IMG/VR virus record: IMGVR_UViG_3300042860_000755
Span: 1-59,275 of that record
Reading direction: 5' to 3' (one strand)
DNA from: a virus
Lineage: Duplodnaviria > Caudoviricetes
DNA: 59,275 nt
Shown here: one piece after another, positions 1-59,275 of the stretch
How positions within the stretch are numbered: the first letter of the stretch is position 1
How the letters are laid out: each line of letters opens with the position of its first letter
Program-made: the position numbers and the translations under genes
Notes under the pieces: model-generated
Database searches by the model: none
Told to the model about the DNA's origin: nothing
The model's input: the letters and a program-made list of their open reading frames with translations, nothing else

Positions 1-846
1 GAGTACGCTCGCTACGGCGAAGAGCACAAGGAAATCTACGAGACCGAGACTTCCGAGCGTTCGTTTGAAGAGGAAACCAAACTGTCTGGCTTCTCCGCCG
101 CTCCGGTGAAGAACGAGGGCAGTGCGATTGCTTATGACAACGCGCAAGAGGCTTGGACGACTCGCTACACCCACGAAACCATTGCCCTGGGTTTCTCGAT
201 CACCGAAGAGGCGATTGAAGACAACCTGTATGACAGCCTGTCTGGCCGTTATACCAAGGCTCTGGCTCGTGCCATGGCTTACACCAAGCAGGTGAAAGCC
301 GCTGCCGTGTTGAACAACGGTTTCTCCAGCACCTACCCCGGTGGTGATGGCGTTTCCCTGTTCAATGCGAACCACCCCCTGGTGTCGGGTGGCGTCAACA
401 GCAACACTCCCGGTACTCAGGTTGACCTGAACGAGACTTCCCTGGAAGCCGCCGTTATTCAGATCGCAGCCTGGACCGACGAGCGTGGCCTGCTGATCGC
501 AGCCAAGCCCAAGAAGATGATTGTTCCCCCGAGCCTGATGTTCGTTGCCAAGCGTCTGCTTGACACTGAACTGCGGGTTGCAACTGCTGATAACGACATC
601 AACGCTATCAAGCAGATGGGCGCAATCCCCGACGGTTACACCGTCAACCACTGGCTGACTGACAACAATGCATGGTTCCTGACCACCGATGTTCCCAACG
701 GCATGAAGCACTTTGTGCGGACCCCGTTGCAGAACTCGATGGACGGTGACTTTGACACTGGCAACGTCCGCTACAAGGCCCGCGAGCGTTATTCGTTCGG
801 CTGGTCTGACCCCCTGGGCATGTGGGGTTCGTCGGGTTCGACCTGA
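1..846 (+). CDS. Major capsid protein, Mu gpT-like family (5' truncated)
   Basis: Frame open from base 1 (EYARYGEEHKEIYETETSERSFEEETKLSGF...). Motifs HETIALGFSITEEAIEDNLY and DGDFDTGNVRYKARERYSFG match gpT-like capsids of aquatic phages. Followed by a terminator. Confidence 0.9.
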   Translation, partial: EYARYGEEHKEIYETETSERSFEEETKLSGFSAAPVKNEGSAIAYDNAQEAWTTRYTHETIALGFSITEEAIEDNLYDSLSGRYTKALARAMAYTKQVKAAAVLNNGFSSTYPGGDGVSLFNANHPLVSGGVNSNTPGTQVDLNETSLEAAVIQIAAWTDERGLLIAAKPKKMIVPPSLMFVAKRLLDTELRVATADNDINAIKQMGAIPDGYTVNHWLTDNNAWFLTTDVPNGMKHFVRTPLQNSMDGDFDTGNVRYKARERYSFGWSDPLGMWGSSGST

Positions 847-879
847 TGAGGTGTTGGCGGTGAGTAACCGCTAATCCGG

Positions 880-907
880 ACGGGGGCCTTGTGCCCCCGT
901 TTCTTTT
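880..907 (+). terminator. Rho-independent terminator after the capsid gene
   Basis: ACGGGGGC-CTTGT-GCCCCCGT hairpin followed by TTCTTTT; a second hairpin lies at 854-874. Confidence 0.8.
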
Positions 908-919
908 GCATTTAAACGC

Positions 920-948
920 TTGCACGGCACGTTTAAATCAGATATATT
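920..948 (+). promoter_or_regulatory. Sigma70-type promoter
   Basis: TTGCAC-17 bp-TATATT, with GTTTAAAT in the spacer and ATTTAAAC just upstream. Confidence 0.65.
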
Positions 949-954
949 GGCCTC

Positions 955-1035
955 ATTCCGGGGTTTCCGGCGTTTCTGACAGTCCCGGCTGACGACAAGC
1001 AGACAGAGCGCCCACAGTTAACTCGCTTGTGAGGA
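955..1035 (+). ncRNA. Structured RNA downstream of the gpT-like capsid gene (candidate Mu-gpT-DE motif)
   Basis: Crossing helices CCGGG/CCCGG, GGCGTTTCTG/CAGAGCGCC and ACAAGC/GCTTGT. Location fits the described Mu-gpT downstream element; not verified by covariance search. Confidence 0.55.
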
Positions 1036-1039
1036 TCAA

Positions 1040-1558
1040 ATGGCAAACACCACCTTCAACGGCCCAGTTCGGTCGCAAAACGGCTTTCAATCTATCACCA
1101 CCAACAGCACCACTGGCGCTGTTACTGTGAACGCCACTTTTGGCGCGGCCACCAGTGTGACCGACCTAACGACCACAAATTTGGTCTTTACCGACCAAAA
1201 CCACCCCACCACTGCCGCAATCAACGCTACGGCCACCGCCACCGCAGCAGAAGTTGCAACGGGTTACATCACCTCCACATCAGCGGCTCCAACGACCATT
1301 ACGCTGCCCACGGGCACGGCGCTTGGTGCCGCTATTGGTGCGGTCAGAGGTACCGTTCTTGACCTGTACGTGGACAACACTGCTGGCGCATCGACCGTGA
1401 CCATTGCTGTTGCTACCAACGGCATCTTGTCCAGCGCTGCTGCGGACACTCCCGGCTCGTTTGGCGACTTGACCATCGCATCTGGCGCTACTGGCCTTGC
1501 CCGGTTCACCATCATGTTCTCCAGTGCCACCGCCTACGTGTTTACCCGTACGGCTTAA
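1040..1558 (+). CDS. Putative virion structural protein (head decoration-like)
   Basis: GAGG RBS; Thr/Ala-rich beta-type protein directly after the capsid gene. Confidence 0.6.
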   Translation: MANTTFNGPVRSQNGFQSITTNSTTGAVTVNATFGAATSVTDLTTTNLVFTDQNHPTTAAINATATATAAEVATGYITSTSAAPTTITLPTGTALGAAIGAVRGTVLDLYVDNTAGASTVTIAVATNGILSSAAADTPGSFGDLTIASGATGLARFTIMFSSATAYVFTRTA

Positions 1559-1570
1559 TAGGAGCGCATC

Positions 1571-2071
1571 ATGACGATGCAGTATGACGTAAAGTCGAAA
1601 CACATGACCTCTTCGGGCGTGGCGGTAAACTACCGAACACGCCTCAAGGGGGCCGTTGTGTCGGCAAACACTAGTGCGGCGGCGCGGCACACGGTGTTTG
1701 CAAACAATGTGATGCAAACGGGCACTTACGGGCGGTCTACGACCACTGTGACGGTGACTATCACCAATCATGGCCTCACTACTGGGGACCGCGTTTGGTT
1801 GGACTTTTCTGCTGGCACAGGTGGTACGGCAACGGATAACATCTATTCGGTCACGGTTTCAGATGCCAATACGTTCACGGTAACGGACTCTGCCAGTGGC
1901 ACCATCACCGGGTCTCCTGCGGTGTCGATGTACGCTGACATTTTGATGGAAGCAGATTCGTACAACGCGACTGCGTTTCCTGTGGTGATTCCGGGCGAAG
2001 GAATTTTGGCCAAAGACGGTATTTTTGTTGGTTTGGTCGCAAACGTAACAACCACTTTGTTCTATGGCTAA
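1571..2071 (+). CDS. Putative virion protein with an inserted FCCH-like beta domain
   Basis: GGAG RBS; TVTVTITNHGLTTGDRV motif typical of FCCH-like inserts in phage structural proteins. Confidence 0.55.
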   Translation: MTMQYDVKSKHMTSSGVAVNYRTRLKGAVVSANTSAAARHTVFANNVMQTGTYGRSTTTVTVTITNHGLTTGDRVWLDFSAGTGGTATDNIYSVTVSDANTFTVTDSASGTITGSPAVSMYADILMEADSYNATAFPVVIPGEGILAKDGIFVGLVANVTTTLFYG

Positions 2072-2318
2072 GACCGCAGCATGGACTCGCAAGGAAGGCA
2101 AGAACCCCAAAGGCGGACTCAACGCCAAGGGGCGAGCCTCCTACAACAAAGCCAACCCTGGCAAGCCTGGGCTCAAGCCCCCGCAGCCCGAGGGCGGCTC
2201 ACGCCGAGACTCTTTCTGCGCCCGCATGGAAGGCATGAAGAAGAAGCTGACCGGCGAGAAGGCCAAGAAAGACCCGAACAGTCGCATCAACAAAAGCTTG
2301 AGAGCTTGGAATTGCTGA
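2064..2318 (+). CDS. Small basic conserved phage protein
   Basis: AWTRKEGKNPKGGLNAKGRASY...RRDSFCARM...SLRAWNC; very Lys/Arg-rich. Confidence 0.7.
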   Translation: MAKTAAWTRKEGKNPKGGLNAKGRASYNKANPGKPGLKPPQPEGGSRRDSFCARMEGMKKKLTGEKAKKDPNSRINKSLRAWNC

Positions 2319-2319
2319 C

Positions 2320-2523
2320 ATGAGCCAGAATCACGACACCGTCAAGAACGCGCTGGACATTGTTTCGGTGGTTGCAACCATTGGCTCGTTCTTGGAATTG
2401 CTCACGCCGGTATTTGGCCTGATTGGTGCGATCTGGACACTGATGCGCATCGCTGAGATGGTCTCTGGCAAGACGTTTGCGGAGCTGATCCGCCGAAAGA
2501 AAGCAGATGCCGAGCAAGAGTAA
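2320..2523 (+). CDS. Small membrane protein (holin-like)
   Basis: Hydrophobic segments followed by a charged C-terminus. Confidence 0.5.
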   Translation: MSQNHDTVKNALDIVSVVATIGSFLELLTPVFGLIGAIWTLMRIAEMVSGKTFAELIRRKKADAEQE

Positions 2524-2992
2524 GGCGCAGCACAACTTGATGGCGATGGTTGCAAATAACCCATCTGCCGCCAAGCGCAAAGGAATCCCTCAGTCTGTCG
2601 GTCAGGAGTTCATGAAGGCAGACAAGGGTCGGAGGTTTGGTTCTGGCAACCGCGCAGATGCGCAGGTAATCAACAGGCCCAAAACCAATCAAGGCAAGAT
2701 GGAACTTTTCTCAAGAGGTGGTGACATGAAAGAGTCGAAAGAGATGATGAAGAAGGAAGTGTCGTTCATGAAAAAGAAGGGTGCTCCAAAGTCCATGATC
2801 AAGCATGAGATGGCCGAGGCTGGCATGAAGAAAATGGCCAACGGCGGCATCACCAAAGCCAAGATGGGCGCTGTTCGCACTGCCGCTCCCAGCAAAGATG
2901 GTCTGGCCGCCAAAGGTAAGACCAAAGGCACCATGGTCAAGATGTCTGGAAGCAAGCCCCTGGGCATGAAAAAGGGCGGCTACGCCTGCTAA
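2507..2992 (+). CDS. Basic Met/Lys-rich protein, putative capsid-internal
   Basis: FSRGG, MANGG and MKKGG motifs plus KDGLAAKGKTKGTMV tag. Confidence 0.6.
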   Translation: MPSKSKAQHNLMAMVANNPSAAKRKGIPQSVGQEFMKADKGRRFGSGNRADAQVINRPKTNQGKMELFSRGGDMKESKEMMKKEVSFMKKKGAPKSMIKHEMAEAGMKKMANGGITKAKMGAVRTAAPSKDGLAAKGKTKGTMVKMSGSKPLGMKKGGYAC

Positions 2993-3004
2993 TTGGAGGC
3001 CGAC

Positions 3005-4051
3005 ATGGCTAAAAGACGTATTCGCGCAGCAGAGCTTGCGGGTTTGGCCGCGCTTGGCGCTTTTGGTTACAACTTCTTTGGCCCAGGGCGCGACAAAAAG
3101 GCTGGGGAAAGACGTGCTGACGTAGAGTATCGAGGGACTGATCGTCCGCCCGCAGAAAGTGTTGCAGCCGCCCCAGCAGCCCCCGCAGTTTCGACGGCCC
3201 CACAAGCTCAAAGACCTGTGGCCAGCGTTGATGACGGCGACATTGGCCGGTTTGCGGATGTTGGGTCCAACTTTAACGAAACTGGACAACCGTACAATCC
3301 TGTTGGGTCGTCTGCCACTTATCGTCCGCGCCCTCGCCCTCCTTTTGTCGCCGACGATTCTCAGCGCAGGGCTAATGCCGCTGCTGATGCGATGTACGAA
3401 AATCGCGCGTCTGCTAATCGGCGCACCAGTGTTGATCCCACCACTCTAGAGGGATATGGTGTAAACGAAGTTGGTCGTGGCAGGGCTCCCGTCTCGCGTG
3501 TTAATGCAAGCGCCCGCCAATACAACCAAGACAGCCAAGGGAATCGAGCAGGAACTCAAGCTGATGGCGGCCCGCCAATCACAGAAGAAATGCGTCGAAA
3601 CCCAGTCGCAAGGATTCCCGGTCAAGATGCCAGGGCACCTGAAGATGGTCGTCGCGTGACTGGCGGCAATATCTCAAGGAATCTTGCAAATATGGCGGCT
3701 GCCCTTGGTCCAACCAGGGCTGCCGGATTTGGTAATGCCGCAGTTGAGGCCGCAACTGCAAGGGGTGCCCTTCAAAGGGCTGCTGCTGCACGGGCGGAGC
3801 GAACAGAAGCTGCTCGTCGCGGTCAAACGCCAACCAACCTCACGAGCACAAAATCAAGTTCAACCGCCAGGACGAACGAAGCCTCCAAGCGGACAAGAAA
3901 GTTTGACGAAGACTCTGAGAACGTTGAGTTTAAACGTGGCGGGAAGACAAAGGCCATGCCAAAGAAGATGGCTTCTGGCGGCATGTCGTCTGCATCCAAA
4001 CGCGCTGACGGCATTGCCTCCAAAGGCAAGACCAAGTGCAAAATGTACTAA
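3005..4051 (+). CDS. Hypothetical low-complexity protein with N-terminal hydrophobic stretch and C-terminal tag
   Basis: GGAGG RBS before ATG 3005; ends SASKRADGIASKGKTKCKMY. Confidence 0.6.
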   Translation: MAKRRIRAAELAGLAALGAFGYNFFGPGRDKKAGERRADVEYRGTDRPPAESVAAAPAAPAVSTAPQAQRPVASVDDGDIGRFADVGSNFNETGQPYNPVGSSATYRPRPRPPFVADDSQRRANAAADAMYENRASANRRTSVDPTTLEGYGVNEVGRGRAPVSRVNASARQYNQDSQGNRAGTQADGGPPITEEMRRNPVARIPGQDARAPEDGRRVTGGNISRNLANMAAALGPTRAAGFGNAAVEAATARGALQRAAAARAERTEAARRGQTPTNLTSTKSSSTARTNEASKRTRKFDEDSENVEFKRGGKTKAMPKKMASGGMSSASKRADGIASKGKTKCKMY

Positions 4052-4060
4052 GGGCAAACC

Positions 4061-4288
4061 ATGTCAGAAAAACCCAGGAAACCCAAGCAAGTCTTGAACC
4101 CTGCTGAACAGCAAATGATTCAGGAGGAAAAGGACAAGCAGATGGCCCCCAAGCTGGAAAGTGCTTACAACAAGGCGCTGACCACCACGGTTCCCGCTCC
4201 CGCCCCGGTTGACAAAAAAGCCAAGGGTGGCGTCACTCGCGCCGACGGCTGCATCACTAAGGGCCACACCCGTGGCAAGATGGTGTAA
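4061..4288 (+). CDS. Small protein with the shared C-terminal tag
   Basis: Ends KAKGGVTRADGCITKGHTRGKMV. Confidence 0.6.
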   Translation: MSEKPRKPKQVLNPAEQQMIQEEKDKQMAPKLESAYNKALTTTVPAPAPVDKKAKGGVTRADGCITKGHTRGKMV

Positions 4289-4290
4289 AT

Positions 4291-4818
4291 ATGATGTCCA
4301 GCCGTGGCATGGGGGCCATCAACCCCAGCAAGATGCCCAAGAAGAAGGTCATCCATCGTAAGGATGACCCGAATACCGTGGACATGTACGCGGCTGGCGG
4401 CGAGGTGGAATCAAAATTTGAGCCGGTTAAACCAAACTATGGCATGAGAGCCATGGGTGGCTCTGGAGAGACTGGTTCCGGTGCTGGCGGACGGTTTACG
4501 GTTCAAAAAAATCTTGGCAAAGACCTTGACCTTGAGGCGTATCTGGAAGGTCAAGCGTTTAAACCAAAGGGTATGTCGCCTAAAGGTGAGATAACAGGTG
4601 GCGGAGTTAAATTGACCAAGAGGTTTGCCAAGGGTGGCAAGACAGAATCCAAGGTCAATCAGGCTGGTGTCTACACCAAGCCGGGTATGCGCAAGTCGCT
4701 GTTTGAGTCAATCAAGTCTCGGGCGGTGCAGGGCACAGGCGCAGGCCAATGGTCGGCCCGCAAGGCACAGTTATTGGCCAAGCAGTACAAAGCGAAAGGC
4801 GGTGGTTATCGTGGCTAA
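4291..4818 (+). CDS. Basic protein with an internal beta-strand cassette
   Basis: Conserved-looking ends (MSSRGMGAINPSK; GQWSARKAQLLAKQYKAKGGGY); cassette bounded by YAAGG and FAKGG. Confidence 0.6.
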   Translation: MMSSRGMGAINPSKMPKKKVIHRKDDPNTVDMYAAGGEVESKFEPVKPNYGMRAMGGSGETGSGAGGRFTVQKNLGKDLDLEAYLEGQAFKPKGMSPKGEITGGGVKLTKRFAKGGKTESKVNQAGVYTKPGMRKSLFESIKSRAVQGTGAGQWSARKAQLLAKQYKAKGGGYRG

Positions 4819-5326
4819 AAGAAAAGCTCTTGGAACACTTGCTGCCCTTGGTGCGCTTGGTGCCATAGGCGCGGCTGCGTCACGAGGGCGCTCGGCTTCA
4901 AATGGGCCCCGGAAATTGGTGCTTTCGGATAGTTCCGGTGGCAGGGAAGAAATCGACCCGTTTTACAGGGATGTCGCAGAGGACATAACCAGTAAGCCCT
5001 TAATGACCAGGGGAAAAACTGCGGCTCAAGTCGCAGAGATGGTAAGAAACCCCATTGGCCGTGAAGCGACAGATTCAGAAATGAGACGCATTGCCGATAT
5101 GGCGGAGCAGCTTCGCGGCAAGAAGTATGCTCGCACCGCAGCAGGAGCGCCAATTTTTACGGCGGACGGGGATGCCGTGCAGTTTGGTTCTAATAACCCC
5201 CAGCCGATGTATGGCATGAAAAAAGGAGGCAAAGTGTCGTCCGCAAAAAGCGGCAAAACTGCCTCTGCATCGAGGCGCGGAGATGGTATTGTTCAACGGG
5301 GTAAAACTCGCGGCAAGATGGTATGA
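4811..5326 (+). CDS. Hypothetical protein with the same architecture as 3005-4051
   Basis: Probable GTG start at 4811 (MAKRKALGTLAALGALGA); ends SASRRGDGIVQRGKTRGKMV. Confidence 0.55.
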   Translation: MAKRKALGTLAALGALGAIGAAASRGRSASNGPRKLVLSDSSGGREEIDPFYRDVAEDITSKPLMTRGKTAAQVAEMVRNPIGREATDSEMRRIADMAEQLRGKKYARTAAGAPIFTADGDAVQFGSNNPQPMYGMKKGGKVSSAKSGKTASASRRGDGIVQRGKTRGKMV

Positions 5327-5556
5327 AAGACCCGCAGCAATCGCTCAAGGACTGGGGTGACCAGAAGTGGCGCACCAAGTCCGGCAAACCGTCTTCCAAG
5401 ACGGGGGAGCGATATCTGCCTGAGAAAGCCATCAAGGCTCTCAGCCCAGCCGAGTATGCCGCTACGACTCGTGCCAAGCGGGCAGGCAAGAAGGCCGGGA
5501 AGCAGTTTGTGAAGCAGCCGCCCAAAGTGGCGGCAAAGACAGCAAGGTATCGGTGA
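5323..5556 (+). CDS. Small basic conserved phage protein
   Basis: QQSLKDWGDQKWRTKSGKPS...ERYLP; ATGA coupling to the upstream gene. Confidence 0.7.
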   Translation: MKDPQQSLKDWGDQKWRTKSGKPSSKTGERYLPEKAIKALSPAEYAATTRAKRAGKKAGKQFVKQPPKVAAKTARYR

Positions 5557-6491
5557 TGGCTACCACATCCGGCGCAAGCAGTTTTAACCTTGACCTGACC
5601 GAGTTGGTCGAGGAGGCGTTTGAACGCGCCGGTTCAGAGTTGCGCACGGGCTATGACCTCAAAACTGCCCGACGCAGTTTAAACATCATGTTTGCCGATT
5701 GGGCGAACCGTGGCATCAACCTCTGGACGATTGAGCAGGGCACGATTGACCTTGTGCCGGGGCAGAACACCTACGCTTTGCCGACCGACACGATTGATCT
5801 TCTGGAGCATGTGATCCGCACTGGGGCCAACGTGGCAGCAACTCAGGCAGACCTGACCATCACCCGGATCAGTGTTTCCACCTACGCCACGCTGCCCAAC
5901 AAGCTCCAGCAGGCCCGACCGATCCAAGTCTGGGTCCAGCGGTACAACGGCCAGCAGAGCCCGACCGGCCTGTCCATCAGCGGCGGTGGAATCAGTGCCA
6001 CCGTCAATCAGATTACCCTCAACTCTGTGGTTGGCCTGCCCGCCACGGGGTTTATCAAGGTTGACTCTGAAATCATCAACTACGGATACATCTTAGGGAA
6101 TACCCTATACAACTGCTTCCGGGGTCAGGCCGACACCACAGCCGCATCCCACGCCAACGGGGCAGCGGTTTACTGGCAGCAGCTTCCTGCTGTCACGGTC
6201 TGGCCAACGCCGGACAACGCCCAGCAGTATCAGTTCGTGTACTGGCGTCTGCGCAGAACGCAGGATGCTGGTGGCGGTGTAAACGTCATGGATGTTCCCT
6301 TCCGGTTCATCCCGTGCATGGCGGCTGGCTTGTCCTATTACATCGCCGGGAAAATCCCTGGCGGCATGGAGCGACTGCCCATGCTGAAGGCCCAGTATGA
6401 CGAGGCTTGGCAGTTGGCCGCCGATGAAGATCGTGAGAAGGCTGCGATTCGGTTCGTGCCCCGCCAGCAGTTCATTGGGAGCACTTACTGA
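5556..6491 (+). CDS. Putative head-tail adaptor protein
   Basis: EEAFERAG...ARRSLNIMFADWANRGINLWT and later V(T)VWPTPD pattern of podovirus adaptors; morphogenesis cluster; TGATG coupling. Confidence 0.6.
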   Translation: MATTSGASSFNLDLTELVEEAFERAGSELRTGYDLKTARRSLNIMFADWANRGINLWTIEQGTIDLVPGQNTYALPTDTIDLLEHVIRTGANVAATQADLTITRISVSTYATLPNKLQQARPIQVWVQRYNGQQSPTGLSISGGGISATVNQITLNSVVGLPATGFIKVDSEIINYGYILGNTLYNCFRGQADTTAASHANGAAVYWQQLPAVTVWPTPDNAQQYQFVYWRLRRTQDAGGGVNVMDVPFRFIPCMAAGLSYYIAGKIPGGMERLPMLKAQYDEAWQLAADEDREKAAIRFVPRQQFIGSTY

Positions 6492-6913
6492 TGGGCAACA
6501 GGTTTGCCAGTGGTAAGTATGCGATTGCTCAGTGTGACCGCTGCGATCAGCGGTACATGCTTTCGCAACTTCGTCGTGAGGTCGTCAAAACCAAGAACTA
6601 CGAACTGCTGGTGTGCCCGGAATGTTGGGACCCGGATCAGCCGCAGTTGCAGTTAGGCATGTACCCGGTGGATGACCCGCAGGGTTTGAGGAATCCTCGT
6701 CCAGACCGCAGCTACAGGCTTTCTGGGACCAGCGGATTGCAGGTTGAGGTGGGCTCGGGTCCATTGGGTACTGGAACGGTAGAGGGCGGGAGTCGCATAT
6801 TTCAATGGGGATGGAACCCAGTTGGTGGTTCTTCATTTTTCACCGCAAACGAAACGCCAAACAACTTGGTGTTGTCGGTGAATTTGGGTACAGTTACAGT
6901 TGCAACGACATAA
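6491..6913 (+). CDS. Zn-ribbon protein
   Basis: CDRC...CPEC motifs; DPQGLRNPRPD. Confidence 0.6.
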   Translation: MGNRFASGKYAIAQCDRCDQRYMLSQLRREVVKTKNYELLVCPECWDPDQPQLQLGMYPVDDPQGLRNPRPDRSYRLSGTSGLQVEVGSGPLGTGTVEGGSRIFQWGWNPVGGSSFFTANETPNNLVLSVNLGTVTVATT

Positions 6914-6923
6914 GGAGTCGATC

Positions 6924-7091
6924 ATGATGGACGCAAAGAAGGCAGTGCATAAGCACGAAAAGGCCATGCACCCCGGCAAACCCATGACCAAGATGCGTGC
7001 TGGTGGCAAGACCAACAGCGACATGCTCAAGATGGGCCGCAATATGGCCAAGATTGCCAACCAGAAGTCCCCTGGCCGCAAAGGAGCCTAA
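6924..7091 (+). CDS. Small basic protein
   Basis: AGGAG RBS; contains MRAGG. Confidence 0.55.
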   Translation: MMDAKKAVHKHEKAMHPGKPMTKMRAGGKTNSDMLKMGRNMAKIANQKSPGRKGA

Positions 7092-7092
7092 G

Positions 7093-7293
7093 ATGGCTAC
7101 GTACAAACAACCTACAAAAGTAGCATCGGTTGTGGTAGGTGAAGAACCCGCCAAGACGACCATGCGCAAGGCCAATGTGGCTGTGGCCAACACCCGCAGT
7201 CAAGACTACCCGCCGATGAAAACCAGCGGCATCAAGATTCGCGGCACTGGCTGTGCAACTAAAGGTGTGATGGCTAGGGGTCCGATGGCATGA
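7093..7293 (+). CDS. Small basic protein
   Basis: AGGAG RBS; ends KIRGTGCATKGVMARGPMA, which resembles the shared tag. Confidence 0.55.
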   Translation: MATYKQPTKVASVVVGEEPAKTTMRKANVAVANTRSQDYPPMKTSGIKIRGTGCATKGVMARGPMA

Positions 7294-7997
7294 ACTACGC
7301 TGCCCTGTCTGCTGCAATTCAGGACTACACCCAGAACTACGAAACGGAGTTCGTGGCGAATATCCCTGTCTTCGTCAAACAGGCAGAGCAGCGCATCTAC
7401 AACACGGTTCAGTTCCCGTCGCTGCGCAAGAACGTCACAGGCTCGACTTCGACGAACAACAAGTACTTGGCGTGTCCTGGCGATTTTTTGGCCGCTTACT
7501 CTATGGCGGTTGTGACGGGCGTTACGGGCGGCAACATCAATACCGGCTCGTACGAGTACTTGCTCAACAAGGATGTGAACTTCATCCGGCAGGCATACCC
7601 AACGCCAAATGACACCGGGGTTCCCAAGTACTACGCGCTGTTTGGGCCGACGGTATCGGGCACGACGATCTCCGATGAGCTGTCTTTCATCCTTGGTCCG
7701 ACCCCAGACGGCGTGTACTATGTTGAGCTGCACTACTATTACTACCCGGAATCAATCGTTACGGCGAGCACTTCTTGGCTGGGCGACAACTTCGATTCAG
7801 TTTTGCTCTACGGCTCTCTGGTCGAAGCGTACACGTTCATGAAGGGTGAGGCCGACATGATGGCTTTGTATGACGGCAAGTACAAGGAAGCCCTCATGCT
7901 GGCCAAACGTCTGGGCGATGGCCTTGAGCGCAGCGATGCATACCGCAGTGGTCAGTACCGCACACCCCCGCTGCCGCAGAATAATGGGGTGGCATGA
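7290..7997 (+). CDS. Putative adaptor / tail tubular protein
   Basis: FVKQAEQRI, GVPKYYA, LGPTPD, LLYGSLVEA motifs of phage adaptor proteins. Confidence 0.65.
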   Translation: MNYAALSAAIQDYTQNYETEFVANIPVFVKQAEQRIYNTVQFPSLRKNVTGSTSTNNKYLACPGDFLAAYSMAVVTGVTGGNINTGSYEYLLNKDVNFIRQAYPTPNDTGVPKYYALFGPTVSGTTISDELSFILGPTPDGVYYVELHYYYYPESIVTASTSWLGDNFDSVLLYGSLVEAYTFMKGEADMMALYDGKYKEALMLAKRLGDGLERSDAYRSGQYRTPPLPQNNGVA

Positions 7998-8419
7998 TGG
8001 CGCTCACTGGCAATTATTCCTGCAACACGCTGCGGTCTGGCCTTGCCAACGGCACGATCAACTTTGCCACCGACACGTTCTATTTGGCGCTGTACACCAA
8101 CTCCGCCACGCTAGATCAGACCACCACGGCATACACAACGATTGGTGAAGCCTCTGGTGGCGATTATGTTGCCGGTGGTTTGGTGGTGACGGCCACCGTT
8201 GCAAGCCAAGAAACGGCAAGCGGCAGCACCACGTACGTCAATTTCTCGTCCCCCGCATGGACGGGGAACATCACGGCTCGCGGCGCGTTGATCTACACTC
8301 CCGGCGACAACGGTGCGGTGTGTGTTCTTGACTTTGGCTCAGACAAAACGTCTATCGTTTCTTTCACCGTACAGATGCCTGCCAACACCAGCACATCTGC
8401 TCTCATCCGACTTGTTTAA
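7994..8419 (+). CDS. Tail-associated structural protein
   Basis: DTFYLALY...ITARGALIY...VLDFGSDK pattern; position in the cluster. Confidence 0.55.
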   Translation: MMALTGNYSCNTLRSGLANGTINFATDTFYLALYTNSATLDQTTTAYTTIGEASGGDYVAGGLVVTATVASQETASGSTTYVNFSSPAWTGNITARGALIYTPGDNGAVCVLDFGSDKTSIVSFTVQMPANTSTSALIRLV

Positions 8420-8429
8420 GGAGTATCCC

Positions 8430-9008
8430 ATGTCGAACGAAATCGTAAAATCTGTTGATACCATGAGCGCCGGTCTGGTGGCAGGCACCCGTTCTGGCGA
8501 AGAGATGATGGCTCTGGGCCGCTTCAAAGTTCAGTGCTTTGACAAAGACGGCAACCTCAAGTGGGAAGATGAAAACCACAACCTCGTGGTAAACGTGGGT
8601 TTGCAGTACATGTGCGGCACGGCCCTGACCAGCGTGACTCAGATCACGACTTGGTACATCGGCCTGTACGGCGCTGGCGCATCCAACACCCCCGCTGCTG
8701 GTGACACGATGGCTTCCCACGCCGGATGGACTGAAGTTGTCCCGTACAGCAACGCCAACCGCCCGACCTGCACCTTTGCAACCGCAACGACGGCCAACCC
8801 GTCTGTGGCCACCAACTCCGCTTCTGTCGCGGTGTTTAACATCAATGCCACCCAAACTGTGGGCGGTGCGTTCTTGACCAGCGACAACACCAAGAGCGGC
8901 TCGACTGGTACGCTGTTTTCCGCAGCGGATTTCTCCGCCCCCGGTGACCGGGCCGTCACATCGGGCGACACATTGAATGTATCGTACTCGTTGTCACTTG
9001 CAGGTTAA
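8430..9008 (+). CDS. Tail-associated structural protein
   Basis: AAGGAG RBS; NLVVNVG, WYIGL, GTLFSAADF, GDTLNVSY. Confidence 0.55.
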   Translation: MSNEIVKSVDTMSAGLVAGTRSGEEMMALGRFKVQCFDKDGNLKWEDENHNLVVNVGLQYMCGTALTSVTQITTWYIGLYGAGASNTPAAGDTMASHAGWTEVVPYSNANRPTCTFATATTANPSVATNSASVAVFNINATQTVGGAFLTSDNTKSGSTGTLFSAADFSAPGDRAVTSGDTLNVSYSLSLAG

Positions 9009-9019
9009 AGGGGTCGTCG

Positions 9020-9205
9020 ATGATCAAAATCGACTTTGAATTCCAAACCCCCCACGGTAAGTTTGCTGATGCTTTGCATCTGCCTGATGATCACACCTTC
9101 ACGGATGCTGAGATTGAGGCGATGAAGCAGCAGCGTGTGGACAACTGGATTGCTGTGGTGACTGCTCCTCCTGCGGAAGAAGTGCCTCCAACTGAGGGGG
9201 TGTAA
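9020..9205 (+). CDS. Small protein preceding the tail fibre
   Basis: Clean 61-aa ORF in the operon. Confidence 0.55.
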   Translation: MIKIDFEFQTPHGKFADALHLPDDHTFTDAEIEAMKQQRVDNWIAVVTAPPAEEVPPTEGV

Positions 9206-9207
9206 CC

Positions 9208-12200
9208 GTGGCTGCAAGGTTCTGGGTCGGTGGTACGGGCACTTGGAACTCGACCAACACAGCTAATTGGTCTGCAACATCTGGCGGTGCTGGCGGTGCA
9301 TCTGTTCCCGGCGCGGCTGACGATGTAACCATCAACACTGCTTCGATTACCGTCACAACAGATTACAACGTATCTGTAATTTCGGTTACGATTAACGCTT
9401 CCGCTGCGACATTAAGTCTTGGCGGTACGTTGACTTGCTCTGGTGCTATCACCCTTACCCAAGGAACCTTCACCACCAACAACTTCAACGTCACTGCAAC
9501 AGCCCTATCGTCCAACAACAGCAACACCCGCACGATCAATCTGGGCAGCAGTACGGTTACGGTGACTGCAAACACGGCGATAATTTTTACCAGCACAACA
9601 AACATGACGTTTAATGCTGGAACGTCACAAATAAATTTGTCAGGAGCTACTGCCACCATTAATAGCGGTGGTTTGACGTTTTACAACGTATCTTTTACAG
9701 ATACCACTGCTGCAACTCGCGTAATTACTGGCGCGAACACATTCAACAACTTAACCGTTTCTGGCCCAGCATCTGCTGGCGTTGTTCAACTCACTTTCGA
9801 CTCTCGCCAAACCATCAACGGCACACTGTCCACCACAGGCACAGCAGGAAACCGCCGTGTTTGGTTCCGTGGTGCCACCTACGGCATTGCCCAAACCCTC
9901 ACCATCAACAGCGCACCAAGCCTGACTGATGCTGATTTCCGTGACATCTACGTCATTGGCACTGCTGCACCGATCAGCGGCACAAGGATTGGCGATCTGC
10001 GTGGCATCAGGGGGATCACTGCGTCTACACCAAAGACGGTGTATTGGAACTTGGCAGGAGCGCAAAACTGGTCGGCAAACGGCTGGGCTACAACATCTAC
10101 AGGTACACCATCCACAGACAACTTTCCGTTGGCTCAGGACACGGCTACGTTTACCAATGCCGGGAGTGTGACTGGCACGATTACGCTTGATGCTGCCATT
10201 CCATATACGGGCACTGTAGATATGTCTGGTCGGACAAGCGCAATGACGCTTGGAGGATCAACGGCCTATGAGGTGTACGGAAATTGGGTGCTTGGTAGTG
10301 GGGTAACTCAAAGCTATTCTGGTACTTTGTCATTTTCAGGTCGTAATACACAGACTATTACTAGCGCCGGAAAGACTCTTTCGAGCGCAATCACCGTAAA
10401 TTCTTACGGCGGCACAGTTGAACTTGCTGATGCGCTGAACATTGGCAGCAACAGCCTCGCCGTCACCAACGGCACGTTTGACACCAAGAACTTCAACGTC
10501 ACTGCTGGTTCTTTAACTTCCACTAACAGCAACGTCAGGACGATTACTCTGGGGTCGAGTACGGTGACGTTGAGTGGATCGTCTCCGGTAACTTTTACAA
10601 CAAGCACAAACTTGACGTTCACTGCTGGAACATCACAGATTAACATGAGCAATAGCTCCACTTTTAGTGGAGGCGGCGTTTCTTTTTACAACATATCTTT
10701 TACTGGAACTGGCGCAGGAGTTGCTCACCAAATATCAGGAACAAACACATTTAACGCCATTACGGTAACAGCCCCAGCGTCTGCGGGTCTAACAGGGCTC
10801 TTGTTCAGTGCAAACCAAACCATCAACGGAACTTTGACCTGCGCTGGAGCCACAGCAGTACGCCGTATCTTCCTGCGCTCTGACACCCTTGGCACTCCCC
10901 GCACATTAACCGTCAACAGCCTGTCAGCCACTGACTGCGACTTCCGTGACATCACAATAGCTGGCACTGCTGCTGGCTCATCGCCTACCCGTGCTGGTGA
11001 CTGCGGTGGCAATACAGGCATCACGTTCCCTGCGGCCAAGACGGTGTACTGGAACTTGGCTGGAAGTCAGAACTGGAGTGCTACAGCTTGGTGTCCATCG
11101 TCTGGGGGTACGCCTGACATCAATCAGTTTCCATTGGCTCAAGACACGGCTGTCTTTGATAACGCTGGTACTGTTGGCACTGTTACGGTTCAAACAGCAT
11201 GGAACATTGGCACGTTAAATATGTCGGGCAGAACTACTGCTTGCACAATTGACTGGTCAAACGGCAGCCCGACTTATTACGGCGATGTGCTTTTAGGTTC
11301 TGGTGTAACACCGGGAACTATTGGTTTTTCCACTATGGGTAAAAGGGGAACGCAAACCATCACAAGTAGTGGGAATACGTGGAGTGGGGCGATGACTATC
11401 GACTCCGCGACAGGCACGGTACAACTGGCAGACGCTCTGACACTTATTGCTGCACGAACCCTAACCCTGACCAGCGGCACGTTTGATGCTGTGACGTACA
11501 ACGTGACAACGGGATTGTTTACAGGCGCATTTTCAACTATTAAAACATTAAAAATGGGTTCCGGTACATGGACGTTAACAGGAACAGGCAATGTCTGGAA
11601 TTTTTCGGGTGCGGCATCGTTTGTAAATTTTTATAAGGGAACCGCAAACATTATTTTGTCTGATACTAGTTCAACAGCAAGAAATTTTCAGGGTGACGGT
11701 CTTTCCTACAACAAACTTACCATCGGCGGCACAACGGGCACATCAACTCTGACCATCGGTGGCAACAACCAATTCACCGAACTAGCCTCCACCAAGACCG
11801 TAGCCCATACCATTGCCCTTGGCACAACCACACAGACCTTTGGCGCTTGGACGGTCACAGGCACAGCAGGTAACGTGGTCACAGTCACAGGTACTGCTGC
11901 TTTGACGATTGCTGGTGCAGCGGTGTCAGGCGTGGATTACTTGGCGCTTGGCACAACCACAGTCAGCGCAACAAGCCCCGGTGAGTTCTACGCTGGTGCA
12001 AACAGCACGGCAACTTCTGCGGCTGCTCCTTTGTACTTGACTGCCAAGCCTGCCGACAGCACCCGATACTGGGTTGGCGGCGCGGGCAACTGGAGCGACA
12101 CGGCTCGGTGGTCTACGTCTTCTGGTGGCGGCTCTGGAGCCTCTGTGCCCCGCAGCCATGATGATGTGGTGTTTGACTCACTGTCCAACGCTACTGCCTA

Positions 12201-15120
12201 CACGGCCACGGTAAATGCCGTCACTGGAGGCATCAGAACAAAGGCGCTGACGATTGCTGGGCCTTTGACGGGCAACCTGACGCTGGCCGGATCAACTGCA
12301 ATTGTTGGTATTCACGGCAACGTGACGCTGCCCGCAACGGGCCTGACGAGGACGTACACGGGTGACATTACTTTATCTGGATCGGCTACGGGGCGTACAC
12401 TGACAACCAATGGCGTTGTACTGGCATCTAGTGTTGTGCTTAACGGTGTAAATTCTGGCTGGACACTTGGAAGTGCTTTTGATAATACGGCAACCAGTGC
12501 AGATTTTACTGTTACTAACGGAACGTTTAACACTGGAAACTTCAATCTTACAACCAGAATTTTTTCCTCAGACAATTCAAACTCAAGAACAATAACATTT
12601 GGTTCTTCCACTGTTTTATTAAACTTTGCAAGTTCTCCTGCGCTTAATTTTGGCACAACTGAATCAGTTCGTGCTGGATTAACCTTTAACTCAAACACAT
12701 CTCAGATTAATTTTTCTGGAGCAAGCTCTGGCATTTCGGGAAACAACCAAACGTTTTACAACGTAGCCTTTACCAGCACATCCGCAGGCACAGTTACCAT
12801 CAACGGAGCAAACACCTTCAACAACCTGTCGGTCACAGGCATTACCTCTGCTGGCCTGAAGAACGTATCTCTCACAGCCAACCAAACCATCAACGGCACA
12901 CTGACGCTTTCCGCTGGCACTAACGCCACGATGCGGCACTTCGTCCGCTCAGACACCATTGGCACAACCCGCACACTGACCTGCGCTGCTTTCTCAGGAA
13001 CAGATGCAGACTTCCGTGACATCACCATTGCTGGTGCTGCTGCCCCTGTCAGTGGTACTCGTTTGGGTGATTGCAAAGGCAACAGTGGGATTACGTTCCC
13101 TGCGGCTAAGACGGTCTATTGGAACTTTGCCACAACGGCAAGCTGGAGCGGTGTTGTGTGGGCATCGTCAATTGGCGGCACACCAGACAACATTTATTTC
13201 CCTCTTGCCCAAGACACAATTGTGTTTCCCAGTTCTTCACCAAATAGCGGTGTAACTGTGAGTCTTGGCAACTCTTACAACATCGGCACGATTGATATGT
13301 CTGCCCGTACCAGCAACACAATGACGCTGGCAACGAGTACGAATACACCAGCAATCTACGGCAACTGGATCAATGGTACTGGCACAACGCTGACGGGTAC
13401 GGGTGTGATGACCTTTGCAGGGCGTGGCAGCCAAACGATTACAAGTGCTGGCATTACGTTTACGCAACCTTTTACGTTTGACACTCCTGGTGGATCAGTC
13501 ACGCTACAAGACAATTTTTTCCCAGGCAGAAACACAAGCGGTGCGGTCATTCTTACTTCTGGAACATTTAATGCTAATGGGTATAACGTTACTTTTGCTG
13601 GGTCAACTAGCGGGATGCAAAGCTCAGGAACAGCAATAAGGACACTTTCTTTTGGTTCTGGTACATGGACTTTTGCTGGAGCGTCTACGCCATTTACTGC
13701 TGTGTCTACCAACCTCACCGTCACAGGCACAGGCACGATCAGCCTCACCAATGCATCTGCCAAGACGTTTGCTGGCGGCGGCATCTCCTACTCAGGCATC
13801 ACCCTTGACCAAGGCGGAGCTGGTGCATTGACCATCACAGGCAACAACACCTTTGCCAACATCACCAACACCTACAGCGCAACGGGTGCAACGAACATCA
13901 CCATTGGCACGACAACGCAGCGTGTAACGCAATGGACGGCCACAGGGGCGGCAACTCGGGTTCTGACGGTACAGGGCACATCTGCATCCAGCCCCGGCAC
14001 ATTGATCCTGACAGGCGGCACAGACCCCAGCGTCGATTATTTGGCAGTCACTGGGGTACGGGCATACAGTCTTGATACCACATGGTATGCGGGGGCCAAC
14101 TCAACCAACAACGGTTCGCTGGGCTGGTATTTTGAAGCTGGCGTGGTGGCAATTACCGCCACCATTTCTGAGACATCCACTGCAACCGATGCGGTATCTG
14201 CGGTACTCACATACGTTTCAAGCATCAGCGAAACGTCCACAGCAACGGACACTGTAGGCGCACCGGGCAGCACATTTAACCCCAGCCTGTCTGAAGCAGC
14301 CACGGCAACGGACGCTGTCGCAGGCACACTGACCTTGCTGGCGCAGGTGGCTGACGCCCTCACTGGCACAGACACTGTAGCTGCCACGCTTGCAATCAAT
14401 CGTAGCGTTTCTGAAACTGCTACGGCAACGGACGCAACAGCAGGCAGGTTTGCGTTTGCCGGCATTATTCTGGAGTCCGCCACGGCCACAGATGCGACCA
14501 GCACAACTGGCACATTCAATCCCAGCCTTGCAGAAACCAGCACGGCAACCGACTCGGACAGCGCCAGCGGAGTGTTCAATCCCAGCCTGTCTGAAACCGC
14601 CACGGCTACAGACGCGCCCAGCACGGCCAACAACACGTTCAACCCAAGCCTTGCGGAAACGGCTACGGGGACTGACAGCCCGGTTGCCAATCTGAGTGTT
14701 GCTGGCGCTGTTTCCGAAACCGCCACTGCCACGGATACAACTCAATCGGTGGTAATTTTTGTGGGGGCAGTATCTGAAACTGCCACGGCAACTGATCTGA
14801 TCAGCGCCCTGACTAACTTCTTGGGGCAGATTGCAGAGACGGCTACGGCAACGGACATTACGCTGGTGGCCCCGTCAGTGTTTGGCCCGCAGGTTCAAGA
14901 GGCTGTTGCCGCGCTGGACTTGGTGTCTACCTTTGCCACGTTCAATGTTCAGCTTGTGGAGTCCGCCACGGTGCTGGACTCCGTCATTGGGGCATTCCTG
15001 TGGAACCTGATCGACGACAACCAGAACCCCAACTGGGTGGTCATCTCGACCCCGCAGAACCCCGGTTGGTCAGTCATAGATGACAGCCAGAACCCGAACT
15101 GGCAAAATACCGACGCATAA
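9208..15120 (+). CDS. Large repetitive tail fibre / beta-solenoid adhesin (1970 aa)
   Basis: Very Thr/Gly/Ser-rich; three KTVYWN...FPLAQDT modules, two WVGG...SGG.GASVP modules, C-terminal SETATATD repeats. Confidence 0.75.
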   Translation: MAARFWVGGTGTWNSTNTANWSATSGGAGGASVPGAADDVTINTASITVTTDYNVSVISVTINASAATLSLGGTLTCSGAITLTQGTFTTNNFNVTATALSSNNSNTRTINLGSSTVTVTANTAIIFTSTTNMTFNAGTSQINLSGATATINSGGLTFYNVSFTDTTAATRVITGANTFNNLTVSGPASAGVVQLTFDSRQTINGTLSTTGTAGNRRVWFRGATYGIAQTLTINSAPSLTDADFRDIYVIGTAAPISGTRIGDLRGIRGITASTPKTVYWNLAGAQNWSANGWATTSTGTPSTDNFPLAQDTATFTNAGSVTGTITLDAAIPYTGTVDMSGRTSAMTLGGSTAYEVYGNWVLGSGVTQSYSGTLSFSGRNTQTITSAGKTLSSAITVNSYGGTVELADALNIGSNSLAVTNGTFDTKNFNVTAGSLTSTNSNVRTITLGSSTVTLSGSSPVTFTTSTNLTFTAGTSQINMSNSSTFSGGGVSFYNISFTGTGAGVAHQISGTNTFNAITVTAPASAGLTGLLFSANQTINGTLTCAGATAVRRIFLRSDTLGTPRTLTVNSLSATDCDFRDITIAGTAAGSSPTRAGDCGGNTGITFPAAKTVYWNLAGSQNWSATAWCPSSGGTPDINQFPLAQDTAVFDNAGTVGTVTVQTAWNIGTLNMSGRTTACTIDWSNGSPTYYGDVLLGSGVTPGTIGFSTMGKRGTQTITSSGNTWSGAMTIDSATGTVQLADALTLIAARTLTLTSGTFDAVTYNVTTGLFTGAFSTIKTLKMGSGTWTLTGTGNVWNFSGAASFVNFYKGTANIILSDTSSTARNFQGDGLSYNKLTIGGTTGTSTLTIGGNNQFTELASTKTVAHTIALGTTTQTFGAWTVTGTAGNVVTVTGTAALTIAGAAVSGVDYLALGTTTVSATSPGEFYAGANSTATSAAAPLYLTAKPADSTRYWVGGAGNWSDTARWSTSSGGGSGASVPRSHDDVVFDSLSNATAYTATVNAVTGGIRTKALTIAGPLTGNLTLAGSTAIVGIHGNVTLPATGLTRTYTGDITLSGSATGRTLTTNGVVLASSVVLNGVNSGWTLGSAFDNTATSADFTVTNGTFNTGNFNLTTRIFSSDNSNSRTITFGSSTVLLNFASSPALNFGTTESVRAGLTFNSNTSQINFSGASSGISGNNQTFYNVAFTSTSAGTVTINGANTFNNLSVTGITSAGLKNVSLTANQTINGTLTLSAGTNATMRHFVRSDTIGTTRTLTCAAFSGTDADFRDITIAGAAAPVSGTRLGDCKGNSGITFPAAKTVYWNFATTASWSGVVWASSIGGTPDNIYFPLAQDTIVFPSSSPNSGVTVSLGNSYNIGTIDMSARTSNTMTLATSTNTPAIYGNWINGTGTTLTGTGVMTFAGRGSQTITSAGITFTQPFTFDTPGGSVTLQDNFFPGRNTSGAVILTSGTFNANGYNVTFAGSTSGMQSSGTAIRTLSFGSGTWTFAGASTPFTAVSTNLTVTGTGTISLTNASAKTFAGGGISYSGITLDQGGAGALTITGNNTFANITNTYSATGATNITIGTTTQRVTQWTATGAATRVLTVQGTSASSPGTLILTGGTDPSVDYLAVTGVRAYSLDTTWYAGANSTNNGSLGWYFEAGVVAITATISETSTATDAVSAVLTYVSSISETSTATDTVGAPGSTFNPSLSEAATATDAVAGTLTLLAQVADALTGTDTVAATLAINRSVSETATATDATAGRFAFAGIILESATATDATSTTGTFNPSLAETSTATDSDSASGVFNPSLSETATATDAPSTANNTFNPSLAETATGTDSPVANLSVAGAVSETATATDTTQSVVIFVGAVSETATATDLISALTNFLGQIAETATATDITLVAPSVFGPQVQEAVAALDLVSTFATFNVQLVESATVLDSVIGAFLWNLIDDNQNPNWVVISTPQNPGWSVIDDSQNPNWQNTDA
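14160..14985 (+). repeat. Tandem ~19-21-aa (S/A)ET(A/S)TATD coding repeats
   Basis: More than ten degenerate copies, several preceded by FNPSL. Confidence 0.85.
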
Positions 15121-15174
15121 AATACTCAAGCGCCAAGCTGGACTCAAATCCAAACAGTCTGATAAGGAATCCAC

Positions 15175-17352
15175 ATGCCAACATCATACACATCCCTTCT
15201 CGGTCTGGCTCTTCCGGTTACGGGAGAACTGTCCGGCACTTGGGGCGCTACGGTAAATGACTCCATCACTTCTTTGCTGGACACCGCTGTGGCGGGCACA
15301 ACCAGCATTACGACCGATGCGGATATCACGCTAACGACCACCACGGGCGCGTCCAATCAAGCACGACAAGCGATTATTTTGTGGAACCCTGCGTCGGGCA
15401 CTACGACTCGCAACATTACAGCCCCCGCACAGTCCAAGATTTACACGGTGATCAACGCTTCTGGTGGTACGCAGTCCATCGTGTTCCGTGGCGTAGGCCC
15501 GACAACTGGCGTGACCATCGTTAAAGGCGAGTCCGCTGTTGTTGCATGGAACGGCTCTGACTTCATCAAAGTCAGCAACACCAGCGGCGCAGGAACATTT
15601 ACCGACCTGACTGTTACGGGCAACCTGGGCGTTGGGACGAGTTCGCCTACAGCAAAGCTGGAGGTATTTGGTGGCTACGTTATTTCCGGTACTGCGTCGT
15701 CAGTCAACGGCTCCAAGATTCTTGGCGGGTATTACACATCAGGGCACCTTGCAACATTTGGCGGCGAATTCTCCAGCGGTGGCCCGGTTATTGGTTACGG
15801 AGTTTGGCCGTCTACTTCCGCTTCTGGAGCATTTGTAAGCGCAACCACCATCAATGTGGCTCGCGGTGCGTACACCATAGTTGGTGATCAGCATGTCTGG
15901 AGCGGCGGCGGTGCGCAAACCGTAGCTATTGATAGCGCGGTCACCACTTCTGAACGAATGCGCCTTGACGCCTCCGGCAACCTCGGTCTGGGGGTGACGC
16001 CGAGTGCTTGGAGTTCGGGTTCTGGTAGAGCAATAGAAATTGGCCCGTCGGCCACCGGCTTCTTGTTCAACGACTCAAACAACACAAACCTTGGGTCTAA
16101 CGCATACTTTAACGCTGGCTGGAAATATCAAACATCTTCTGTTGGCGCTTCGCGGTACGCGCAAAGCAGCGGAAGTCACACTTGGTACACCGCAGGTTCC
16201 GGCACAGCAGGCAATGCGATCACCTTCACGCAGGCAATGACACTGGATGCGAGTGGGAATTTGGGGGTTGGTACAACTTCACCTGATACTAGGCTGCATG
16301 TAGATGGGGCCACCAACACCACAATCAGAGTCACATCGACAACAAATGCTGACTTCCGTGGCTTTGGTATCGGAGCGGCGGAGGCTGACACTGCTGAATA
16401 TGCTTCTTTCAAGTTGAATGTGGATACTGGTGAGCTAAGAACCTATGTTGGCCCCAGCACATACGGCGGTTTTCAAACTTTTTACACCAACGGCTCCGAA
16501 CGCGCCCGCATCACGAGCGGGGGGAATTTGCTGGTAGGGACTACTTCGTCTTCATCAACCGCAATAATTACATCAGTAGGAAACGCGGGCGGGTATGCTT
16601 TCTTGTCTGACGGTAGTGACACCAACAACATTCTTCTTTCGTACAACGCATCTGCGGGTGTAAATCAGTTTGCTATTCGCCATAACCTTGGAAACACTGA
16701 AATTGGGGCAATTCGCGCTGATGGGGGTTTGGTTTTCTTAGCGGGCAACACCGAACGCGCCCGCATCGACTCCAGCGGGAATTTGCTGGTGGGGACTACA
16801 AGCCAGCCAACTTTTGCAACATCGCGTGCAGTAGTTTCATACGGAAACGCAGACTACGCCTTTGCAGTAGTAAACAGCAACGCAGTCCCATATGGGATGG
16901 CGATGGGGTACACGGGAGCCGCGCCAAACAGTACAAGCAGCGCATTTTTTTACTGTCAAGATAGCGGCCCTACGCAAAGATTTTCTGTGCGCTCAAACGG
17001 AGGCGTTTATAACTACCAAGCCAACGATGTCAACCTGTCCGACCGCCGCGAGAAGACTAACTTTGCACCTGCCAAGTCTTATCTTGACACCATCTGCGCC
17101 ATCTCGGTTCAGACCTTCAACTACATCGACCAAAACATGGAAGAAGACCCCGGCCTGACGCTGGGCGTGGTGGCGCAGGACGTTCAGGCTGTTGCGCCTG
17201 AGTTGGTCATGGAAAGCAACTGGGGCAGCAAAGATGACCCCAGGATGCGGCTGTCGATCTACCAGACCGACCTGCAATATGCGCTGATGAAGTGCATCCA
17301 AGAACTCAAAGCCGAGGTTGACAGCCTCAAATCTCAACTCAAAGGAGCCTAA
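15175..17352 (+). CDS. Tail fibre with C-terminal intramolecular chaperone (peptidase S74-like)
   Basis: Repeated ER(M/A)R(L/I)..SGNL..G units; SDRREKTN autocleavage motif, GVVAQDV, terminal coiled coil. Confidence 0.85.
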   Translation: MPTSYTSLLGLALPVTGELSGTWGATVNDSITSLLDTAVAGTTSITTDADITLTTTTGASNQARQAIILWNPASGTTTRNITAPAQSKIYTVINASGGTQSIVFRGVGPTTGVTIVKGESAVVAWNGSDFIKVSNTSGAGTFTDLTVTGNLGVGTSSPTAKLEVFGGYVISGTASSVNGSKILGGYYTSGHLATFGGEFSSGGPVIGYGVWPSTSASGAFVSATTINVARGAYTIVGDQHVWSGGGAQTVAIDSAVTTSERMRLDASGNLGLGVTPSAWSSGSGRAIEIGPSATGFLFNDSNNTNLGSNAYFNAGWKYQTSSVGASRYAQSSGSHTWYTAGSGTAGNAITFTQAMTLDASGNLGVGTTSPDTRLHVDGATNTTIRVTSTTNADFRGFGIGAAEADTAEYASFKLNVDTGELRTYVGPSTYGGFQTFYTNGSERARITSGGNLLVGTTSSSSTAIITSVGNAGGYAFLSDGSDTNNILLSYNASAGVNQFAIRHNLGNTEIGAIRADGGLVFLAGNTERARIDSSGNLLVGTTSQPTFATSRAVVSYGNADYAFAVVNSNAVPYGMAMGYTGAAPNSTSSAFFYCQDSGPTQRFSVRSNGGVYNYQANDVNLSDRREKTNFAPAKSYLDTICAISVQTFNYIDQNMEEDPGLTLGVVAQDVQAVAPELVMESNWGSKDDPRMRLSIYQTDLQYALMKCIQELKAEVDSLKSQLKGA

Positions 17353-17355
17353 ATC

Positions 17356-17664
17356 ATGACTACTATCACCTGGACAATCACTGCGATGGACTGCTATCCG
17401 CAAGAGGGTGGCAACACCGATGTCGTCTTCAATGTCCACTGGACATGCGCTGGCACTGACGGCACATACAACGCCTCTGTGTACTCCACCTGTGCTGTTC
17501 CCGCGCCGACTGGCTCCGCCTTCACGCCCTACGCCAACCTGACTCAAGAGCAAGTCTTGGGCTGGATTTGGGCCAACGGCGTGGATCAAGCCGCTACAGA
17601 GGTCGCTGTGCTACAGCAGATCAATCCGCCCGTGGTGAAGCCGCCCCTGCCGTGGTTGGCATAA
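17356..17664 (+). CDS. Tail-fibre-associated small protein
   Basis: FTPYANLTQEQVLGW...PPLPW motif, common right after S74 fibres. Confidence 0.6.
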   Translation: MTTITWTITAMDCYPQEGGNTDVVFNVHWTCAGTDGTYNASVYSTCAVPAPTGSAFTPYANLTQEQVLGWIWANGVDQAATEVAVLQQINPPVVKPPLPWLA

Positions 17665-17759
17665 TTAATGAGGTCATACCGCTGGACCTGATAGCGGCAA
17701 CAGCACGGAGAATGACATGGACGATCTTCTCGGCAATCTGGATTACGAGGTGACCTGTC

Positions 17760-18029
17760 ATGGCATGGGCTGACGTACTCAAAGCAATCATCCCGATTGT
17801 AGTCATGTCATTGGCCTGGCTTCTTGGTGAGGTCAATTCGTTTTCTGAGCGCCTGACCAAGATCGAAGGCCAGATGCCTGCTCTCATCACCAAGGAAGGC
17901 ACCCCGACCGACAGCCCAATCAGCGCGGAGCGTAGGGCCATCATGAAAGAGCAGTTGATGACCCACATCAATGAGCTTCAAGTCAAAGTGAGACTTCTTG
18001 AAGAGCGTGAAAAACTCGGCAAGAAGTAA
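17760..18029 (+). CDS. Membrane-anchored coiled-coil protein (lysis region)
   Basis: GAGG RBS; N-terminal TM then coiled coil. Confidence 0.55.
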   Translation: MAWADVLKAIIPIVVMSLAWLLGEVNSFSERLTKIEGQMPALITKEGTPTDSPISAERRAIMKEQLMTHINELQVKVRLLEEREKLGKK

Positions 18030-18035
18030 ACGCAT

Positions 18036-18518
18036 ATGATCGACCCGATCACCGCCCTTGCTGCGATATCGTCAGCGGTCGAACTTGTAAAAAAGGTCGC
18101 CGCGACGGTTGATGATGTCACTTCGCTTGGGCCGGTGTTGGGTAAGTATTTTGATGCCAAAGCTGATGCGATTGAAGTTGTCCAAAAGTCACAAGAGGGC
18201 GGGTTCAAGGGGTCGGCGCTGGGCAAGGCGCTTGAGTTGGAGATGGCCATCGAGCAGGCAAAGCAGTTTGAAGAGCAGATCAAGATGCTGTTTTTCCAGG
18301 CAAACAAAATGGATGTCTGGGTTCGGATTGCTGCTCGGGCGCAAAGGATGGAAGCCGACGCGGCACATGCAACACGGCGCAAAAAAGAAGCCCAAAAGAA
18401 ACACGAACAGGAAATGGAAGAATTGTTTGTCGTGGTGATTGGCATCGTCGTGGTGTTCGTCACTGTCGGCGCAACCGTCTGGTTTATTATGGAAGCAACC
18501 GCACAAGGAACAAGATAA
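18036..18518 (+). CDS. Hypothetical protein with C-terminal TM helix
   Basis: MIDPITALAA start; hydrophobic C-terminus. Confidence 0.6.
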   Translation: MIDPITALAAISSAVELVKKVAATVDDVTSLGPVLGKYFDAKADAIEVVQKSQEGGFKGSALGKALELEMAIEQAKQFEEQIKMLFFQANKMDVWVRIAARAQRMEADAAHATRRKKEAQKKHEQEMEELFVVVIGIVVVFVTVGATVWFIMEATAQGTR

Positions 18519-19021
18519 TGCTGTCACTCATCTCTACCCTCGGCGGCCTGCTGATCAGCGGCCTGCCCAAACTGCTTGAGTACTTTCAAAACAAGGCCGA
18601 CCAGAAGCACGAACTTGCCCTGGCCAGGATGCAGAACGAACGGGAGCTTGCCCTTGCGGCTCAGGGCTACGCCGCCCAGCAGAAGATCGAGGAAATCCGC
18701 ACCGATCAGGTCATGATGCAGACCGAAGCGCAGATGACAGAAGCTGCGCTTAAGCACGATGAAAAGGTGCTCGACAGGGCTAGCCAGTGGGTTGCCAATT
18801 ACGTCGGCACCGTGCGCCCGACGGTGACGTACATCTTCGTGCTGGAGTTGGTGCTGATCAATCTGTTCCTGTGCTACTACCTGTACACAAACCCCGGCAT
18901 GATCAAGAGCATGGACGACGTGCTGCGCTACTCGGACATTATCTTCAGCCCTGACGAAATGGCCATGTTGGGTGGAATTATTGGGTTTTGGTTTGGTTCT
19001 AGAAACTGGAACAAAAAGTGA
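18518..19021 (+). CDS. Putative holin
   Basis: Three hydrophobic segments, VRPTVTY and IIGFWFGSR motifs; directly upstream of the lysozyme. Confidence 0.65.
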   Translation: MLSLISTLGGLLISGLPKLLEYFQNKADQKHELALARMQNERELALAAQGYAAQQKIEEIRTDQVMMQTEAQMTEAALKHDEKVLDRASQWVANYVGTVRPTVTYIFVLELVLINLFLCYYLYTNPGMIKSMDDVLRYSDIIFSPDEMAMLGGIIGFWFGSRNWNKK

Positions 19022-19533
19022 AACTGAGCAAGGTCGGCGTTGACTTGATGCACAAGTACGAGGGGTTTAGAAACCGCCCGTACCTGTGCCCGGCGCACAT
19101 CTGGACAATTGGCTACGGCCATGTGCTGTACCAAGAACAAATTCGCCTGCCCATGATGCGGCCAGAAGGCAAAACCAAGGCCGACATTCCCATGATCCGC
19201 AGTGAGTACCCGCTCAAACCGGAGGACAATCGTGTCTGGTCCAAGCAAGAAATTAATGATCTCTTCGACGCGGATGTCGCAAGTTTTGAACGTGGTGTTC
19301 TTCGACTTGTTCCCGGCAGTGTTGGCAGTCAAGGCCGCTTTGACGCTCTGGTCAGTATTTCCTTTAATTTCGGGCTAGGCAATCTCCAGCGCAGCAGCAT
19401 CCGCATGAAAGCCAACCGAGGCGATTGGGAAGGCGCAGCAGACGCTTTCTTGCTTTGGAACAAGGGCGGGGGTAAAGTGTTGGCAGGGTTGGATCGCCGC
19501 CGCAAGGACGAACGCGCCCTCTTTTTGTCGTAG
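19018..19533 (+). CDS. Endolysin, GH24 lysozyme
   Basis: EGFRNRPYLCPAHIWTIGYGH, FDALVSISFNFG, GLDRRRKDERALF. Confidence 0.9.
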   Translation: MKLSKVGVDLMHKYEGFRNRPYLCPAHIWTIGYGHVLYQEQIRLPMMRPEGKTKADIPMIRSEYPLKPEDNRVWSKQEINDLFDADVASFERGVLRLVPGSVGSQGRFDALVSISFNFGLGNLQRSSIRMKANRGDWEGAADAFLLWNKGGGKVLAGLDRRRKDERALFLS

Positions 19534-19540
19534 GACAGCC

Positions 19541-21472
19541 ATGCCACTCCAAAAACTTCAACTGCGCCCCGGCGTCAACAGAGAGTCAACCACGCTGGCC
19601 AATGAGGGTACGTGGTTTGAGATGGATAAGGTGCGCTTTCGTTCGGGATACCCCGAAAAGCTTGGCGGCTGGGTTCGAGATAATGGTGCGCAGGACAGCG
19701 GTTTGATGCCGCCCACCGGGTCTTTTTGGGGTGTTTGCCGCTCCCTGTGGAACTGGATTACCCTTTCTGGTTACAACCTGTTGGGCTTGGGGACTAACCT
19801 CAAATTTTATGTTCAAAATGGCGTTGACGGCAATTTTTACGATGTGACTCCGCTGCGAGAAACTGTCACTATTTCGTCTAATGCCTTTACCACAACCAAC
19901 GGCTTGACCACTGTTGTTATCAACGATACGGCTCACGGCGCGATAACAAACGACTTTGTGACCATTTCTGGGGTATCGGGTCCAGTAAATGGTATTCCGG
20001 CAGCGGACCTTAATAAAGAGTTTCGCATTACTTATTTGACATCCAACACTTACAGTATCACGGTTGCAACTCAAGCCACATCCTCTGGCACCACAGGCGC
20101 GGCCACCTTTGCCTACCAAATTACTCCAGGCGAAGAAATTGAAACAGTGGTTGTTGGTTGGGGCGCTGGTGGTTGGGGTGGCACAACGCCTGGATTTGCG
20201 CCAACGGGTTGGGGACAGTCTGCCGCATTGACGCAGCTTCGGCTTTGGAGTCAAGCCAATTATGGTCAGGACTTGGTCATAAATCCGCGTGGCGGTGCGT
20301 TGTATCTTTGGAAGGTCAATGTCAACCCGTTAATTTATGACCGCGCTGTTTTGCTGTCACCAACAAGCCCATCACCCTACACGACGGACTCTGGATGTCC
20401 AGCGGTCGCCAACGCCGTCGCGGTTTCCGACGCTTCGCGTTTTGTGATTGCTTTTGGCTGTAACGATTACGGCTCTGTGGAGCAAGACCCACTGCTTATT
20501 CGCTGGTCGGATCAGGAGGATTACGCCGTCTGGAACCCTGCTGCGACTAATCAAGCTGGCAGCTATCGCCTGTCCACTGGGTCAAGCATTGTTGCTCACC
20601 AGCAAACCCGTCAGGAGATTCTTGTCTGGACTGATGCCGCGCTGTATTCCATGCAGTACCTCGGCCCCCCTTATATTTGGGGATTTCAGGTTTTAGGCTA
20701 CAACATATCAATCGCTGGGCCCAACACCACCGCAACGGCATCCAACATCACATATTGGATGGGGTTGGACAAGTTCTACATGTACTCCGGTCGAATTGAG
20801 ACCTTGTACTGCCCGCTGCGTCAATACATCTTTGGCGACATTAATTTGAATCAGCAGTATCAGTTCTTTGCGGGCACGAATGAAGGCTACAACGAAATCT
20901 GGTGGTTTTACTGCTCTGCAAACTCAACCGTCATCGACAAATACGTCATCTACAACCACTTGGAGCGTATCTGGAGCTATGGCAACTTGTCGCGCACAGC
21001 ATGGCTGGACACCCCATTGAGGGACTTCCCATCTGCTGCGGGGTATGGTGGGAATTTGATCTACCACGAGAGCGGCGTGGACGATGGCAGCACCAACCCG
21101 CCAGCGCCGATCAGTTCCTACATTCAGTCTGCCGACTTTAATATCGGTGACGGGCACAACTACGGCTTTGCGTGGCGCATGATCCCCGACATCACGTTCG
21201 ACGGGTCGTACGTCAACAACCCACAGGTGACGTTTACACTGCGCCCTCGCCAGAACCCAGGTGCCGATTACAGCACCGCAGATACGCCGACAGTGACCAG
21301 CGCCCAAAACTACACCGGGCAGAGAAACTACACGGTGCAACAGTTCACGCAGATTGTTTACACGCGCATCCGTGGGCGGCAGATGGCGTTTAAGGTCAGT
21401 TCTGATGGGCTCGGGGTTAACTGGCAGTTGGGCGTCCCGTCGCTTGATGTGCGTCCTGATGGTCGCAGGTGA
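19541..21472 (+). CDS. Tail nozzle / stabilisation protein (P22 gp10 / tail tubular B-like)
   Basis: 643-aa Trp-rich beta protein (LIRWSDQED, NEIWWFY); position before internal virion proteins. Confidence 0.6.
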   Translation: MPLQKLQLRPGVNRESTTLANEGTWFEMDKVRFRSGYPEKLGGWVRDNGAQDSGLMPPTGSFWGVCRSLWNWITLSGYNLLGLGTNLKFYVQNGVDGNFYDVTPLRETVTISSNAFTTTNGLTTVVINDTAHGAITNDFVTISGVSGPVNGIPAADLNKEFRITYLTSNTYSITVATQATSSGTTGAATFAYQITPGEEIETVVVGWGAGGWGGTTPGFAPTGWGQSAALTQLRLWSQANYGQDLVINPRGGALYLWKVNVNPLIYDRAVLLSPTSPSPYTTDSGCPAVANAVAVSDASRFVIAFGCNDYGSVEQDPLLIRWSDQEDYAVWNPAATNQAGSYRLSTGSSIVAHQQTRQEILVWTDAALYSMQYLGPPYIWGFQVLGYNISIAGPNTTATASNITYWMGLDKFYMYSGRIETLYCPLRQYIFGDINLNQQYQFFAGTNEGYNEIWWFYCSANSTVIDKYVIYNHLERIWSYGNLSRTAWLDTPLRDFPSAAGYGGNLIYHESGVDDGSTNPPAPISSYIQSADFNIGDGHNYGFAWRMIPDITFDGSYVNNPQVTFTLRPRQNPGADYSTADTPTVTSAQNYTGQRNYTVQQFTQIVYTRIRGRQMAFKVSSDGLGVNWQLGVPSLDVRPDGRR

Positions 21473-21475
21473 CCT

Positions 21476-22867
21476 ATGACCCTAATCGTCACATCAGAGT
21501 TTGAACTCAACCGGGTCGTTGCACCCCGTCTGCCGACCGCGCCTATTGAGTATGAGAAGCGATATCACGATCAGTTCGCTGATGTCCTGCGTCTGTACTT
21601 CAACCGACTCGACAACATTTTGGGGCAACTCGTGGCAACTTTAGACACCATCCCCGTCTCCATTGGCGGCACCAACGTAGATGCCTTCGGGCGGCTGCGG
21701 GTAAGCGAACCATACACCTTGTTTGATAGCCAGAGCCGCTACGCTGCGGACAATCAATTCAGCACATCTACGTCTGGCACAGGGACTTCCACGTTTAACG
21801 CCAATCAATCGAGTGTCAGCATGGCTGTAACTGGTGGCGGTGTTGGCTCTGTTGTGCGGCAGTCGTTTCGCAACATGCTGTACCAGCCCGGCAAAGGCTT
21901 GCTCGTCTTGGCCACGTTCCAAATGGACAACGGCGAATCTGCAAACCTTAACCAAAAGGTGGGGTACTTCGACACACAAAACGGCGTGTTTTTTCAGCGC
22001 ACATCCGGCATCAACTCTTTTGTAATGCGGTCCTACACGAGCGGTTCAGTAAATGACTCAAGGGCGTTTACGCAAGCAAATTGGAACGGTGACAAGCTCG
22101 ATGGCACTGGGGCTTCTGGCCTGACCCTTGATTTGACGCACCCGCAGATTTTGTGGATGGATTTTGAATGGCTGGGTGTTGGCTCGGTGCGCTGCGGCTT
22201 CATCATCAACGGTCAATATGTTGTCTGCCATACCTTTGATACGGCCAACGTGTATGGCACGACCGTTTACATGACCACGGCTATCCTGCCCGTGCGGTAT
22301 GAAATTACCACCACAACTGCCGCAGTTGCAGCCACGCTCACTCAGATTTGTTCGTCTGTAATATCTGAGGGCGGCTTTGAGGCTACGTCAATTGAGCACG
22401 TTGCCAGACGTACAACCGTGCTTGGCACCATAAATACCGCCGCCAACTTTCTGCCGGTTGTTTCGATTCGACTAACATCAACGTCTCTGGGCGCTGTCGT
22501 GCTTCCAAACAGGATACAGTTTCAGCCAACGACGTCCCAGAACTATGAGATTGCCTTAATCAAAAACCCGGTCCTTACAGGGGCCACATGGGCTGCAACA
22601 GTGCCTTCTGACAGCAACGTTGAGTTTGATGTTGCAGCTACGGCGATTGCCACGGCGGGCACGATTGTTCAAACCGCCTACATCTCAAGCTCTGGCGGTG
22701 GCGGCCAAGCCGACACAATATCGCCAACTGGATTTAACTGGGATCAGCAGCTTGGGGTGTCTTTGACCAGCGTCAGCGACATCTATACATTGGGTGTACG
22801 CACCATCTCCGGCGCTACGACAGGCGATGGGGTTGGCTCTATTTCCTTCTACGACCTGACGCAGTAA
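21476..22867 (+). CDS. Tail-associated structural protein
   Basis: Short helical N-terminus (VLRLYFNRLD) fused to a DAFGRLRVSEP...lectin-like beta domain. Confidence 0.55.
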   Translation: MTLIVTSEFELNRVVAPRLPTAPIEYEKRYHDQFADVLRLYFNRLDNILGQLVATLDTIPVSIGGTNVDAFGRLRVSEPYTLFDSQSRYAADNQFSTSTSGTGTSTFNANQSSVSMAVTGGGVGSVVRQSFRNMLYQPGKGLLVLATFQMDNGESANLNQKVGYFDTQNGVFFQRTSGINSFVMRSYTSGSVNDSRAFTQANWNGDKLDGTGASGLTLDLTHPQILWMDFEWLGVGSVRCGFIINGQYVVCHTFDTANVYGTTVYMTTAILPVRYEITTTTAAVAATLTQICSSVISEGGFEATSIEHVARRTTVLGTINTAANFLPVVSIRLTSTSLGAVVLPNRIQFQPTTSQNYEIALIKNPVLTGATWAATVPSDSNVEFDVAATAIATAGTIVQTAYISSSGGGGQADTISPTGFNWDQQLGVSLTSVSDIYTLGVRTISGATTGDGVGSISFYDLTQ

Positions 22868-22905
22868 TTGAACAAATAAACCCCCCATGATAGACTCGTT
22901 TAAAC
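22868..22905 (+). promoter_or_regulatory. Putative sigma70 promoter for internal virion genes
   Basis: TTGAAC-17 bp-TAGACT followed immediately by GTTTAAAC. Confidence 0.45.
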
Positions 22906-22924
22906 CCTTTTTCGTGAGGCAACC

Positions 22925-25066
22925 ATGAGCCTTCAACAAGCCGCCCAGTACTTGGCAGCGCAGGGGCGTGGCCCCGACACAATGCTTGTTCACATGACCC
23001 CTCGGGAGGTTGCTGGACTCGATGAGCTTGCAAGAGCTTATTACGGTCGGTCGTTGCCCACCAACCCAAAGACTGGCCTCCCAGAAGCAAACTTCCTTAA
23101 AAAAGTTGCGCTTCCTATGTTGGCTGGCGCTGTTTTGGGGCCCGCTGGGTTTGGTTTAACTGCTGGGCAAGCGGCTTTGACGGCGGGCGCAATCCGTGGT
23201 GCCACCTCTGGCAGTCTTGAGAAGGGTATTGCGTTTGGTCTTGGTGCTTATGGTGGCGCGGGGTTGTCCGGTGCTCTGTTGAATACGGGTACGCAAATGG
23301 CGGCAAACACTGCCGTTGCCGGAGACCTTGGGGCCGCAGCCGGAGATTCTGCTCTAACCGCTACGCAAGCAGCGCAAGCGGCAAAAGCTTCTCCTCTTTC
23401 GACTATGGGCCAAGGGGCTAAGGGTCTCTTTGAGAAAGAAGGTCGAGATATATTCATGAAGGAAGCTGGCGGCCTCTCCGGGCTCTCCCAGTACGGCATG
23501 GCAGCCGCTGCCCCGGCGCTGATGGCCCCACAAACAACCACGCCCATGCCCACATCAAATGGCGTGAGGCGGCAGTACTATTCATTTGACCCCGGTCGCA
23601 GACAAGACCCCGAAGCAGGTTACACGGGGCCAAGGTCTGGAGAGCGCACGTACTTCAACCCCACGTTTAGACGCCTCCCAGAACCAGGGATGGCTGAAGG
23701 CGGATCAACAAGCCGATTCAGTGGAAATGCATATTTAAACAACCTTGCGCGGCAGTCTGTTCCAAGCCCGACAGCCGGGCTTACTCCTCTTGAAAAACCA
23801 TTTGAAAGCGAAGAGGAGCATGAGTACATTTACGACCCGATTACTCAACGTTTTAGACGCGCCAAAAAACCAAAAAAACAAGATGACAACAAGCTTGGCA
23901 GTTCAGTGAGCGACCAATTTCCTCCCTTGGATACTGGTGGCGGGATCGGTACTGGCATGGATTCAGGTAGTACGCTTGGCGATTTTGGCCACAGCATGGG
24001 CGATGCCGGTGTTGGCGCAATTAGTCTTGGTCAGGGGTTGTCTGCACTTGGGGTTGGGCTTGGGTTTAACGCGGGGGCGACTGGAAGTGGGCGCGGGGGT
24101 TGGGGGGATGCAATATCAAATTACGGCATCGACCAGCTTGGCAGAGCAGAGGCTCAGGCTGCTGCTGACAGCACCGCGTATGGCCGAGGGCCAACTGGGG
24201 ACGCTGCTGCCGCCGCCGCCGCTGCTGCTGGTTACGCTGCCGCTGATGCCCAAGCCGGGGATGCAGCTTTCGGGGGTGCAAGTTTTGGCAATACCGCTGC
24301 AAGTAACAACACCGCAGGATTGAGTGCTGCTGCTGGTGATTCTAATGCTAGTACCAGTGGCACCAGGGGGTTAGGGTCGAGTACTGGCAACACTGCGGGC
24401 CTGGGCAATGCCGCTGCGAGTAGCAACAACGCAGGATTAGCTGCTGCCCTCGCTGCCGCAGAGATAAGCGCGGCAATGGATGCAGCATCTGCGCAGGCGG
24501 CGGCAGATCAAGCCGCTGCTGCTGCTGCTGCTGAGTCGATGGGTAGTGCCTTGGCGGCAGATCAAGCTGCTGCCGCTGCTGATGCCGCTGCCGATGCCGC
24601 CTCCGCCGATGCTGCCGCTGGTGCGGCGGGTGCTGCCGCTGGCGCTGATGCGGGCTCTGGCTTGGGGTATGGTGGTGATGGGTATGGTGGCACTGGGGAT
24701 GGTAGCGGGGGTTTTTACGCCGAGGGTGGCACTATTAACCGCAACATGGGCGGCATCAGTTCTTATGCTGGCGGCGGCTACAACCTCGGGGACTACTCTG
24801 ACGGCGGCAGGCTGCTGCGTGGCCCTGGTGATGGGGTGTCCGACTCCATCCCTGCGGTGATTGGTCAGAGGCGTCCTGCGCGGCTTGCTGATGGCGAGTT
24901 TGTTATTCCGGCCCGCATCGTCTCTGAGCTTGGGAATGGATCAACTGAGGCGGGCGCTCGTAAGCTTTACGCCATGATGGATCGCGTGCAGCGGGCGCGT
25001 GGAAAAACCACTGGTAAGGGCAGGGTGGCCAAGAATACCCGTGCCGACAAATACTTGCCCGCATAA
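22925..25066 (+). CDS. Internal virion / ejection protein
   Basis: Gly/Ala-rich; C-terminal GPGDGVSDSIPA..LADGEFV motif as in tape-measure proteins; poly-Ala tract. Confidence 0.6.
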   Translation: MSLQQAAQYLAAQGRGPDTMLVHMTPREVAGLDELARAYYGRSLPTNPKTGLPEANFLKKVALPMLAGAVLGPAGFGLTAGQAALTAGAIRGATSGSLEKGIAFGLGAYGGAGLSGALLNTGTQMAANTAVAGDLGAAAGDSALTATQAAQAAKASPLSTMGQGAKGLFEKEGRDIFMKEAGGLSGLSQYGMAAAAPALMAPQTTTPMPTSNGVRRQYYSFDPGRRQDPEAGYTGPRSGERTYFNPTFRRLPEPGMAEGGSTSRFSGNAYLNNLARQSVPSPTAGLTPLEKPFESEEEHEYIYDPITQRFRRAKKPKKQDDNKLGSSVSDQFPPLDTGGGIGTGMDSGSTLGDFGHSMGDAGVGAISLGQGLSALGVGLGFNAGATGSGRGGWGDAISNYGIDQLGRAEAQAAADSTAYGRGPTGDAAAAAAAAAGYAAADAQAGDAAFGGASFGNTAASNNTAGLSAAAGDSNASTSGTRGLGSSTGNTAGLGNAAASSNNAGLAAALAAAEISAAMDAASAQAAADQAAAAAAAESMGSALAADQAAAAADAAADAASADAAAGAAGAAAGADAGSGLGYGGDGYGGTGDGSGGFYAEGGTINRNMGGISSYAGGGYNLGDYSDGGRLLRGPGDGVSDSIPAVIGQRRPARLADGEFVIPARIVSELGNGSTEAGARKLYAMMDRVQRARGKTTGKGRVAKNTRADKYLPA

Positions 25067-25086
25067 ATATTGCAAGGAGCATTTAA

Positions 25087-27585
25087 ATGGCTGAAGCAAC
25101 GCAAACCTCAATTTCAGACTTGCCGGAATGGGCCAGAGGTTATGGCCCGCAACTATTGGGGTTGACAGAAGCTGTTGCATTCCAAAAGCAATACAACCCC
25201 GAAACCAAGCAGTACGACATCGTCGGACCCTCGGAGTATCAAAAATATGGCGGGGAGAGGATTGCGCCATTCTCTGGTTTGCAGGAGAAGGCGTTTGAGC
25301 GTGCTGGCGAAATGGGGACTTCGTCGCAGCTTGGTTCGGCAACAACAGATACCCAGACCGCCATAAACAAGGCGCTCGGCACAAGTTATGACCCGTATCA
25401 GATGGGTCAGTTTACTGCGAGTACTGCCGCGCAGTACATGAATCCGTTTGTTGAGGCGGCGATGGCACCCCAGCTTCGGGAAGCCCAACGCTCCTCAGAA
25501 ATGCAGCGCATGTCCGATCAGGCCCAGGCGGTTCGATCTGGTGCATTTGGCGGCAGCCGTCAGGCGATTGTTGAAGCCGAGCGGCAGCGCAATCTGGGGA
25601 TGCAGCAGGGGGACATCCGCGCCCGTGGGTATCAAACTGCTTTTGATCAAGCCCAGCAAAATTTTGCCCGTGAGCAGCAGCTTCGTGAGCAGTCCCGCCA
25701 GTACGGTGCTGGCCTGGGTATGCAGGGCATCGGACTTGGCTTGCAGGGCGCTGGTCTTATGGGTCAGCTTGGTCAGGCACAGTTTGGCCAGGGCAGAGAC
25801 ATTACGAACTTGCAGGCGCAGCTTGGCACCCAGCAGCAGCAGGTTGGACAGCTAGACCTGAACCAGAAGTATCAAGACTTCCTGAACCAGCAGCGGCATC
25901 CGTACCAGCAGTTGGAGTTCATGTCGAACATGTTGCGCGGCACCCCAATGGGCACTGTCAACACAATGTACGCCCAGCCGCCCAGCACATTGGGTCAGAT
26001 TGCTGGCCTTGGCACTGGCTTTCTTGGTTTCGGACAAGCCGCAAGAATGTTTGGCAACAAAGAGGGCGGCCAAGTCAAAGAGTATGCCGATGGCGGCAGT
26101 GTCACCAGCGACTACAACATCGACAACATCATTGACAGGCTCAGTGACGCTCAGTTGCAGCAAGCCCGCATGGCGGCCATCAACAACAAGGATATGCGCC
26201 GCCTTCAGGCCATTGACGAGGAGTTGGCAGAACGAGCATCGGTGCGATCCGGTCTTGGTGGTGCGTTTAACTCGCTGCCGGAAGAAACCCAGGAGTCTGT
26301 CACCAACATGGCCGAGGGTGGCATCGTTGCCTTTGCCGGACCAAACGAAGCCAACAACTACAACCTTGTCGAAGACCCTCAGTTCGGCGGTTCGTCTTCT
26401 GGTTCGGCAGATATGGATCGGCTTCGGATTGAATCTGAACGCGCTCGCCGTGCAGCGCAAGAGCATGAGGCGCGGATGAAATTTTTGAGGGAATCAGCCC
26501 CAGAAACTTATCAGCGACTGCTGACAGAGCAGCCAAATGCGCCTGCTCAGACTGCTCCCGCTCGGGTCGCTCCAGCGCAGGCTCCACGCACCGCCCAGGC
26601 CGCTCCTCAAGCCGCAAGGCGTGATGAGCCTCGCAGATCAGCAACCATCACGAGGCAAGAAGCCAGGAGTGCGGTTGAGACAATTGCTCAGGGAAACAAT
26701 GTTGAAATCCCCAAGGATGACACAAAGGAACTTACTGAACAGTTCATGAAAGAGTTCAGCGCCAAGTCAGCGCCTGAGCGAGCAGAAGTTAAGGCCGACT
26801 TGGAGAAGGCCAAAAGCCGTGCCAAAGAGATTGAGGCTCGGGGCATTGGTGAGGCAATGATGAGGTTTGGCTTTGGTATGGCCGCAGCAGCTTCAAAACC
26901 CGGAGCGGGTACTGGGCTGGGTGGGGCGCTTAGATCAGCAGCGGCAGCCTCTCCAATCTTTGCGGAGTCTCTGGCGGAAACCAATAAGCTCAAGCAAGCG
27001 GCAGAGGACAACTACACCAAGCTGCGCATGGAGAACAGGCGTTATGAGAACGCCCTTGATCAAGGCAACATGCAGCTTGCCTCCAGCTTGGCAAACAACA
27101 TCAACCAGCGCAAGCTTGCCCAGGCAAACCTTGAGCGTCAGATTGTTCAGCAAGACCGCCTGTTTGAGTTGGAAAAGCAAAAGGCAGCTTTTGCACGGTC
27201 GCAGGCTGGACGCCCTGGATCATCCCTGGAGATGGCCTACAACGTCCTTCGTGCTGACCCCAAAAACAAGGACAAGAGCAATTCCGATCTGCTTGAAGAC
27301 GCCGCAAGAAAGGTTGGCTTCGCATCCAACTATCGCACAGATGTTTCAGCGGACATCAGGCGTCAAGACCAGTTGCGCAAAGATTTGGGTGAAAACATGG
27401 AATACAAAAAGTTGGGAGTTCAAATGGCCACCGCAAAAACACCAGAAGAGCGTTTGTCCATCCAGCAAAGAATGAATGTCATTGAGGCAGATGCCGCTAG
27501 GAAAATTGGTATTCAGCCCAGCGGTGGTGTAGGATCGCCCACTCAAGTCTATCGGTTTGACTCAAAAGGCAACCCTATTCAATGA
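25087..27585 (+). CDS. Internal virion / ejection protein
   Basis: Gln/Ala-rich helical protein with YMNPF and GAFGGSR motifs typical of podovirus DNA-transfer proteins. Confidence 0.6.
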   Translation: MAEATQTSISDLPEWARGYGPQLLGLTEAVAFQKQYNPETKQYDIVGPSEYQKYGGERIAPFSGLQEKAFERAGEMGTSSQLGSATTDTQTAINKALGTSYDPYQMGQFTASTAAQYMNPFVEAAMAPQLREAQRSSEMQRMSDQAQAVRSGAFGGSRQAIVEAERQRNLGMQQGDIRARGYQTAFDQAQQNFAREQQLREQSRQYGAGLGMQGIGLGLQGAGLMGQLGQAQFGQGRDITNLQAQLGTQQQQVGQLDLNQKYQDFLNQQRHPYQQLEFMSNMLRGTPMGTVNTMYAQPPSTLGQIAGLGTGFLGFGQAARMFGNKEGGQVKEYADGGSVTSDYNIDNIIDRLSDAQLQQARMAAINNKDMRRLQAIDEELAERASVRSGLGGAFNSLPEETQESVTNMAEGGIVAFAGPNEANNYNLVEDPQFGGSSSGSADMDRLRIESERARRAAQEHEARMKFLRESAPETYQRLLTEQPNAPAQTAPARVAPAQAPRTAQAAPQAARRDEPRRSATITRQEARSAVETIAQGNNVEIPKDDTKELTEQFMKEFSAKSAPERAEVKADLEKAKSRAKEIEARGIGEAMMRFGFGMAAAASKPGAGTGLGGALRSAAAASPIFAESLAETNKLKQAAEDNYTKLRMENRRYENALDQGNMQLASSLANNINQRKLAQANLERQIVQQDRLFELEKQKAAFARSQAGRPGSSLEMAYNVLRADPKNKDKSNSDLLEDAARKVGFASNYRTDVSADIRRQDQLRKDLGENMEYKKLGVQMATAKTPEERLSIQQRMNVIEADAARKIGIQPSGGVGSPTQVYRFDSKGNPIQ

Positions 27586-27592
27586 GGTTTAA

Positions 27593-30500
27593 ATGACGAT
27601 CAGAGCCGAACTTGCCGATGGTCGAGTCCTTGAATTTCCCGATGGAACAGACCCCGGAGTAATTCAGGCGACGGTCAAGCGAATGATTGCCGCCCCCCAG
27701 GGGGCGCAAGATTTTTCTCAGGTGCCAACTGCTGAATTGGAGGCGATGCCAAGTGCGCCGACTTCCATCTCTGACATTGCTCGGTCTCTTGGGATTGGCG
27801 TCGTTGGTGGCGCAAAAGCGTTGACTGATGTTTTTGGCGCTGGCTCTACTGCGTCAGAGTACCTGGGTGAAACCGCAAGAGAGCTTCAAAAGGGTTTGAC
27901 ACCGGCCCGTCAGGCTGAAATTGCCAAACGCCAAGAACTGGAAAAACGAGCCGCCGAATCTGGTGACACGCTCAAAGAAGTCAAAACATTCCTTGGTGGT
28001 GTTGCCGAGGCACCTCTACAGTCGTTGGTTCAAGGTGTTGGCTCTTCTGCGCCAACCTTGCTTGCGTCATTGGCTGCCATCCCTGCGGGAGCGCCAGCGG
28101 GCTTGGCGCTTGGCGTGGGCATTATTTCAAGAGCCGCCCTTGGAGCTGCTCAAGGCGTTGGCGAACAAAAAGGCTCCATCCTTGATGAGGTTGAGCAGGC
28201 TTACATAAAGGCTGGCTACGAAAAAGAGCAGGCCAGGGAGCTTGCCCTTAAGGCTCAGGAGTACTCACAAGACAAGGCCCTTCAATTTGGCGGGGCCGCC
28301 CTTCTTGGCGCGTTGGATGCGTTTACCGGGATGGAGAGCGGCGTTTCAAAAGCCGCCCGCGCCGCAGCCTCCAAGAAAATTGCTGGCGCAACAGCCGACA
28401 AAATTGTTGAAGGATTGCCCGAGAAAGAGCTTGCACGCCCAGGCGTCATTGGTTCCGCTGCACGCTCCGCAATTGGAGAGGCCCCGCTTGAAGGCGTTCA
28501 GGGTGGCTATGGCCAATACTCAACCAACCTAGCCCTCATCAAAGAGGGTTTGCTCGATCCTGATTTGGCCATGCAGGGCGTTTACGGTGCTGCCGCCCGT
28601 GACGCAGCAGTTGGCGCATTGACTGGTGCCGCGTTTACACCTGTTGAACAAGCCAATAGGATGCGCGAATACCAAATGGATCAGGCTCTTCGTCAGCAAC
28701 AAGATGCTGGCCTTGCCGTTTCCGAAGAAGAGCTTGCCCAGCGGTTCCCCGATGTTCTTCCTGGCGGTTTCAAGATCAACCGCGAAGAGCTTGGCACTGA
28801 GACTGTGCCGCAGGGCTTCAGCATCATGGCCGAAGGCAGGGATGAACCCCTGTCTGTGGTTGATACCCAAGATGAGGCCAATGCCAAGCTTGAAGCTCTG
28901 ACCAAAATCAGGGAGCAAGAGCGCGAGAAAATCCTCAAGGACGAAGAAAAGATCAACGCCGATGTCAAGAAGTCCAGAGACAGGCTGGAGTATCTTGAGG
29001 CCACCGAACAGACCGGCACGGACGAGTATCAATCACTGAAGGCTGAACTGCCTAACCTGATGGACGAGTCGGCGCAGAAGATCAAGGACTTGTACGAGCG
29101 GTCTGAGTCGCTGTCCAAGCCCCTTACGGTCATGCCTTTCGGTGAGGCGCAGCGTGTAAACGAGCAGTTCAACGTCCTCGGGCCGGATCAAAAACCAGTC
29201 GGCACGTTTAAAACCATTGGCGAAGCCGAGGCTGTAGTCACTAAGGCCGTTGGTGAAGATGTGTTTAAACAAACACAGCAGAACCGCGAAACCGCTAAGG
29301 AACTCTACAAGACCTTCGTCCCCCAGATGCGCAAGTTCGGTCTGGGTGATGTTGGCCTGAACATCGTTGACCGGATTGAGAATGGTGCTGGCGGGGCATA
29401 CCTGAACAAGCTGATCAAGGTCTCTCTGGAGGAGGCCAACCCCGTCCAAACGATGCGCCATGAGGCTCTTCATGCCATGAAGGACTTGGGCTTCTTCAAG
29501 CCGCAGCAATGGAAGGCGCTTGAGGATCGCGCAAACAAGCAGTGGATCAAAGAACTCAAGGAGGCCAAGTACGACGAAAAGCAGTCGCGCTATGACGCCT
29601 ACGTTGATCTGTTCACCAAAGAGGGTGAGCAGAAGGGTTTGTCGGGCAAAGAGTTGGATCAGTACGTCAACGAGGCGGTGGTTGAAGAAGCGATTGCCGA
29701 TGCCTTTGGTGCTTATGACAAGGGGGCCAAGCCGCCCCCAGGCATGATTGCATCCCTGTACAAGAAGATCAAAGACTTCTTCGCAAGCCTTGGTCAGGCG
29801 TTCCGTGGCGCAGGTTTCCAGTCAGCAGATGACATCTTCCAGAACATTGAGCGCGGTCGTCTCAAGCCTGCGGCAGAGGCAAAGCCTGTAGCTGAAGAAA
29901 AACTCAGTCTTCGTGTCGCAAACAAAGTTGGCAAGCAGCTTGACCTTGCAAAAGAGGAAATTGATTCAACATCAATCAGCTTACAGACTGGTAAAGCTGG
30001 CGTTGACCAGTTTAAAAAGCAGCCGGTCGGCGGCTTGCCTCAAGTTGTTCAGTTCTTGGAAAATCGCAGGAAGGCATCTGGCCTAAAAAATCTGGACATT
30101 ACGAGCGAAGAAGATCGAGAAGAATTGGCAAAGCTGATGGCCGCAGAAGCCATGGCGGCTATTAATGCTGGCGGCAATGCCCTTCAGTGGTATGACAGCG
30201 TCATTGATTCCATGATGAACATGGCGTCTTTGAAGTACCCCGAACTTGCCACAAATGAAGACAACAAAGCCGCACTGCGGATGGCAATTGCTATTGCATC
30301 TCAGGGTTTAAACGTTGAGGACAATTTGACGTTTGCCATGTCGCAATACGATTACTTCAGGCAAAACGGCAGATTCAAAGAAACTGGTTCTGGCGCTGAT
30401 GGCGCGGCAATGAAGTCAAACTTCACTCTTGCCAATCAGATGATTGAGCAATATGGATTGACTGATCTGCGTAAATTCTTACAAACCGAGTTTACCGTTG

Positions 30501-33500
30501 AAGAGCTGCGCGGCGCTGGGTTTGACATTGGTGGTGAACTTGGTGATGAAAAGGTCACAGGTTCCGCCATCTTTGGGCCAAAGATTGGATTTGGTTTCTA
30601 TTCCAATTTGAGCGGCAATTTTGAGCCTGTGACCATGGATATGTGGTTTATGAGAACCGTTGGTCGGTTGACGGGCAAGCTCAAGGGGTTTGACCAGAAA
30701 AAGTTTGATGATCAGTTAAAGCGATTCAGGGAGTCATTTTCCGACAGGGGCGAAGACGGCCTTTACGCTGATGAATTCAAAGACGAAGAGATTCAGAAGG
30801 CGATGGACAGTGTTGAGGGTGCAGTCAATCTGTCTAGAGTGGTTAACAGCGTTTTCAATTCAGACTTCAAGAACAACCGCGAACTGTATGACGAGGGCGC
30901 AAGAAAGAAGACTGATCTGGTCTATGCCGCCCAAAACATCATCAAGTCTTTTGATGCGCCTAAAGATGCCCCTCAGAACGGGACAGAGCGCAGACTATTG
31001 CGTGATGTTGTCGCCAGAACTGTTGACAAGGTTGCCAAAGCATATGGCAAGCGCATCCCGCCAGCATCTCTTCAGGCTTTGATCTGGTATCCAGAGCAAG
31101 AGTTGTACAAAGCTCTTGGTGTTAAGTTGCGCGTTACCAGTCAAGATTATGCTGGTGCGATCAAAAAACTTTTGATGAAGGAAGGCTACAATGAATCAAC
31201 AATTGATGGAGCCGCTAAATCAGGACCAAGAGCAGTACAACCAGTGGCTGGCAAACAAGTCCAAGCCGGAGTTGCGCCAACTGGCAAAAAACCTCAAGCC
31301 GTTTTTGAGCCAACTGAGCGAGAAGAGTTCCTCGAAAAGCGAAAAACAGAGCAAGTCTTAAAGCAGGAGCGTGAGGCTCCGCGCCGCAAGAAGGTTATTT
31401 TTGAGGTTGCTCCAGACCCCAACAACGTTGAGTTGACAGAGCGATGGAATGCTTTGCCTCAGGCAGATCGACTGCGCATTAGCAACAACATCTCAAAGAA
31501 AATCATTGAACAAGCCAAGGCTGACCTTGATTTTGATGGTCGCGTTGTTTCTCAGGTTGGGTCATACCTCAATGACACAAACCCGTCTTTTGCCCTATTT
31601 TTGGAAAAAGGCGATGCCGTAGAGATTTCCAAGTTTTTGGGGTATGCACTGTCGCAAGACAGCATGATGGTTGTGTCGCCCAAACCAGCCCCGGGCATGG
31701 AAAAAGTTGGGGCGGTTGTTGTTGATGTAAGAACTCAATCGCCTTCTGAAGTTGATGCCATTTATCAAAAGTTGCGTGAGATCAGTTTAAACGGTGAACA
31801 GCCGGTGGGCGGTCAGACCACCATGAATAACAAGATGATTGTCTTGAATTATTCAGGTGTTAAGACCGAAGAACTGGCCCAACTGATTGATAAAAAACTT
31901 GGCGGCACGTATGATGTGCAGTACACAGATGTGTATTCCGCCTTCCCCGAGAAAAAGGATTACGACTATGCCAGTCCAGAAAATGACCCCAGAGGAAAAG
32001 GCAAAGCTGTTCGGGAACGGGCTCGTGCTCTCCGGGCAGATGCGACCAAACTCCTTGAAGAAGAACTCGGAACAAAAGCCCAAGCCCCAGCAAGAGAAGA
32101 AAAATTCAGCCTGAAGGCACCCACCAGTCCTGAATTTAAACGGTGGTTTGGTGATAGCAAAATCGTCAACAAAGACGGTACGCCGATGGTCATGTACCAC
32201 GGGCTTGCAAAAGACACCACAGACTTCACCCGCAAGACTGAGCGCGGCGCACCAATCTTCCTGACGGACGACCCTGAGTTTGCTGAACGCTTCGCCGCAG
32301 ACAGCTACGAGAGCGTTGCCCGTAACCCTCAAAAATACCTGTCCAAACAACAGATTGATGGCGGGGTCAAGAGAGCGATTGCCGCAATCCGCAAGGACTA
32401 CGGCAAAGACACCCTTGGCTTGGAGATGATTGAGAGCCTGAAGACGGGCAATCTAAATGATGCAACCCCTGAAGCGCGGGAGTACATCCAGAAAGAATTC
32501 ATTGAACTGCTCCCGACTGGCCCGCACATCATGCCCATGTATGTCAGGGCAGAGCGTCCGTTTGACTACGAGAACCCCAGCCATATTCGCAAGGTCTTGG
32601 CTGAGTTAACTGAAGACGCCTATGACCCCGCAGACATTCGCTCCGGTAGCTGGGAGTCCATTGAGAACGCAGATTTCCAAGACGCCATCCAGAATGCTGG
32701 CTTTGATTCTTTCTACGTCAAAGAGCATGGGCGCAAGAACCTTGCCGTCTATCAGCCCAATCAGGTCAAGTCAGCCACCGGCAACGTTGGCACCTACAGC
32801 CTTGAGTCACCGGATGTGCGGTACAGCCTGCGGGGCGTAGCATTCCCAACCGCCAAAGAGGCTCAGGAAGCCACAGATGCCGTTAAGGTTCCCGACACGC
32901 CTGAGTTTAAACAGTACATCGCCGGAAGCCAGTGGGTTGACGAAGACGGCAAGGCCAAGAAGTTCTTCCATGCCACCACATCCAACTTCTTTGAGTTCAA
33001 TGACGGGGTCATCTACCTGTCTGACACCGCAGAAGAGTCAGCCAAGTGGGGCCGCATGGCAGAGGATCGTCTGCGCGAGAGGATTTACAAGGCCCTGAAC
33101 AAAGACGAGAAGCTGCCGTTCTTCCAGCAGGCGGTCGATCAGGCTGTGTCCAAGGACAAGATTACCAAGGCTCAGGGCGAGAAGTTCATGCGCGATGCAA
33201 CGCGCAATATTCCTGGCTTTGACAGCTACGACCTCATCAAGAAAGAGATGGATGACGTTCTGTTGTCACTGTCTCCTGAGCGGATGAAGATCATGCCGCT
33301 GTACGCCCGCGCCATGACTCCGTTTGACTTCAGGAACAAAGAACATGTCCAACAGGTAATAAATGCCTTTGACTACACGGAGACGATGGACCGCAAGGTT
33401 GGTGAAGTAGCCAAGCAGATAAACAAGCAGATTGGCGGCGCACCAACTGTCAATGTTGAGCACATCCTTGATGGTCTGAAAGGCATCTTGGCGCAGGGTT

Positions 33501-36500
33501 ACCCCAAGGTGGTTGAGCGCCCAGACATCATGCGGACGATTCGCAAGCTTGGCTTTGATGGCTATGTGGTTCGCCGCAACCGCACAGCCCCAATGTCTTA
33601 CGCTGTGTTTAAACCGGAACAGGTTAAGTCCATCACCGGCAACGATGGCCAATTCAGTCTTGAGACCAAGGATGTCCGGTACAGCTTGAGCAGGGTGCGC
33701 TACACGCCCGAGCGGTTTGAAAAGCTGCTCTCTGAGTCCGCTTACAGCAACGACACAACGACCAAGGGCTACATGGCCTTTGTCGATCCGATGGACTTTG
33801 TGAAGGCTACCTCAACACAGCAAGAGTTTGATCGGGTCAAATCAGAGCAAGAGCCTTTGGACTTTGCGAGGATGAGTGGGCTGGCAGATGAGCCCAAGAT
33901 GTTTGTCTCCAAGCGTGGCGATGAATGGAAAATTCTTGATCATGAAGGCCGCCACCGAATGCTTGCCATGCATGATGCTGGCTACAGAAGCGTGCCCGTT
34001 TACATTCAGTTTTATTCTGGAATTGAAGATGCCAAGACCATTCCGGTCAAGGCGATAAACGGGCAAACTGGAGCAATCAATTCAATCGTCATGGTTGCCG
34101 AGGCGGAGCCTCTCTCATACGCCAACAAAGACAGGGCGATGAAGAAGTTCACCGGCATGGACAGCGATGTCAAGTACAGTATGCCGACCTTGTCCAAAGA
34201 CACTGTGGACAGGATTAAGGAAGTCGCTCCGCAAAGGTATCAGCCGGGCTGGAAAGAACGAGTCATTGGTGGGCTTAAACCTGACTACACGGAACTGCGG
34301 CAAAGGTTTTTGAATAGATACGAAACGTTTGCAAATTACGACGAGCGCAATCAAGCAAAGATCAGAGCGGCTGGCGGCCCTGAGCTTTTGGCCGATCAGA
34401 GGGCAGAGTTTGCAGCCCTTCAGTCAGACCTGTCTGCTGGCGTTGCAGCCTCTGCCATGGGCATTGGAGACCGTCAGGGTGGTATTCCCGTCTACCGTAA
34501 CGGCTTCACCACCATTGACACCAGCGTCAAGGGTTTGACCGAGGCTTTGGCTCCACTGGCCAAGTACGACAAGCCAACCAGCACAGAGGACACCGACATT
34601 TATTCCAAGTATCAATTTTGGGCTGGATGGAAGCGTGGCCGCAGGCTGTTGCGCGAGGGCAGGGAGCAGGTTTACACGGCAGCAGATGCAAAGCGAGCCC
34701 AAGAGATTGAGAACAACCACCCCGAGTTCATTCAGGTTCAGAAAGACCTGATCGCGTTTAACAACGGGATCGTGAACTATGCCGTTCAAACAGGAGTCTT
34801 GAGCCGTGAAAGAGCGCAGCTTTACACTCAGTACGCGGATTACATCCCCTTCTACCGCCAGTTGGACTTGGACAAGACCATTGGGCCTAACCCCTTTGGT
34901 GGTATCAGCGGGGTTAAAGGACCAAAAGAACTCAAAGGCGGCGAGTCCCCTCTTGGTGATTTCTTGGAGAACATGGTCCGTAACACCCAGTCCATGATCA
35001 ATGCTGGGATGAAGAACGCAGCAGCCCAACGGGCCACCAAGGTTGCGTTAGAGATAAAAGAGGTGGAACGCCTGCCCGGCAAAGCCGACGGTCTTGGATT
35101 TGATGTTTACACGCAGCTTGAGAATGGCCAACTGGTTTACTACCGCTCATCTGACTCCCTCTTCATTGAGGCCCTGAAGAGCCTGAACATGCCTGATCTG
35201 CCCTTCATGGGGCTGTTGTCTGCGCCAGCCAACGTTCTTCGGAACTTGGTGACCAAAGACCCAGGCTTCATGATGGCCAACCTGTTGCGCGATTCGCTGT
35301 CGTCCTACGTCACCAGCGGTCAAAAGATCACCCCAATCGTTGGGACCATGGTCAACTTCGGCAAGGCTCTGTCTGCAAAGGACAAGAACCTTCAGGCTCT
35401 GTTTAACGCCGGGATCATTGGCGGGTATGAGTTCAGCCAGAACATTGAGCAGTCTGGCCAATCGTTGAGTGACGACCTGAACAAAAAGGCTGGCAAAGAC
35501 GCAATTCTTCTGCGCCCGTTTAAATCGCTGTGGGAAGGGTTGGAGAAAGGCACGACCGCCTCGGACGCCGCGACCCGTATGGCCGTTTACGAGCGCGTGA
35601 TGAAAGAGACCGGCAACGAGGCAGAGGCCATCTCCAGGGCGCTTGAGGTGATGAACTTCAACCGCAAGGGTAACTCTGTCCTGATCCGCATCGCCACCGC
35701 AGCCCTGCCGTTCTTCAACGCCCGCTTGCAGGGTCTTGACCTGTTCTACCGCGCCTCGACGGGGCAGATGAACACTCAAGATGCCAAGGAAATCAAAAAG
35801 CGATTCTGGATTCGCGGCATGACCATGTCCGCACTGTCAGTCATGTACTACCTGTCAGTGGCCGATGATGAAGAATACGAAAAGCAGGAAGAGGAAACCA
35901 AAGACAACAACTGGATTTTCCCCATCTTTGGCATTCGCATTCCAATCCCGTTTGAGGTCGGAACACTGTTCAAGACCATGCCCGAGCGGATCACGGCCTA
36001 CCTGATGGGCAATGACACGGGCAAAGAGCTTGGTCAATCCACCCTCAGAGCCTTGGCCAACACATTCGCCCTCAACCCGATTCCTCAGACGTTTAAACCA
36101 ATCATTGAGGCGGCCACCAACTACAACTTCTTCACCATGCGGCCCATCGTTGGTCAGGGTATGCAAGAGGTTGAGGCCAGATTCCAAGTTGGTCCGGGTA
36201 CGTCAAAGTCGGCAGAGTACATCGGTGGCATCCTCAACCTGTCCCCACTTAAAGTGGATCAGGTCATCAAAGGCTACACCGGAACGATTGGCGGGTACGT
36301 CACTGACGTTGTTGACTCCATCACCAGCCAGTTCTCTGATGTGCCCAAGGCATCGCTGCGGTTCGAGCAGTTGCCCGTGGTTAAACGGTTTGTCTCTGAC
36401 CCCGAAGCCCGTGGGTCCGTCACGCAGTTCTATGAGTTGCAGCGTTCAGTGGATACCGTGGTCCGAACCATGAGTCTGCTGGAGAAGACCGCAAGGCCAG

Positions 36501-36730
36501 AAGAGTTCGCCAAGTACCTTGAAGACAACATCGGACTCCTCGCGGTCAAAGACTACGTCCGAGAAATCGAGAAGAGCATGAAAGAGCTTCGGGAAATGCG
36601 GCGAACGATCAACTCCTCACCCATGGAGCCAGATGAAAAGCGCGACATCCTGATTGATCTGGGCAGGATGGAGAACAACCTGACCGCCAACATCGGACAG
36701 GTCAAGAAGGCGATCAGCGAACTGAAATGA
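27593..36730 (+). CDS. Giant polyvalent protein (HExxH peptidase, glycosylase-like, two ART-like, ParB-like, LPD38-like domains)
   Basis: RHEALH; FGPKIG...VTMDMW...QALIW; FKRWFGDSKIV..DG.P...YHG and a second copy; EGRHR; PFFNARLQG and RIPIPFEVG. Confidence 0.75.
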   Translation: MTIRAELADGRVLEFPDGTDPGVIQATVKRMIAAPQGAQDFSQVPTAELEAMPSAPTSISDIARSLGIGVVGGAKALTDVFGAGSTASEYLGETARELQKGLTPARQAEIAKRQELEKRAAESGDTLKEVKTFLGGVAEAPLQSLVQGVGSSAPTLLASLAAIPAGAPAGLALGVGIISRAALGAAQGVGEQKGSILDEVEQAYIKAGYEKEQARELALKAQEYSQDKALQFGGAALLGALDAFTGMESGVSKAARAAASKKIAGATADKIVEGLPEKELARPGVIGSAARSAIGEAPLEGVQGGYGQYSTNLALIKEGLLDPDLAMQGVYGAAARDAAVGALTGAAFTPVEQANRMREYQMDQALRQQQDAGLAVSEEELAQRFPDVLPGGFKINREELGTETVPQGFSIMAEGRDEPLSVVDTQDEANAKLEALTKIREQEREKILKDEEKINADVKKSRDRLEYLEATEQTGTDEYQSLKAELPNLMDESAQKIKDLYERSESLSKPLTVMPFGEAQRVNEQFNVLGPDQKPVGTFKTIGEAEAVVTKAVGEDVFKQTQQNRETAKELYKTFVPQMRKFGLGDVGLNIVDRIENGAGGAYLNKLIKVSLEEANPVQTMRHEALHAMKDLGFFKPQQWKALEDRANKQWIKELKEAKYDEKQSRYDAYVDLFTKEGEQKGLSGKELDQYVNEAVVEEAIADAFGAYDKGAKPPPGMIASLYKKIKDFFASLGQAFRGAGFQSADDIFQNIERGRLKPAAEAKPVAEEKLSLRVANKVGKQLDLAKEEIDSTSISLQTGKAGVDQFKKQPVGGLPQVVQFLENRRKASGLKNLDITSEEDREELAKLMAAEAMAAINAGGNALQWYDSVIDSMMNMASLKYPELATNEDNKAALRMAIAIASQGLNVEDNLTFAMSQYDYFRQNGRFKETGSGADGAAMKSNFTLANQMIEQYGLTDLRKFLQTEFTVEELRGAGFDIGGELGDEKVTGSAIFGPKIGFGFYSNLSGNFEPVTMDMWFMRTVGRLTGKLKGFDQKKFDDQLKRFRESFSDRGEDGLYADEFKDEEIQKAMDSVEGAVNLSRVVNSVFNSDFKNNRELYDEGARKKTDLVYAAQNIIKSFDAPKDAPQNGTERRLLRDVVARTVDKVAKAYGKRIPPASLQALIWYPEQELYKALGVKLRVTSQDYAGAIKKLLMKEGYNESTIDGAAKSGPRAVQPVAGKQVQAGVAPTGKKPQAVFEPTEREEFLEKRKTEQVLKQEREAPRRKKVIFEVAPDPNNVELTERWNALPQADRLRISNNISKKIIEQAKADLDFDGRVVSQVGSYLNDTNPSFALFLEKGDAVEISKFLGYALSQDSMMVVSPKPAPGMEKVGAVVVDVRTQSPSEVDAIYQKLREISLNGEQPVGGQTTMNNKMIVLNYSGVKTEELAQLIDKKLGGTYDVQYTDVYSAFPEKKDYDYASPENDPRGKGKAVRERARALRADATKLLEEELGTKAQAPAREEKFSLKAPTSPEFKRWFGDSKIVNKDGTPMVMYHGLAKDTTDFTRKTERGAPIFLTDDPEFAERFAADSYESVARNPQKYLSKQQIDGGVKRAIAAIRKDYGKDTLGLEMIESLKTGNLNDATPEAREYIQKEFIELLPTGPHIMPMYVRAERPFDYENPSHIRKVLAELTEDAYDPADIRSGSWESIENADFQDAIQNAGFDSFYVKEHGRKNLAVYQPNQVKSATGNVGTYSLESPDVRYSLRGVAFPTAKEAQEATDAVKVPDTPEFKQYIAGSQWVDEDGKAKKFFHATTSNFFEFNDGVIYLSDTAEESAKWGRMAEDRLRERIYKALNKDEKLPFFQQAVDQAVSKDKITKAQGEKFMRDATRNIPGFDSYDLIKKEMDDVLLSLSPERMKIMPLYARAMTPFDFRNKEHVQQVINAFDYTETMDRKVGEVAKQINKQIGGAPTVNVEHILDGLKGILAQGYPKVVERPDIMRTIRKLGFDGYVVRRNRTAPMSYAVFKPEQVKSITGNDGQFSLETKDVRYSLSRVRYTPERFEKLLSESAYSNDTTTKGYMAFVDPMDFVKATSTQQEFDRVKSEQEPLDFARMSGLADEPKMFVSKRGDEWKILDHEGRHRMLAMHDAGYRSVPVYIQFYSGIEDAKTIPVKAINGQTGAINSIVMVAEAEPLSYANKDRAMKKFTGMDSDVKYSMPTLSKDTVDRIKEVAPQRYQPGWKERVIGGLKPDYTELRQRFLNRYETFANYDERNQAKIRAAGGPELLADQRAEFAALQSDLSAGVAASAMGIGDRQGGIPVYRNGFTTIDTSVKGLTEALAPLAKYDKPTSTEDTDIYSKYQFWAGWKRGRRLLREGREQVYTAADAKRAQEIENNHPEFIQVQKDLIAFNNGIVNYAVQTGVLSRERAQLYTQYADYIPFYRQLDLDKTIGPNPFGGISGVKGPKELKGGESPLGDFLENMVRNTQSMINAGMKNAAAQRATKVALEIKEVERLPGKADGLGFDVYTQLENGQLVYYRSSDSLFIEALKSLNMPDLPFMGLLSAPANVLRNLVTKDPGFMMANLLRDSLSSYVTSGQKITPIVGTMVNFGKALSAKDKNLQALFNAGIIGGYEFSQNIEQSGQSLSDDLNKKAGKDAILLRPFKSLWEGLEKGTTASDAATRMAVYERVMKETGNEAEAISRALEVMNFNRKGNSVLIRIATAALPFFNARLQGLDLFYRASTGQMNTQDAKEIKKRFWIRGMTMSALSVMYYLSVADDEEYEKQEEETKDNNWIFPIFGIRIPIPFEVGTLFKTMPERITAYLMGNDTGKELGQSTLRALANTFALNPIPQTFKPIIEAATNYNFFTMRPIVGQGMQEVEARFQVGPGTSKSAEYIGGILNLSPLKVDQVIKGYTGTIGGYVTDVVDSITSQFSDVPKASLRFEQLPVVKRFVSDPEARGSVTQFYELQRSVDTVVRTMSLLEKTARPEEFAKYLEDNIGLLAVKDYVREIEKSMKELREMRRTINSSPMEPDEKRDILIDLGRMENNLTANIGQVKKAISELK

Positions 36731-37013
36731 TGCCCTGATCGAAGAGCCAGCCAATGGTTTTTCGATGGGCCTCATCCCATATTTCCCGCTTTTGATCTCG
36801 GTTCCACATGAACCCCTGATCGATCTGGAAGTGGCAGAGATGGCAGAGTGCGGCTATCCGGTAGTCATGGGCCTTCAGGCCCCGTCCTTTGCCGTCACGC
36901 AGTTGGTTTGAGTGGGCGGCAACCACGGTGCCATCCTGAGCCCCGCAGTGCATACATGGGCACTCACGCACGGACTCCAGCAGCTTTTTGCTGCGGTACA
37001 TCGTTGACTTCAT
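36714..37013 (-). CDS. Zn-binding putative nuclease (DUF1364/YbcO-like)
   Basis: CMHC..TVVAAHSN..GKGRGLKAHD..CHLCH. Confidence 0.7.
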   Translation of the reverse strand: MKSTMYRSKKLLESVRECPCMHCGAQDGTVVAAHSNQLRDGKGRGLKAHDYRIAALCHLCHFQIDQGFMWNRDQKREIWDEAHRKTIGWLFDQGIISVR

Positions 37014-37216
37014 TTACTTCGGTTCTCGCGGTCTCTTGCAAGAGCAAGCATGAGCCTGTTGGGGTAGTTGTTGGCGGCCATGATTCGTGAGATGTAAGTG
37101 CCCACGGTTCTTGGCGACATCCGAAGCTTGCGGGCCACAAGGTCTGTCTCTCCCAGCTCACACAACGCGTCGAGCACGCGAGCCTCGTGCTCAGACAGTT
37201 TTAGTGGTTTGGGCAT
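37010..37216 (-). CDS. LuxR-type HTH protein
   Basis: LSEHEARVL...VARKLRMSPRTVGTYISRI. Confidence 0.7.
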   Translation of the reverse strand: MPKPLKLSEHEARVLDALCELGETDLVARKLRMSPRTVGTYISRIMAANNYPNRLMLALARDRENRSK

Positions 37217-37217
37217 G

Positions 37218-37472
37218 TCATTTGTTCGCAGGGCATTCACGCCCTTGCTTGCAGTTGTTGTTGCAAGGCGGGCAAGTGGTTGATGGGGCCACTATTTTCA
37301 TGAGTTCTTCTGCGGCGCGTTGCATGGTGTAGTCAAACGTCCATCGGTGCTTGGGGTCAAGCCTGCACATCGCCTCGTAGATGGGTTTGGCAAGGCCCCA
37401 CAGTTGATCTCTCTGGCGCAGGACACAGGCTGGCCGTTGACACCCAAAGTGGCAGGAATGGATGTCGTTCAT
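37218..37472 (-). CDS. Hypothetical Cys-rich protein
   Basis: CHFGC and CPPCNNNCKQGRECP; TAATG coupling. Confidence 0.5.
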   Translation of the reverse strand: MNDIHSCHFGCQRPACVLRQRDQLWGLAKPIYEAMCRLDPKHRWTFDYTMQRAAEELMKIVAPSTTCPPCNNNCKQGRECPANK

Positions 37473-37651
37473 TACCACGCCCCCTCATCAAACTCACTTT
37501 CATTTGCCATCGCAAACTCCATCAGTTGTTTAACCACGCTCGGCGTGATCTTCACCACCGCCCCCTCGCCGTCTGTGAATCTAATCCAGTCACCGTAGAC
37601 CTCAAAGTCTTTTGCGCCGTCAATCTCAGCGCCGTCATCATTAACAATCAT
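37472..37651 (-). CDS. Hypothetical protein (59 aa, not in ORF track)
   Basis: MIVNDDGAEIDGAKDFEVYGDW...; start and stop both overlap neighbouring genes. Confidence 0.55.
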   Translation of the reverse strand: MIVNDDGAEIDGAKDFEVYGDWIRFTDGEGAVVKITPSVVKQLMEFAMANESEFDEGAW

Positions 37652-37980
37652 TTCTTCACTCCAAAGGCTTCGCGGATCAGGTCCGCAGAATGAAACGGCT
37701 CGGCTTCGTGGGCAATCTCAGCGCAGCGGTCTGCGACTTGCCACTCCAACTCTCTGAGCAGGTCTTTAACCGTGTCGCCGTGGCCGGTAGCGTAGCTGTG
37801 GTCGATCATCCACTGAGCCACCTTGTTGCGCTCGGCTGCGGCTACAAGGGCGGCGAAGCGCTCAAGCTGTGTATCAACGGCATACCCACCATAGAACAAG
37901 CAATTGGGCTGATGCTTGTAGCTCTCTTCGCAGAACATGAACCCAGCCTCACGCGCCCATTTGATGACGTCTTCTTTCAT
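37648..37980 (-). CDS. Hypothetical protein
   Basis: WAREAG...LERFAALVAAAER family; ATGA coupling. Confidence 0.6.
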   Translation of the reverse strand: MKEDVIKWAREAGFMFCEESYKHQPNCLFYGGYAVDTQLERFAALVAAAERNKVAQWMIDHSYATGHGDTVKDLLRELEWQVADRCAEIAHEAEPFHSADLIREAFGVKK

Positions 37981-38201
37981 TTCTCATCTCTCCATGTGCC
38001 ATCTTTAAAGATGAACCGTGTAAACAGCAGGTTCCATGCTTTGTCGTAGTGAACCACCATGCATGGCAGTTCTCTGAATGCAGGCCCGGTTGGTTGAAGA
38101 CACAGACCACTTTTTTGTTGATGCGGGAAGTAGTACATGGTTGTGTGTGCTTCCTTGGGTGTATCTGGTGGTGTGATGAAGTCGTACAGATCGCGTTTCA
38201 T
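37977..38201 (-). CDS. Hypothetical protein
   Basis: Coupled small ORF, MKRDLYDF start. Confidence 0.5.
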   Translation of the reverse strand: MKRDLYDFITPPDTPKEAHTTMYYFPHQQKSGLCLQPTGPAFRELPCMVVHYDKAWNLLFTRFIFKDGTWRDEK

Positions 38202-38203
38202 GC

Positions 38204-38389
38204 TTACCCCCTTGCTCGGATCGCGGCGGCGTATGTCGGCCAAGCCAACAAAATGTTTTTGTCCTCACACACCTTCGCACACGCCTCACGCTCGTCAGTT
38301 TGTCCTTTTTTGTAAGCGTTCTCAGCCATCGCGACTGCATCAGATGCAAGCATCCAAAGATCGCCATCAAACATTTTTGCTGGTGTCAT
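38204..38389 (-). CDS. Hypothetical protein
   Basis: EREACAKVCE...AAAIRARG motif. Confidence 0.55.
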   Translation of the reverse strand: MTPAKMFDGDLWMLASDAVAMAENAYKKGQTDEREACAKVCEDKNILLAWPTYAAAIRARG

Positions 38390-38676
38390 TCTTGCCCCCT
38401 CGCCTTGAGCATGGCGTCGGCCATCTCATATGCAGTTTCAGCAACGAGCATTTTCATATCGGGCGAAAAATCAGCTCTATCATCTTCAGCTCTTACTTCA
38501 GCATCACTAGCATCTGGGTGAAAGTAATCATTCATCCAAAACTGATACGAAATTGGCACAGCCTTGGCTGCGAAGTAGTCCCTGAGCGTCATGCCTTCTG
38601 CATACCCCGTAGCCACCGGCACTACGGCTTTGTAGTTCTTGGTTGGAAACGCTGGCCCGCCTGTGTCTTTATCCAT
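38386..38676 (-). CDS. Hypothetical protein
   Basis: GGPAFP...GMTLRDYFAAKA...AYEMADAMLKAR, a common phage family. Confidence 0.7.
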   Translation of the reverse strand: MDKDTGGPAFPTKNYKAVVPVATGYAEGMTLRDYFAAKAVPISYQFWMNDYFHPDASDAEVRAEDDRADFSPDMKMLVAETAYEMADAMLKARGQE

Positions 38677-38923
38677 GATTCTTCTCCCTCAAATAAAACG
38701 CCATCGCAATGCGGTATGGGTCAAGCATTGGAAGCGGTCGGTCGTTGAAGTAATAATACTTTGGCTTGCTCTCATCAACAAAAGTGCCATCATCAGTGTG
38801 ATACCTTGTTTCCTCAACCCGAATGGTGTAACCCTCCAGCCGTGCCACCGCCAACTTCAACTCAAGGCTGCCAATCGGCACATAGTTCTTGATGGTGTCG
38901 TATTTCCCAATCAGTTCAGTCAT
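38669..38923 (-). CDS. Hypothetical protein
   Basis: AAGGAG RBS; coupled. Confidence 0.5.
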   Translation of the reverse strand: MTELIGKYDTIKNYVPIGSLELKLAVARLEGYTIRVEETRYHTDDGTFVDESKPKYYYFNDRPLPMLDPYRIAMAFYLREKNHG

Positions 38924-39081
38924 GTGTTCTCCTTCACCAACCCAAGGGCAACCCACCACTTCATTGCGTTTGCACAGTCGCGCTTATGCCATGCGGGCAG
39001 TGTTTTGTATGTAGCCGCTATGCCGGGCCATCGTGCCACATACATTTCGTATTGCTTTTGCCAGTAAGGTATGTCGCTCAT
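38920..39081 (-). CDS. Hypothetical protein (53 aa, not in ORF track)
   Basis: MSDIPYWQKQYEMY...KENT; AAGGAG RBS; ATGA overlaps at both ends. Confidence 0.5.
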   Translation of the reverse strand: MSDIPYWQKQYEMYVARWPGIAATYKTLPAWHKRDCANAMKWWVALGLVKENT

Positions 39082-39269
39082 GTGTTCTCCTTCAGGTACT
39101 TGTCTACCTTTTCTTGCTCATACTTCGCGTATTTTTGAGCCGCCTCCCAAAACCCAATCAAAGAGTCTTGGTTAACAAGCCACGCAAAGCTGCGTATCTC
39201 GGGCGTCAACTCTTTGATGCCAGCCTCGGCGGCAAGGCGATCAAGTTTCTCAGTCAGTCGTGGGGTCAT
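39078..39269 (-). CDS. Hypothetical protein
   Basis: Coupled ORF ending KENT. Confidence 0.5.
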   Translation of the reverse strand: MTPRLTEKLDRLAAEAGIKELTPEIRSFAWLVNQDSLIGFWEAAQKYAKYEQEKVDKYLKENT

Positions 39270-39481
39270 GTGTTCTTCTCCTTGAGTTCGTCGATCCGAT
39301 TTTGCATACTTGCCGCTATTCGAAAGCCGGATAGCCTGCAAATAAGTTCGTCGCAGAGTTTTGTCAGTCGCTCAATCTCCGCGTGCTGGCGGCGTAGTTC
39401 GGCTTCAACTTGGTTATGCACAGTCGTATTCCATGTGCGGCACCAATCAGCCAGCCGCAGGGCTTCTGGTTGTGTGCTCAT
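39266..39481 (-). CDS. Hypothetical protein
   Basis: QPEALRLAD...AELRRQHAEIERL family. Confidence 0.55.
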   Translation of the reverse strand: MSTQPEALRLADWCRTWNTTVHNQVEAELRRQHAEIERLTKLCDELICRLSGFRIAASMQNRIDELKEKNT

Positions 39482-39684
39482 TCTCCACTCCCAGCGATCC
39501 ACACGGCAGTGCCACCAGTGTGTTCAAAGTCTTCTGTCTTCAGTCGGATGTAAGCCTGCCCGTTTACACCAGCATTTTGGACATAGCCTTGGATGCCCCA
39601 AGACTTGACCTCAGTGACCACAACTAAGCAGGCACCAAACATCTCTTTGTCAGGGTTGACTTGTACGATGTCGCCAATGTTCAT
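39478..39684 (-). CDS. Small SH3/KOW-like protein
   Basis: IGDIVQVNP...VVTEVKSWGIQGYV; GGAGG RBS. Confidence 0.6.
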   Translation of the reverse strand: MNIGDIVQVNPDKEMFGACLVVVTEVKSWGIQGYVQNAGVNGQAYIRLKTEDFEHTGGTAVWIAGSGE

Positions 39685-39881
39685 TTGATCCTCCAGAGCC
39701 TGACAGAGCCATCTTCCATTGTTCGGGTTGCGAACTCCACGTTATGCTTATCCGCGTAGCGTTTGGCGGAAACCCAAACGGTAACTCGTTTGATGTTTGC
39801 GGGCAGCACGAAGCTATCTCCAACTTCCATTTGGGCAAACGGGTAGGCGTGTGGCATCGGAATGCCTTTTTCAATCTTCAT
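39681..39881 (-). CDS. Conserved small phage protein
   Basis: IEKGIPMP..YPFAQMEVGDSF...VRLWR. Confidence 0.65.
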   Translation of the reverse strand: MKIEKGIPMPHAYPFAQMEVGDSFVLPANIKRVTVWVSAKRYADKHNVEFATRTMEDGSVRLWRIK

Positions 39882-39895
39882 TTCTTGTTTCTCCT

Positions 39896-40084
39896 TCATT
39901 TGACCCTCCGCATTGCCATCCACTCAGGCTCTTTGGACTCAAGCGGTGGCGGGGCCTTTCGCAACTCACTGGGCGGCACCCAGCCGTACTTGCGCCATAA
40001 CTTCTGAACATCAGCGCCTGATGTCCACTTGAATTCTGGATGCCCAACAGGAATCCATGGGTCTGATCGTTTAGCTGCCATCAT
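39896..40084 (-). CDS. Hypothetical protein
   Basis: DVQKLWRKYGWVPPSE; AAGGAG RBS. Confidence 0.55.
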   Translation of the reverse strand: MMAAKRSDPWIPVGHPEFKWTSGADVQKLWRKYGWVPPSELRKAPPPLESKEPEWMAMRRVK

Positions 40085-40301
40085 CACTCTCCTTCTCAAA
40101 AAAAATATCTGCGATTGGCATACTTGCGGATATCCAAAAGCCAGACTTGTTTAAACTCATTCCCCTTGCAATCATTTCTTCTGTCGTCAGGCATCGACGA
40201 TCATGTCCATGATTTCCGACCCGATGTTTGTCAAAGGCAAAGTTGCTGTTGAAATACTGACTACACCCCCGGCACTGATTCTTTTGTCCCGTCAGATTCA
40301 T
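40071..40301 (-). CDS. Zn-finger protein (FDxHR type)
   Basis: CRGC..FNS..AFDKHR...C. Confidence 0.65.
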   Translation of the reverse strand: MNLTGQKNQCRGCSQYFNSNFAFDKHRVGNHGHDRRCLTTEEMIARGMSLNKSGFWISASMPIADIFFEKESDDGS

Positions 40302-40602
40302 TGTTGGCCTCCTTCATGCGACGAACGATCAGGTCGTCTGTTACCAGTTCAGCAAAAGACTTCCCAGATGGGAACCTCATCTGCGCGTGTTTCATGGCGT
40401 TGACGGCATCTATGGCCACTTGTAGCCCGTCATTGAAGCCGCTGACATAAACGTTGCCGCCAGAGATTCGGGCGGTAACCGCTTCTCGCACAAGCTGGGT
40501 CATGGGTATTTTGTTTTTTGCCGCAAACTTCTTGAGCTTGACGTACTCCCGTGGATCAAGGTACGTCAGAAACGGTTTGTAGTTGTTAGAAGGGATCGGC
40601 AT
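40261..40602 (-). CDS. Putative ribbon-helix-helix DNA-binding protein
   Basis: FLTYLDPREYVKLKKFAAKNKIPMTQLVREAV fits the RHH pattern. Confidence 0.55.
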   Translation of the reverse strand: MPIPSNNYKPFLTYLDPREYVKLKKFAAKNKIPMTQLVREAVTARISGGNVYVSGFNDGLQVAIDAVNAMKHAQMRFPSGKSFAELVTDDLIVRRMKEANNESDGTKESVPGV

Positions 40603-40978
40603 TTTGGCTCCAGTTTTCAAAGTCAAGTACGACAGCATCAAACTTCTCTTGGGCATCTGAGTTGCCGTTCAGTTCAGAGCGAGACTGAATGCCACATCGT
40701 TTGCAAAGATTTCTTGCGGCCATTTCTTCATTGATGGCGCTCATGAAAGCCTGGAAGCTTTGCTGTTTACACAGTAGCGCAGCCTTTTGCACGCGGTTTG
40801 TGTATGGCGTTGGCGATTCGTCGTCCTGTATGCGTACAAGGGCACAGGCATAACGAGCGCCAACAAAATCCCGAAGAAGCTCTTCCGGTATTTCATCGGG
40901 GTGCAGGCACAGGGTCAGGACGTAGCCCGTCCTGTCCTGTTTCAATGCAATCTTCCTGGCTTCAAACTGGAGCGCCAT
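40586..40978 (-). CDS. Hypothetical protein
   Basis: 130-aa coupled ORF. Confidence 0.6.
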   Translation of the reverse strand: MALQFEARKIALKQDRTGYVLTLCLHPDEIPEELLRDFVGARYACALVRIQDDESPTPYTNRVQKAALLCKQQSFQAFMSAINEEMAARNLCKRCGIQSRSELNGNSDAQEKFDAVVLDFENWSQNADPF

Positions 40979-41504
40979 TGATCATCTCCGTCAACTCAGA
41001 CACTTGCTGCTTGAGCCCGTTGTTCTCAACGCGCAGACTTGTGTTCTCGCTGATGAGGTCGCGCATCATCTTCTTCTGGTCTGCGTCACGGGCCTGGGCG
41101 ACCTTCATGACATGATTTAAACGGGTGGACACATCACCAAGTCGGCGCTGCATCAAATCCATTTCGTACCAGATGAAGTCAGGGGCGACACCCTCAACAA
41201 TCACCTCCTGCTTCGGCTGCACCTTCCCGGCCAGAAACTCTTCGTTTTCCTTGTTCCGAATCTCAGCCGCAGTGGGCTCGATTGGCGCTTCTTTCAGTGC
41301 CTCACGCTTGCGCTTGGCGACATCTCTCATGGCCTCCGAGAGCGTTGGATTGGGTTTTGCAACCCCGATCCGACTCCGAATGTGGTAGTACTGAGTTTGG
41401 GTGCCGCCAGTTTGCTGGACAAACTCCCTCCACGAAGCAGTCTTATTTTTCCTGAGCCACTTCTTCAGGATCGAGATTCTTTCGTTGGTTGAACGAGAGC
41501 GCAT
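40962..41504 (-). CDS. Hypothetical protein (N-terminal HTH-like, C-terminal coiled coil)
   Basis: AAGGAG RBS; heptad C-terminus. Confidence 0.55.
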   Translation of the reverse strand: MRSRSTNERISILKKWLRKNKTASWREFVQQTGGTQTQYYHIRSRIGVAKPNPTLSEAMRDVAKRKREALKEAPIEPTAAEIRNKENEEFLAGKVQPKQEVIVEGVAPDFIWYEMDLMQRRLGDVSTRLNHVMKVAQARDADQKKMMRDLISENTSLRVENNGLKQQVSELTEMINGAPV

Positions 41505-41522
41505 CTTTCTTCTCCTTTTGGT

Positions 41523-41828
41523 TTAAAACGGCAAGTCAGACCCGTCATCCAAGCCGTCATTCTTGACAACCTGACGGGGCTGCGCAGACTTCTGCTCGGG
41601 GACAAATCGGTCAATCGAAACAGACAGATATGTGCGACCCTGGCTGTCTTGCTTCTTCCACCCACTGAGCTTGACCACCGTCAGGCCGTCGATGGTCTGA
41701 ATGTTGGTCATGTCTTTGAGGTTGATGGCAAGGGTGCCCCAGTAGTCAGGCGACTTTGGGCCTTTCTTGGTCTGGCTGGCACGAAGAGAGCCAGAATCGG
41801 GGTAGGGTTTGTATTGCTTGTCGGACAT
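41523..41828 (-). CDS. Putative ssDNA-binding protein
   Basis: PDYWG..LSGWKK..YLS core and acidic DDGSDLPF tail; adjacent to the SSAP. Confidence 0.6.
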   Translation of the reverse strand: MSDKQYKPYPDSGSLRASQTKKGPKSPDYWGTLAINLKDMTNIQTIDGLTVVKLSGWKKQDSQGRTYLSVSIDRFVPEQKSAQPRQVVKNDGLDDGSDLPF

Positions 41829-41830
41829 GA

Positions 41831-42532
41831 TTACTCCTTGGATTGAAATGAAAGTTTGATGTGGGCGAATGTGTTGCGAACGTTTTCGTACAACTCTGGG
41901 TGGCTATCCTTCAGCTTGTCCAGTTGCGTCTGGTTGGCCTTCCAGTAGCTGTTTAAATCCTTCGCGTCTTTGACCAAGCCTGAGTACTTGATCATGCTGT
42001 CGGCAAACAACTTGGCGTTTGCGTCTGTGCTGCCGGTGTCCATTTGCAGTTCACCTTTGACTTCGCCTGTGCCCTCATCGACCGGCATCACCTTGACAGG
42101 CTCTGCCTCTGGCAAGTCTTCACCGGCGTAGATGTACAAGCCCAGCCCATGCATGGCGATGCCTTTGGTCAGGCAGCGCATCAGGGCGGTGTTGACGTTG
42201 AAGCTGTCAATCTTCTCGATGATTTCGCCGTTGCGGGTCTGCACCTTCCGGCCTTCAAATGTGATTGGCTTGTTGGCCCCGTTCATCACCGGCAGGAAAC
42301 AGGTGATGGGCTTGTTGAACATGATCACCGTGACCATGACCATGGCGGTGTCGTTTATACGCAGGTAGGGCTGGCCATCAAACATCTGGATTTGAAAGCT
42401 GGCCATGGGGTCTGCCTTTAAAGCCTCTGCCCAGGCCCAGGCCCAGGAAAGGTAAGACAGGTTCTGCTTCTTCTCAACGTGTTCATTGACGTTGATCTTT
42501 AGTAACTCACTCGGCGTCATGCGGTTCTCCAA
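41831..42532 (-). CDS. Single-strand annealing protein (Sak3/DUF1071-like)
   Basis: INVNEHVEKK..LSYLSWAWAW; RCLTKGIAMHGLGLYIYAGEDLP. Confidence 0.8.
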   Translation of the reverse strand: MENRMTPSELLKINVNEHVEKKQNLSYLSWAWAWAEALKADPMASFQIQMFDGQPYLRINDTAMVMVTVIMFNKPITCFLPVMNGANKPITFEGRKVQTRNGEIIEKIDSFNVNTALMRCLTKGIAMHGLGLYIYAGEDLPEAEPVKVMPVDEGTGEVKGELQMDTGSTDANAKLFADSMIKYSGLVKDAKDLNSYWKANQTQLDKLKDSHPELYENVRNTFAHIKLSFQSKE

Positions 42533-42562
42533 TCATTGGTTTGGTTGCAAAAGTTTTTGTAT

Positions 42563-42928
42563 TTAAACGCTTCTATCCCATGCGTCTACCTCTCGTGATA
42601 TGGCATCACCGGGGTAAGTCACCTGACCACTTGTCCAGCGTGCTTTGCGTTCTCGGTACTTAAAGAAGTTCTCCAACTCAGGCACCTCCTGCCCCAACTT
42701 ACGGGCATACAAGGCGGTGTAGTTGTTGTTTAACTTGAGGCCATCAGATTTGTTTGTCGCTATTGCATGTTCAAAGCGCAGCACCTCAAACAACGCCTTC
42801 ATGCCGTAATGGTTGCGGCCCGTTCTTTTAATGTCCAAAGCCAATTCTTTAAGTCGGCTATAAACCCACGGGTGATCGGTGTGAAATGCTTCAAACTGTG
42901 CGGCGATCCTATCTTTCATTTGCCCCAC
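42563..42928 (-). CDS. Conserved hypothetical phage protein
   Basis: FH..HP.VY...FEVLRF...KLNNNYTALYARK. Confidence 0.6.
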   Translation of the reverse strand: MGQMKDRIAAQFEAFHTDHPWVYSRLKELALDIKRTGRNHYGMKALFEVLRFEHAIATNKSDGLKLNNNYTALYARKLGQEVPELENFFKYRERKARWTSGQVTYPGDAISREVDAWDRSV

Positions 42929-42930
42929 CT

Positions 42931-43815
42931 TTAATTGCTTGTGTTGCTAAATGGTTGGGCGATGAGTTCCATCTGATACTGGTCGCACCACTGGGCAACG
43001 CCACAGTAGTTGCCAGTGCAACGCTTGGGTTCACCAAGCCGCGTTTCAACATATCCCTTCTCCTTCACGGCCAGTTCGTTGGCCTCATCAATTGATTTAA
43101 ACAACCGGATCGCAGTCTTGCGTCCGTCCCTTTTCACGGCGTATGTCGTCTCAGACATCCACCGCTCTTCTGGTGAACACTCAATCAGAGGCTCACCAAA
43201 ATCTGCGGCCAGCTTGGAGTTGCGGTGCATCTCAAGACGCTCGCGCACATAAGCCTCGGCCGTAACTGCGTCCCACATTGGGATTTCAACCATGTGGATC
43301 GGGGCCTTGGGGTAGCCCTCTCTAGTCTCATGGCGGCTGAAGTCCCTGATCAGGCCGCAGATGCGAAGCCCAACCACCGGAGTCTTCTTAACCCGCTCGA
43401 CCAGCCACTTGTAGAAATTGAGTTGTTGCTCCCACTCAATCTTCTCGTTCATCACAGCCCACGCGGAGGTGAACTTGTAGTCCGTAATCACCAAGCCCTT
43501 TGGGGTGCGCTCCTGAAGGTCAATCGCCCCGGAAATCGTCACACCGTCCACCTCGGTGAACAGGCGCTCCTCAGACACCCAGCCCTCGGTCTCACCCCTC
43601 TCCATCACCACATGAAGGGCAGAGCCCAGCAGGGGCCAAAGCATCTCCGAAACATCCTGCACCATCCCATCGTCATACTGCGCCCGCAGACGCTGTACGC
43701 GAGGAGGAGACATAAGCTCAGTGACGCTGTAGTCAGACTTGCCCTTGCTGTAGTATTTGCCTTCAGCAAGAGTCACAAGGGGTTGTGGTACATTGTGAAC
43801 GTTCGTAACTTTCAT
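42931..43815 (-). CDS. PD-(D/E)xK exonuclease (Cas4/RecB-like)
   Basis: SVTEL, GSALH, ISGAID, DYK, QLNFY and C-terminal Cys cluster; next to the SSAP. Confidence 0.8.
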   Translation of the reverse strand: MKVTNVHNVPQPLVTLAEGKYYSKGKSDYSVTELMSPPRVQRLRAQYDDGMVQDVSEMLWPLLGSALHVVMERGETEGWVSEERLFTEVDGVTISGAIDLQERTPKGLVITDYKFTSAWAVMNEKIEWEQQLNFYKWLVERVKKTPVVGLRICGLIRDFSRHETREGYPKAPIHMVEIPMWDAVTAEAYVRERLEMHRNSKLAADFGEPLIECSPEERWMSETTYAVKRDGRKTAIRLFKSIDEANELAVKEKGYVETRLGEPKRCTGNYCGVAQWCDQYQMELIAQPFSNTSN

Positions 43816-43834
43816 AGGTCTCCAGGGGGTTAAG

Positions 43835-44284
43835 ATGTCAGCGAGCGATGATCATAGTACAAGCACAGAAGGTTTGCAAGCGATATCACAAATTATTTTG
43901 GGGGAGCCTGCGTCCAAGGCGAACAGCCGCAAGATCGTGCGCTTCGGCAATGTCAGCCGATTGATCAAGTCCTCGAAGGCGCTGTCCTACGCAGAGATGT
44001 TTAAACAGCAATGCTCGCCGCTGGCGGTGTTGATGAAGGGCGATCTGCGGGTGACGATGTGGATTCACTACGCCTCACGCAGACCAGACTTGGATGAGTC
44101 TCTAGTCCTTGATCTGATGCAGGGGCTGATCTATGAGAACGACCGTCAGGTCAAAGAGAAGCACATCTACTGGAACCTTGACCCTGGGAATCCCCGCACA
44201 GAGATCATCGTGGAGTGCATCCCTTCTGTCGTGCCAGAAAAAAAGCCCCGCACGGGGCGGGGCAAGAGAAGGGCAACTGCATGA
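43835..44284 (+). CDS. rusA: RusA-like Holliday junction resolvase
   Basis: GEPASKAN, RRPDLD, LDLMQG..YENDRQV, PRTEI. Confidence 0.8.
   Translation: MSASDDHSTSTEGLQAISQIILGEPASKANSRKIVRFGNVSRLIKSSKALSYAEMFKQQCSPLAVLMKGDLRVTMWIHYASRRPDLDESLVLDLMQGLIYENDRQVKEKHIYWNLDPGNPRTEIIVECIPSVVPEKKPRTGRGKRRATA
44238..44263 (-). terminator. Minus-strand intrinsic terminator inside the rusA 3' end
   Basis: GCCCCGC/GCGGGGC stem preceded by A7 on the plus strand. Confidence 0.5.
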
Positions 44285-44392
44285 AGCAGGCGGGTGGAGA
44301 CAACCCGCGCTGTCAGTATACCCCTGATACGTCTGATACGCCGATACGGCTGACGCCCTCCTGCGGAGGGTGTACATGTTTAAACATACAAC

Positions 44393-44421
44393 TTGACAAA
44401 CCATTCGCAGGTTGTTATCCT
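44393..44421 (+). promoter_or_regulatory. Sigma70 promoter
   Basis: TTGACA-17 bp-TATCCT; GTTTAAAC at 44378 just upstream. Confidence 0.7.
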
Positions 44422-44649
44422 CCGGGTCATCGGAGGATAACAACATCCAAGACGCATGGGGATTTGGTGAAGCTCTGAAAGCGCAAGCGCGAGTAGGGTA
44501 GTAGCTCAGTCCCCAGCCGTGTTGGGAAAGCGAATGCTGTTAGTGGCAGTGTAGGACGCTACCCCACTTCAGGTTGATTGCTGACGGGCAATCCGAAAAC
44601 AGTGCAGCGAGTACCAACAACCTACACGCATTTATTTTTACTTGACCTG

Positions 44650-44679
44650 TTGACAGGCGTTGACTTTCTCAGGTAAAGT
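44650..44679 (+). promoter_or_regulatory. Possible sigma70 promoter
   Basis: TTGACA-18 bp-TAAAGT. Confidence 0.5.
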
Positions 44680-44713
44680 CTCTTCATTGCTAGGTGTGAG
44701 AACCCAAGCAAGC

Positions 44714-44815
44714 GAGCCTTCAAGCCTGATCCCGACCCCGCATGGGGTAGCGCGTCGTCCCACAAAGACGAGGTGTTTTCTCACCGGGGTCAGACTTGAA
44801 GGCTTTTTTGTTTTC
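44714..44815 (+). terminator. Long terminator/attenuator hairpin
   Basis: AGCCTTCAAGCCTGATCCC pairs with GGGTCAGACTTGAAGGCT; followed by a T-run. Confidence 0.6.
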
Positions 44816-45085
44816 CACGCCACGCAGTCGTACTCCGCACGTTAGCAAGGGGTCTAAGGGTGCCTGCGCGGAAGCAAAGCTCTACACGGTATGACTTCGG
44901 TCTAGGGGGCAGTTCCCGAACAATCCGTGCGGCTGGTCGCATCGTCAAGCCGAGGGGTGTACGGTATTCAATCCGTAGCATGACGATCCACGCAAGTGGG
45001 GTGAAGTACCTGATCCCTCCCTTCTCTTTGGGGAAGGGGGGTCTTTGGGTGAAATTTAACTTAACGGCGTTTTTAACAGGAGAAA

Positions 45086-45430
45086 GTGATGGGTATCGTA
45101 GAAGAGACGGGAAAGATGATAGAGAAGAGGATATATGAGGCTGCGGAACAGGCGCGGCGTGAGCATCAAACAGAGTGGAATGAGTTGAAGAAGACGGCGC
45201 GGATGGCAGTTTTTGGAGGCACATACACAGTCCCGCAGACCGATACCATGGCGATGATGGAGAAGCGAGAAGAATGGTTGGAGAAAACGCAGCACATGAG
45301 GGTGGTGGCACTCAATGAGGCGTGTGAGGTAGCCAAGGCGCACATTTCGTGCGGTGAATCCATGGCGGCGATAGAAATCACCAGCATGGCGAGTTTGTTC
45401 GCCAAGTTTTTGGTTGATAACGAGGCGTGA
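45086..45430 (+). CDS. Hypothetical protein
   Basis: AGGAG RBS. Confidence 0.55.
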   Translation: MMGIVEETGKMIEKRIYEAAEQARREHQTEWNELKKTARMAVFGGTYTVPQTDTMAMMEKREEWLEKTQHMRVVALNEACEVAKAHISCGESMAAIEITSMASLFAKFLVDNEA

Positions 45431-45459
45431 GTGTTTTTCACTTTTAAAGGAGAGTGAGA

Positions 45460-45672
45460 ATGGTTGAGCGTATCTATGCTGTTTACAACGGGATGTCTGG
45501 CCGTCTGGTCCGGGCCAAGAATCGGTCGCAGGCTCTGAGCCATGTTGCTCAGTCCACATTCAACGTCCGGGTCGCAAGTCAAGATGAGTTGATCACCCTT
45601 CTCGAAAAGGGAGTCAAGGTCGAGTCTGTCCGTGACGCAGATCAGCCAGAGCTTGACCTTGGCGATCAGTAA
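45460..45672 (+). CDS. Conserved small phage protein
   Basis: RIY..RLVRA.NRSQALSHVA..VRVASQDEL; AAGGAG RBS. Confidence 0.65.
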   Translation: MVERIYAVYNGMSGRLVRAKNRSQALSHVAQSTFNVRVASQDELITLLEKGVKVESVRDADQPELDLGDQ

Positions 45673-45679
45673 CGTTTAA

Positions 45680-45916
45680 ATGGAGGCAAGAATGGAACAT
45701 ACCGACATGCTCGTCATCGACCGAGAGAAGTCGTTGAACCTCATTGGCAAAGCGTACATTGACATGAAGAATGGTGACGCTGCGGGGTTCATTGTGACCT
45801 TGCGCGAAGGGAAGGTCAGTCTTGCCACCTTTGACATGGATGAAGTCACGGTGATTGGTTTGATGATCGGACTCATCGAGTCTTCGATTAAAGATGAAGG
45901 GGGAAACAGACACTAG
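45680..45916 (+). CDS. Hypothetical protein
   Basis: Start is 45680 or 45692 (GGAGG RBS). Confidence 0.5.
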   Translation: MEARMEHTDMLVIDREKSLNLIGKAYIDMKNGDAAGFIVTLREGKVSLATFDMDEVTVIGLMIGLIESSIKDEGGNRH

Positions 45917-46031
45917 CCTGAGCGTTGATCACCTCATGCCAATTCCGCGCCGTGCCATACGCCCATGGAGCGTCAGGTAGGTAAGGAATAGTCTGGAGTA
46001 CCCCACCCCCCCACAAACGGAAGAGAGAAAC

Positions 46032-46289
46032 ATGAAAAACGAACAATTCACAAGCGTTGCTGAAGCCATCATTGATGCAGCGCACATCCTTGCCAACAAC
46101 AGGGCCACCACGCCAGAGGGCGCAACGATGGGTGGCCTTGAGCTTCATGGCATGACCATCGCAACGTCAAATGAGCGTATCGCGCAGGCCATTGATGGAC
46201 TCGCTGCCCAGTTTGAAGAGTTGGCCCATCAAATGAGCCGCATCGCAGATGTCATCGAGGGAGACCAAAATGCGCGACTACAAGGCTGA
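46032..46289 (+). CDS. Hypothetical protein
   Basis: Helical 85-aa ORF. Confidence 0.5.
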   Translation: MKNEQFTSVAEAIIDAAHILANNRATTPEGATMGGLELHGMTIATSNERIAQAIDGLAAQFEELAHQMSRIADVIEGDQNARLQG

Positions 46290-46518
46290 ATACCAGAACT
46301 ATGACGGCACCCCCGCAGTCAAGAAGAAGCGGGCGCAGAGAAACAAGGCCCGCAGGATGCTGGAGAGAGAGGGAGTCGTCACCAAAGGCGACGGCAAGGA
46401 TGTGGATCACATCACCCCTCTCGGGAAGGGTGGTAAGACTACCCGCAGCAACTTGCGCGTCAAGTCCGCCACCGCCAACAGATCGTTTAAACGGAAATCT
46501 GATGGCAGCCAAAAATGA
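46270..46518 (+). CDS. Small HNH endonuclease-like protein
   Basis: GDGKDVDHITPL.KGG...NLRV...NRS. Confidence 0.75.
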   Translation: MRDYKAEYQNYDGTPAVKKKRAQRNKARRMLEREGVVTKGDGKDVDHITPLGKGGKTTRSNLRVKSATANRSFKRKSDGSQK

Positions 46519-48194
46519 TTGAAGAGATTCTGCGTCAGCAGTACTTCGACAACACCGCACGGGTCGTATGCCCGTTCTGCTTGCCAGAGCGCAAGAAGAA
46601 AAACATCAAAGACATGACGCTGACCCGCAAGCCTGACGGGGCAGTCCTCTATCACTGCCATCACTGCGCCGCCATGGGATCGGTGCAACCCCCAAAACAG
46701 GAGAGAAAATTGTCAGCCGTACCCAACCCAGTGATCACAAGCGAGAGGCTTGAGGACAGGCATTACGCTTACTTGGAAAGCAGAGGTATCAGTCGCCAGA
46801 CAGCAGACAGAGCAAAGCTGTTCAGTGCAAACAAGTGGTTCGCCAAACTCGGCAGGGCCACAGAGTCAATCGGGTTCCCCTACTTCAGAAACGGGGCATT
46901 GGTCGCAGCCAAGTACCGATCAATCGAAGAGAAAGACTTCACGCAAGAAGGCGGCGGGGCTCATGATTTCTTCGGCCTTGAACACATCGAGAAGGGCCAG
47001 CCCATCATCATCGTCGAGGGTGAGATGGATTGCCTATCCGCCATGGAGGCAGGTTTAAACAACGTGCTTAGTGTTCCCGCCGGAGCGCCCATCAAGGTGG
47101 CAGATGGCAAGGTTCTCCCATCAGAAGATAAACGCTTCGCCTACGTCTGGAACGCCAGAGACATCATCGACGCAGCCCCATACGTCGTGCTTGCAACAGA
47201 CCAAGACACCCCCGGCCAAGCACTCGCAGAAGAGTTGGCAAGGCGCATCGGAAAAGAAAAGTGTCGCGTAGCCAAGTTCGCCAAAAAGGATTTGAACGAA
47301 GTCCTGCTCGATCACCCCTCTCAGGTAGCTACGGTCATCAATGCCGCCGAGCCGTATCCGATCAGCGGCATCAGCGAGGCAGACAAGTTTAAACAGTCAA
47401 TTGAAGACCTCTACGCCAAGGGCAACGGACGTGGCATCAGCACTGGCTATCAGTCCCTGGATGAAATCTACACGGTCGGGCCTGGGCAGTTGACGGTCGT
47501 CACTGGCTACCCTTCATCGGGCAAGTCCAACTTCGTCGATCAGTTGATGGTCAACCTCGCCCGCAAAAACGATTGGAAGTTCGTTGTCTGCTCGTTTGAG
47601 AACCAGCCCGAAACCCACATTGTCAGGCTGATGGAAATCTACACGGGAATGCGTTTCCATGATGGCAGAGACAGGATGAATGCGGAGACAAAAGACAAAG
47701 CGTTTAAATGGGTCAATGATCACTTCATCTTCATGGACACAAACGGTGAAGAGCCAAGCACATTGGAGTCGATACTTGAGCGAGCCAAGGCATCGGTCAA
47801 ACGCATGGGTGTTCGGGGCATGGTGATTGACCCGTACAACTACATTGACATGAGCCGCAAGGATACGGCTGAGACTGAGGCTATCAGCAACATGCTGACC
47901 AAGGTGAGGAAGTTTTGCATGGCGCACGAAGTCCATTGCTGGTTCGTGGCGCATCCAGCCAAGATGACGCGATCAGGGAATGATCAGCCCCGCCCAGATG
48001 GCATGAGCATCAGCGGGTCTATGGCATGGTGGGCAAAGACGGACTGCGGCATCACAGTCCACAGGGGACAGGGCGCAGTCGTCGAGATAGCGGTCTGGAA
48101 GTGCCGCTACAGATGGATTGGTTCTCAGGGTGAGACCAGCCTGCTCTACAACAAGACCGCAGGCATTTACACGGAAAATTTGGATGCATTCTGA
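46515..48194 (+). CDS. Primase-helicase (T7 gp4/Twinkle-like)
   Basis: Zn finger CPFC/CHHC, TOPRIM IIVEGEMD and DQD, Walker A GYPSSGKS, VIDPY, VAHP. Confidence 0.92.
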   Translation: MIEEILRQQYFDNTARVVCPFCLPERKKKNIKDMTLTRKPDGAVLYHCHHCAAMGSVQPPKQERKLSAVPNPVITSERLEDRHYAYLESRGISRQTADRAKLFSANKWFAKLGRATESIGFPYFRNGALVAAKYRSIEEKDFTQEGGGAHDFFGLEHIEKGQPIIIVEGEMDCLSAMEAGLNNVLSVPAGAPIKVADGKVLPSEDKRFAYVWNARDIIDAAPYVVLATDQDTPGQALAEELARRIGKEKCRVAKFAKKDLNEVLLDHPSQVATVINAAEPYPISGISEADKFKQSIEDLYAKGNGRGISTGYQSLDEIYTVGPGQLTVVTGYPSSGKSNFVDQLMVNLARKNDWKFVVCSFENQPETHIVRLMEIYTGMRFHDGRDRMNAETKDKAFKWVNDHFIFMDTNGEEPSTLESILERAKASVKRMGVRGMVIDPYNYIDMSRKDTAETEAISNMLTKVRKFCMAHEVHCWFVAHPAKMTRSGNDQPRPDGMSISGSMAWWAKTDCGITVHRGQGAVVEIAVWKCRYRWIGSQGETSLLYNKTAGIYTENLDAF

Positions 48195-48310
48195 CGGGGT
48201 GTTTTTGTTTTCTACCCGTCCGGGCGTAAGGTGCGAGTGGCCCGTTAAAGATAACCGCATCAGTTTGTCGGGCGTGTTTTTTCACTTTCCTCGCTGACAG
48301 GACAAACAGT

Positions 48311-48339
48311 AAGGGGGGCTCATGGCCCCCCTTTCTTTA
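48311..48339. terminator. Terminator between convergent operons
   Basis: GGGGGGC-TCATG-GCCCCCC followed by TTTCTTT. Confidence 0.6.
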
Positions 48340-48501
48340 TTCAGCCTGGGTGATGGTTTCAACCTCCCATTCGGCGTTGTCGGTGTAATGGTCTTTTTCA
48401 AGTTGATCCCATGCCATGTCTTCTGCCTTTTCTTTTGTTTCGGCCTCGACATGTACCACGACAAAACTGGTGCGGCGATATTCAATCTCAAACTTTTTCA
48501 T
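48337..48501 (-). CDS. Small acidic protein (54 aa, not in ORF track)
   Basis: MKKFEIEYRRTSFVVVHVEAETKEKAEDMAW...; AGGAG RBS; stops at the terminator. Confidence 0.65.
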   Translation of the reverse strand: MKKFEIEYRRTSFVVVHVEAETKEKAEDMAWDQLEKDHYTDNAEWEVETITQAE

Positions 48502-48621
48502 TTAAACGCTCCTGATAAATGGTGCGGGTTCATCCGCGTCTGATGGTTGGAAGGGTGCAGGACGGGGTAGTTGCCCCGGCTTGTCCAGCGGGTTGGGAAA
48601 CGGTGGAAAGGGCCAGTTCAT
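48502..48621 (-). CDS. Small Pro-rich protein
   Basis: MNWPFPPFPNP... Confidence 0.45.
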   Translation of the reverse strand: MNWPFPPFPNPLDKPGQLPRPAPFQPSDADEPAPFIRSV

Positions 48622-48623
48622 GG

Positions 48624-48770
48624 TCAGAACCAGAGATAGAACCCGTGTAGGATTCCGATGGGAAAGAATATTGCCCCGGCCAGCAGGAAACCCCACATTC
48701 CCTCCGCGAAGCAGGTGAATACATGGGTCAACCATGCAAGGAAACACAAGGCCACAAAAAGGTATGCCAT
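48624..48770 (-). CDS. Small two-TM membrane protein (not in ORF track)
   Basis: MAYLFVALCFLAWLTHVFTC...FFPIGILHGFYLWF; CCGGAG RBS. Confidence 0.65.
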   Translation of the reverse strand: MAYLFVALCFLAWLTHVFTCFAEGMWGFLLAGAIFFPIGILHGFYLWF

Positions 48771-48784
48771 CTCATCTCTCCGGT

Positions 48785-49018
48785 TTAAACGCGCCGCGCA
48801 TAGTTGACTGCGCTGCGCAGGTTGTTGAATGTATTGGCCCTCAGTGGGCCGTCTGTCGTCTTGATGTAGACCGAGAATGCCAGCCCATCAAAGGCGATGT
48901 ATCGCTCCCCGTGGCCCAGGTATCGCTCATCATCGACTAGGTCAACGATGCCGTCGAGGGCGTATGCTTGTTTTAAAAACACGGGGTGCCGGTTTGTCAC
49001 TGCTCTGATGGTTCTCAT
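48785..49018 (-). CDS. Hypothetical protein
   Basis: ATGA-coupled to the vWA gene. Confidence 0.55.
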   Translation of the reverse strand: MRTIRAVTNRHPVFLKQAYALDGIVDLVDDERYLGHGERYIAFDGLAFSVYIKTTDGPLRANTFNNLRSAVNYARRV

Positions 49019-50589
49019 GCGGCCAGCTTGATCTGCTTGAACGACACTGTGCCCAGGTCGCCAACGTCAGTGATCCGCACCGACTGCGGGTAGACATTTG
49101 CAACGTCCTGCTCGATGCCGATGCCGATGGTGGTGATCCCCAGGTTATTGCCTGCCAAGCATTGCTGCCGCACTGCCATAGGCTTGCCGATGCCATCGGT
49201 GATGACAAAGCAAATCTTGCGCTGCTCGGGCCGACTGAGCAGCAGCTTGTGGGCATACCGCACCGCAAAGTAGTCGTTGGTTGACCCGCCGTTGCAAATG
49301 CTGTTGATCTTTGCCGCAGCCTTGAGCGAGTGTTCTCCCCAGGGCTTGACCACTGAAGTGAACGAACCAAAGGCAAGGACGCAGGTCTCGACCTGGGCCT
49401 TTTGCAAAGTATCCAGCAGCGCCCGGGTTGCCATAGCAGCCTGGACGATGCGGTTGCTCATGTCGTACCTTTTATTTTTCTTGCCGTCATCAAACATCGA
49501 GCCCGAAACATCGAGACAGATCACCACCGCAGAGTCGATCCCCTCGACCGCATGGCGGCGCTGGAACAGCTTGTCAGTGGTGCCGATCTTGTGCAGGGCC
49601 GAGACATTGATGGAGCCAGACCGACGGTTGCGCTGGAAGTCCTCGCGCCCAGAGTTGTCGAACAGGCGCTTGACCTCATACCGCAGCCGCGCAGGCACCG
49701 CCAGTTGATCGTTGAGCCAGTGATGCCGCAGGTGATGATTAGGCTCAGTCAGCGTGGCATTCTCAGACCATCCCCCGATGCCAGCCTTGCCCTCGGGCAT
49801 ATTGATGGAGGGTTCGACCTCGACTGCCTCGTCAGATTTTTTAGGAGCCCGAGCAGAGCCGGGGCTTTTGTGCGGGTTGTCGTCGAGCCTGGAGCCCTTA
49901 TCGGCCTTGCCTGCACCCTCACCCTTGCCGTCATCAGATGGAGCCTCTGAGGGGCTTTTGGGAGCCTTGGCGGGGCTGTTTTTGGGCAGAGCCTGGAGTT
50001 GATCCATGATCCACTCAGCCAGGGCCAGCGTGTCCTTGGATGAGCGGCAGGCATCAATCCGCTGAGTCGCGCCGATGATGACGGGCTCCAGGCCAGCAGG
50101 CACCGGGACATGGGTGTTCAGATGCCGCCGCAGGTAGACCGCGAAGATAAACGGGTATTGAGCAGGGTCTGCCCAATCAGTCACCGTGGCATTGGCCTCG
50201 CCAACGATCTGATCCAGCAGCGCCGTCAGCAGCCCATCGATGTTGCCGGTCAGCTTGGCATCGATCCCGGTGTGCTCGATCCATGCATCCTCGACCGCAT
50301 TGTGCAGTTGGTTGACGTACTGGTCACCATGATTGACGTTGAAGTTGGTATATTTTTGATGCAGCAGTTCATGTACCACAAACCCGACATAGCGCTGAAC
50401 GTCAATGTCGTAAAGCACTGCATCATCAGCAACGTCAGCGAAGTAAATGTCGCCGTCCTTGTTGGTGCCTGCGGTCTGAATGCCTGCATGCCAGTTGATG
50501 GTTCTGATGGCTGCACCAAACTCGGCTGCAACCTTGCGCGTCAAATTTTCAACTGCCTGTTTAAACTGGAACCCGTGATAGCGTTTCAT
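49015..50589 (-). CDS. CobT-like vWA protein with N-terminal HExxH domain
   Basis: VHELLH...NAVED; MIDAS DVSGS, GGST, VITDG. Confidence 0.8.
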   Translation of the reverse strand: MKRYHGFQFKQAVENLTRKVAAEFGAAIRTINWHAGIQTAGTNKDGDIYFADVADDAVLYDIDVQRYVGFVVHELLHQKYTNFNVNHGDQYVNQLHNAVEDAWIEHTGIDAKLTGNIDGLLTALLDQIVGEANATVTDWADPAQYPFIFAVYLRRHLNTHVPVPAGLEPVIIGATQRIDACRSSKDTLALAEWIMDQLQALPKNSPAKAPKSPSEAPSDDGKGEGAGKADKGSRLDDNPHKSPGSARAPKKSDEAVEVEPSINMPEGKAGIGGWSENATLTEPNHHLRHHWLNDQLAVPARLRYEVKRLFDNSGREDFQRNRRSGSINVSALHKIGTTDKLFQRRHAVEGIDSAVVICLDVSGSMFDDGKKNKRYDMSNRIVQAAMATRALLDTLQKAQVETCVLAFGSFTSVVKPWGEHSLKAAAKINSICNGGSTNDYFAVRYAHKLLLSRPEQRKICFVITDGIGKPMAVRQQCLAGNNLGITTIGIGIEQDVANVYPQSVRITDVGDLGTVSFKQIKLAA

Positions 50590-50597
50590 GATTTACC

Positions 50598-52034
50598 TCA
50601 AATGTTGTCGTTGAAAAAGTCAATGTTGATGCAGGCATCGAAGATGCCCATCAGCGTGGCGTGAGATTCGACGGGTTGCCGAGCAACGACAGTGGTCGTC
50701 CAAGCCTCACGCAGGGGCAGCACTTGTATTGCCCTGGCAAAGGCAATCGCCGAGCGAATCGAGGGTGCGTCCACAATGTCGGCACTCTTGACCTTGTGCC
50801 GTGCAACCTCGATGGCGTGGTGGATAGCCATGGCGATAGCCTTGTTGCAGCCAGCGCGGCGGGTGATAGCCTCGATCTCAGAGTCCTTTGGCAGGTAGTC
50901 AAACTGGATCACCCGAGAGAAACGATCCACCAGGGCACTGTTCTGCATCCGGGTGCCGGCGTGTCTACCACTGTCGTCACCATTGCCAAAGGTGTTATCG
51001 GCAACGAAAACCAGCACCCCCTCGGCGCGGGTATGGGTAAGACCACCAAACGATACGGCGGCGTTGGGCTCCAGAAAACCATTCAGCGTTGCCAGTTCGC
51101 CAGGGTCAGCGTTGGTGACCTCATCCAGCAGGATGACGGTCGAGGGCATGGCATAGGCCAGCAAAAAGTCTTTTGGCTGGAACACCGTCTTGTTGTTCTC
51201 AAAGCCAGTCGCTCCGACATACTCTTCGACGGTTGTGTGCTTGTGGAAGTTGATGCGTTTAAACCCGCGTCCGGTACGGGCTGCAAACTGTCGGGCAGTC
51301 TCAGACTTGCCGGTGCCCTTCTCGCCGCCAAACCAAAGGTTCTCGCCCGTCCAATCAGATAGCAGCAGGTGCTTGAGAATGCCCTCAGTCCAGATGAAAT
51401 CGGGGTCTACCGCCGGGGCTTGGGGGTGGTTCCACAGGTCAACCATCAGCGGCTGACCCTTAACATCGAAAACATCGATGCCGAAAACCTCAAGGCAGGT
51501 CTTGCTGCTGGTGCGGTGCGCGGCGGTCTGGTCGGCCACAACCTGTTGGGCACCCGCATCCTCGATGCGTTTAGACCAGCGTGAAAAATGGTCGCCGATT
51601 ATTGCGTCCACTGCTACCTTAATGCTACGGTCATCAATCTTGATGCCTTTGATCTTGTCGGTCAGTGTGTTGGCCTTGTGCTCGACGCGAGCCATTGTCT
51701 GGATCACTGCGCTGATGTTAGCCTGGAGGTCATCGACCCGATTGAGGGCCGACAGGGCATCGGCTTTGGCATCAGATGCAACCTGCGAGGCGGCATCAAC
51801 CTTGGCACCGATGGCGGGGTCAAAGGTCGGCGCGGCCTTGAAGACCGATGGGGTTGCGGCCATGATGTTGTTCATGCTGATGGTTCCAGCATCGACCGCC
51901 TCGGCCAGCCAGCGGCTTGCATCGGTCTTGGTTATCCCGGCCTGTGGGTTGGGGTGGTATTGGTTATAGGCACCTGCCACAACGGGCAGGGGCAGACGGG
52001 CGATCTGGATGACGATCTGGGAGAGGTTTGCCAT
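50598..52034 (-). CDS. MoxR/CobS/CbbQ-like AAA+ ATPase
   Basis: Walker A GEKGTGKS, Walker B ILLDE, ALVDRF, PSIR. Confidence 0.85.
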   Translation of the reverse strand: MANLSQIVIQIARLPLPVVAGAYNQYHPNPQAGITKTDASRWLAEAVDAGTISMNNIMAATPSVFKAAPTFDPAIGAKVDAASQVASDAKADALSALNRVDDLQANISAVIQTMARVEHKANTLTDKIKGIKIDDRSIKVAVDAIIGDHFSRWSKRIEDAGAQQVVADQTAAHRTSSKTCLEVFGIDVFDVKGQPLMVDLWNHPQAPAVDPDFIWTEGILKHLLLSDWTGENLWFGGEKGTGKSETARQFAARTGRGFKRINFHKHTTVEEYVGATGFENNKTVFQPKDFLLAYAMPSTVILLDEVTNADPGELATLNGFLEPNAAVSFGGLTHTRAEGVLVFVADNTFGNGDDSGRHAGTRMQNSALVDRFSRVIQFDYLPKDSEIEAITRRAGCNKAIAMAIHHAIEVARHKVKSADIVDAPSIRSAIAFARAIQVLPLREAWTTTVVARQPVESHATLMGIFDACINIDFFNDNI

Positions 52035-52052
52035 GATTCACTTTCGGTTGGG

Positions 52053-52628
52053 TTACAGGGAGAGGGTATCGCCACAAGGGCAGGTGGGCAGACCTTGCGC
52101 TGCCCATTTGGTGGACAGGCGCACGGTATACCCGCAGGAGGGGCACTCGGCCTTGAGCATTCGAGTGGTTTGCTTTTTCAGTTGTCGGTCAGACTTCAAC
52201 TCGGCATGGGGGTAGTCGCCCAGGCTGGTGATGATGGCAGCGTAGACCGCCAAAAAGTCAGCATCCCCAACAGTTGACTTCCAAGGTTGACGGCCCGAGC
52301 CAGTGGCCTGGAGGTGCATGGCGGCGGCGATCTTTTGGAAGTTGACCCCATGGTTGAATGCGCCGGCAGTGGCATGGCACAACTCATGGATCAGCACTTC
52401 GAAGACCTTGACGGGGTCAGCCAGCTTGGGATGCACCAAAATCTCAAAGGTGCCATCTGCGCTGGCGGTGTTGATCCAGCACTCACCGATAGCACCCGAC
52501 CGCAGGGCGGTGGACGGGAAGCCGCAAGAGACCCGCACCTTGGCAGGCAGGGGCTTGCTGTACAGGTCGAACAGGGGCCGGACTTCCTCGACTCCGGCAC
52601 TGAGCCATTCTTCACGGGTTGAATACAT
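52053..52628 (-). CDS. SprT-like zinc metalloprotease with Zn ribbon
   Basis: LIHELCH...HG..F; CPSCGY...CPC. Confidence 0.75.
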   Translation of the reverse strand: MYSTREEWLSAGVEEVRPLFDLYSKPLPAKVRVSCGFPSTALRSGAIGECWINTASADGTFEILVHPKLADPVKVFEVLIHELCHATAGAFNHGVNFQKIAAAMHLQATGSGRQPWKSTVGDADFLAVYAAIITSLGDYPHAELKSDRQLKKQTTRMLKAECPSCGYTVRLSTKWAAQGLPTCPCGDTLSL

Positions 52629-52695
52629 GATGCACCTTTAAACGGGGATGAGCCCCGATAATATCAGGGCGCAAGGGTTGATGATATTTAGTTGA

Positions 52696-52851
52696 TCAGT
52701 CCGAGGGGTCATTCAGCGCCTCGGTCAGGACATGACCAGCGAACACGCCGCCAATCACCAGGGCAAGGTCGGTCAGCCAGTAGTGCCCCCATCCGAAAGT
52801 GATGAGGGCTGCGGCGGTAGCGCCAGAGGCGAGCAGGTGGGCGTGTCTCAT
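52696..52851 (-). CDS. Small membrane protein
   Basis: MRHAHLLASGATAAALITFGW...; ATGA coupling. Confidence 0.45.
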   Translation of the reverse strand: MRHAHLLASGATAAALITFGWGHYWLTDLALVIGGVFAGHVLTEALNDPSD

Positions 52852-52967
52852 GCGGCCCCCATCAACAATTTTTTGAGGGCCGGGACAGACCGCCCACTGA
52901 TGCGGGACAGGTCTGCGAGGGTGATGTTGGTGCTATCAAACAGATCGACAATTTGCTGGTCAGTCAT
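52848..52967 (-). CDS. Very small HTH-like protein
   Basis: MTDQQIVDLFDSTNITLADLSRISGRSVPALKKLLM; CCGGAG RBS. Confidence 0.55.
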   Translation of the reverse strand: MTDQQIVDLFDSTNITLADLSRISGRSVPALKKLLMGAA

Positions 52968-53081
52968 GGTGGGGTCTCCGGTTTAAAAGGGATACGGGTC
53001 TGCGGTCAGACAGGCAGCAGGCCAGGGCCTGCCCTACATGCGACCGCCAGAGGTTGATCTTGCCGATGGTCAGGGGTCTCA

Positions 53082-53291
53082 TCAGTTGTGCTTGGGGTAG
53101 GCGTAGTACACGCCGCGCTCGACCTGCTCGACCCTGTAACCTCGGCGGCGCAGTGCCAGGATCACGGGGATAGACCAGGGCTTGCAAGGCCCGGTCTCCA
53201 TGTAGAGTGCCCCATCGTTGTGCGAGTTGTCGTCTTCCTCGATCATGCGGATCGCCCACTCAGTGGTCGGTTTCCATTTGTTCCAATCCAT
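53082..53291 (-). CDS. Hypothetical early protein
   Basis: AACCGGAGAACGAACC-ATG start motif. Confidence 0.6.
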   Translation of the reverse strand: MDWNKWKPTTEWAIRMIEEDDNSHNDGALYMETGPCKPWSIPVILALRRRGYRVEQVERGVYYAYPKHN

Positions 53292-53306
53292 GGTTCGTTC
53301 TCCGGT

Positions 53307-53486
53307 TTAAACGTTGTTGATGATGGTCAGGACGGTGTAAACGCGAACACCGCGCCGAGCCAATTGCTTGGCGTCATGGGTGATGCCGATCTTGGCCCCG
53401 CGCAGAGTCTTGTATTGCTTGCCCGTCTCGGCCCACAAGTAGCCGAGTTGGTTGCGAATCAGGGTCACTGATTGGGTCTTATGCAT
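53307..53486 (-). CDS. Hypothetical early protein (59 aa, not in ORF track)
   Basis: MHKTQSV...YKTLRGAKIGIT; TGATG coupling. Confidence 0.55.
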   Translation of the reverse strand: MHKTQSVTLIRNQLGYLWAETGKQYKTLRGAKIGITHDAKQLARRGVRVYTVLTIINNV

Positions 53487-53614
53487 CAGCCCCCCCGATT
53501 CAGGTGGGCAAGGGCTGCGGCACGGGAATCGAACCGGCCACTGATCGGGGTCTGATGGGGGCCGCGAACAATGAACCAGCCGCCGAGCAGGCGGTTAAAG
53601 ATGATGCGTGGCAT
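53486..53614 (-). CDS. Small early protein
   Basis: MPRIIFNRLLGGWFIVRGPHQTPISGRF. Confidence 0.55.
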   Translation of the reverse strand: MPRIIFNRLLGGWFIVRGPHQTPISGRFDSRAAALAHLNRGG

Positions 53615-53624
53615 GGCGATCCTT

Positions 53625-53855
53625 TCAGGTAGCGGTTGCAACAGCGTAGAAGTCATGCTGGCCCTCGCATCCGACATGGGTCATGCGGTCAGGGTGAAAC
53701 CCGTGGATGGATTGAATGGCGGCGCGGTTGGCGTTATGTGCGCCGTGGTCATAGGGCACGGTGCGGGTGCATCCCGTGGTGATGCACTTGACGGTGATGG
53801 TTGAACCCCGGGAGTCAGTGGCGGGGTTGTGGCGGGTTTTGTAAAGGGTGATCAT
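53625..53855 (-). CDS. Hypothetical early protein
   Basis: TRHNPATDSRGSTITVK; CCGGAG RBS. Confidence 0.6.
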   Translation of the reverse strand: MITLYKTRHNPATDSRGSTITVKCITTGCTRTVPYDHGAHNANRAAIQSIHGFHPDRMTHVGCEGQHDFYAVATAT

Positions 53856-53875
53856 GGTTGCTCTCCGGGTTGGTT

Positions 53876-53927
53876 GCATGAGACCCCCTGCCGGGGGTTT
53901 CGCCTATTCAAGGCTCATCAGTCATGC
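53876..53927 (-). ncRNA. Type I hammerhead ribozyme
   Basis: Minus strand reads GCAUGA CUGAUGA GCCU-UGAAU-AGGC GAAA CCCCC-GGCA-GGGGG UC^UCAUGC: complete catalytic core, three paired stems, GUC cleavage triplet. Confidence 0.9.
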
Positions 53928-54083
53928 TGTTTTGACGGGGTAATTGCACATTTCATAGAACAGGGCTGCGTCAGCCTGGGCCAGCAGGATTTCAGCGAAG
54001 GGGTGTTTGCGGCTGTAGGCCATCACGGCGGCATGGTTGGCTGCGGTAGGGTTGGCGCGGTAGCGGTTAAGCAGTGCTTTCAT
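53922..54083 (-). CDS. First gene of the early operon
   Basis: MKALLNRYRANP...YSRKHPFA; AACCGGAGAACGAACC-ATG. Confidence 0.6.
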   Translation of the reverse strand: MKALLNRYRANPTAANHAAVMAYSRKHPFAEILLAQADAALFYEMCNYPVKTA

Positions 54084-54361
54084 GGTTCGTTCTCCGGTTA
54101 AGTGCGGGATGCACTCCAATGCCCAGACGGGCATCAGGCTGCAAACAGCAACTCCAATGTGGGAGTAGATGTTTATCTACCGTCGTGATTGACGGTGCAG
54201 GGCGTGTCCCCTGCCTGTATTGAACCCGTTGCCGGGGAAAGCCTGAAAGCTTTTTACCTCCACAGACCGACCTTATCGCGGGCCGTTCGCACTAGACTCG
54301 ATCGTCTCTGCCTCGCTAGCACTATCAAGCAATCACTTGATATCACTAGGGCATGGAACGG

Positions 54362-54390
54362 ACTGTAGCGGGTTTAAACCAGCCTGTCAA
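54362..54390 (-). promoter_or_regulatory. Leftward (early) sigma70 promoter
   Basis: Minus strand TTGACA-17 bp-TACAGT with GTTTAAAC in the spacer. Confidence 0.7.
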
Positions 54391-54419
54391 CAACCCCACG
54401 ATTTAGTCGGGTATTAGAC

Positions 54420-54445
54420 CCGCAAGGGGTTGCCGCAAGGGGTTG
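54420..54445. repeat. 13-bp tandem repeat
   Basis: CCGCAAGGGGTTG x2. Confidence 0.8.
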
Positions 54446-54582
54446 CGGTTGGCATATATATGTGGCCCAAGGATTCAAGGAATGGGTTACAGGGCGCTGG
54501 AAGGGGTTCAGGCGGGGTAGGTATCAACCAGACCAATACGGCGGCAGGAAGGCATGGTTGCAATGAAAAAGTTTTACTTTAG

Positions 54583-54787
54583 TTATCCACAATGGTGTGG
54601 ACAAGTCAAAGTTATCCACAGCCTGTGGACAAGTTTTGTAGTACTTGAGTATTGCAACCAGGGTTTAAACGGGCGATCGTGGCCTGGGTAAGGGGTAGGG
54701 TAGGGTAAGTGGTTTTTGACGCGAAACTTACAACTTCTGTGGATAAGTTGTGGATGACGGTTGGAGTTATTCACAGCCTGTGGATAA
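54583..54787. promoter_or_regulatory. Cluster of eight DnaA boxes
   Basis: TTATCCACA 54583, 54612; TGTGGATAA 54738, 54779; TTATTCACA 54767; TGTGGACAA 54596, 54624; TGTGGATGA 54749. Confidence 0.85.
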
Positions 54788-54844
54788 CCTGATAGACTGC
54801 GATGCGAACGGTGGTTCAGGTTTAAACGGTGAAGGGGTGATGCG

Positions 54845-55540
54845 ATGGGCATGGGGAATGATCAGATGCGGGGCAATGGCAGGGCGACAAAAGATGATCT
54901 ACTGCGAAGGCTGGAGGAAGTGATGCTCGATGGTGATGGAAACCAGAACGATCAAGAGCCCGGACTGAGCGAAGCGGAGCGGTTAGCCAGAGACGCAGTT
55001 CCCCCAAAGCGTAGGGTAGACGGAGAGATGGTCGGAACACCCAGAGCAAAGCCAATGACAAGCTCCATGATGGAGTTCGCCAAAGGGCTTATAGAGGGAA
55101 AGACACAGTTAGAGGCGTACCAGAACGCATACCCCAATGGGAAGGCAACAGATAGGACACTGAAGACAGCAGCATGGAAGCTAGCGCAAGACCCAAGGAT
55201 ACAAAGGATGCTGCAAGAGCATTGGGGTCAGACAGTGGAAGCGCTGACGGATGATGCAGTGGCGGTGAAACGATATGTGATCAAGTCGCTGCTGGAGTTG
55301 AGCAAAGAAGCAAAGCAGGAGGGCTCCAAACTCAAGGCACTGGAGTTGATGGGCAAGACAGTGGGAATGTTTAAACAGACTGTGCAAGAGGATGACGACA
55401 GTGTGACCGCAGACCAACTGAAGCAAGAGCTTGCGAAGCACATGCGTCTAGTGGGCAATGTGCGTAGAGTGAGCAAGGCGCAGATCATTGAACTGCCCTC
55501 TACGGTCATCAGTGAGCCGGTGGAGCGAGGACAGGTTTAA
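54845..55540 (+). CDS. Terminase small subunit (start uncertain)
   Basis: FAKGLIEGKTQLEAYQNAY...AAWKL..PRI HTH and KLKALELMGKTVGMF; upstream of TerL. Confidence 0.75.
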   Translation: MGMGNDQMRGNGRATKDDLLRRLEEVMLDGDGNQNDQEPGLSEAERLARDAVPPKRRVDGEMVGTPRAKPMTSSMMEFAKGLIEGKTQLEAYQNAYPNGKATDRTLKTAAWKLAQDPRIQRMLQEHWGQTVEALTDDAVAVKRYVIKSLLELSKEAKQEGSKLKALELMGKTVGMFKQTVQEDDDSVTADQLKQELAKHMRLVGNVRRVSKAQIIELPSTVISEPVERGQV

Positions 55541-55735
55541 ACGGGGGAGTGGCATCAGTGATGGCTGGGAGGGAGGGAGAGACACCCCCACCCCCCGCTT
55601 TGGCAGATGGGTCCCCCTCCTCGCCTTACGCTCGATTCCACTCATCCGATCATCCCCAAACACAAACGTTCGCACCCACCCCCATCCATTTCCAATTCCC
55701 AACCCCCACCCCTATATATTTTTGAAATTACTGAC

Positions 55736-55779
55736 TTGCAAACGTTCGCTATTGTGTTTAAACTTTGTTTGGTTTAAAC
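55736..55779 (+). promoter_or_regulatory. Putative sigma70 promoter with two GTTTAAAC sites
   Basis: TTGCAA-17 bp-TAAACT; GTTTAAAC at 55756 overlapping the -10 and at 55772. Confidence 0.55.
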
Positions 55780-55794
55780 GCGGATTGTTTAAGG

Positions 55795-55986
55795 ATGATT
55801 GATTACGCCCACCCCACGATGATGGCTGAGAAGGCTTTGAGGGAGCTTCATGAGGCGATGCTTGCTCGCAGGTTTGAGGATGCGCGTCAGGCGGCTTTGC
55901 GGTGCATGGTTGAGTGCAAGATTGCGTACCACAGCATTCGGGTGATGGAAGAGGAATATGTCAGCAAAGCATCAACTCGTGCTTGA
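55795..55986 (+). CDS. Hypothetical protein
   Basis: MIDYAHPTMMAEKAL; helical. Confidence 0.55.
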   Translation: MIDYAHPTMMAEKALRELHEAMLARRFEDARQAALRCMVECKIAYHSIRVMEEEYVSKASTRA

Positions 55987-56188
55987 TTTCATCCGGGCGT
56001 ACATTCGGCTTCATGGGATGTCTCCTTCTTACCAGACGATTGCTTCTGGTGTGGGGATGAAGTCAAAGGCGAATATTCACCGGATCATCCATAAGTTGCA
56101 GGATGAGGGGCTTTTGACTATTCGCCCCTACAAGTTCAATTCGATCAAGTTGATTGACCGCAGTGCTCGTGAGGTGTCTGCTCTATGA
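55958..56188 (+). CDS. LexA-like winged-helix DNA-binding domain protein (no peptidase domain)
   Basis: VLDFIRAYIRLHGMSPSYQTIASGVGMKSKANIHRIIHKLQDEG. Confidence 0.75.
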   Translation: MSAKHQLVLDFIRAYIRLHGMSPSYQTIASGVGMKSKANIHRIIHKLQDEGLLTIRPYKFNSIKLIDRSAREVSAL

Positions 56189-57693
56189 CGTTGCTGACCC
56201 GGCAGGAGATTGATGACTATGAGGGGATGATTCCTCTGGTTGGGCTGGAGCAGCGCAGGAAGATACAGAAGCTTTTGGAGTTGGACAAGCGGGAGAGGTG
56301 CCGGGAGTCCTTCATCTTCTTCGTGTCGCAGATGTGGCCTGTGTTTATTTCGGGCAAGCATCATCAGATCATGGCTGATGCTTTTGAGAGGGTGGCCAGG
56401 GGTGAGTTGAAGAGGTTGATCATCAACATGCCGCCCCGGCATACGAAGTCGGAGTTTGCTTCTTACCTGCTCCCGGCTTGGTTTCTTGGGATGTTTCCTG
56501 AGAAGAAGATCATCCAGACCGCCCACACCGCAGAATTGGCTGTTGGTTTTGGCCGGAAGGTGAGGAACTTGGTCTCGTCCAACGAGTACCAGAAGGTCTT
56601 TCAGACGGAACTTTCTTCTGATTCCAAGGCTGCGGGGCGGTGGAATACCTCTGTTGGGGGTGATTACTTCGCCATCGGTGTTGGCGGTGCTGTCACGGGT
56701 AAGGGCGCTGATCTTTTGATCATTGACGACCCGCATTCTGAGCAGGAAGCCAAGCAAAACAACCCCGCCGTCTACCACGGGGTCTATGAATGGTACACAT
56801 CCGGCCCCCGGCAGCGTCTTCAGCCTGGGGGTTCAATCATTATTGTGATGACGCGGTGGTCAAAAATAGATTTGACCGGCCAAGTCATGAAAAATTCGGA
56901 AAAAGACGGCACAGATGCGTGGGAAGTCATCGAATTTCCCGCAATTTTGCCCTCCGGAACCCCTCTTTGGCCCGGATTTTGGAAAAAAGAGGAGCTTGAA
57001 GCCATCAGGGCTGAGATTCCAGTGTCCAAATGGAATGCTCAGTACCAACAAAACCCCACATCCGAAGAAGGCGCTATCGTCAAGCGCGAGCAATGGCAAA
57101 TTTGGGAGTCAGAAATGCCCCCGCCATGCGAATACATCATCCAGTCCTGGGATACAGCCTTTGAAAAACACAACCGCGCAGACTACTCTGCATGTACTAC
57201 GTGGGGAGTGTTTAAACATCCCGATTCCAAGGGCAACTACAAGACAAACATCATCCTTCTTGACGCCTTCAAGGACCGAATGGAGTTTCCTGAACTCAAG
57301 GCCAAGGCCATTGAGATGTACAAGGAGTGGAACCCAGACACCCTGATCGTTGAAAAGAGGGCCGCTGGTGCCCCTTTGATCTACGAGCTTCGCCAAACCG
57401 GCATCCCTCTTTCAGAGTACACACCAAGCAAGGGACAGGATAAGATTGCGCGTGTAAACGCAATTTCAGACCTGTTTGCGTCTGGCGTGGTCTGGTGTCC
57501 AGATACCCGCTGGGCCGATGAACTCATGGAAGAGATGGCCGCGTTCCCTAATGGCGACCATGATGACTTGGTTGACTCGGCGTCACAGGCTCTTTTGAGG
57601 TTCAGGCAGGGCGGATTCATCCCAATCGACTCGGATGAGCCCGAAGAGACGATTTATTTTCGCGGTCGCAAAGATCGCTTCTATACCGTGTGA
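56185..57693 (+). CDS. Terminase large subunit
   Basis: INMPPRHTKS, LLIIDDP, MTRW, AQYQQNP, QSWDTA, HDDLVD. Confidence 0.95.
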   Translation: MTLLTRQEIDDYEGMIPLVGLEQRRKIQKLLELDKRERCRESFIFFVSQMWPVFISGKHHQIMADAFERVARGELKRLIINMPPRHTKSEFASYLLPAWFLGMFPEKKIIQTAHTAELAVGFGRKVRNLVSSNEYQKVFQTELSSDSKAAGRWNTSVGGDYFAIGVGGAVTGKGADLLIIDDPHSEQEAKQNNPAVYHGVYEWYTSGPRQRLQPGGSIIIVMTRWSKIDLTGQVMKNSEKDGTDAWEVIEFPAILPSGTPLWPGFWKKEELEAIRAEIPVSKWNAQYQQNPTSEEGAIVKREQWQIWESEMPPPCEYIIQSWDTAFEKHNRADYSACTTWGVFKHPDSKGNYKTNIILLDAFKDRMEFPELKAKAIEMYKEWNPDTLIVEKRAAGAPLIYELRQTGIPLSEYTPSKGQDKIARVNAISDLFASGVVWCPDTRWADELMEEMAAFPNGDHDDLVDSASQALLRFRQGGFIPIDSDEPEETIYFRGRKDRFYTV

Positions 57694-57700
57694 GGAATAG

Positions 57701-58324
57701 ATGGATTACGACACGATTTTGAAAGCTGTTGGAGAGGAGCCGGAGTATTTGTTCCGCACTTCGCGGGGGTCTGCCTATGGTCATTACCCCGACAGCAGCA
57801 CGGTGCGCAACAGGTCGGGAGAAGGCCATAAAGACACAACCACCGGCCTGCAACCCCGTTCTGGCAAAACCGTTTACATGAGCCCGCAGGATGTAAACCG
57901 GATGGCAGGGATGTTCCAAAACGCGGAACTTGCGACGCAGTTTAAACCGTCGTCTTTCAACAAAGAGACGAAGAGCGGCACTGCGGCACTGACCTACGCG
58001 CAAGACTACGGCCCAAAAAAAGCGGGCACCGTCATTCATGAGGCGCAGTTCACCACAGTCCCCAGGAAGGGGCTAATCCCAGTTGAGATTAACCGCAGCG
58101 AAAGCCCAATAGGCGATTCTGGTCGAGGCATACATTGGGGGACTCCAATCACAGAAGTTGTGCCTAGAGGTGGCATGGGACGGGGTGTAGTTGGAACTCC
58201 GGCCCAGATGGGCGGCGGCGCTGGAAGCACCATACGCGCTTTAAACCTACAGAAATTAATGGCTGCTGGCGGCGCTGTAAAGATGCCCGATTCCTACAGC
58301 CAGGGTGGCTGGAAACTTATTTAA
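57701..58324 (+). CDS. Hypothetical protein between TerL and portal
   Basis: GAGG RBS; ends MAAGGAVKMPDSYSQGGWKLI. Confidence 0.6.
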   Translation: MDYDTILKAVGEEPEYLFRTSRGSAYGHYPDSSTVRNRSGEGHKDTTTGLQPRSGKTVYMSPQDVNRMAGMFQNAELATQFKPSSFNKETKSGTAALTYAQDYGPKKAGTVIHEAQFTTVPRKGLIPVEINRSESPIGDSGRGIHWGTPITEVVPRGGMGRGVVGTPAQMGGGAGSTIRALNLQKLMAAGGAVKMPDSYSQGGWKLI

Positions 58325-58333
58325 GGAAAAATC

Positions 58334-59275
58334 ATGGCAATGGAAAAAGGTTTGTACGCAGCGCCCCTTGGTCTCGAAGAGGATGTTGCCCCGCCGATTG
58401 AAATTGAAATCGAAGACCCCGAATCAGTCTCCATCGGCATTGGCGATCTTGAAATTGACATCGAGCCCGCAGAAGAAGGCCCCGATGATTTCAACGCAAA
58501 CCTTGCCGATTACATGGATGACATGGAACTCAACTCACTTGGTTCCGAGTTGATTGATGATTTTGAGAAAGACCTGCGCGACCGCAAGGAGTGGGTGCAA
58601 ACATACATCGAGGGCCTGAAGCTTCTGGGCTTGAAGTATGAGGAGAGGACTGAGCCCTGGAATGGAGCCTGCGGTGTTTTCCACCCCATGCTCACCGAGA
58701 GCGTTGTCCGCTTCCAAGCCGAAGGCATCACCGAGACATTCCCCGCCGCAGGGCCAGTCAAGACCGTGATCATCGGCAAAGAAACGCCGGAAAAGAAAGA
58801 GTCGGCGCAGCGCGTTCAGGCGGACATGAACTACCAGTTGACGGAAGTCATGTCCGAGTACCGCCCCGAGCATGAAAAGATGCTCTGGAATCTGCCAATC
58901 ACCGGGTCTGCCTTCAAGAAGGTGTACTACGACCCGAGCCTTGGCCGCCAAGTATCCGTCTTTATCCCAGCAGAGGACATTGTTGTGCCCTACGGCGCAT
59001 CAAGCATCGAGAGAGCAGAGCGGGTCACGCATGTCATGCGCAAGACCAAAAATGAACTGCTCAAGCTTCAAGAGGCTGGCTTTTACCGCGATGTCGATCT
59101 CGGTGAACCAACAGGAGAGCTTGACGACATTGAGAAGCAAAAAGCTGAAGAGCAAGGCATGTCGGCAATCCAAGATGAGCGTTTCCGAATCTTGGAGATA
59201 AACGTTGACTTGGACCTCAAGGGCTTTGAAGACAAAAACAAAAAGGGTGAGATGACGGGGATTGCCCTGCCATAT
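58334..59275 (+). CDS. Portal protein (3' truncated, not in ORF track)
   Basis: Open frame from ATG 58334 to the window end: FNANLADY, GACGVFHPMLTESVVRFQAE, GSAFKKVYYD; follows TerL. Confidence 0.85.
   Translation, partial: MAMEKGLYAAPLGLEEDVAPPIEIEIEDPESVSIGIGDLEIDIEPAEEGPDDFNANLADYMDDMELNSLGSELIDDFEKDLRDRKEWVQTYIEGLKLLGLKYEERTEPWNGACGVFHPMLTESVVRFQAEGITETFPAAGPVKTVIIGKETPEKKESAQRVQADMNYQLTEVMSEYRPEHEKMLWNLPITGSAFKKVYYDPSLGRQVSVFIPAEDIVVPYGASSIERAERVTHVMRKTKNELLKLQEAGFYRDVDLGEPTGELDDIEKQKAEEQGMSAIQDERFRILEINVDLDLKGFEDKNKKGEMTGIALPY

What the first reader, a model, noticed from the sequence alone, without database searches (positions are those of the whole stretch)
910..57947. Genome-wide enrichment of the palindrome GTTTAAAC, including at promoters and gene ends
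Seen: by eye at least 29 exact copies (3928, 4557, 5677, 22898, 29263, 30306, 31785, 32905, 33607, 36091, 40149, 43999, 44378, 46485, 47053, 47387, 48783, 50559, 51257, 53305, 54372, 54663, 54820, 55369, 55535, 55756, 55772, 57210, 57940) and about 14 RTTTAAAY variants. At roughly 55% GC, about one copy is expected. Sites occur in coding sequence in different frames, in or beside five of six predicted promoters (920, 22868, 44393, 54362, 55736), and overlap stop codons (42563, 48502, 48785, 53307, 55540). Established: phages usually avoid palindromes because of restriction. Inference: a selected DNA word, such as a binding site for a regulator or genome-coating protein, a modification mark, or a HIP1-like recombination word.
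Basis: partly seen in the sequence, partly recalled or inferred. Interest (0 to 1): 0.85.

Follow-up and report, generated by a model that had tools for sequence, protein, structure and literature searches.

The report
Hyperabundant GTTTAAAC word in lake phages
A family of lake-water phages carries the eight-letter palindrome GTTTAAAC dozens of times per genome, kept by selection on the DNA itself, most likely as the docking site of a phage-encoded DNA-binding protein that has not yet been identified.

Summary
All 29 GTTTAAAC copies lie at the stated coordinates, against 0.64 expected from shuffles and 2.2 from an order-3 Markov model. It is the commonest 8-mer in the window.

The excess is not a codon artefact. 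Synonymous shuffling gives 1.25 copies in genes against 18 observed. Phe-Lys in a G..C context is TTT-AAA in 49 of 61 cases, and Leu-Asn after xGT is TTA-AAC in 44 of 51.

The word is a clade trait. Relatives with TerL about 68-100% identical and GC 0.39-0.58 carry up to about 1 copy per kb. Sites are about three times better conserved than background 8-mers.

More distant relatives lack it, including five named phage isolates, as do 403 sampled bacterial genomes.

The word is a sharp 8-mer (YGTTTAAACR) with no strand bias. It is dense in the early, replication and packaging half, around a DnaA-box origin, and forms the -10 of a conserved late promoter. No methyltransferase gene was found.

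Best reading (0.45): a genome-wide high-affinity site for a clade-specific dimeric DNA-binding protein. The leading candidate is the 76-aa LexA-like winged-helix protein encoded just upstream of TerL. Its identity and its role are inferred, not shown.

The parts
3928..3935 (.). GTTTAAAC site in ORF 2993-4051 (+), read xxG TTT AAA Cxx
4557..4564 (.). GTTTAAAC site in ORF 4291-4818 (+)
5677..5684 (.). GTTTAAAC site in tail-like ORF 5553-6491 (+), read xGT TTA AAC
22898..22905 (.). GTTTAAAC site, intergenic; the site starts 27 nt upstream of the ATG at 22925
29263..29270 (.). GTTTAAAC site in polyvalent-protein ORF 27593-36730
30306..30313 (.). GTTTAAAC site in polyvalent-protein ORF
31785..31792 (.). 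GTTTAAAC site in polyvalent-protein ORF
32905..32912 (.). GTTTAAAC site in polyvalent-protein ORF; ATTTAAAC at the matching place in one relative
33607..33614 (.). GTTTAAAC site in polyvalent-protein ORF
36091..36098 (.). GTTTAAAC site in polyvalent-protein ORF
40149..40156 (.). GTTTAAAC site in zinc-ribbon ORF 40071-40301 (-)
43999..44006 (.). GTTTAAAC site in RusA ORF 43835-44284; kept in 4 of 4 aligned relatives
44378..44385 (.). GTTTAAAC site, intergenic, 7 nt upstream of -35 TTGACA (44393)
46485..46492 (.). GTTTAAAC site in HNH ORF 46249-46518 (+)
47053..47060 (.). GTTTAAAC site in primase-helicase ORF 46515-48194
47387..47394 (.). GTTTAAAC site in primase-helicase ORF; not kept in the 9 aligned relatives
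48783..48790 (.). GTTTAAAC site overlapping the stop codon of ORF 48785-49018 (-)
50559..50566 (.). GTTTAAAC site near the 5' end of CobT-like ORF 49015-50589 (-); kept in 3 of 3
51257..51264 (.). GTTTAAAC site in AAA_5 ORF 50598-52034 (-); kept in 12 of 16
53305..53312 (.). GTTTAAAC site overlapping the stop codon of ORF 53307-53486 (-)
54372..54379 (.). GTTTAAAC site in the spacer of a leftward promoter-like match (54390-54362)
54583..54787 (.). Cluster of 8 DnaA boxes, a presumed DnaA-dependent origin, bracketed and split by GTTTAAAC sites
   Evidence: 8 of the 12 matches in the window lie here
54663..54670 (.). GTTTAAAC site between the two groups of four DnaA boxes
54820..54827 (.). GTTTAAAC site starting 33 nt past the last DnaA box; the TerS ATG (54845) lies 17 nt past the site's end; kept in 6 of 7
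54845..55540 (+). Small terminase candidate; alternative reader of the word
   Evidence: phrog_51, 5.8e-10
55369..55376 (.). GTTTAAAC site in the TerS ORF. Relatives show GTTCCAGC, GTTCCAAC, GTTCAAAC and GTTTAAAC at this place
55535..55542 (.). GTTTAAAC site overlapping the TerS stop codon (GTT TAA)
55736..55764 (+). Conserved late/packaging promoter TTGCAA-N17-TAAACT. The -10 comes from the site at 55756. An AAACGTTC palindrome variant overlaps the -35 and spacer
55756..55763 (.). GTTTAAAC site, the best conserved one (14 of 14)
55772..55779 (.). GTTTAAAC site 16 nt downstream of 55756
55958..56188 (+). 76-aa LexA-like winged-helix protein, overlapping the TerL start; leading candidate reader
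   Evidence: PF01726, 2.4e-9; pLDDT 84; LexA N-terminal domain, TM 0.83
57210..57217 (.). GTTTAAAC site in TerL (V-F-K-H). 32 of 80 relatives have the site; others read CTTCCAAC (F-Q)
57940..57947 (.). GTTTAAAC site in ORF 57701-58324; kept in 5 of 5
40261..40656 (-). 131-aa ribbon-helix-helix-like protein; alternative reader
   Evidence: RHH_3, 0.0026
40071..40301 (-). 76-aa zinc-ribbon protein; alternative reader
   Evidence: Phage_zn_bind_3, 1.3e-5
43797..43804 (.). GAACGTTC palindrome between the exonuclease and RusA genes, a second, low-copy operator-like word

Best explanation
GTTTAAAC, more exactly YGTTTAAACR, is the high-affinity double-stranded DNA site of a sequence-specific, twofold-symmetric protein. 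That protein is encoded by this phage clade rather than by the host.

Weak but persistent selection for 'more sites' has filled most positions where the protein code allows the word. It has even changed amino acids to do so.

The sites are concentrated in the early, replication and packaging half of the genome. They bracket the DnaA-box origin and sit on the -10, and often just upstream of the -35, of the conserved promoter of the wHTH-TerL-portal operon. The protein therefore probably couples replication, late transcription and/or packaging over the whole genome, rather than acting at one operator.

The leading candidate reader is the 76-aa LexA-like winged-helix protein at 55958-56188.

Shown: the enrichment, selection at the DNA level, clade specificity, lack of strand bias, and the positions of the sites.

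Inferred: that a protein binds the word, which protein it is, and what binding does.
For: Selection on the DNA
- Codon shuffles give 18 observed against 1.25, 30 against 2.1 and 7 against 0.44 in three genomes.
- Pooled over five genomes, Phe-Lys in a G..C context is TTT-AAA in 49 of 61 cases (24.6% expected). Leu-Asn after xGT is TTA-AAC in 44 of 51 (6.9% expected).
- At 57210 the TerL residue differs, K against Q, with the presence of the site.

Conservation in aligned blocks
- 31 of 86 sites kept at 70-75% identity; background 8-mers 11.5%.
- 19 of 27 kept at 80-85%; background 27%.
- 12 of 12 kept at 85-90%; background 40%.

Sharp, symmetric word
- 408 unique contexts carry no information outside the 8-mer, apart from a pyrimidine at -1.
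- Pooled over 375 kb there are 222 exact copies against 5.4 expected. Only single-half variants are enriched: ATTTAAAC 5.6x and GTGTAAAC 7.4x. The double variant GTGTACAC is not (4 against 5.7). This fits one strong half-site plus one weaker one under a dimer.
- Non-palindromic variants show no bias toward the gene strand (8 same, 13 opposite in G005). This argues for double-stranded reading and against a promoter, terminator or RNA signal.

Phage-borne rather than host-borne
- The word is constant over relatives with GC 0.39 to 0.58.
- Two genome bins that contain contigs of this clade have 45 and 68 copies per about 3 Mb, fewer than the reversed control word.
- Among 401 sampled Burkholderiales genomes the maximum is 109 copies and about 41 per Mb. 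The window has 489 per Mb.

Placement
- Density peaks from the origin, TerS and TerL through the replication module in all six full genomes.
- 46 of 60 unique 260-nt regions upstream of the wHTH gene hold an exact site, and most of the rest hold a variant.
- The commonest spacing between neighbouring sites is 31 bp (8 of 53 unique pairs).

- It was found in 78 loci or genomes of the first set.
- All 8 TerL relatives without it have 0 sites in the 1.5 kb upstream of TerL. 64 of the 71 regions whose recognition helix has His at position 45 have at least one.
- The helix SK(A/S)NIHRI is kept even at 49% overall identity.
- Helix residue 40 co-varies with the outer base of the word. Per 1.5 kb: Ile, 2.93 GTTTAAAC and 0.24 ATTTAAAC (67 regions). 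Val, 0.80 and 1.70 (10 regions). Met, 0.5 and 1.0 (4 regions).
- Relative L317 has a different helix (SRSNVHMMIA). It has no TTTAAA in 12 kb but 13 copies of another 8-bp palindrome, GCATATGC.
Against: No binding is shown.

The co-occurrence of the wHTH with the word is confounded. The CobT-like, AAA_5, SprT-like and TerS genes travel with it. The residue-40 pattern is not corrected for shared ancestry.

The same promoter holds a second palindrome, GAACGTTC. It occurs 1 to 4 times per genome at two promoter regions. It looks like a classical operator and could be the real wHTH target.

L126 has a divergent helix (SKSGIFRY) and still 11 sites in 12.9 kb.

Near-saturation of the codon-permitted positions is unusual for an ordinary operator. 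It would also fit a mutational or repair drive.

The true host is unknown, so a host reader is excluded only for the genomes sampled.
Confidence: 0.45

Rival explanations
1. A HIP1-like word. A DNA methyltransferase, from the host or an unrecognised phage gene, marks GTTTAAAC. A methylation-linked repair or selection process then creates and keeps the palindromes.
For: The behaviour matches what is reported for HIP1 in passages I read of PMC5861425: a hyperabundant palindromic octamer, conserved beyond codon usage, with one-mismatch variants also kept, no general promoter link, and rarer in highly expressed genes. The same holds here.

One-off forms are depleted relative to the exact word inside Phe-Lys pairs in a G..C context: 49 exact, 2 and 2 single mismatches, 8 double mismatches.

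The specificity is as sharp as that of an enzyme.
Against: No methyltransferase family was found in the proteins scanned. No [DNS]PP[YFWH] motif occurs in any ORF of my set.

The repair model proposed for HIP1 rests on 5-methylcytosine (the PMC4390886 abstract, names GmeC-dependent mismatch repair). By my reasoning such repair could drive only the outer C of this word, not its six A/T positions.

Neither the two candidate host bins nor the 401 sampled Burkholderiales genomes are enriched.

One sublineage keeps ATTTAAAC and drops the palindrome entirely. A palindrome-specific methyltransferase drive would not produce that.
Confidence: 0.13
2. The word is the recognition site of a phage nuclease or of the packaging machinery: TerS/TerL as multiple pac-like entry sites, or the small HNH enzyme at 46249-46518 as a nicking site. 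More sites would give more packaging or recombination starts, which would drive the number of copies upward.
For: Seven sites lie within 1.4 kb around the TerS gene and the TerL operon start (54372 to 55772). Arrays with about 31-bp spacing lie upstream of the wHTH-TerL operon. TerS and the HNH protein are present in the enriched genomes that cover those regions. A 'more is better' pressure would explain the near-saturation of permitted positions. The phage has its own recombination set, Sak, exonuclease and RusA.
Against: TerS identity does not track the word. It is 28-36% in strongly enriched divergent members and 47-57% in relatives that lack the word near TerL.

There are no data on DNA ends or nicks. 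Only assembled contigs of the runs are held.

Cut sites should tend to be lost by gene conversion, not gained (inference).
Confidence: 0.15
3. The word serves a host machine: a Chi-like signal for the host recombination nuclease, or a site for a host nucleoid or replication protein.
For: The word is frequent, insensitive to orientation, and tolerated inside genes, as expected of a protective 'many copies' signal. Sites flank host-type DnaA boxes. Two unrelated IMG/VR records show moderate excess: G007 has 11 copies and G008 has 6.
Against: The word stays the same over relatives with GC 0.39 to 0.58, which probably infect different hosts. None of the 403 bacterial genomes sampled is enriched, and most hold fewer copies than of the control word. 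By my own Poisson estimate, the excess in G007 and G008 is about what a collection of 2.9 million contigs can yield by chance. Five named related isolates have 0 to 3 copies.
Confidence: 0.1
4. The excess is a by-product of composition, codon or dipeptide bias, with no function.
For: TTT AAA and TTA AAC are ordinary codon pairs, and the TTTAAA core is itself enriched (53 against 8.7).
Against: All controls reject this: shuffles, the Markov model, codon shuffles, same-composition words and G..C flanks, codon-pair choice, conservation, and absence from close outgroups with similar GC such as OR003939 (0 copies).
Confidence: 0.02

Closest known systems
HIP1 (GCGATCGC) of cyanobacterial chromosomes
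   Same: A hyperabundant palindromic octamer found in coding and non-coding DNA. It is conserved beyond codon usage, one-mismatch variants are also kept, there is no general promoter link, and it is rarer in highly expressed genes (passages of PMC5861425; here).
   Different: The word here is A/T-rich and lies in a phage clade, not in a cellular chromosome. No cognate methyltransferase was found. The sampled bacteria are not enriched. Elhai 2015 (PMC4390886) does not mention TTTAAA, GTTTAAAC or phage (term search).
Stoperators of Cluster A mycobacteriophages (L5 repressor sites)
   Same: More than twenty copies of one protein-binding word spread over a phage genome, at promoters and elsewhere, read by a phage-encoded HTH protein (passages of PMC9283540).
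   Different: Stoperators are asymmetric 13-mers bound by a monomer. They lie in short intergenic spaces and are oriented with transcription. Here the word is an 8-bp palindrome, 53% of sites lie deep in genes, and the asymmetric variants have no gene-strand bias.
Uptake sequences (USS/DUS) and Chi: short words kept at about 1 per kb by a 'more is better' pressure
   Same: Density of the order of one per 1-2 kb, placement inside genes where the code allows, and a likely dose-type advantage (recalled for USS, DUS and Chi; here).
   Different: Those words are asymmetric, belong to the cell and are read by cellular machines. This word is palindromic and phage-specific, and it is not enriched in the bacteria sampled.
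PmeI-type Type II restriction-modification target (GTTTAAAC; specificity recalled)
   Same: The same exact 8-bp palindrome with almost no flanking information. One sublineage has removed the perfect palindrome altogether: 0 in 27 kb, beside 22 ATTTAAAC/GTTTAAAT and 8 ATTTAAAT. Restriction pressure would predict exactly this.
   Different: Phages avoid restriction targets. This window has zero copies of 16 of the 64 hexamer palindromes, yet GTTTAAAC is its commonest 8-mer.
LexA repressor N-terminal domain and its operators
   Same: The candidate reader folds like the LexA DNA-binding domain (3jsp and 3jso, TM 0.83, rmsd 1.1-1.3 A, 28-29% identity; PF01726).
   Different: It is 76 aa long and has no cleavage or dimerisation domain. 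LexA boxes have 4-bp halves separated by about 8 bp (recalled), whereas the halves abut here.

Membership tests
Highly iterated palindrome (HIP1-type) | Palindromic octamer many-fold over-represented across the genome | tested here: met
   29 against 0.64 and 2.18. Pooled over eight genomes or fragments, 222 against 5.4.
Highly iterated palindrome (HIP1-type) | Sites conserved between related genomes beyond codon usage | tested here: met
Highly iterated palindrome (HIP1-type) | Cognate orphan DNA methyltransferase in the same genome | tested here: not met
   No methyltransferase family in the Pfam and PHROG scans. No [DNS]PP[YFWH] motif. Not every small ORF was scanned, and the host is unknown.
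Highly iterated palindrome (HIP1-type) | Property of a cellular (cyanobacterial) chromosome | tested here: not met
   The window is a complete virus record. 403 sampled bacterial genomes are not enriched.
Stoperator system | Many copies of one repressor site over the phage genome | tested here: met
   21 to 49 copies per full GTTTAAAC-type genome, including the window's 29.
Stoperator system | Asymmetric site oriented with transcription | tested here: not met
   The word is a palindrome, and its asymmetric variants split 8 same and 13 opposite (G005) and 6 and 7 (window).
Stoperator system | Sites confined to promoters and short intergenic spaces | tested here: not met
   83 of 157 sites lie deep in called genes.
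Chi-like host recombination signal | Over-represented in the host chromosome | tested here: inconclusive
   Not enriched in the two bins that hold clade contigs or in 401 Burkholderiales genomes. The true host is unknown.
Sigma-70 promoter element | Fixed distance to a -35 hexamer and fixed orientation to genes | tested here: not met
   True for the one conserved late promoter. Elsewhere there is no TTG signal beyond that promoter and no orientation bias.
Restriction target avoided by phages | Depletion of the word in the phage genome | tested here: not met
   The word is enriched, except in the ATTTAAAC sublineage (G416), which has 0 copies in 27 kb.
LexA-type operator | Two 4-bp half-sites about one helical turn apart, few copies, at promoters | tested here: not met
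   The halves abut and the word is genome-wide. GAACGTTC fits the 'few copies at promoters' part better.
ParB-parS centromere | ParB gene and 16-bp palindromes near the origin | tested here: not met
   No ParB family in the scans. The word is 8 bp long. The clustering near the origin is the only likeness.

The most novel reading that the evidence does not exclude
A lytic freshwater phage clade marks the early, replication and packaging half of its own genome with 20 to 50 copies of an 8-bp palindrome. The word is read by a minimal, stand-alone LexA-like winged-helix protein that is translationally coupled to the large terminase. This would be a genome-wide 'self' word that ties origin firing, the late promoter and packaging together.

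The word and the recognition helix would co-evolve: Ile40 with GTTTAAAC, Val40 with ATTTAAAC, and another helix with GCATATGC. Rare-cutter restriction enzymes in some hosts would then force the perfect palindrome out of one lineage.
Probability: 0.22. Interest if true: 0.85.

Novelty: new variant of a known kind. Interest (0 to 1): 0.72.

Why it matters
Hyperabundant short words under selection are known from cells (HIP1, uptake sequences, Chi) and, as asymmetric intergenic sites, from one group of temperate mycobacteriophages.

This case differs. A whole clade of phage genomes recovered from lake-water metagenomes (24 runs hold the stretch) carries an exact restriction-type palindrome at up to one copy per kb. 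The word is written into coding sequence against codon preference, while the same genome has purged most other palindromes.

This gives a tractable system for three questions:
- how a virus can afford, and use, a genome-wide DNA word;
- how such a word and its reader co-evolve;
- how restriction pressure reshapes the word.

It also gives a practical marker, because PmeI would cut these genomes into a dense ladder.

Four literature searches found no description of this word in phages.

Tried and rejected
Hypotheses tested and set aside
- Maximal-order Markov expectation (27.96) is uninformative. The sub-words owe their own counts to the word itself.
- General promoter. There is no -35 signal apart from the one conserved promoter, no strand bias, and promoter-like matches do not exceed shuffles.
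- RNA-level signal, including the U_UUA_AAC slippery heptamer in the xGT TTA AAC frame. Sites occur in all frames, in non-coding DNA and in both orientations.
- HutC/GntR-type degeneracy GTNTANAC (consensus recalled). Only G at position 3 of one half is tolerated, and the other 13 combinations are at or below about twice expectation.
- Host word. Not supported in the two bins and the 401 Burkholderiales genomes. The host remains unknown, and no tRNA gene gives a hint.
Its predicted DNA-facing strand is not conserved in divergent members that are still enriched. This weakens it but does not exclude it.
- The 101-aa protein at 41523-41828 is SSB-like, with an acidic ...DLPF tail, so it is not a candidate.
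- Unrelated records G007 and G008 share no protein with the window, and their excess may be chance.
- Polarity of GTGTAAAC along the genome is suggestive, but the sites are probably shared by descent. I did not pursue it.

Jobs and searches that gave no usable answer
- Homodimer prediction for the winged-helix protein: no verdict. It counts neither for nor against.
- Sequencing runs: 24 lake-water metagenome runs hold the stretch, all as assembled contigs, and no RNA holder is listed. I did not use read laying, because contigs cannot show ends, nicks or modification.
- First genome-contig scan, with the primase-helicase: nothing found.

Full report
WHAT THE WINDOW IS

The window is a whole IMG/VR virus record of 59,275 bases with an estimated completeness of 97%. 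G+C is 54.1%.

Gene content is that of a tailed phage.
- Packaging genes: small terminase candidate 54845-55540, large terminase 56185-57693, and portal from 58334.
- Late genes: a long rightward block with tail-fibre proteins, a 1970-aa ORF, an ejection protein and a 3045-aa polyvalent protein with ART and LPD38 domains.
- Early region, with genes on both strands: Sak annealing protein, PD-(D/E)XK exonuclease, RusA, a small HNH protein, a T7-gp4-like primase-helicase, a CobT-like/AAA_5 pair and an SprT-like protein.

The nearest named phages by terminase are only 48-59% identical: 023Pt_psg01, DSL-LC04, Pelagibacter phages HTVC027P and HTVC023P, and the Planktothrix/Synechococcus phages of the Pag-Yong1 group. 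Twenty-four lake-water metagenome runs hold most of a 10-kb stretch of the window.

All 29 copies are at the listed coordinates. Shuffles expect 0.64, and none of 100 exceeded 3. GTTTAAAC is the commonest 8-mer of the window.

The excess survives every control I could run.
- Order-3 Markov model: 2.18 expected.
- 1120 words of identical composition: mean 0.47 per strand, and the next independent word has 5 copies.
- Control for the TTTAAA core: 29 of 53 cores carry G..C flanks against 3.9 expected, P 1.5e-19.
- Synonymous-codon shuffling within genes: 18 observed against 1.25, maximum 7 in 200 shuffles. Two relatives give 30 against 2.1 and 7 against 0.44.

Codon-pair choice is the clearest result, pooled over five genomes.
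- Phe-Lys preceded by G and followed by C is written TTT-AAA in 49 of 61 cases, where codon usage predicts 24.6%.
- Leu-Asn after a codon ending in GT is written TTA-AAC in 44 of 51 cases, where 6.9% is predicted.

In the terminase gene the site at 57210 goes with Lys. Many relatives have Gln (TTC CAA) there. The word has therefore altered protein sequence.

The same window has no copy at all of 16 of the 64 hexamer palindromes. This is the usual signature of restriction avoidance, which makes the enriched palindrome stand out.

IT IS A CLADE TRAIT

The terminase finds 369 IMG/VR relatives. The best 80 loci (79-100% identity, 759 kb) hold 421 copies, or 5.5 per 10 kb.

Counts in full or long relatives:

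| Record | Copies | Length |
|---|---|---|
| G001 | 49 | 63.5 kb |
| G002 | 21 | 58.4 kb |
| G003 | 23 | 63.4 kb |
| G004 | 35 | 64.0 kb |
| G414 | 49 | 64.1 kb |
| G413 | 28 | 32.8 kb |
| G415 | 20 | 17.5 kb |
| G417 | 17 | 16.6 kb |

A blind scan of IMG/VR for two copies within 32 bases was read for 80 loci.
- Of the 16 loci with five or more copies, 14 carry proteins of this clade.
- The other two are an AT-rich record and a short fragment.

A second terminase search, seeded from a divergent member, extends the enriched group down to about 68% terminase identity and to GC 0.39.

Outside that group the word is absent.
- 023Pt_psg01 has 3 copies at 36.5% GC.
- DSL-LC04, Pag-Yong1 and Ssp-JY39 have 0, and HTVC027P has 1.
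- Eight terminase relatives at 65-71% identity have none in the 1.5 kb upstream of the terminase gene.

Sites are conserved above background in aligned blocks.
- At 70-75% block identity, 31 of 86 sites are kept, against 11.5% of background 8-mers.
- At 80-85%, 19 of 27 are kept, against 27%.
- At 85-90%, 12 of 12 are kept, against 40%.

There is also turnover. At 55369 the relatives show the series GTTCCAGC, GTTCCAAC, GTTCAAAC, GTTTAAAC.

ANATOMY OF THE WORD

Over 408 unique contexts, nothing outside the 8-mer is informative except a pyrimidine just before it and, by symmetry, a purine after it.

Pooled over 375 kb, the exact word is 41-fold over a composition expectation (222 against 5.4). 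The variants behave as follows.
- Positions 2 and 7 do not tolerate change (0.6-1.2x).
- Outer positions tolerate A best (ATTTAAAC 5.6x).
- Position 3 tolerates G only (GTGTAAAC 7.4x).
- The double variant GTGTACAC is not enriched (4 against 5.7).

One perfect half plus one near-perfect half is what a symmetric dimer would accept.

The non-palindromic variants show no bias toward the gene strand. This argues against a promoter, terminator, stoperator or RNA signal, and for reading of the duplex.

WHERE THE SITES LIE

In all six full genomes the density peaks from the origin, small terminase and terminase region through the replication module and into the polyvalent gene. The virion-structure block is almost empty, and the window has no copy between 5685 and 22897.

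Of 157 sites in five genomes:
- 53% lie deep in called genes (76% expected);
- 20% lie within 30 nt of a gene boundary (9.5% expected);
- 27% lie in uncalled DNA (14% expected).

Three exact sites reuse a TAA stop codon.

Eight DnaA boxes cluster at 54583-54787, and I take this to be the origin. One site sits between the two groups of four boxes, and two more flank the cluster.

The best conserved site is 55756, kept in 14 of 14 aligned relatives. It provides the -10 hexamer TAAACT of a promoter of the form TTGC[GA]AACGTTC-N7-[GA]TTTAAAC. This pattern is present in 57 (strict) to 66 (relaxed) of 81 loci or genomes.

That promoter precedes the operon of a small ORF, the winged-helix protein, terminase and portal. 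Many relatives have a second site just upstream of the -35. The commonest spacing between neighbouring sites is 31 bp (8 of 53 unique pairs).

NOT A HOST WORD, AS FAR AS TESTED

A profile of clade terminases found two short contigs in bacterial genome bins, one labelled Saprospiraceae and one Burkholderiales. I treat these as binned phage fragments, that is, as weak host hints.

Both bins hold fewer GTTTAAAC than the reversed control word: 45 against 163, and 68 against 110.

An even sample of 401 Burkholderiales genomes has at most 109 copies, and at most about 41 per Mb. The window has 489 per Mb. This aggregate includes four unpublished genomes.

The conserved -35/-10 promoter and the DnaA boxes suggest a proteobacterial host. 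That is inference only.

The constancy of the word across relatives with GC from 0.39 to 0.58 also argues for a reader that travels with the phage.

WHO READS IT

I found no methyltransferase.

The small candidate DNA binders are:
- a 76-aa winged-helix protein (55958-56188);
- an RHH-like protein (40261-40656);
- a zinc-ribbon protein (40071-40301);
- the small terminase (54845-55540).

The winged-helix protein matches PF01726. Its model (pLDDT 84) superposes on the LexA DNA-binding domain (TM 0.83). Its stop overlaps the terminase start.

For the winged-helix protein as reader:
- It is present in 78 loci or genomes of the first set.
- It is absent, by profile search, from the non-enriched outgroups.
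- Sites pile up in front of its operon. 46 of 60 unique upstream regions have an exact site, and most others have a variant.
- Its recognition helix SK(A/S)NIHRI stays constant even at 49% overall identity.
- Helix residue 40 co-varies with the outer base of the word:

| Residue 40 | Regions | GTTTAAAC per 1.5 kb | ATTTAAAC per 1.5 kb |
|---|---|---|---|
| Ile | 67 | 2.93 | 0.24 |
| Val | 10 | 0.80 | 1.70 |
| Met | 4 | 0.5 | 1.0 |
| no wHTH | 8 | 0 | 0 |

- Relative L317 has a different helix. It has no TTTAAA in 12 kb but 13 copies of another 8-bp palindrome, GCATATGC, mostly at the 5' ends of early ORFs.

Against it:
- The whole early module co-occurs with the word.
- The residue pattern is not corrected for shared descent.
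- LexA-type domains usually read half-sites a helical turn apart (recalled).
- The low-copy palindrome GAACGTTC in the same promoter and at the exonuclease/RusA region behaves like a classical operator and may be the true target.
- L126 has a divergent helix and is still enriched.

The dimer prediction gave no verdict.

THE ATTTAAAC SUBLINEAGE

In one sublineage (G005, G416 and L024-L032) the perfect palindrome is gone. G416 has 0 GTTTAAAC in 27 kb, beside 22 ATTTAAAC/GTTTAAAT and 8 ATTTAAAT.

With independent half-sites at the observed frequencies, about 4 perfect palindromes would be expected in G416.

At places homologous to window sites, these genomes carry the one-base variant.

The simplest reading is that the function tolerates one weakened half, and that this lineage is under specific pressure against the exact palindrome. 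A host 8-cutter restriction enzyme would exert such pressure. This is my inference, and the helix change Ile40 to Val may be part of the same adjustment.

VERDICT

The word is real, selected at the DNA level and specific to the clade. It behaves like HIP1 in statistics and like stoperators in being a phage-wide protein site, but it fails defining features of both.

My estimates for the explanations are:
- a phage-encoded symmetric DNA-binding protein, 0.45, with the winged-helix protein as the likeliest reader;
- a packaging or nuclease site, 0.15;
- a methylation-linked HIP-like process, 0.13;
- a host machine, 0.10;
- an artefact, 0.02.

The rest is unassigned.

I found no description of this word in phages in four literature searches.

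Noticed in passing
window 54583-54787: Eight DnaA boxes (TTATCCACA, at most one mismatch) in 205 bp, arranged as two groups of four. This is a presumed DnaA-dependent origin. None of the proteins I scanned matched a DNA polymerase family. The same cluster lies between the AAA_5 gene and the TerS/wHTH genes in G001-G005.
   Followed up: partly
window 43797-43804, 55665-55672, 55741-55748: A second palindrome, GAACGTTC (AAACGTTC in two of the three window copies), occurs 1 to 4 times per genome. It lies at the late promoter and at the exonuclease/RusA divergent region. It looks like a classical operator and is possibly the true target of the LexA-like protein.
   Followed up: partly
window about 55690-55725; relatives: A C-rich tract followed by a GGGGGTATATATATTTT-like element lies about 40 nt upstream of the late promoter in nearly all relatives shown. 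Its role is unknown; it could be a pac, UP-like or promoter element.
   Followed up: no
L317:2330-9206: A terminase relative (71% identity) with a divergent winged-helix protein has no TTTAAA in 12 kb. It has 13 copies of GCATATGC, mostly as AACGCATATGCGTT, at or near the 5' ends of leftward early ORFs. This looks like a parallel system with a different word.
   Followed up: partly
G416 (L238, L239) and G005: A sublineage has 0 GTTTAAAC, 22 ATTTAAAC/GTTTAAAT and 8 ATTTAAAT in 27 kb. Only the perfect palindrome has been purged.
   Followed up: partly
window, whole: 16 of the 64 hexamer palindromes have zero copies (12-23 expected each), while TTTAAA (53), TTGCAA (36), TGATCA (33) and TGGCCA (30) are in excess.
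   Followed up: no
window 41523-41828 (-): A 101-aa protein next to the Sak gene ends in an acidic ...DGSDLPF tail, as SSB proteins do, and weakly matches an SSB PHROG. It is probably a small phage single-strand-binding protein.
   Followed up: partly
window 27593-36730 (+): A 3045-aa polyvalent protein with ART-PolyVal and LPD38 domains. It holds 6 exact and 3 variant sites, unlike the other late genes.
   Followed up: no
window and G001-G004, genome-wide: The asymmetric variant GTGTAAAC may show polarity domains. It is mostly in one orientation from near the origin to about 13 kb past the terminase start, and in the other orientation elsewhere. G002 is an exception. The sites are probably shared by descent.
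   Followed up: no
G007 (L226) 1886-1909: An unrelated 48-kb IMG/VR record has three GTTTAAAC in direct tandem and 11 copies in all. It shares no protein with the window.
   Followed up: partly
window 878-902: A strong terminator-like hairpin (10 pairs, 7 of them G-C) lies directly upstream of the ATTTAAAC/GTTTAAAT pair at 910 and 931.
   Followed up: no

What the first reader, a model, noticed from the sequence alone, without database searches (positions are those of the whole stretch)
2707..58310. Recurrent [MYF]-x-x-G-G motif in basic and ejection proteins: candidate processing signal
Seen: FSRGG, MANGG, MKKGG (2507); FKRGG, MASGG (3005); YAAGG, FAKGG (4291); MKKGG (4811); MRAGG (6924); MAEGG, YAEGG, YAGGG, YSDGG (22925); YADGG, MAEGG (25087); MAAGG, YSQGG (57701). 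It often marks a change in composition. Established: FAxGG followed by GP..SD.IPA.L..GEFV occurs in tape-measure C-termini, and some tape measures are proteolytically matured. Inference: a shared cleavage or docking motif that turns these ORFs into polyproteins.
Basis: partly seen in the sequence, partly recalled or inferred. Interest (0 to 1): 0.7.

Follow-up and report, generated by a model that had tools for sequence, protein, structure and literature searches.

The report
Shared glycine motif in phage internal proteins
A short motif (bulky residue, two residues, Gly-Gly) really recurs in this phage's small basic head proteins and DNA-ejection proteins, where it opens portable peptide modules, above all a widespread, undescribed C-terminal tail; nothing shows that it is a cleavage site.

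Summary
All 17 listed [MYF]xxGG instances are present. The excess is specific to the spacing: 26 observed against 12.0 expected in 34 virion-module ORFs, reached by 0 of 1000 shuffles, and no other offset exceeds z 2.4. Homologues keep the motif in position.

The motif is the leading element of portable modules.
- In the small basic proteins between the capsid and adaptor genes it opens a roughly 30-residue tail. The tail core is G-x4-G-K-T, then five residues, then the C-terminus. 7,579 cluster representatives match the tail profile, and no library names it.
- In the ejection proteins, copies of Phi-A-x-GG sit at module junctions. These are a gene split or fusion point, a 67-residue indel bounded by two copies, and the start of an about 90% conserved C-terminal region.

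The GG is nearly invariant. The bulky residue at -3 is a 76-84% preference.

Docking or anchoring is my preferred reading (0.45). Cleavage is not supported: I found no protease gene, copies stand in tandem at 8-13 residues, and the tail is strictly C-terminal. No proteomic data exist, so cleavage is not excluded (0.2).

The parts
2507..2992 (+). Small basic protein (161 aa, pI 10.5). Motif copies FSRGG 2708-2722, MANGG 2834-2848, MKKGG 2966-2980. Internal tail core DGLAAKGKTKG at 2897-2929. Ends GG-YAC.
   Evidence: All three copies are kept in all 14 homologues shown. The N-terminal 42 aa match phrog_16759/22033.
3005..4051 (+). Ala/Pro/Arg-rich basic protein (348 aa from ATG 3005). C-terminal cassette: FKRGG 3929-3943, MASGG 3968-3982, tail core 4007-4039, C-end 4048.
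   Evidence: 831 proteins match the last 57 aa at E<=0.01, on several unrelated N-terminal bodies. Profile search.
4061..4288 (+). 75-aa protein ending in the same tail (core 4244-4276). It is preceded by KAKGG (4217-4231), a copy without a bulky residue at -3.
   Evidence: The G004 homologue has FAAGG at this place.
4291..4818 (+). 175-aa basic protein with YAAGG 4387-4401 and FAKGG 4624-4638. The stretch between them (about 4402-4638) is a 67-aa insertion that short homologues lack.
   Evidence: in L092, L120, L108, L088 and L098, residues 1-44 join directly to 111-174. phrog_17747 covers residues 116-174.
4811..5326 (+). 171-aa basic protein (GTG start). MKKGG 5216-5230, tail core 5282-5314, C-end 5323.
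6924..7091 (+). 55-aa basic protein with MRAGG 6993-7007.
   Evidence: Of the 14 homologues shown (52 HSPs in 52 loci), 10 have LRAGG, 3 MRAGG and 1 MKAGG at this place. In other phages this family starts with the tail core at its N-terminus.
22925..25066 (+). Ejection-module protein E1 (713 aa, Gly/Ala-rich). MAEGG 23690-23704, then the array YAEGG 24716-24730, YAGGG 24764-24778, YSDGG 24794-24808, which opens the conserved C-terminal region 24794-25063.
   Evidence: 57 of 59 distinct upstream 40-mers hold [MFY]xxGG. AF2 gives no autonomous fold.
25087..27585 (+). Ejection protein E2 (832 aa; residues 49-326 match phrog_4287). It is a fusion of two ORFs that are separate in relatives. YADGG 26083-26097 lies at the fusion point. 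MAEGG 26308-26322 is the first half of the double motif M-A-x-GG-I-V-A-F.
57701..58324 (+). 207-aa protein between terminase and portal. C-terminal double copy MAAGG 58259-58273 and YSQGG 58295-58309.
   Evidence: The one distant homologue (L016, 28% identity) keeps MAMGG...YRAGG at its C-end. The gene is absent in G004.
2064..2318 (+). DUF6321 protein (84 aa) of the same basic gene cluster, ending ...RAWNC. Homologues in other phages continue with ADGG-YV..ADGCATKGKTKGRMV, which is the tail.

Best explanation
Phi-[A/K]-x-G-G (Phi mostly M, F or Y) is a real short linear motif. It recurs because it is the leading element of small portable peptide modules that are shuffled among proteins carried inside the virion.

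Module A is a tail of about 30 residues: Phi-K-K-GG, 4-9 residues, S-A-S-K-R-A-D-G-[I/C]-A-x-[K/R]-G-K-T-[K/R]-[G/C]-[K/R]-Phi-Phi-COOH. In this window it tags four small basic proteins encoded between the capsid and adaptor genes, three at the C-end and one, in 2507, internal and extended. Related phages carry 1-5 tagged proteins each.

Module B is a single or double copy in the ejection proteins (M-A-x-GG-I-V-A-F-x-x-GG). It sits at the junctions between conserved parts.

I infer that the motif works without cleavage, as an anchor and turn. The bulky side chain docks into a pocket and the two glycines allow the tight turn that presents the following peptide. On this view the tail is a common tether that loads and holds these disordered basic proteins in the head. 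The partner would be the inner capsid surface or another conserved head component, or the phosphate backbone of the packaged DNA.

Shown: the motif, its conservation, its modular context, the strict C-terminal geometry and the link with one head type. Inferred: docking, the identity of the partner, and the absence of cleavage.
For: - Spacing-specific excess, and enrichment confined to virion-module proteins in six genomes.
- Tail module, first search: 831 proteins at E<=0.01. The unrelated bodies are seen among the 120 listed.
- Tail module, profile search: 7,579 representatives at E<=0.001 and 1,641 at E<=1e-10. In the 150 best, the match ends at the last or next-to-last residue in 149.
- G-x4-G-K-[ST] is present in 117 of 120 and 144 of 146 stored hits. 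Exactly five residues follow the T in 264 of 266.
- At least one [MFY]xxGG lies in the last 45 aa of 146 of 146 stored hits, and two copies in 128.
- In IMG/VR loci, 160 of 210 distinct tails have [MFY]xxGG upstream and 199 of 210 have a GG. The gap to the tail core is mostly 6-9 residues. 157 of 210 tails end within 5 aa of the stop.
- One protein (P0259) carries two whole units in tandem, each starting with MKKGG.
- All 19 loci with at least 5.5 kb of upstream sequence have the same capsid type, at 80-99% identity. G002, with another capsid type, has no tail.
- Junction role in the ejection proteins.
- Neither the tail nor the E1 C-terminal region folds alone in AlphaFold2 (pLDDT 60.0 and 53.5). 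This fits peptides that order only on a partner.
- The window's tail copies share only short, 70-89% similar DNA stretches, so selection acts on the protein.
Against: - No partner is identified, and the one complex test I set up (tail against capsid protein) could not be run.
- The link with the capsid type may reflect common descent only. The 80 loci are the best matches, so they are close kin.
- G002 keeps the motif in its ejection proteins without the tail. The two contexts may therefore not share a partner or a function.
- A low AF2 confidence is weak evidence for disorder, because the alignments are shallow in diversity.
- Tails in the loci were found with a pattern I wrote, which biases the counts. 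Searches do not depend on that pattern.
- Nothing excludes cleavage in addition to docking.
Confidence: 0.45

Rival explanations
1. Processing signal: a phage or host protease cuts at or beside Phi-xx-GG. This would turn the basic proteins and ejection proteins into smaller products, for example releasing the 20-25-residue basic tails, much as the core proteins of some eukaryotic DNA viruses are matured at GG-X sites.
For: - The motif lies at module junctions.
- The 25087 gene is split into two ORFs just after the motif in G001, G003, G005 and G002.
- 22 of 23 short complete forms stop 7-25 aa after the last copy.
- The 67-aa indel in 4291 is bounded by two copies.
- phrog_17747 stand-alone proteins start about where FAKGG ends.
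- In 2 of 79 E1 homologues (L003, L060) a HINT-like self-cleaving domain ends (..SHN) immediately before the first motif copy, so a released C-terminal piece is plausible there. The PT-HINT scores are E 5.5e-5 and 1.4e-4, both below Pfam's cut-off.
Against: - No protease family was found in 65 window ORFs, in 10 pieces of the polyvalent protein or in relatives' head modules. The exception is a weak SprT-like hit in the early region.
- Tandem copies lie 8-13 residues apart.
- The residue at -3 is replaceable by K, R, A or G in 16-24% of homologues.
- There is no conserved residue after GG.
- The tail plus motif behaves as one conserved unit at a fixed distance from the C-terminus.
- The bulky residue is one position further from GG than in the (M/I/L)-x-G-G sites that I recall for adenovirus protease.
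Confidence: 0.2
2. The motif is only a structural turn, with no shared partner or signal. On this reading Phi-xx-GG is the turn or cap of small homologous modules that spread by duplication and shuffling, and the recurrence reflects common descent of those modules. The tail itself could be a simple nucleic-acid-binding peptide.
For: - The copies in 2507, 2993, 4061 and 4811 belong to clearly homologous tails.
- The double motif M-A-x-GG-I-V-A-F recurs as a unit in different ejection proteins.
- The proteins are strongly basic, with pI 9.8-10.9.
- The invariant tail core fits the phosphate-binding pattern G-x4-G-K-[ST].
Against: - Non-specific charge binding does not need the near-invariance seen over thousands of clusters, nor the fixed five residues to the C-terminus.
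- The motif also occurs in acidic contexts (Phi-A-[D/E]-GG in the ejection proteins, pI 5.3-6.5) that lack the tail.
Confidence: 0.3
3. Chance or composition: Gly-rich, low-complexity proteins produce the pattern by accident.
For: - Several carriers are Gly-rich (17% Gly in 22925 and 4291).
- Single-protein tests are mostly not significant on their own.
- The 9 extra matches in fibres, terminase and other ORFs are at background level.
Against: Composition-preserving shuffles and the offset control reject it. The motif is conserved in position in distant homologues.
Confidence: 0.03

Closest known systems
T4 capsid targeting sequence of internal proteins (recalled; a T4 head review, PMC3012670, was seen only as a search listing)
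   Same: One short portable peptide is shared by several otherwise unrelated proteins that end up inside the head with the DNA.
   Different: The T4 tag is N-terminal, has no Gly-Gly, and is removed by the prohead protease. Here the tag is C-terminal, no prohead protease was found, and removal is not shown.
Maturation of basic core proteins at (M/I/L)-x-G-G-X or G-G-X sites by adenain-like cysteine proteases in adenovirus and African swine fever virus (recalled, not tested against any record)
   Same: Small basic DNA-associated virion proteins carry a bulky residue a few positions before Gly-Gly.
   Different: The spacing differs by one residue. No cysteine protease of that clan was found. Tandem copies and the C-terminal unit do not fit a site between products.
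DNA-binding protein J of Microviridae (recalled)
   Same: A small, very basic internal protein whose C-terminal end anchors it to the inner capsid surface while the basic part binds DNA. This is the mechanism I propose for the tail.
   Different: No sequence relation was tested. J is a single protein of a ssDNA virus. Here a whole set of proteins of a tailed dsDNA phage shares one tail.
Polyvalent proteins of phages (Iyer et al. 2017, PMC5512222; passages read through 'find')
   Same: Modular, shuffled, virion-delivered proteins. The window has a 3045-aa member (ART-PolyVal, LPD38). DUF6321 and the 2507 N-terminal module occur fused to larger virion proteins elsewhere.
   Different: The passages shown attribute processing to a metallopeptidase domain, and the word 'glycine' has 0 occurrences in the main text. 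The window's polyvalent protein has only one background-level match to the motif.
Portable N-terminal tag on ejection proteins noted earlier in this scan (e1-5947769; that note compares it with the P22 gene 7 leader)
   Same: Strongly conserved short tags that assort independently of the body of podophage ejection proteins.
   Different: A different tag at the other terminus. It shares only 6 of 149 short words with the E1 C-terminal region. I did not check it.

Membership tests
GG-X / (M/I/L)xGG-X viral core-protein cleavage sites (adenain-like) | Bulky residue at P4 directly before x-G-G | tested here: not met
   The excess is at -3 from the first G (P5 if cut after GG). The offset that would fit P4 (-2) gave 8 against 12.0, z -1.2. 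The consensus itself is recalled.
GG-X / (M/I/L)xGG-X viral core-protein cleavage sites (adenain-like) | A cognate cysteine protease encoded by the virus | tested here: not met
   No peptidase family among 34 + 31 window ORFs or 10 pieces of the 3045-aa protein. The window lacks the stretch between portal and capsid, but that stretch in G004 and Pag-Yong1 shows none either.
GG-X / (M/I/L)xGG-X viral core-protein cleavage sites (adenain-like) | Cleaved products in virions | not testable with these tools
   No proteomic data were found for any relative.
Double-glycine leader peptides (C39 peptidase substrates) | N-terminal leader ending in GG, plus a C39 peptidase/ABC exporter | tested here: not met
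   The copies are internal or C-terminal. There is no C39 or ABC transporter hit.
T4-type capsid targeting sequence | N-terminal position and removal by a prohead protease | tested here: not met
   The tail is C-terminal in 149 of 150 best matches. No prohead protease was found.
P-loop NTPases (Walker A) | G-x4-G-K-[ST] pattern | tested here: met
   117 of 120 and 144 of 146 stored tail proteins.
P-loop NTPases (Walker A) | The pattern is embedded between a beta strand and a long helix of an alpha/beta domain | tested here: not met
   Only five residues follow the T (264 of 266). There is no fold in AF2 and no Pfam hit. The tail is therefore not a member; at most it is a phosphate-binding loop.
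RTX-type Ca-binding nonapeptide repeats (considered because one record labels the E1 relative 'calcium-binding') | GGxGxDxUx repeated many times | tested here: not met
   Copies are 2-3, spaced 8-13 residues apart, with no conserved Asp at repeat position 6. No Pfam hit. The consensus is recalled.
Polyvalent proteins (Iyer 2017) | Many effector domains in one virion-delivered polypeptide | tested here: met
   This holds for ORF 27593-36730 only: ART-PolyVal (3 stretches) and LPD38. It does not carry the motif above background.
HINT / pretoxin-HINT self-cleaving domain (in the L003 and L060 homologues only) | Cys at the start, His-Asn at the end, match to the family profile | tested here: inconclusive
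   Cys start and SHN end are seen. PT-HINT scores 23.9 and 22.5 bits against a cut-off of 27.7.

The most novel reading that the evidence does not exclude
These podophages may pack a set of disordered basic 'core' proteins that are all loaded through one C-terminal tether built around a Walker-A-like phosphate-binding loop, and that are then trimmed at the Phi-xx-GG copies. That would be a tailed-phage counterpart of the protease-matured DNA-condensing core proteins of adenovirus. The same motif would serve as the handle by which the ejection proteins are lined up for exit.
Probability: 0.1. Interest if true: 0.8.

Novelty: new variant of a known kind. Interest (0 to 1): 0.5.

Why it matters
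How tailed phages without a prohead protease select and hold the proteins that travel inside the head is poorly understood outside T4, P22 and T7.

A tag of about 30 residues is shared by 1-5 proteins per phage and by thousands of protein clusters in freshwater and marine viromes. It has no Pfam, PHROG or NCBIfam name. It offers a concrete, testable handle on that question.

If the tag is sufficient for loading, it could also be used to load foreign proteins into capsids.

For annotation, the tag identifies a large class of 'hypothetical' small basic ORFs as likely head-internal proteins. It also shows that a 'tape measure' label in Caulobacter phage records marks an ejection-module protein.

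Tried and rejected
- Complex prediction (tail alignment A2 against capsid alignment A3) was not available.
- AlphaFold2 of the E1 C-terminal 150 aa (59-sequence alignment) and of the 57-aa cassette (48 sequences) gave pLDDT 53.5 and 60.0 with no fold. I therefore ran no fold search.
- Sequence search of solved structures with 22925 and 25087: 0 matches at E<=1.
- Lenient Pfam (E<=10) and NCBIfam (E<=1) scans of the modules gave nothing meaningful.
- ESM Atlas gave only unnamed viral clusters.
- tblastn of the 45-aa tail against cultured phages found no match, probably because of the low-complexity filter.
- Six literature searches found no paper on the motif, the tail, or proteomics of relatives.
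- A link to the polyvalent protein is rejected: it has 1 match against 1.9 expected.
- Recent DNA duplication as the source of the window's copies is rejected: the repeats are short and 70-89% similar.
- Internal translation starts as the reason for the Met is rejected: F, Y and L occupy the same alignment column.
- A resemblance of the tail to basic ribosomal-protein tails came to mind, but Pfam gave no support and I dropped it.

Full report
WHAT THE WINDOW IS

The window is a whole IMG/VR virus record: linear, 59,275 nt, rated 97% complete by CheckV. It is a short-tailed phage.
- It has SU10-type adaptor and portal matches, a Mu-gpT/Phage_capsid_4 capsid, a large terminase, S74 fibres, a lysozyme and a 3045-aa polyvalent protein (ART-PolyVal, LPD38).
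- The record is cut inside the portal and capsid genes, so the stretch between them is missing.
- The nearest cultured relatives by DNA are Planktothrix phages Pag-Yong1 and Pra-JY27, Synechococcus phage MinM2 and the lake MAG DSL-LC04.
- A cluster of small, strongly basic ORFs lies between the capsid gene (ends 846) and the adaptor genes (5553, 7290). They start at 2064, 2507, 3005, 4061, 4291, 4811 and 5323, and 6924 lies between the adaptors. Their pI is 9.8-10.9.
- Downstream of the fibres lie virion proteins 19541 and 21476. Then come three ejection-module genes: 22925 (here E1), 25087 (E2) and the polyvalent 27593.

THE OBSERVATION

Shuffling each protein (composition kept) over 58 ORFs gives 26 observed against 13.8 expected, reached in 0.3% of 2000 shuffles.

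The spacing control is more telling. In 34 virion-module ORFs, M/Y/F at -3 from GG occurs 26 times against 12.0 +/- 3.3, and 0 of 1000 shuffles reach that. The 13 other offsets stay between z -1.2 and 2.4.

Non-virion ORFs of the window have no match, against 2.9 expected in the greedy ORF set.

In six related genomes, virion-module homologues hold 98 against 48.5 (z 7.0). The rest hold 45 against about 40.7. The genomes are kin, so this is not six independent tests.

CONSERVATION IN HOMOLOGUES

E1 (22925). 609 of 617 matched IMG/VR stretches encode a relative, and 79 loci were kept.
- The bodies are hypervariable. The last 95 or so residues are about 90% conserved, with 60 invariant columns in 59 sequences.
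- That region starts with YSDGG and is preceded by one to three further copies about 10 residues apart.
- 57 of 59 distinct upstream 40-mers hold [MFY]xxGG, and 59 of 59 do with a wider hydrophobic set. Ala is at -2 in 87 of 167 GG.
- Distant relatives keep the arrangement: Pag-Yong1 has YAEGG before GPGDGMSDDIPA. Caulobacter phage GB2A has MARGG before GPGTGRSDSI...SDGEYV and ends ..YMDGGRV.

E2 (25087). Of 61 distinct homologues, 58 could be judged, and 48 have [MFY]xxGG after the hydrophobic Gly-rich segment.
- Of the other ten, nine carry the same x-[A/K]-x-GG with K, R, A, G or L at -3, and one is cut.
- Twenty-three complete short forms exist, and 22 of them stop 7-25 residues after the last copy.
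- Long forms go on with more copies, including a double motif M-A-x-GG-I-V-A-F-x-x-GG.
- In G001, G003 and G005 the gene is two ORFs, split just after the first copy. The second ORF carries the double motif at residues 88-125. In G002 only the second ORF was read, and it carries the double copy at 113-125.
- The window's 832-aa protein is thus a fusion, and YADGG sits at the seam.

4291. Five homologues join residues 1-44 directly to 111-174. The window's extra 67 residues begin right after YAAGG and end with FAKGG.

Other families. 2507 keeps all three copies in the 14 homologues shown, and 6924 keeps [L/M]RAGG. The one distant homologue of 57701 keeps the C-terminal double copy.

THE TAIL MODULE

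In 3005, 4061 and 4811 the last motif copy is followed, after a few residues, by S-A-S-K-R-A-D-G-[I/C]-A-x-[K/R]-G-K-T-[K/R]-[G/C]-K-M-[V/Y] and the stop codon. In 2507 the same unit is internal and extended.

The last 57 residues of 3005 find 831 proteins at E<=0.01. The 120 listed all end with the tail, attached to at least six unrelated kinds of body. None has a name or a Pfam domain.

A profile of 48 tails finds 7,579 representatives of 50%-identity clusters at E<=0.001, and 1,641 at E<=1e-10. The best 150 proteins listed are 53 to 407 residues long. In 149 of them the match ends at the last or next-to-last residue (my reading of the table).

Stored hits have:
- G-x4-G-K-[ST] in 117 of 120 and 144 of 146;
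- exactly five residues after the T in 264 of 266;
- at least one [MFY]xxGG in the last 45 residues in 146 of 146, and two in 128;
- a C-terminal Cys in 85 of 146.

In 80 IMG/VR loci I found 210 distinct tails with a pattern of my own, which biases these counts. There are 1-5 genes per locus. 157 tails end within 5 residues of the stop, and 42 have a short extension that often reads M-x-x-GG-x-C. Eleven are at the N-terminus of the 6924 family. 160 have [MFY]xxGG upstream and 199 have a GG, with a gap of mostly 6-9 residues.

The unit therefore starts with the motif. P0259 has two whole units in tandem, each beginning MKKGG. DUF6321 proteins of other phages carry the tail too.

All 19 loci with enough upstream DNA have the window's capsid type at 80-99% identity. 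G002, with another capsid, has no tail but keeps the motif in its ejection proteins.

IS IT A CLEAVAGE SIGNAL?

Points in favour:
- The junction position, the gene split, the indel and the short forms, as described above.
- In two of 79 E1 homologues a HINT-like domain (Cys start, SHN end) ends directly before the first copy. The PT-HINT scores are E 5.5e-5 and 1.4e-4, below the Pfam cut-off. That suggests the C-terminal piece can be a released unit in those two phages.

Points against:
- No protease was found. Pfam and PHROGs on 65 window ORFs, on ten overlapping pieces of the polyvalent protein and on the head modules of G004 and Pag-Yong1 show only a GroES-like protein, a scaffold-like protein and unknowns between portal and capsid.
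- The one protease-like hit is a SprT-like ORF at 52056-52628 on the minus strand, E 1.9e-4 and below cut-off. It lies in the early region beside AAA_5 and VWA genes.
- Copies 8-13 residues apart would yield tiny fragments.
- The residue at -3 can be replaced, and the residue after GG is not conserved.
- In the basic proteins the motif and tail form one unit at a fixed distance from the free C-terminus.
- The polyvalent-protein paper (PMC5512222, read by 'find') ascribes processing to a metallopeptidase domain. The word 'glycine' has 0 occurrences in its main text.
- I found no proteomic study of any relative.

Cleavage is therefore unsupported but not excluded.

MOST LIKELY MECHANISM

The strict C-terminal placement and the near-invariance on unrelated bodies point to a docking tag. 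So do the several tagged proteins per phage, the gene position next to the capsid gene, the basic charge and the failure to fold alone (pLDDT 60.0 and 53.5).

In this reading the bulky residue is an anchor and the Gly-Gly allows the turn. The G-x4-G-K-T loop could bind phosphate, and so DNA. It is not a P-loop NTPase, because only five residues follow it and no domain surrounds it.

In the ejection proteins the acidic variant (Phi-A-[D/E]-GG-[I/V]) may play the same anchor role at module junctions. A common partner for both contexts is an inference. The planned test (tail against capsid protein) could not be run.

COMPARISON WITH KNOWN SYSTEMS

The tail works like the T4 capsid targeting sequence or the C-terminal anchor of the microvirus J protein. 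Both comparisons are recalled, not tested. It is a member of neither: it sits at the other terminus, no protease is present, and no sequence relation is known.

It resembles adenain-type GG sites only loosely, because the spacing is off by one and no protease is present.

That fits the general picture, but I did not check it.

VERDICT

The tail family is large and unnamed in Pfam, PHROGs and NCBIfam. My six literature searches found no description. I rate it a new variant of a known kind (portable tags of virion-internal proteins), interest 0.5.

Noticed in passing
window 4007-4048, 4244-4285, 5282-5323, 2897-2929: The invariant core of the C-terminal tail fits the Walker-A pattern G-x4-G-K-T, always five residues from the C-terminus (264 of 266 stored homologues). 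It is too short and too terminal for an NTPase, and may be a phosphate-binding loop.
   Followed up: partly
L003:277-2484 and L060:3349-6285: Two of 79 homologues of the 22925 protein carry a HINT/intein-like domain (Cys start, ..SHN end, no nucleophile after it) inserted just before the motif array and the conserved C-terminal region. The PT-HINT matches are below Pfam's cut-off.
   Followed up: partly
window 2966-2989; loci L109, L128, L137, L141 and others: A second terminal element: after the tail many proteins add M-x-x-GG plus 1-4 residues ending in Cys. 85 of 146 best tail proteins end in Cys. In the tail itself a Cys sits either in D-G-C or in K-T-K-C, as if one spatial position were kept.
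   Followed up: no
window 25087-27585: This 832-aa ejection protein is a fusion of two ORFs that are separate in G001, G003 and G005 (in G002 only the second ORF was read). Short first ORFs end with a conserved P-A-G-L-A-D-L-A-I-Y-N-M-G tail that the fused form lacks.
   Followed up: partly
window 49015-52628 (minus strand): An operon-like trio in the early region: a SprT-like ORF (weak, below cut-off), an AAA_5 ATPase and a VWA-domain protein.
   Followed up: no
window 27593-36730: A 3045-aa polyvalent protein with three ART-PolyVal stretches and LPD38. About 1,500 N-terminal residues have no family match.
   Followed up: partly
G004 (L094-L097): 58-1180 against 63041-64088, and 1939-3299 against 64841-66198: The 66-kb contig carries two diverged copies of the basic-protein/adaptor region at its two ends. 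This looks like an assembly joining two strains or a concatemer, so its motif counts are inflated.
   Followed up: no
Phage records OL906435.1, OQ594354.1, PP438419.1: Three GenBank records with different host labels (Planktothrix, Synechococcus, Planktothricoides) have the same length (65,014 nt) and gave the same match values. They may be the same phage genome.
   Followed up: no
L106 (Caulobacter phage GB2A) 4459-6201: The gene labelled 'tail length tape measure protein' is a homologue of the window's 22925 protein, and a homologue of the 25087 N-part follows it. The label is probably wrong.
   Followed up: partly
window 22925-23134: The N-terminal 60 or so residues of the 22925 protein (..GPDTMLVHMTPREV...TNPKTGLPEA..) are also conserved in many homologues with hypervariable middles. 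This is a second conserved end of unknown role.
   Followed up: no
window 57701-58324: An extra 207-aa gene between terminase and portal. It is absent in G004 and matched a single distant homologue in the DNA I held. It has no family match and ends in a double motif copy.
   Followed up: partly

What the first reader, a model, noticed from the sequence alone, without database searches (positions are those of the whole stretch)
29450..34183. Polyvalent protein punctuated by a repeated linker: possible self-cleaving polyprotein
Seen: EEKLSLR (29894), EEKFSLK (32096), DVRYSLR (32813), DVRYSLS (33671) and DVKYSMP (34166) fall between apparent domains, and an HExxH motif (RHEALH, about 29455) lies just upstream of the first. 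Established: phage polyvalent proteins combine zincin peptidase, ART and LPD domains and are proposed to be injected counter-defence factors. Inference: the peptidase cuts these linkers to release effectors, or the linkers are cassette-exchange joints.
Basis: partly seen in the sequence, partly recalled or inferred. Interest (0 to 1): 0.7.

Follow-up and report, generated by a model that had tools for sequence, protein, structure and literature searches.

The report
Junction tag in giant phage protein
A 3,045-residue protein that this phage probably packs into its head is a string of swappable enzyme modules, each joined by the same short peptide (basic-x-Ser-Leu), which is a precise but still unproven candidate "cut here" signal for splitting the protein into separate injected effectors.

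Summary
All five peptides and the HEALH motif are at the stated places in one 3,045-aa ORF (27593-36730, +). The strict pattern occurs 5 times against 0.05 in shuffles.

In 120 relatives, local alignments start exactly at the K/R and end exactly at the Leu of a [KR]-x-S-L core. Cutting at the core gives a constant N module, a constant C module (LPD38) and shuffled cassettes: 92 architectures in 120 proteins. Codons vary freely, so selection acts on the peptide, not the DNA. AlphaFold puts the four modelled copies in low-confidence coil between folded domains.

The "peptidase cuts it" half stays inference. The HExxH domain has invariant H-E-H and E-E over 150 diverse copies. The tag is enriched only in giants carrying that domain: 4.1x against 1.1x. 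But no Pfam model or solved zincin fold matches it, and the ART-linked form also occurs without it. No cleavage data exist.

This scan noted junction tags with other sequences on other DNA.

The parts
27593..36730 (+). Giant ORF, 3,045 aa: phage-type polyvalent protein. It is the last gene of the virion/ejection gene block.
   Evidence: Upstream genes match PHROGs virion structural and DNA ejection proteins. 1,379 relatives of 1,674-5,329 aa.
27593..29893 (+). Constant N-terminal module (aa 1-767), 'module 2' of the family. It is the first segment in 70 of the 120 proteins and has at most one left neighbour type.
29279..29884 (+). HExxH domain (aa 563-764), a candidate zincin-like peptidase with no Pfam model.
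   Evidence: 1,371 cluster representatives at E<=1e-3, nearly all inside 2-4.5 kaa proteins. No Pfam family over it in 0 of 28 diverse carriers. AF2 model is all-helical with no zincin match.
29459..29473 (+). HEALH (H623 E624 H627)
   Evidence: 100% conserved over 150 domain rows; invariant in 45 of 45 rows
29684..29701 (+). EEAIAD (E698 E699 ... D703), candidate third metal ligand helix
   Evidence: E698 and E699 100% over 150 rows, D703 70%
29894..29914 (+). Junction tag 1, EEKLSLR (aa 768-774)
   Evidence: alignment to P0007 ends at aa 773; pLDDT below 50
29915..32095 (+). Cassette of unknown function (aa 775-1501, 'module 18', 8 copies in the family)
   Evidence: Only weak Pfam rows (LPD7 E=0.19).
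32096..32116 (+). Junction tag 2, EEKFSLK (aa 1502-1508)
   Evidence: (120 alignment starts in aa 1500-1509)
32117..32812 (+). ART-PolyVal cassette 1 (aa 1509-1740)
   Evidence: PF18760, 71.4 bits against cut-off 31.2
32813..32833 (+). Junction tag 3, DVRYSLR (aa 1741-1747)
   Evidence: S and L invariant in 34 of 34 rows
32834..33670 (+). ART-PolyVal cassette 2 (aa 1748-2026)
   Evidence: PF18760, 42.7 bits against cut-off 31.2
33671..33691 (+). Junction tag 4, DVRYSLS (aa 2027-2033)
   Evidence: (71 alignment ends in aa 2030-2039)
33692..34165 (+). Small cassette (aa 2034-2191, 'module 3') with HEGRHR; possibly ParB/Srx-like
   Evidence: No Pfam hit. Only weak Foldseek rows to ParB, SbnI and serine kinase. 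Replaced by other cassettes or absent in relatives.
34166..34186 (+). Junction tag 5, DVKYSMP (aa 2192-2198)
   Evidence: S and P invariant in 34 of 34 rows
34187..36727 (+). Constant C-terminal module (aa 2199-3045) with LPD38 at aa 2759-2929 (nt 35867-36379)
   Evidence: PF18857, 126 bits. tblastn relatives in 51 phage records. It is the last module in 103 segments.

Best explanation
The ORF encodes a virion-packaged, ejected polyvalent protein built as a chassis plus payload. The chassis is a constant N module (about 750 aa, ending in an HExxH domain) and a constant C module (about 850 aa, LPD38). The payload is a variable run of effector cassettes, here an unknown 727-aa cassette, two ART-PolyVal cassettes and a small ParB-like cassette. 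Every joint carries an eight-residue peptide, roughly [P/K/G]-[D/E]-x-[K/R]-x-S-L-[R/K/P], in a flexible linker.

Shown here: the peptide is a residue-precise, protein-level-selected delimiter of cassettes that are swapped and re-ordered among relatives.

Inferred: after ejection (or inside the head), the protein's own HExxH domain reads the tag as a processing site and cuts the chain into separate effectors. The first cut would fall just behind the peptidase itself. Recombinants survive only if each cassette keeps its tag, which would explain why breakpoints sit exactly on it.
For: Delimiter role. Alignments of 119 relatives to the window protein break at aa ~770, ~1502, ~1745, ~2032 and ~2190. 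In the all-against-all comparison, 45,746 of 103,119 internal alignment ends lie within 12 aa of the core, against 5,089 expected. Starts peak at the K/R (7,533) and ends peak at the Leu (7,332). There are 92 architectures in 120 proteins and 133 distinct neighbour pairs in 678 joints, with order changes as well as gains and losses.

Peptide-level selection. In 23 D[IVM]R[YF]S copies, Arg uses 6 codons and Ser uses both AGY and TCN. The core carries 3.4-4.3 bits per position, the outer motif positions (-3 to -1 and +4) 0.8-1.8 bits, and the flanks beyond them under 1 bit, over 212 non-redundant contexts.

Accessibility. All five copies fall in coil or low pLDDT between confident domains.

Link to the HExxH domain. 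H623, E624, H627, E698 and E699 are 100% conserved over 150 rows. The tag is 3.6x enriched in 145 diverse carriers of the domain, and 84 of 122 giants have two or more copies. Among ART-selected giant ORFs, 13 with the domain carry 39 tags against 9.4 expected, and 67 without it carry 47 against 42.0 expected. A tag lies within 30 aa behind the domain in 38 of 147 cases, against 4% by chance.

Precedent. Iyer et al. 2017 propose MPTase processing of polyvalent proteins (PMC5512222, passages). LPD38-bearing giants are found in virions of phi24B (bioRxiv 10.64898/2026.04.10.717836, passages) and of JC1 (PMC9144972, passages and tables).
Against: No cleavage has been observed for this or any related protein in what I could read.

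The HExxH domain is not confirmed as a peptidase. No Pfam family matches at E<=5, and none matches in 28 diverse carriers. phmmer against PDB found nothing. The AF2 model is an all-helical bundle; Foldseek and VIA-align found no zincin. hhalign gave probability 0.2% to MuF_C and 5.9% to an M78-like stretch.

The co-occurrence is confounded by shared ancestry. 17 of 122 domain-bearing giants have no tag. L020 has five tag-like copies and no HExxH domain in 18 kb.

The ART-linked form PDIR[FY]S follows ART-PolyVal in proteins without this domain, for example a 484-aa ART + MuF_C protein on a 79-kb contig. Stand-alone ARTs end with a related tail plus about 17 aa. So at least that form may belong to the ART cassette itself.

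In the model of aa 540-800, the in-cis tag is not docked on the domain.
Confidence: 0.45

Rival explanations
1. The tag is functional but is not cut. It would be a short linear motif repeated along the chain that docks on something else. Candidates are the capsid interior or portal during packaging, the ejection channel or a chaperone during threading, or a site of modification on the invariant Ser or the basic residue. The payload would then act while tethered to the chassis.
For: The same facts that show protein-level selection and accessibility apply here. The tag is not docked on the HExxH domain in cis. The peptidase assignment is unconfirmed. Iyer et al. note that N4 vRNAP, ArdC and TraC1 carry MPTase domains yet are delivered uncut (PMC5512222, passage). 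The ART-linked form occurs without this HExxH domain.
Against: No partner is known. The tag is absent from the other virion proteins of the window. The one copy in the upstream ejection protein is not conserved in the closest relative. A pure docking motif does not explain why the tag is enriched only where the HExxH domain is present, nor why one sits right behind that domain.
Confidence: 0.3
2. The tag is cut, but by another protease: a prohead or maturation protease of the phage, the SprT-like protein at 52053-52628, or a host protease.
For: The window lacks about 4.5 kb between portal and capsid genes, so part of the head module is unseen. A weak SprT-like match exists at 52053-52628, E=1.9e-4 and below the cut-off. 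L020 has tags without the HExxH domain.
Against: In relative L082, the four ORFs between portal and capsid match no protease family in Pfam or PHROGs. The tag tracks the in-cis HExxH domain.
Confidence: 0.1
3. The tag has no function of its own. It would be a remnant that marks the ends of cassettes because they were copied from one another, or the ordinary C-terminal tail of the ART-PolyVal domain that spread by duplication.
For: PDIR[FY]S is attached to ART-PolyVal far outside this family. Two of the five window copies follow ART cassettes.
Against: The core also follows unrelated modules: the N module, module 18, the ParB-like cassette and many others, with 133 neighbour pairs. It keeps 3.4-4.3 bits while its flanks and its codons drift. 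A neutral remnant would decay at the rate of the linker.
Confidence: 0.1
4. Self-cleavage at the invariant Ser by an N-to-O acyl shift, as in SEA, GPS or Nup98 autoproteolysis (recalled chemistry), without any peptidase.
For: The Ser is the single most conserved residue of the tag, present by construction in 212 of 212 contexts and invariant in aligned relatives at three joints.
Against: That chemistry needs a strained, folded context around the scissile bond. Here the tag lies in coil between unrelated modules with unconserved flanks. In one subclade the Ser position reads Q or A (RYQL, RYAL).
Confidence: 0.03

Closest known systems
Phage-type polyvalent proteins with a zincin-like MPTase (Iyer, Burroughs, Anand, de Souza, Aravind 2017, PMC5512222)
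   Same: One giant polypeptide of a phage combines ART-PolyVal, LPD38 and an HExxH domain. LPD38 is listed there as phage-specific. The paper proposes that the MPTase processes the protein into functional units (passages).
   Different: The main text names no cleavage or junction motif: the terms 'linker' and 'boundar' occur 0 times, and 'cleavage site' occurs only in a reference title. Its supplementary files were not seen. The HExxH domain here matches none of the Pfam models built from that work.
LPD38-bearing virion giants: phi24B gp47 (2,811 aa) and Bcep22 gp75 / JC1 gp69 (4,515 aa, 'DarB-like')
   Same: Each is the largest late gene of a podovirus with a C-terminal LPD38, was detected in purified virions, and is proposed to be an ejection or anti-restriction protein.
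   Different: They carry other payload domains (LPD1, LPD5, MuF_C; or lytic transglycosylase, methylase, helicase, LPD3). Neither paper reports processing of the giant. I did not examine their sequences for the tag.
Viral polyproteins with protease-coded cleavage sites (picornavirus 3C, potyvirus NIa; recalled)
   Same: A short consensus peptide recurs at every junction of functional units, in flexible linkers, with a protease domain in the same chain.
   Different: Cleavage here is unproven. The units are shuffled accessory effectors rather than a fixed replication set. The host is a bacterium and the protein is delivered pre-made.
Demarcation motifs of polymorphic toxins (VENN of CdiA, PxxxxDPxGL of Rhs; recalled. 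Rhs autocleavage: PMC8636562, seen only in a search listing)
   Same: A short conserved peptide marks the exact border between a constant delivery part and exchangeable cassettes, so recombination breakpoints pile up on it.
   Different: Those systems carry one C-terminal cassette per protein. Here several internal cassettes each carry a tag, and both ends of the protein are constant.
Junction tags noted earlier by this scan on other DNA (e1-6095586 D-I-R-K-S-x-D-R; e1-5871216 and e1-5796003 Q-F-x-P; e1-6096207 NMA-type)
   Same: The same architecture and the same unproven reading. The D-I-R-K-S tag resembles variants seen here at the first joint (EEKRSLK, EKKSLG).
   Different: They are AI notes on other genomes, with other tag sequences. 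No look-alike of this HExxH domain is in the index.

Membership tests
Polyvalent protein (Iyer et al. 2017) | Several unrelated effector or enzymatic domains in one polypeptide | tested here: met
   ART-PolyVal x2, LPD38, an HExxH domain and two further cassettes
Polyvalent protein (Iyer et al. 2017) | Encoded by a phage or conjugative element | tested here: met
   The window carries terminase, portal, capsid, adaptor, tail fibre, lysozyme and ejection protein genes
Polyvalent protein (Iyer et al. 2017) | Delivered into the host with the DNA (packaged in the virion) | not testable with these tools
   Inferred from gene position and from virion proteomics of LPD38 giants in phi24B and JC1
Zincin-like metallopeptidase (MPTase) | HExxH on a helix, strictly conserved | tested here: met
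   H623, E624 and H627 are 100% over 150 rows. The AF2 model places aa 617-631 in a helix.
Zincin-like metallopeptidase (MPTase) | Third metal ligand (Glu) on a downstream helix | tested here: inconclusive
   E698 and E699 are 100% conserved, lie 71 aa downstream and sit in a predicted helix. Metal geometry was not examined. The resemblance to HExxH...ExxAD of M48 peptidases is recalled, not tested.
Zincin-like metallopeptidase (MPTase) | Zincin fold (mixed sheet plus the two active-site helices) | tested here: inconclusive
   The AF2 model (45 rows of 50-86% identity, pLDDT 79.5) is all-helical. There is no zincin among Foldseek PDB, VIA-align wide (best Z 6.1) or BFVD rows.
Zincin-like metallopeptidase (MPTase) | Match to a curated peptidase family model | tested here: inconclusive
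   No Pfam family at E<=5 over aa 1-767, and none over the domain in 0 of 28 diverse carriers. hhalign probability 5.9% to an M78-like stretch and 0.2% to MuF_C. ESM Atlas neighbours carry LPD23, LPD1 or LPD5.
ART-PolyVal (PF18760) | Score above Pfam's gathering cut-off | tested here: met
   71.4 and 42.7 bits against 31.2 for the two cassettes
ART-PolyVal (PF18760) | Intact catalytic residues | not tested
   Not examined
LPD38 (PF18857) | Score above Pfam's gathering cut-off | tested here: met
   126 bits against 27, profile positions 1-188 of 189
Protease-processed polyprotein | Recurrent consensus peptide at unit junctions in accessible linkers | tested here: met
Protease-processed polyprotein | Cleavage products with termini at the consensus | not testable with these tools

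The most novel reading that the evidence does not exclude
The tag is a true polyprotein cleavage code read by a so far unmodelled family of HExxH peptidases (1,371 cluster representatives). Zincins usually cut in front of a hydrophobic residue, so the cut would fall before the invariant Leu or before the F/Y/L. Every released effector would then begin with L, F or Y. These are the primary destabilising residues of the bacterial N-end rule (ClpS/ClpAP; recalled). Under this reading the phage would inject a bundle of effectors that are freed together and then cleared by the host's own degradation machinery, acting as a built-in timer for early counter-defence.
Probability: 0.1. Interest if true: 0.85.

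Novelty: new variant of a known kind. Interest (0 to 1): 0.6.

Why it matters
Polyvalent proteins are thought to be the main way phages and plasmids deliver ready-made counter-defence enzymes. The 2017 proposal that a built-in peptidase cuts them apart has lacked defined cut sites. This family supplies exact, conserved eight-residue candidates and one candidate catalytic glutamate (E624). It also offers more than a thousand natural variants in which cassettes have been exchanged at those sites. Wild type against E624Q, and tag against alanine-tag, would settle the question with simple mass spectrometry. If the tag is cut, it also gives a rule for reading the cassette borders of thousands of unannotated giant phage proteins, and a natural scheme for loading phage heads with chosen cargo. 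If it is not cut, a linear motif repeated along an ejected chain would point to an unknown step in packaging or threading.

Tried and rejected
- **Sequence searches of solved structures.** The HExxH domain, the N part, the cassettes and the C module gave no meaningful hit.
- **Fold searches.** The aa 1480-2250 model gave no row at E<=1e-3. It gave only weak PARP, MbcT and NatT rows and ParB, SbnI rows, plus a cyanophage A4 pre-ejectosome chain at E=0.059. The HExxH model gave no zincin in PDB Foldseek, VIA-align wide or BFVD. The BFVD top rows are pieces of other uncharacterised phage polyvalent proteins.
- **hhalign.** The domain family against MuF_C and against an M78-like region was not significant.
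- **Phage record searches.** megablast of the gene against phage records found no match. tblastn of the cassettes hit only 6 records and of the N module only 1, so no cultured close relative with proteomics was found.
- **Prohead protease.** The window stops inside the portal and capsid genes. In relative L082 the four ORFs between them gave no protease family.
- **Natural gene splits at the tag.** Short relatives are mostly contig-end fragments or frameshifted, so they are not informative.
- **Other virion proteins.** A tag-like EERLSIQ sits at aa 789 of the upstream ejection protein, but the position reads EERAGFQ in the closest relative, so it was rejected as chance.
- **DNA-level recombination signal.** Rejected because the codons vary.
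- **Strictly hydrophobic residue before the Ser.** Weakened: at the first joint 26 of 90 anchored relatives lack the loose core, and most of these show R, K, Q, A, S or I there (EEKRSLK, ERASLK, AKSSLK). One subclade shows RYQL or RYAL.
- **Literature.** Searches for a described junction motif ('polyvalent protein' + 'cleavage site'; 'polyvalent protein' + virion + mass spectrometry + proteolytic; LPD38; ejection protein terms) found none.

Full report
**Observation**

The region lies in one ORF, window 27593-36730 on the + strand, 3,045 aa.
- EEKLSLR at aa 768 (nt 29894)
- EEKFSLK at aa 1502 (nt 32096)
- DVRYSLR at aa 1741 (nt 32813)
- DVRYSLS at aa 2027 (nt 33671)
- DVKYSMP at aa 2192 (nt 34166)
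- HEALH at aa 623-627 (nt 29459)

The strict pattern [DE]x[KR][FYL]S[LM] occurs five times. In 5,000 shuffles of the protein the mean was 0.05 and the maximum 2. The looser core [KR][FYLM]S[LMIV] occurs five times against 0.89 expected. The other 32 ORFs of the window together hold 3 against 2.71 expected. A second HExxH (HEGRH, aa 2117) sits inside a small cassette. It looks like the basic histidine-arginine motif of ParB/Srx proteins (recalled), not a zincin.

**Context**

The window is a phage genome, and the laid assembly is the window itself (59,275 bases).
- Upstream of the giant gene lie capsid, SU10-type adaptors, a tail fibre with an S74 chaperone, a lysozyme, virion structural proteins and a DNA ejection protein.
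- Downstream, on the other strand, lie recombination and replication genes.
- The large terminase is nearest to those of Pelagibacter phages HTVC027P and HTVC023P and of an uncultured phage, at 50-59% identity.
- The contig stops inside the portal and capsid genes. In relative L082 about 4.5 kb with four ORFs lie between them.

Pfam finds ART-PolyVal twice (aa 1502-1740 and 1741-2026; 71.4 and 42.7 bits, cut-off 31.2) and LPD38 (aa 2759-2929; 126 bits). The protein is therefore a phage-type polyvalent protein in the sense of Iyer et al. 2017 (PMC5512222). Giants with a C-terminal LPD38 were detected in virions of phi24B (gp47, 2,811 aa; bioRxiv 10.64898/2026.04.10.717836, passages) and of JC1 (gp69, 4,515 aa; PMC9144972, passages and tables). 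The C module has tblastn relatives in 51 phage records from Vibrio, Escherichia, Planktothrix, Bacillus and Pelagibacter phages.

**The tag is a module delimiter**

A search with aa 1480-2250 found 1,379 proteins of 1,674-5,329 aa, and 120 were stored. P0002, identical to the window protein, was left out of later counts.
- Alignments of the other 119 to the window protein break in sharp steps at the tag positions. Coverage falls from 115 to 72 at aa ~770, rises from 32 to 119 at ~1502, falls from 119 to 54 after ~2030, and rises from 72 to 104 at ~2190. There are 120 alignment starts in aa 1500-1509 and 71 ends in aa 2030-2039. This set was selected by homology to aa 1480-2250, so high coverage there is by construction. 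The sharpness of the steps is not.
- In an all-against-all comparison of the 120 proteins, 45,746 of 103,119 internal alignment ends lie within 12 aa of the loose core, against 5,089 expected (9.0x). For the strict pattern the figures are 28,832 against 2,456. The sequences are related, so these are not independent events.
- At residue resolution, starts pile up on the K/R (7,533, with 2,081 at the next position) and ends on the Leu (7,332, with 2,613 at the next).
- Examples: P0007 aligns to aa 1-773 and 1504-3045 and carries other cassettes in between. P0021 aligns to aa 1493-2032 and 2185-3045.

Cutting every protein at the core and clustering the 798 pieces gives 65 module families.
- One N module (~750 aa) nearly always comes first and one C module (~850 aa) nearly always comes last.
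- Between them lies a shuffled set of cassettes of 100-1,000 aa.
- There are 92 architectures in 120 proteins and 133 distinct neighbour pairs in 678 joints.
- The ART cassette has 20 kinds of left neighbour and 18 kinds of right neighbour.
- Order changes occur (2-23-7-0-0-3-1 against 2-0-23-7-0-3-1; modules 5 and 8 in either order), so this is rearrangement and not only loss.

**Selection acts on the peptide**

In 23 distinct D[IVM]R[YF]S copies (21 from loci, 2 from the window), Arg is written with six codons and Ser with both AGY and TCN. Nucleotide identity is therefore not what is kept.

A logo from 212 contexts (519 distinct contexts, filtered at 60% identity) reads [P/K/G]-[D/E]-[E/I/V]-[K/R]-[Y/L/F]-S-L-[R/K/P/A]. 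The core carries 3.4-4.3 bits per position, the outer motif positions 0.8-1.8 bits, and the flanks beyond them under 1 bit. Those flanks are mildly enriched in P, A, E, K, G, S, T and Q (0.65 upstream against 0.54 overall).

The regex undercounts. At the first joint, 26 of the 90 relatives with the anchor sequence lack the loose core. Most of these show EEKRSLK, ERASLK, EKQSLK, AKSSLK or EEKISLK, and one subclade shows RYQL or RYAL. The constant part is therefore basic-x-S-L-basic/Pro.

**The tag lies in linkers**

An AlphaFold2 model of aa 1480-2250 (34-row alignment, mean pLDDT 73.5) gives confident domains separated by coil. The four copies it covers (model residues 23-29, 262-268, 548-554 and 713-719) fall in segments without secondary structure, in ten-residue blocks of pLDDT 31-57. 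Stretches below 50 occur at 1-29, 265-267, 552-555 and 710-722. In the model of aa 540-800 (45 rows, pLDDT 79.5), everything from aa 762 on, including the first tag, is below 50.

**The HExxH domain**

- phmmer with aa 560-767 against 1.84 billion cluster representatives found 1,371 at E<=1e-3 and 502 at E<=1e-10. Almost all sit inside proteins of 2,000-4,500 aa.
- Over 150 domain rows, H623, E624, H627, E698, E699 and L643 are 100% conserved, and W640, A647, W651, F635 and F705 are 98-99%. The rows are the 50%-identity representatives plus the window; rows with fewer than 140 match columns were dropped from 267.
- The pattern HExxH, then 71 residues, then EExxAD recalls gluzincins such as M48. 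That resemblance is recalled, not tested.

Nothing confirms a peptidase fold.
- Pfam: no family at E<=5 over aa 1-767, and none over the domain in 0 of 28 diverse carriers.
- PDB by sequence: nothing.
- Structure: the model is a helical bundle with no zincin among Foldseek PDB rows (best E=0.049, colicin A), VIA-align rows (best Z 6.1) or BFVD rows.
- hhalign: probability 0.2% to MuF_C and 5.9% to an M78-like stretch.
- ESM Atlas: neighbours carry LPD23 (score 0.96, on 18-20% of members), LPD1/LPD5 (0.90) and MuF_C (0.84).

A deeper alignment might fold differently.

**Does the tag travel with the domain?**

- In 145 diverse carriers the loose core occurs 332 times against 91.4 expected (3.6x). 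Of 122 carriers of 1,500 aa or more, 84 have two or more copies, 63 have three or more, and 17 have none.
- Among 80 distinct giant ORFs (1,300 aa or more) from 80 loci chosen by ART homology, the 13 with the domain hold 39 tags against 9.4 expected (4.1x). The 67 without it hold 47 against 42.0 expected (1.1x).
- A tag lies within 30 aa behind the domain in 38 of 147 cases, against 4% by chance, and within 60 aa in 51 of 147 (three domains less than 80 aa from a C-end were dropped).
- These contrasts share ancestry, and some loci are near-duplicates (for example L012 and L013).

Against a strict coupling:
- L020 has five tag-like copies (xxRFS[IV]) and no hit to the domain in its 18 kb.
- The ART-linked form PDIR[FY]S follows ART-PolyVal in distant giants without this domain (L018, L019, L028, L048, L052, L058, L062, L076).
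- It also follows ART-PolyVal in shorter complete proteins, some with MuF_C, such as a 484-aa protein on a 79-kb contig.
- Stand-alone ARTs of 411-480 aa end GTFDPKDPR[FI]xYG plus about 17 residues.

At least the ART-linked copies may therefore have begun as the tail of the ART cassette.

**Mechanism**

Shown: a chassis-plus-payload protein whose cassettes are bounded by a selected, accessible eight-residue peptide.

Inferred: the peptide is a processing site read by the in-cis HExxH domain. The effectors would be freed from the chassis, which presumably stays with the ejection conduit. Only recombinants that keep a tag at each joint would remain functional. I put this at about 0.45. The rivals are:
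- a non-cleaved docking, threading or modification motif, about 0.3
- cleavage by another protease, about 0.1
- a functionless remnant or ART tail, about 0.1
- peptidase-free self-cleavage at Ser, about 0.03

The scissile bond cannot be assigned. If the usual zincin preference for a hydrophobic P1' residue holds (established for thermolysin-like enzymes; recalled), the candidates are the bond before the invariant Leu or the bond before the F/Y/L. Either would leave an N-terminal L, F or Y, which are N-degron residues in bacteria (recalled). That is a speculative but testable extension.

**Comparison and novelty**

The protein is a new member of a known kind. The processing idea is in print (PMC5512222). 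A defined junction peptide is not in that paper's main text, nor in the papers found by four searches. Its supplements were not available to me. Earlier notes of this scan describe the same kind of junction tag, with other sequences, in giant proteins of other uncultured phages. One of them (D-I-R-K-S-x-D-R) resembles the EEKRSLK variants seen here. Those notes are unchecked AI readings, and I did not test them beyond that resemblance. I rate the finding a new variant of a known kind, with interest 0.6.

Noticed in passing
window 9208-15120 (+): A 1,970-aa ORF between the adaptor genes and the tail fibre has no Pfam or PHROGs match at all. It is a second giant late protein of unknown nature.
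   Followed up: partly
window 32792-32806 and 33650-33664: Seven residues before each ART-linked tag there is a half-copy of it (TYSLE, QFSLE). The ART cassettes therefore end ...GN-x-G-x-[YF]-S-L-E-x-x-D-V-R-Y-S-L, a doubled aromatic-Ser-Leu.
   Followed up: no
window 33941-33955 (aa 2117-2121): A second HExxH (HEGRH) lies inside the 165-aa cassette. With the following R it looks like a ParB/Srx-type motif. Only weak Foldseek rows to ParB, SbnI and serine kinase support this.
   Followed up: partly
window 49015-52628 (-): Three adjacent early genes encode a VWA protein (CobT-like), an AAA_5 ATPase and a protein with a weak SprT-like zincin match (E=1.9e-4, below cut-off). This is a MoxR/VWA-type trio with a possible second metallopeptidase.
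   Followed up: no
window 1-846 and 58334-59275: The contig begins inside the capsid gene and ends inside the portal gene. Relative L082 has about 4.5 kb with four ORFs between them, one with a GroES-like C-terminus, so the assembly is incomplete.
   Followed up: partly
window 27451-27471 (aa 787-793 of the 832-aa ejection protein): A tag-like EERLSIQ lies 43 aa before the C-terminus of the upstream ejection protein. The closest relative (L001) reads EERAGFQ there, so it is probably chance.
   Followed up: yes
protein P0128 (4,460 aa): This protein carries four copies of the HExxH domain and a long array of helix-turn-helix domains (40 Pfam families matched) but has no tag copies. It is an odd relative that may use the domain differently.
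   Followed up: no
locus L020 5903-14686: A 2,928-aa ART-bearing giant has five tag-like copies (xPRFS[IV], DIRFSV) but no HExxH anywhere in the ORF, and no hit to the domain in the 18-kb locus.
   Followed up: partly
window 15175-17352 (+): The tail fibre carries a C-terminal Peptidase_S74 intramolecular chaperone domain, which is a self-cleaving module of its own kind and unrelated to the tag.
   Followed up: no
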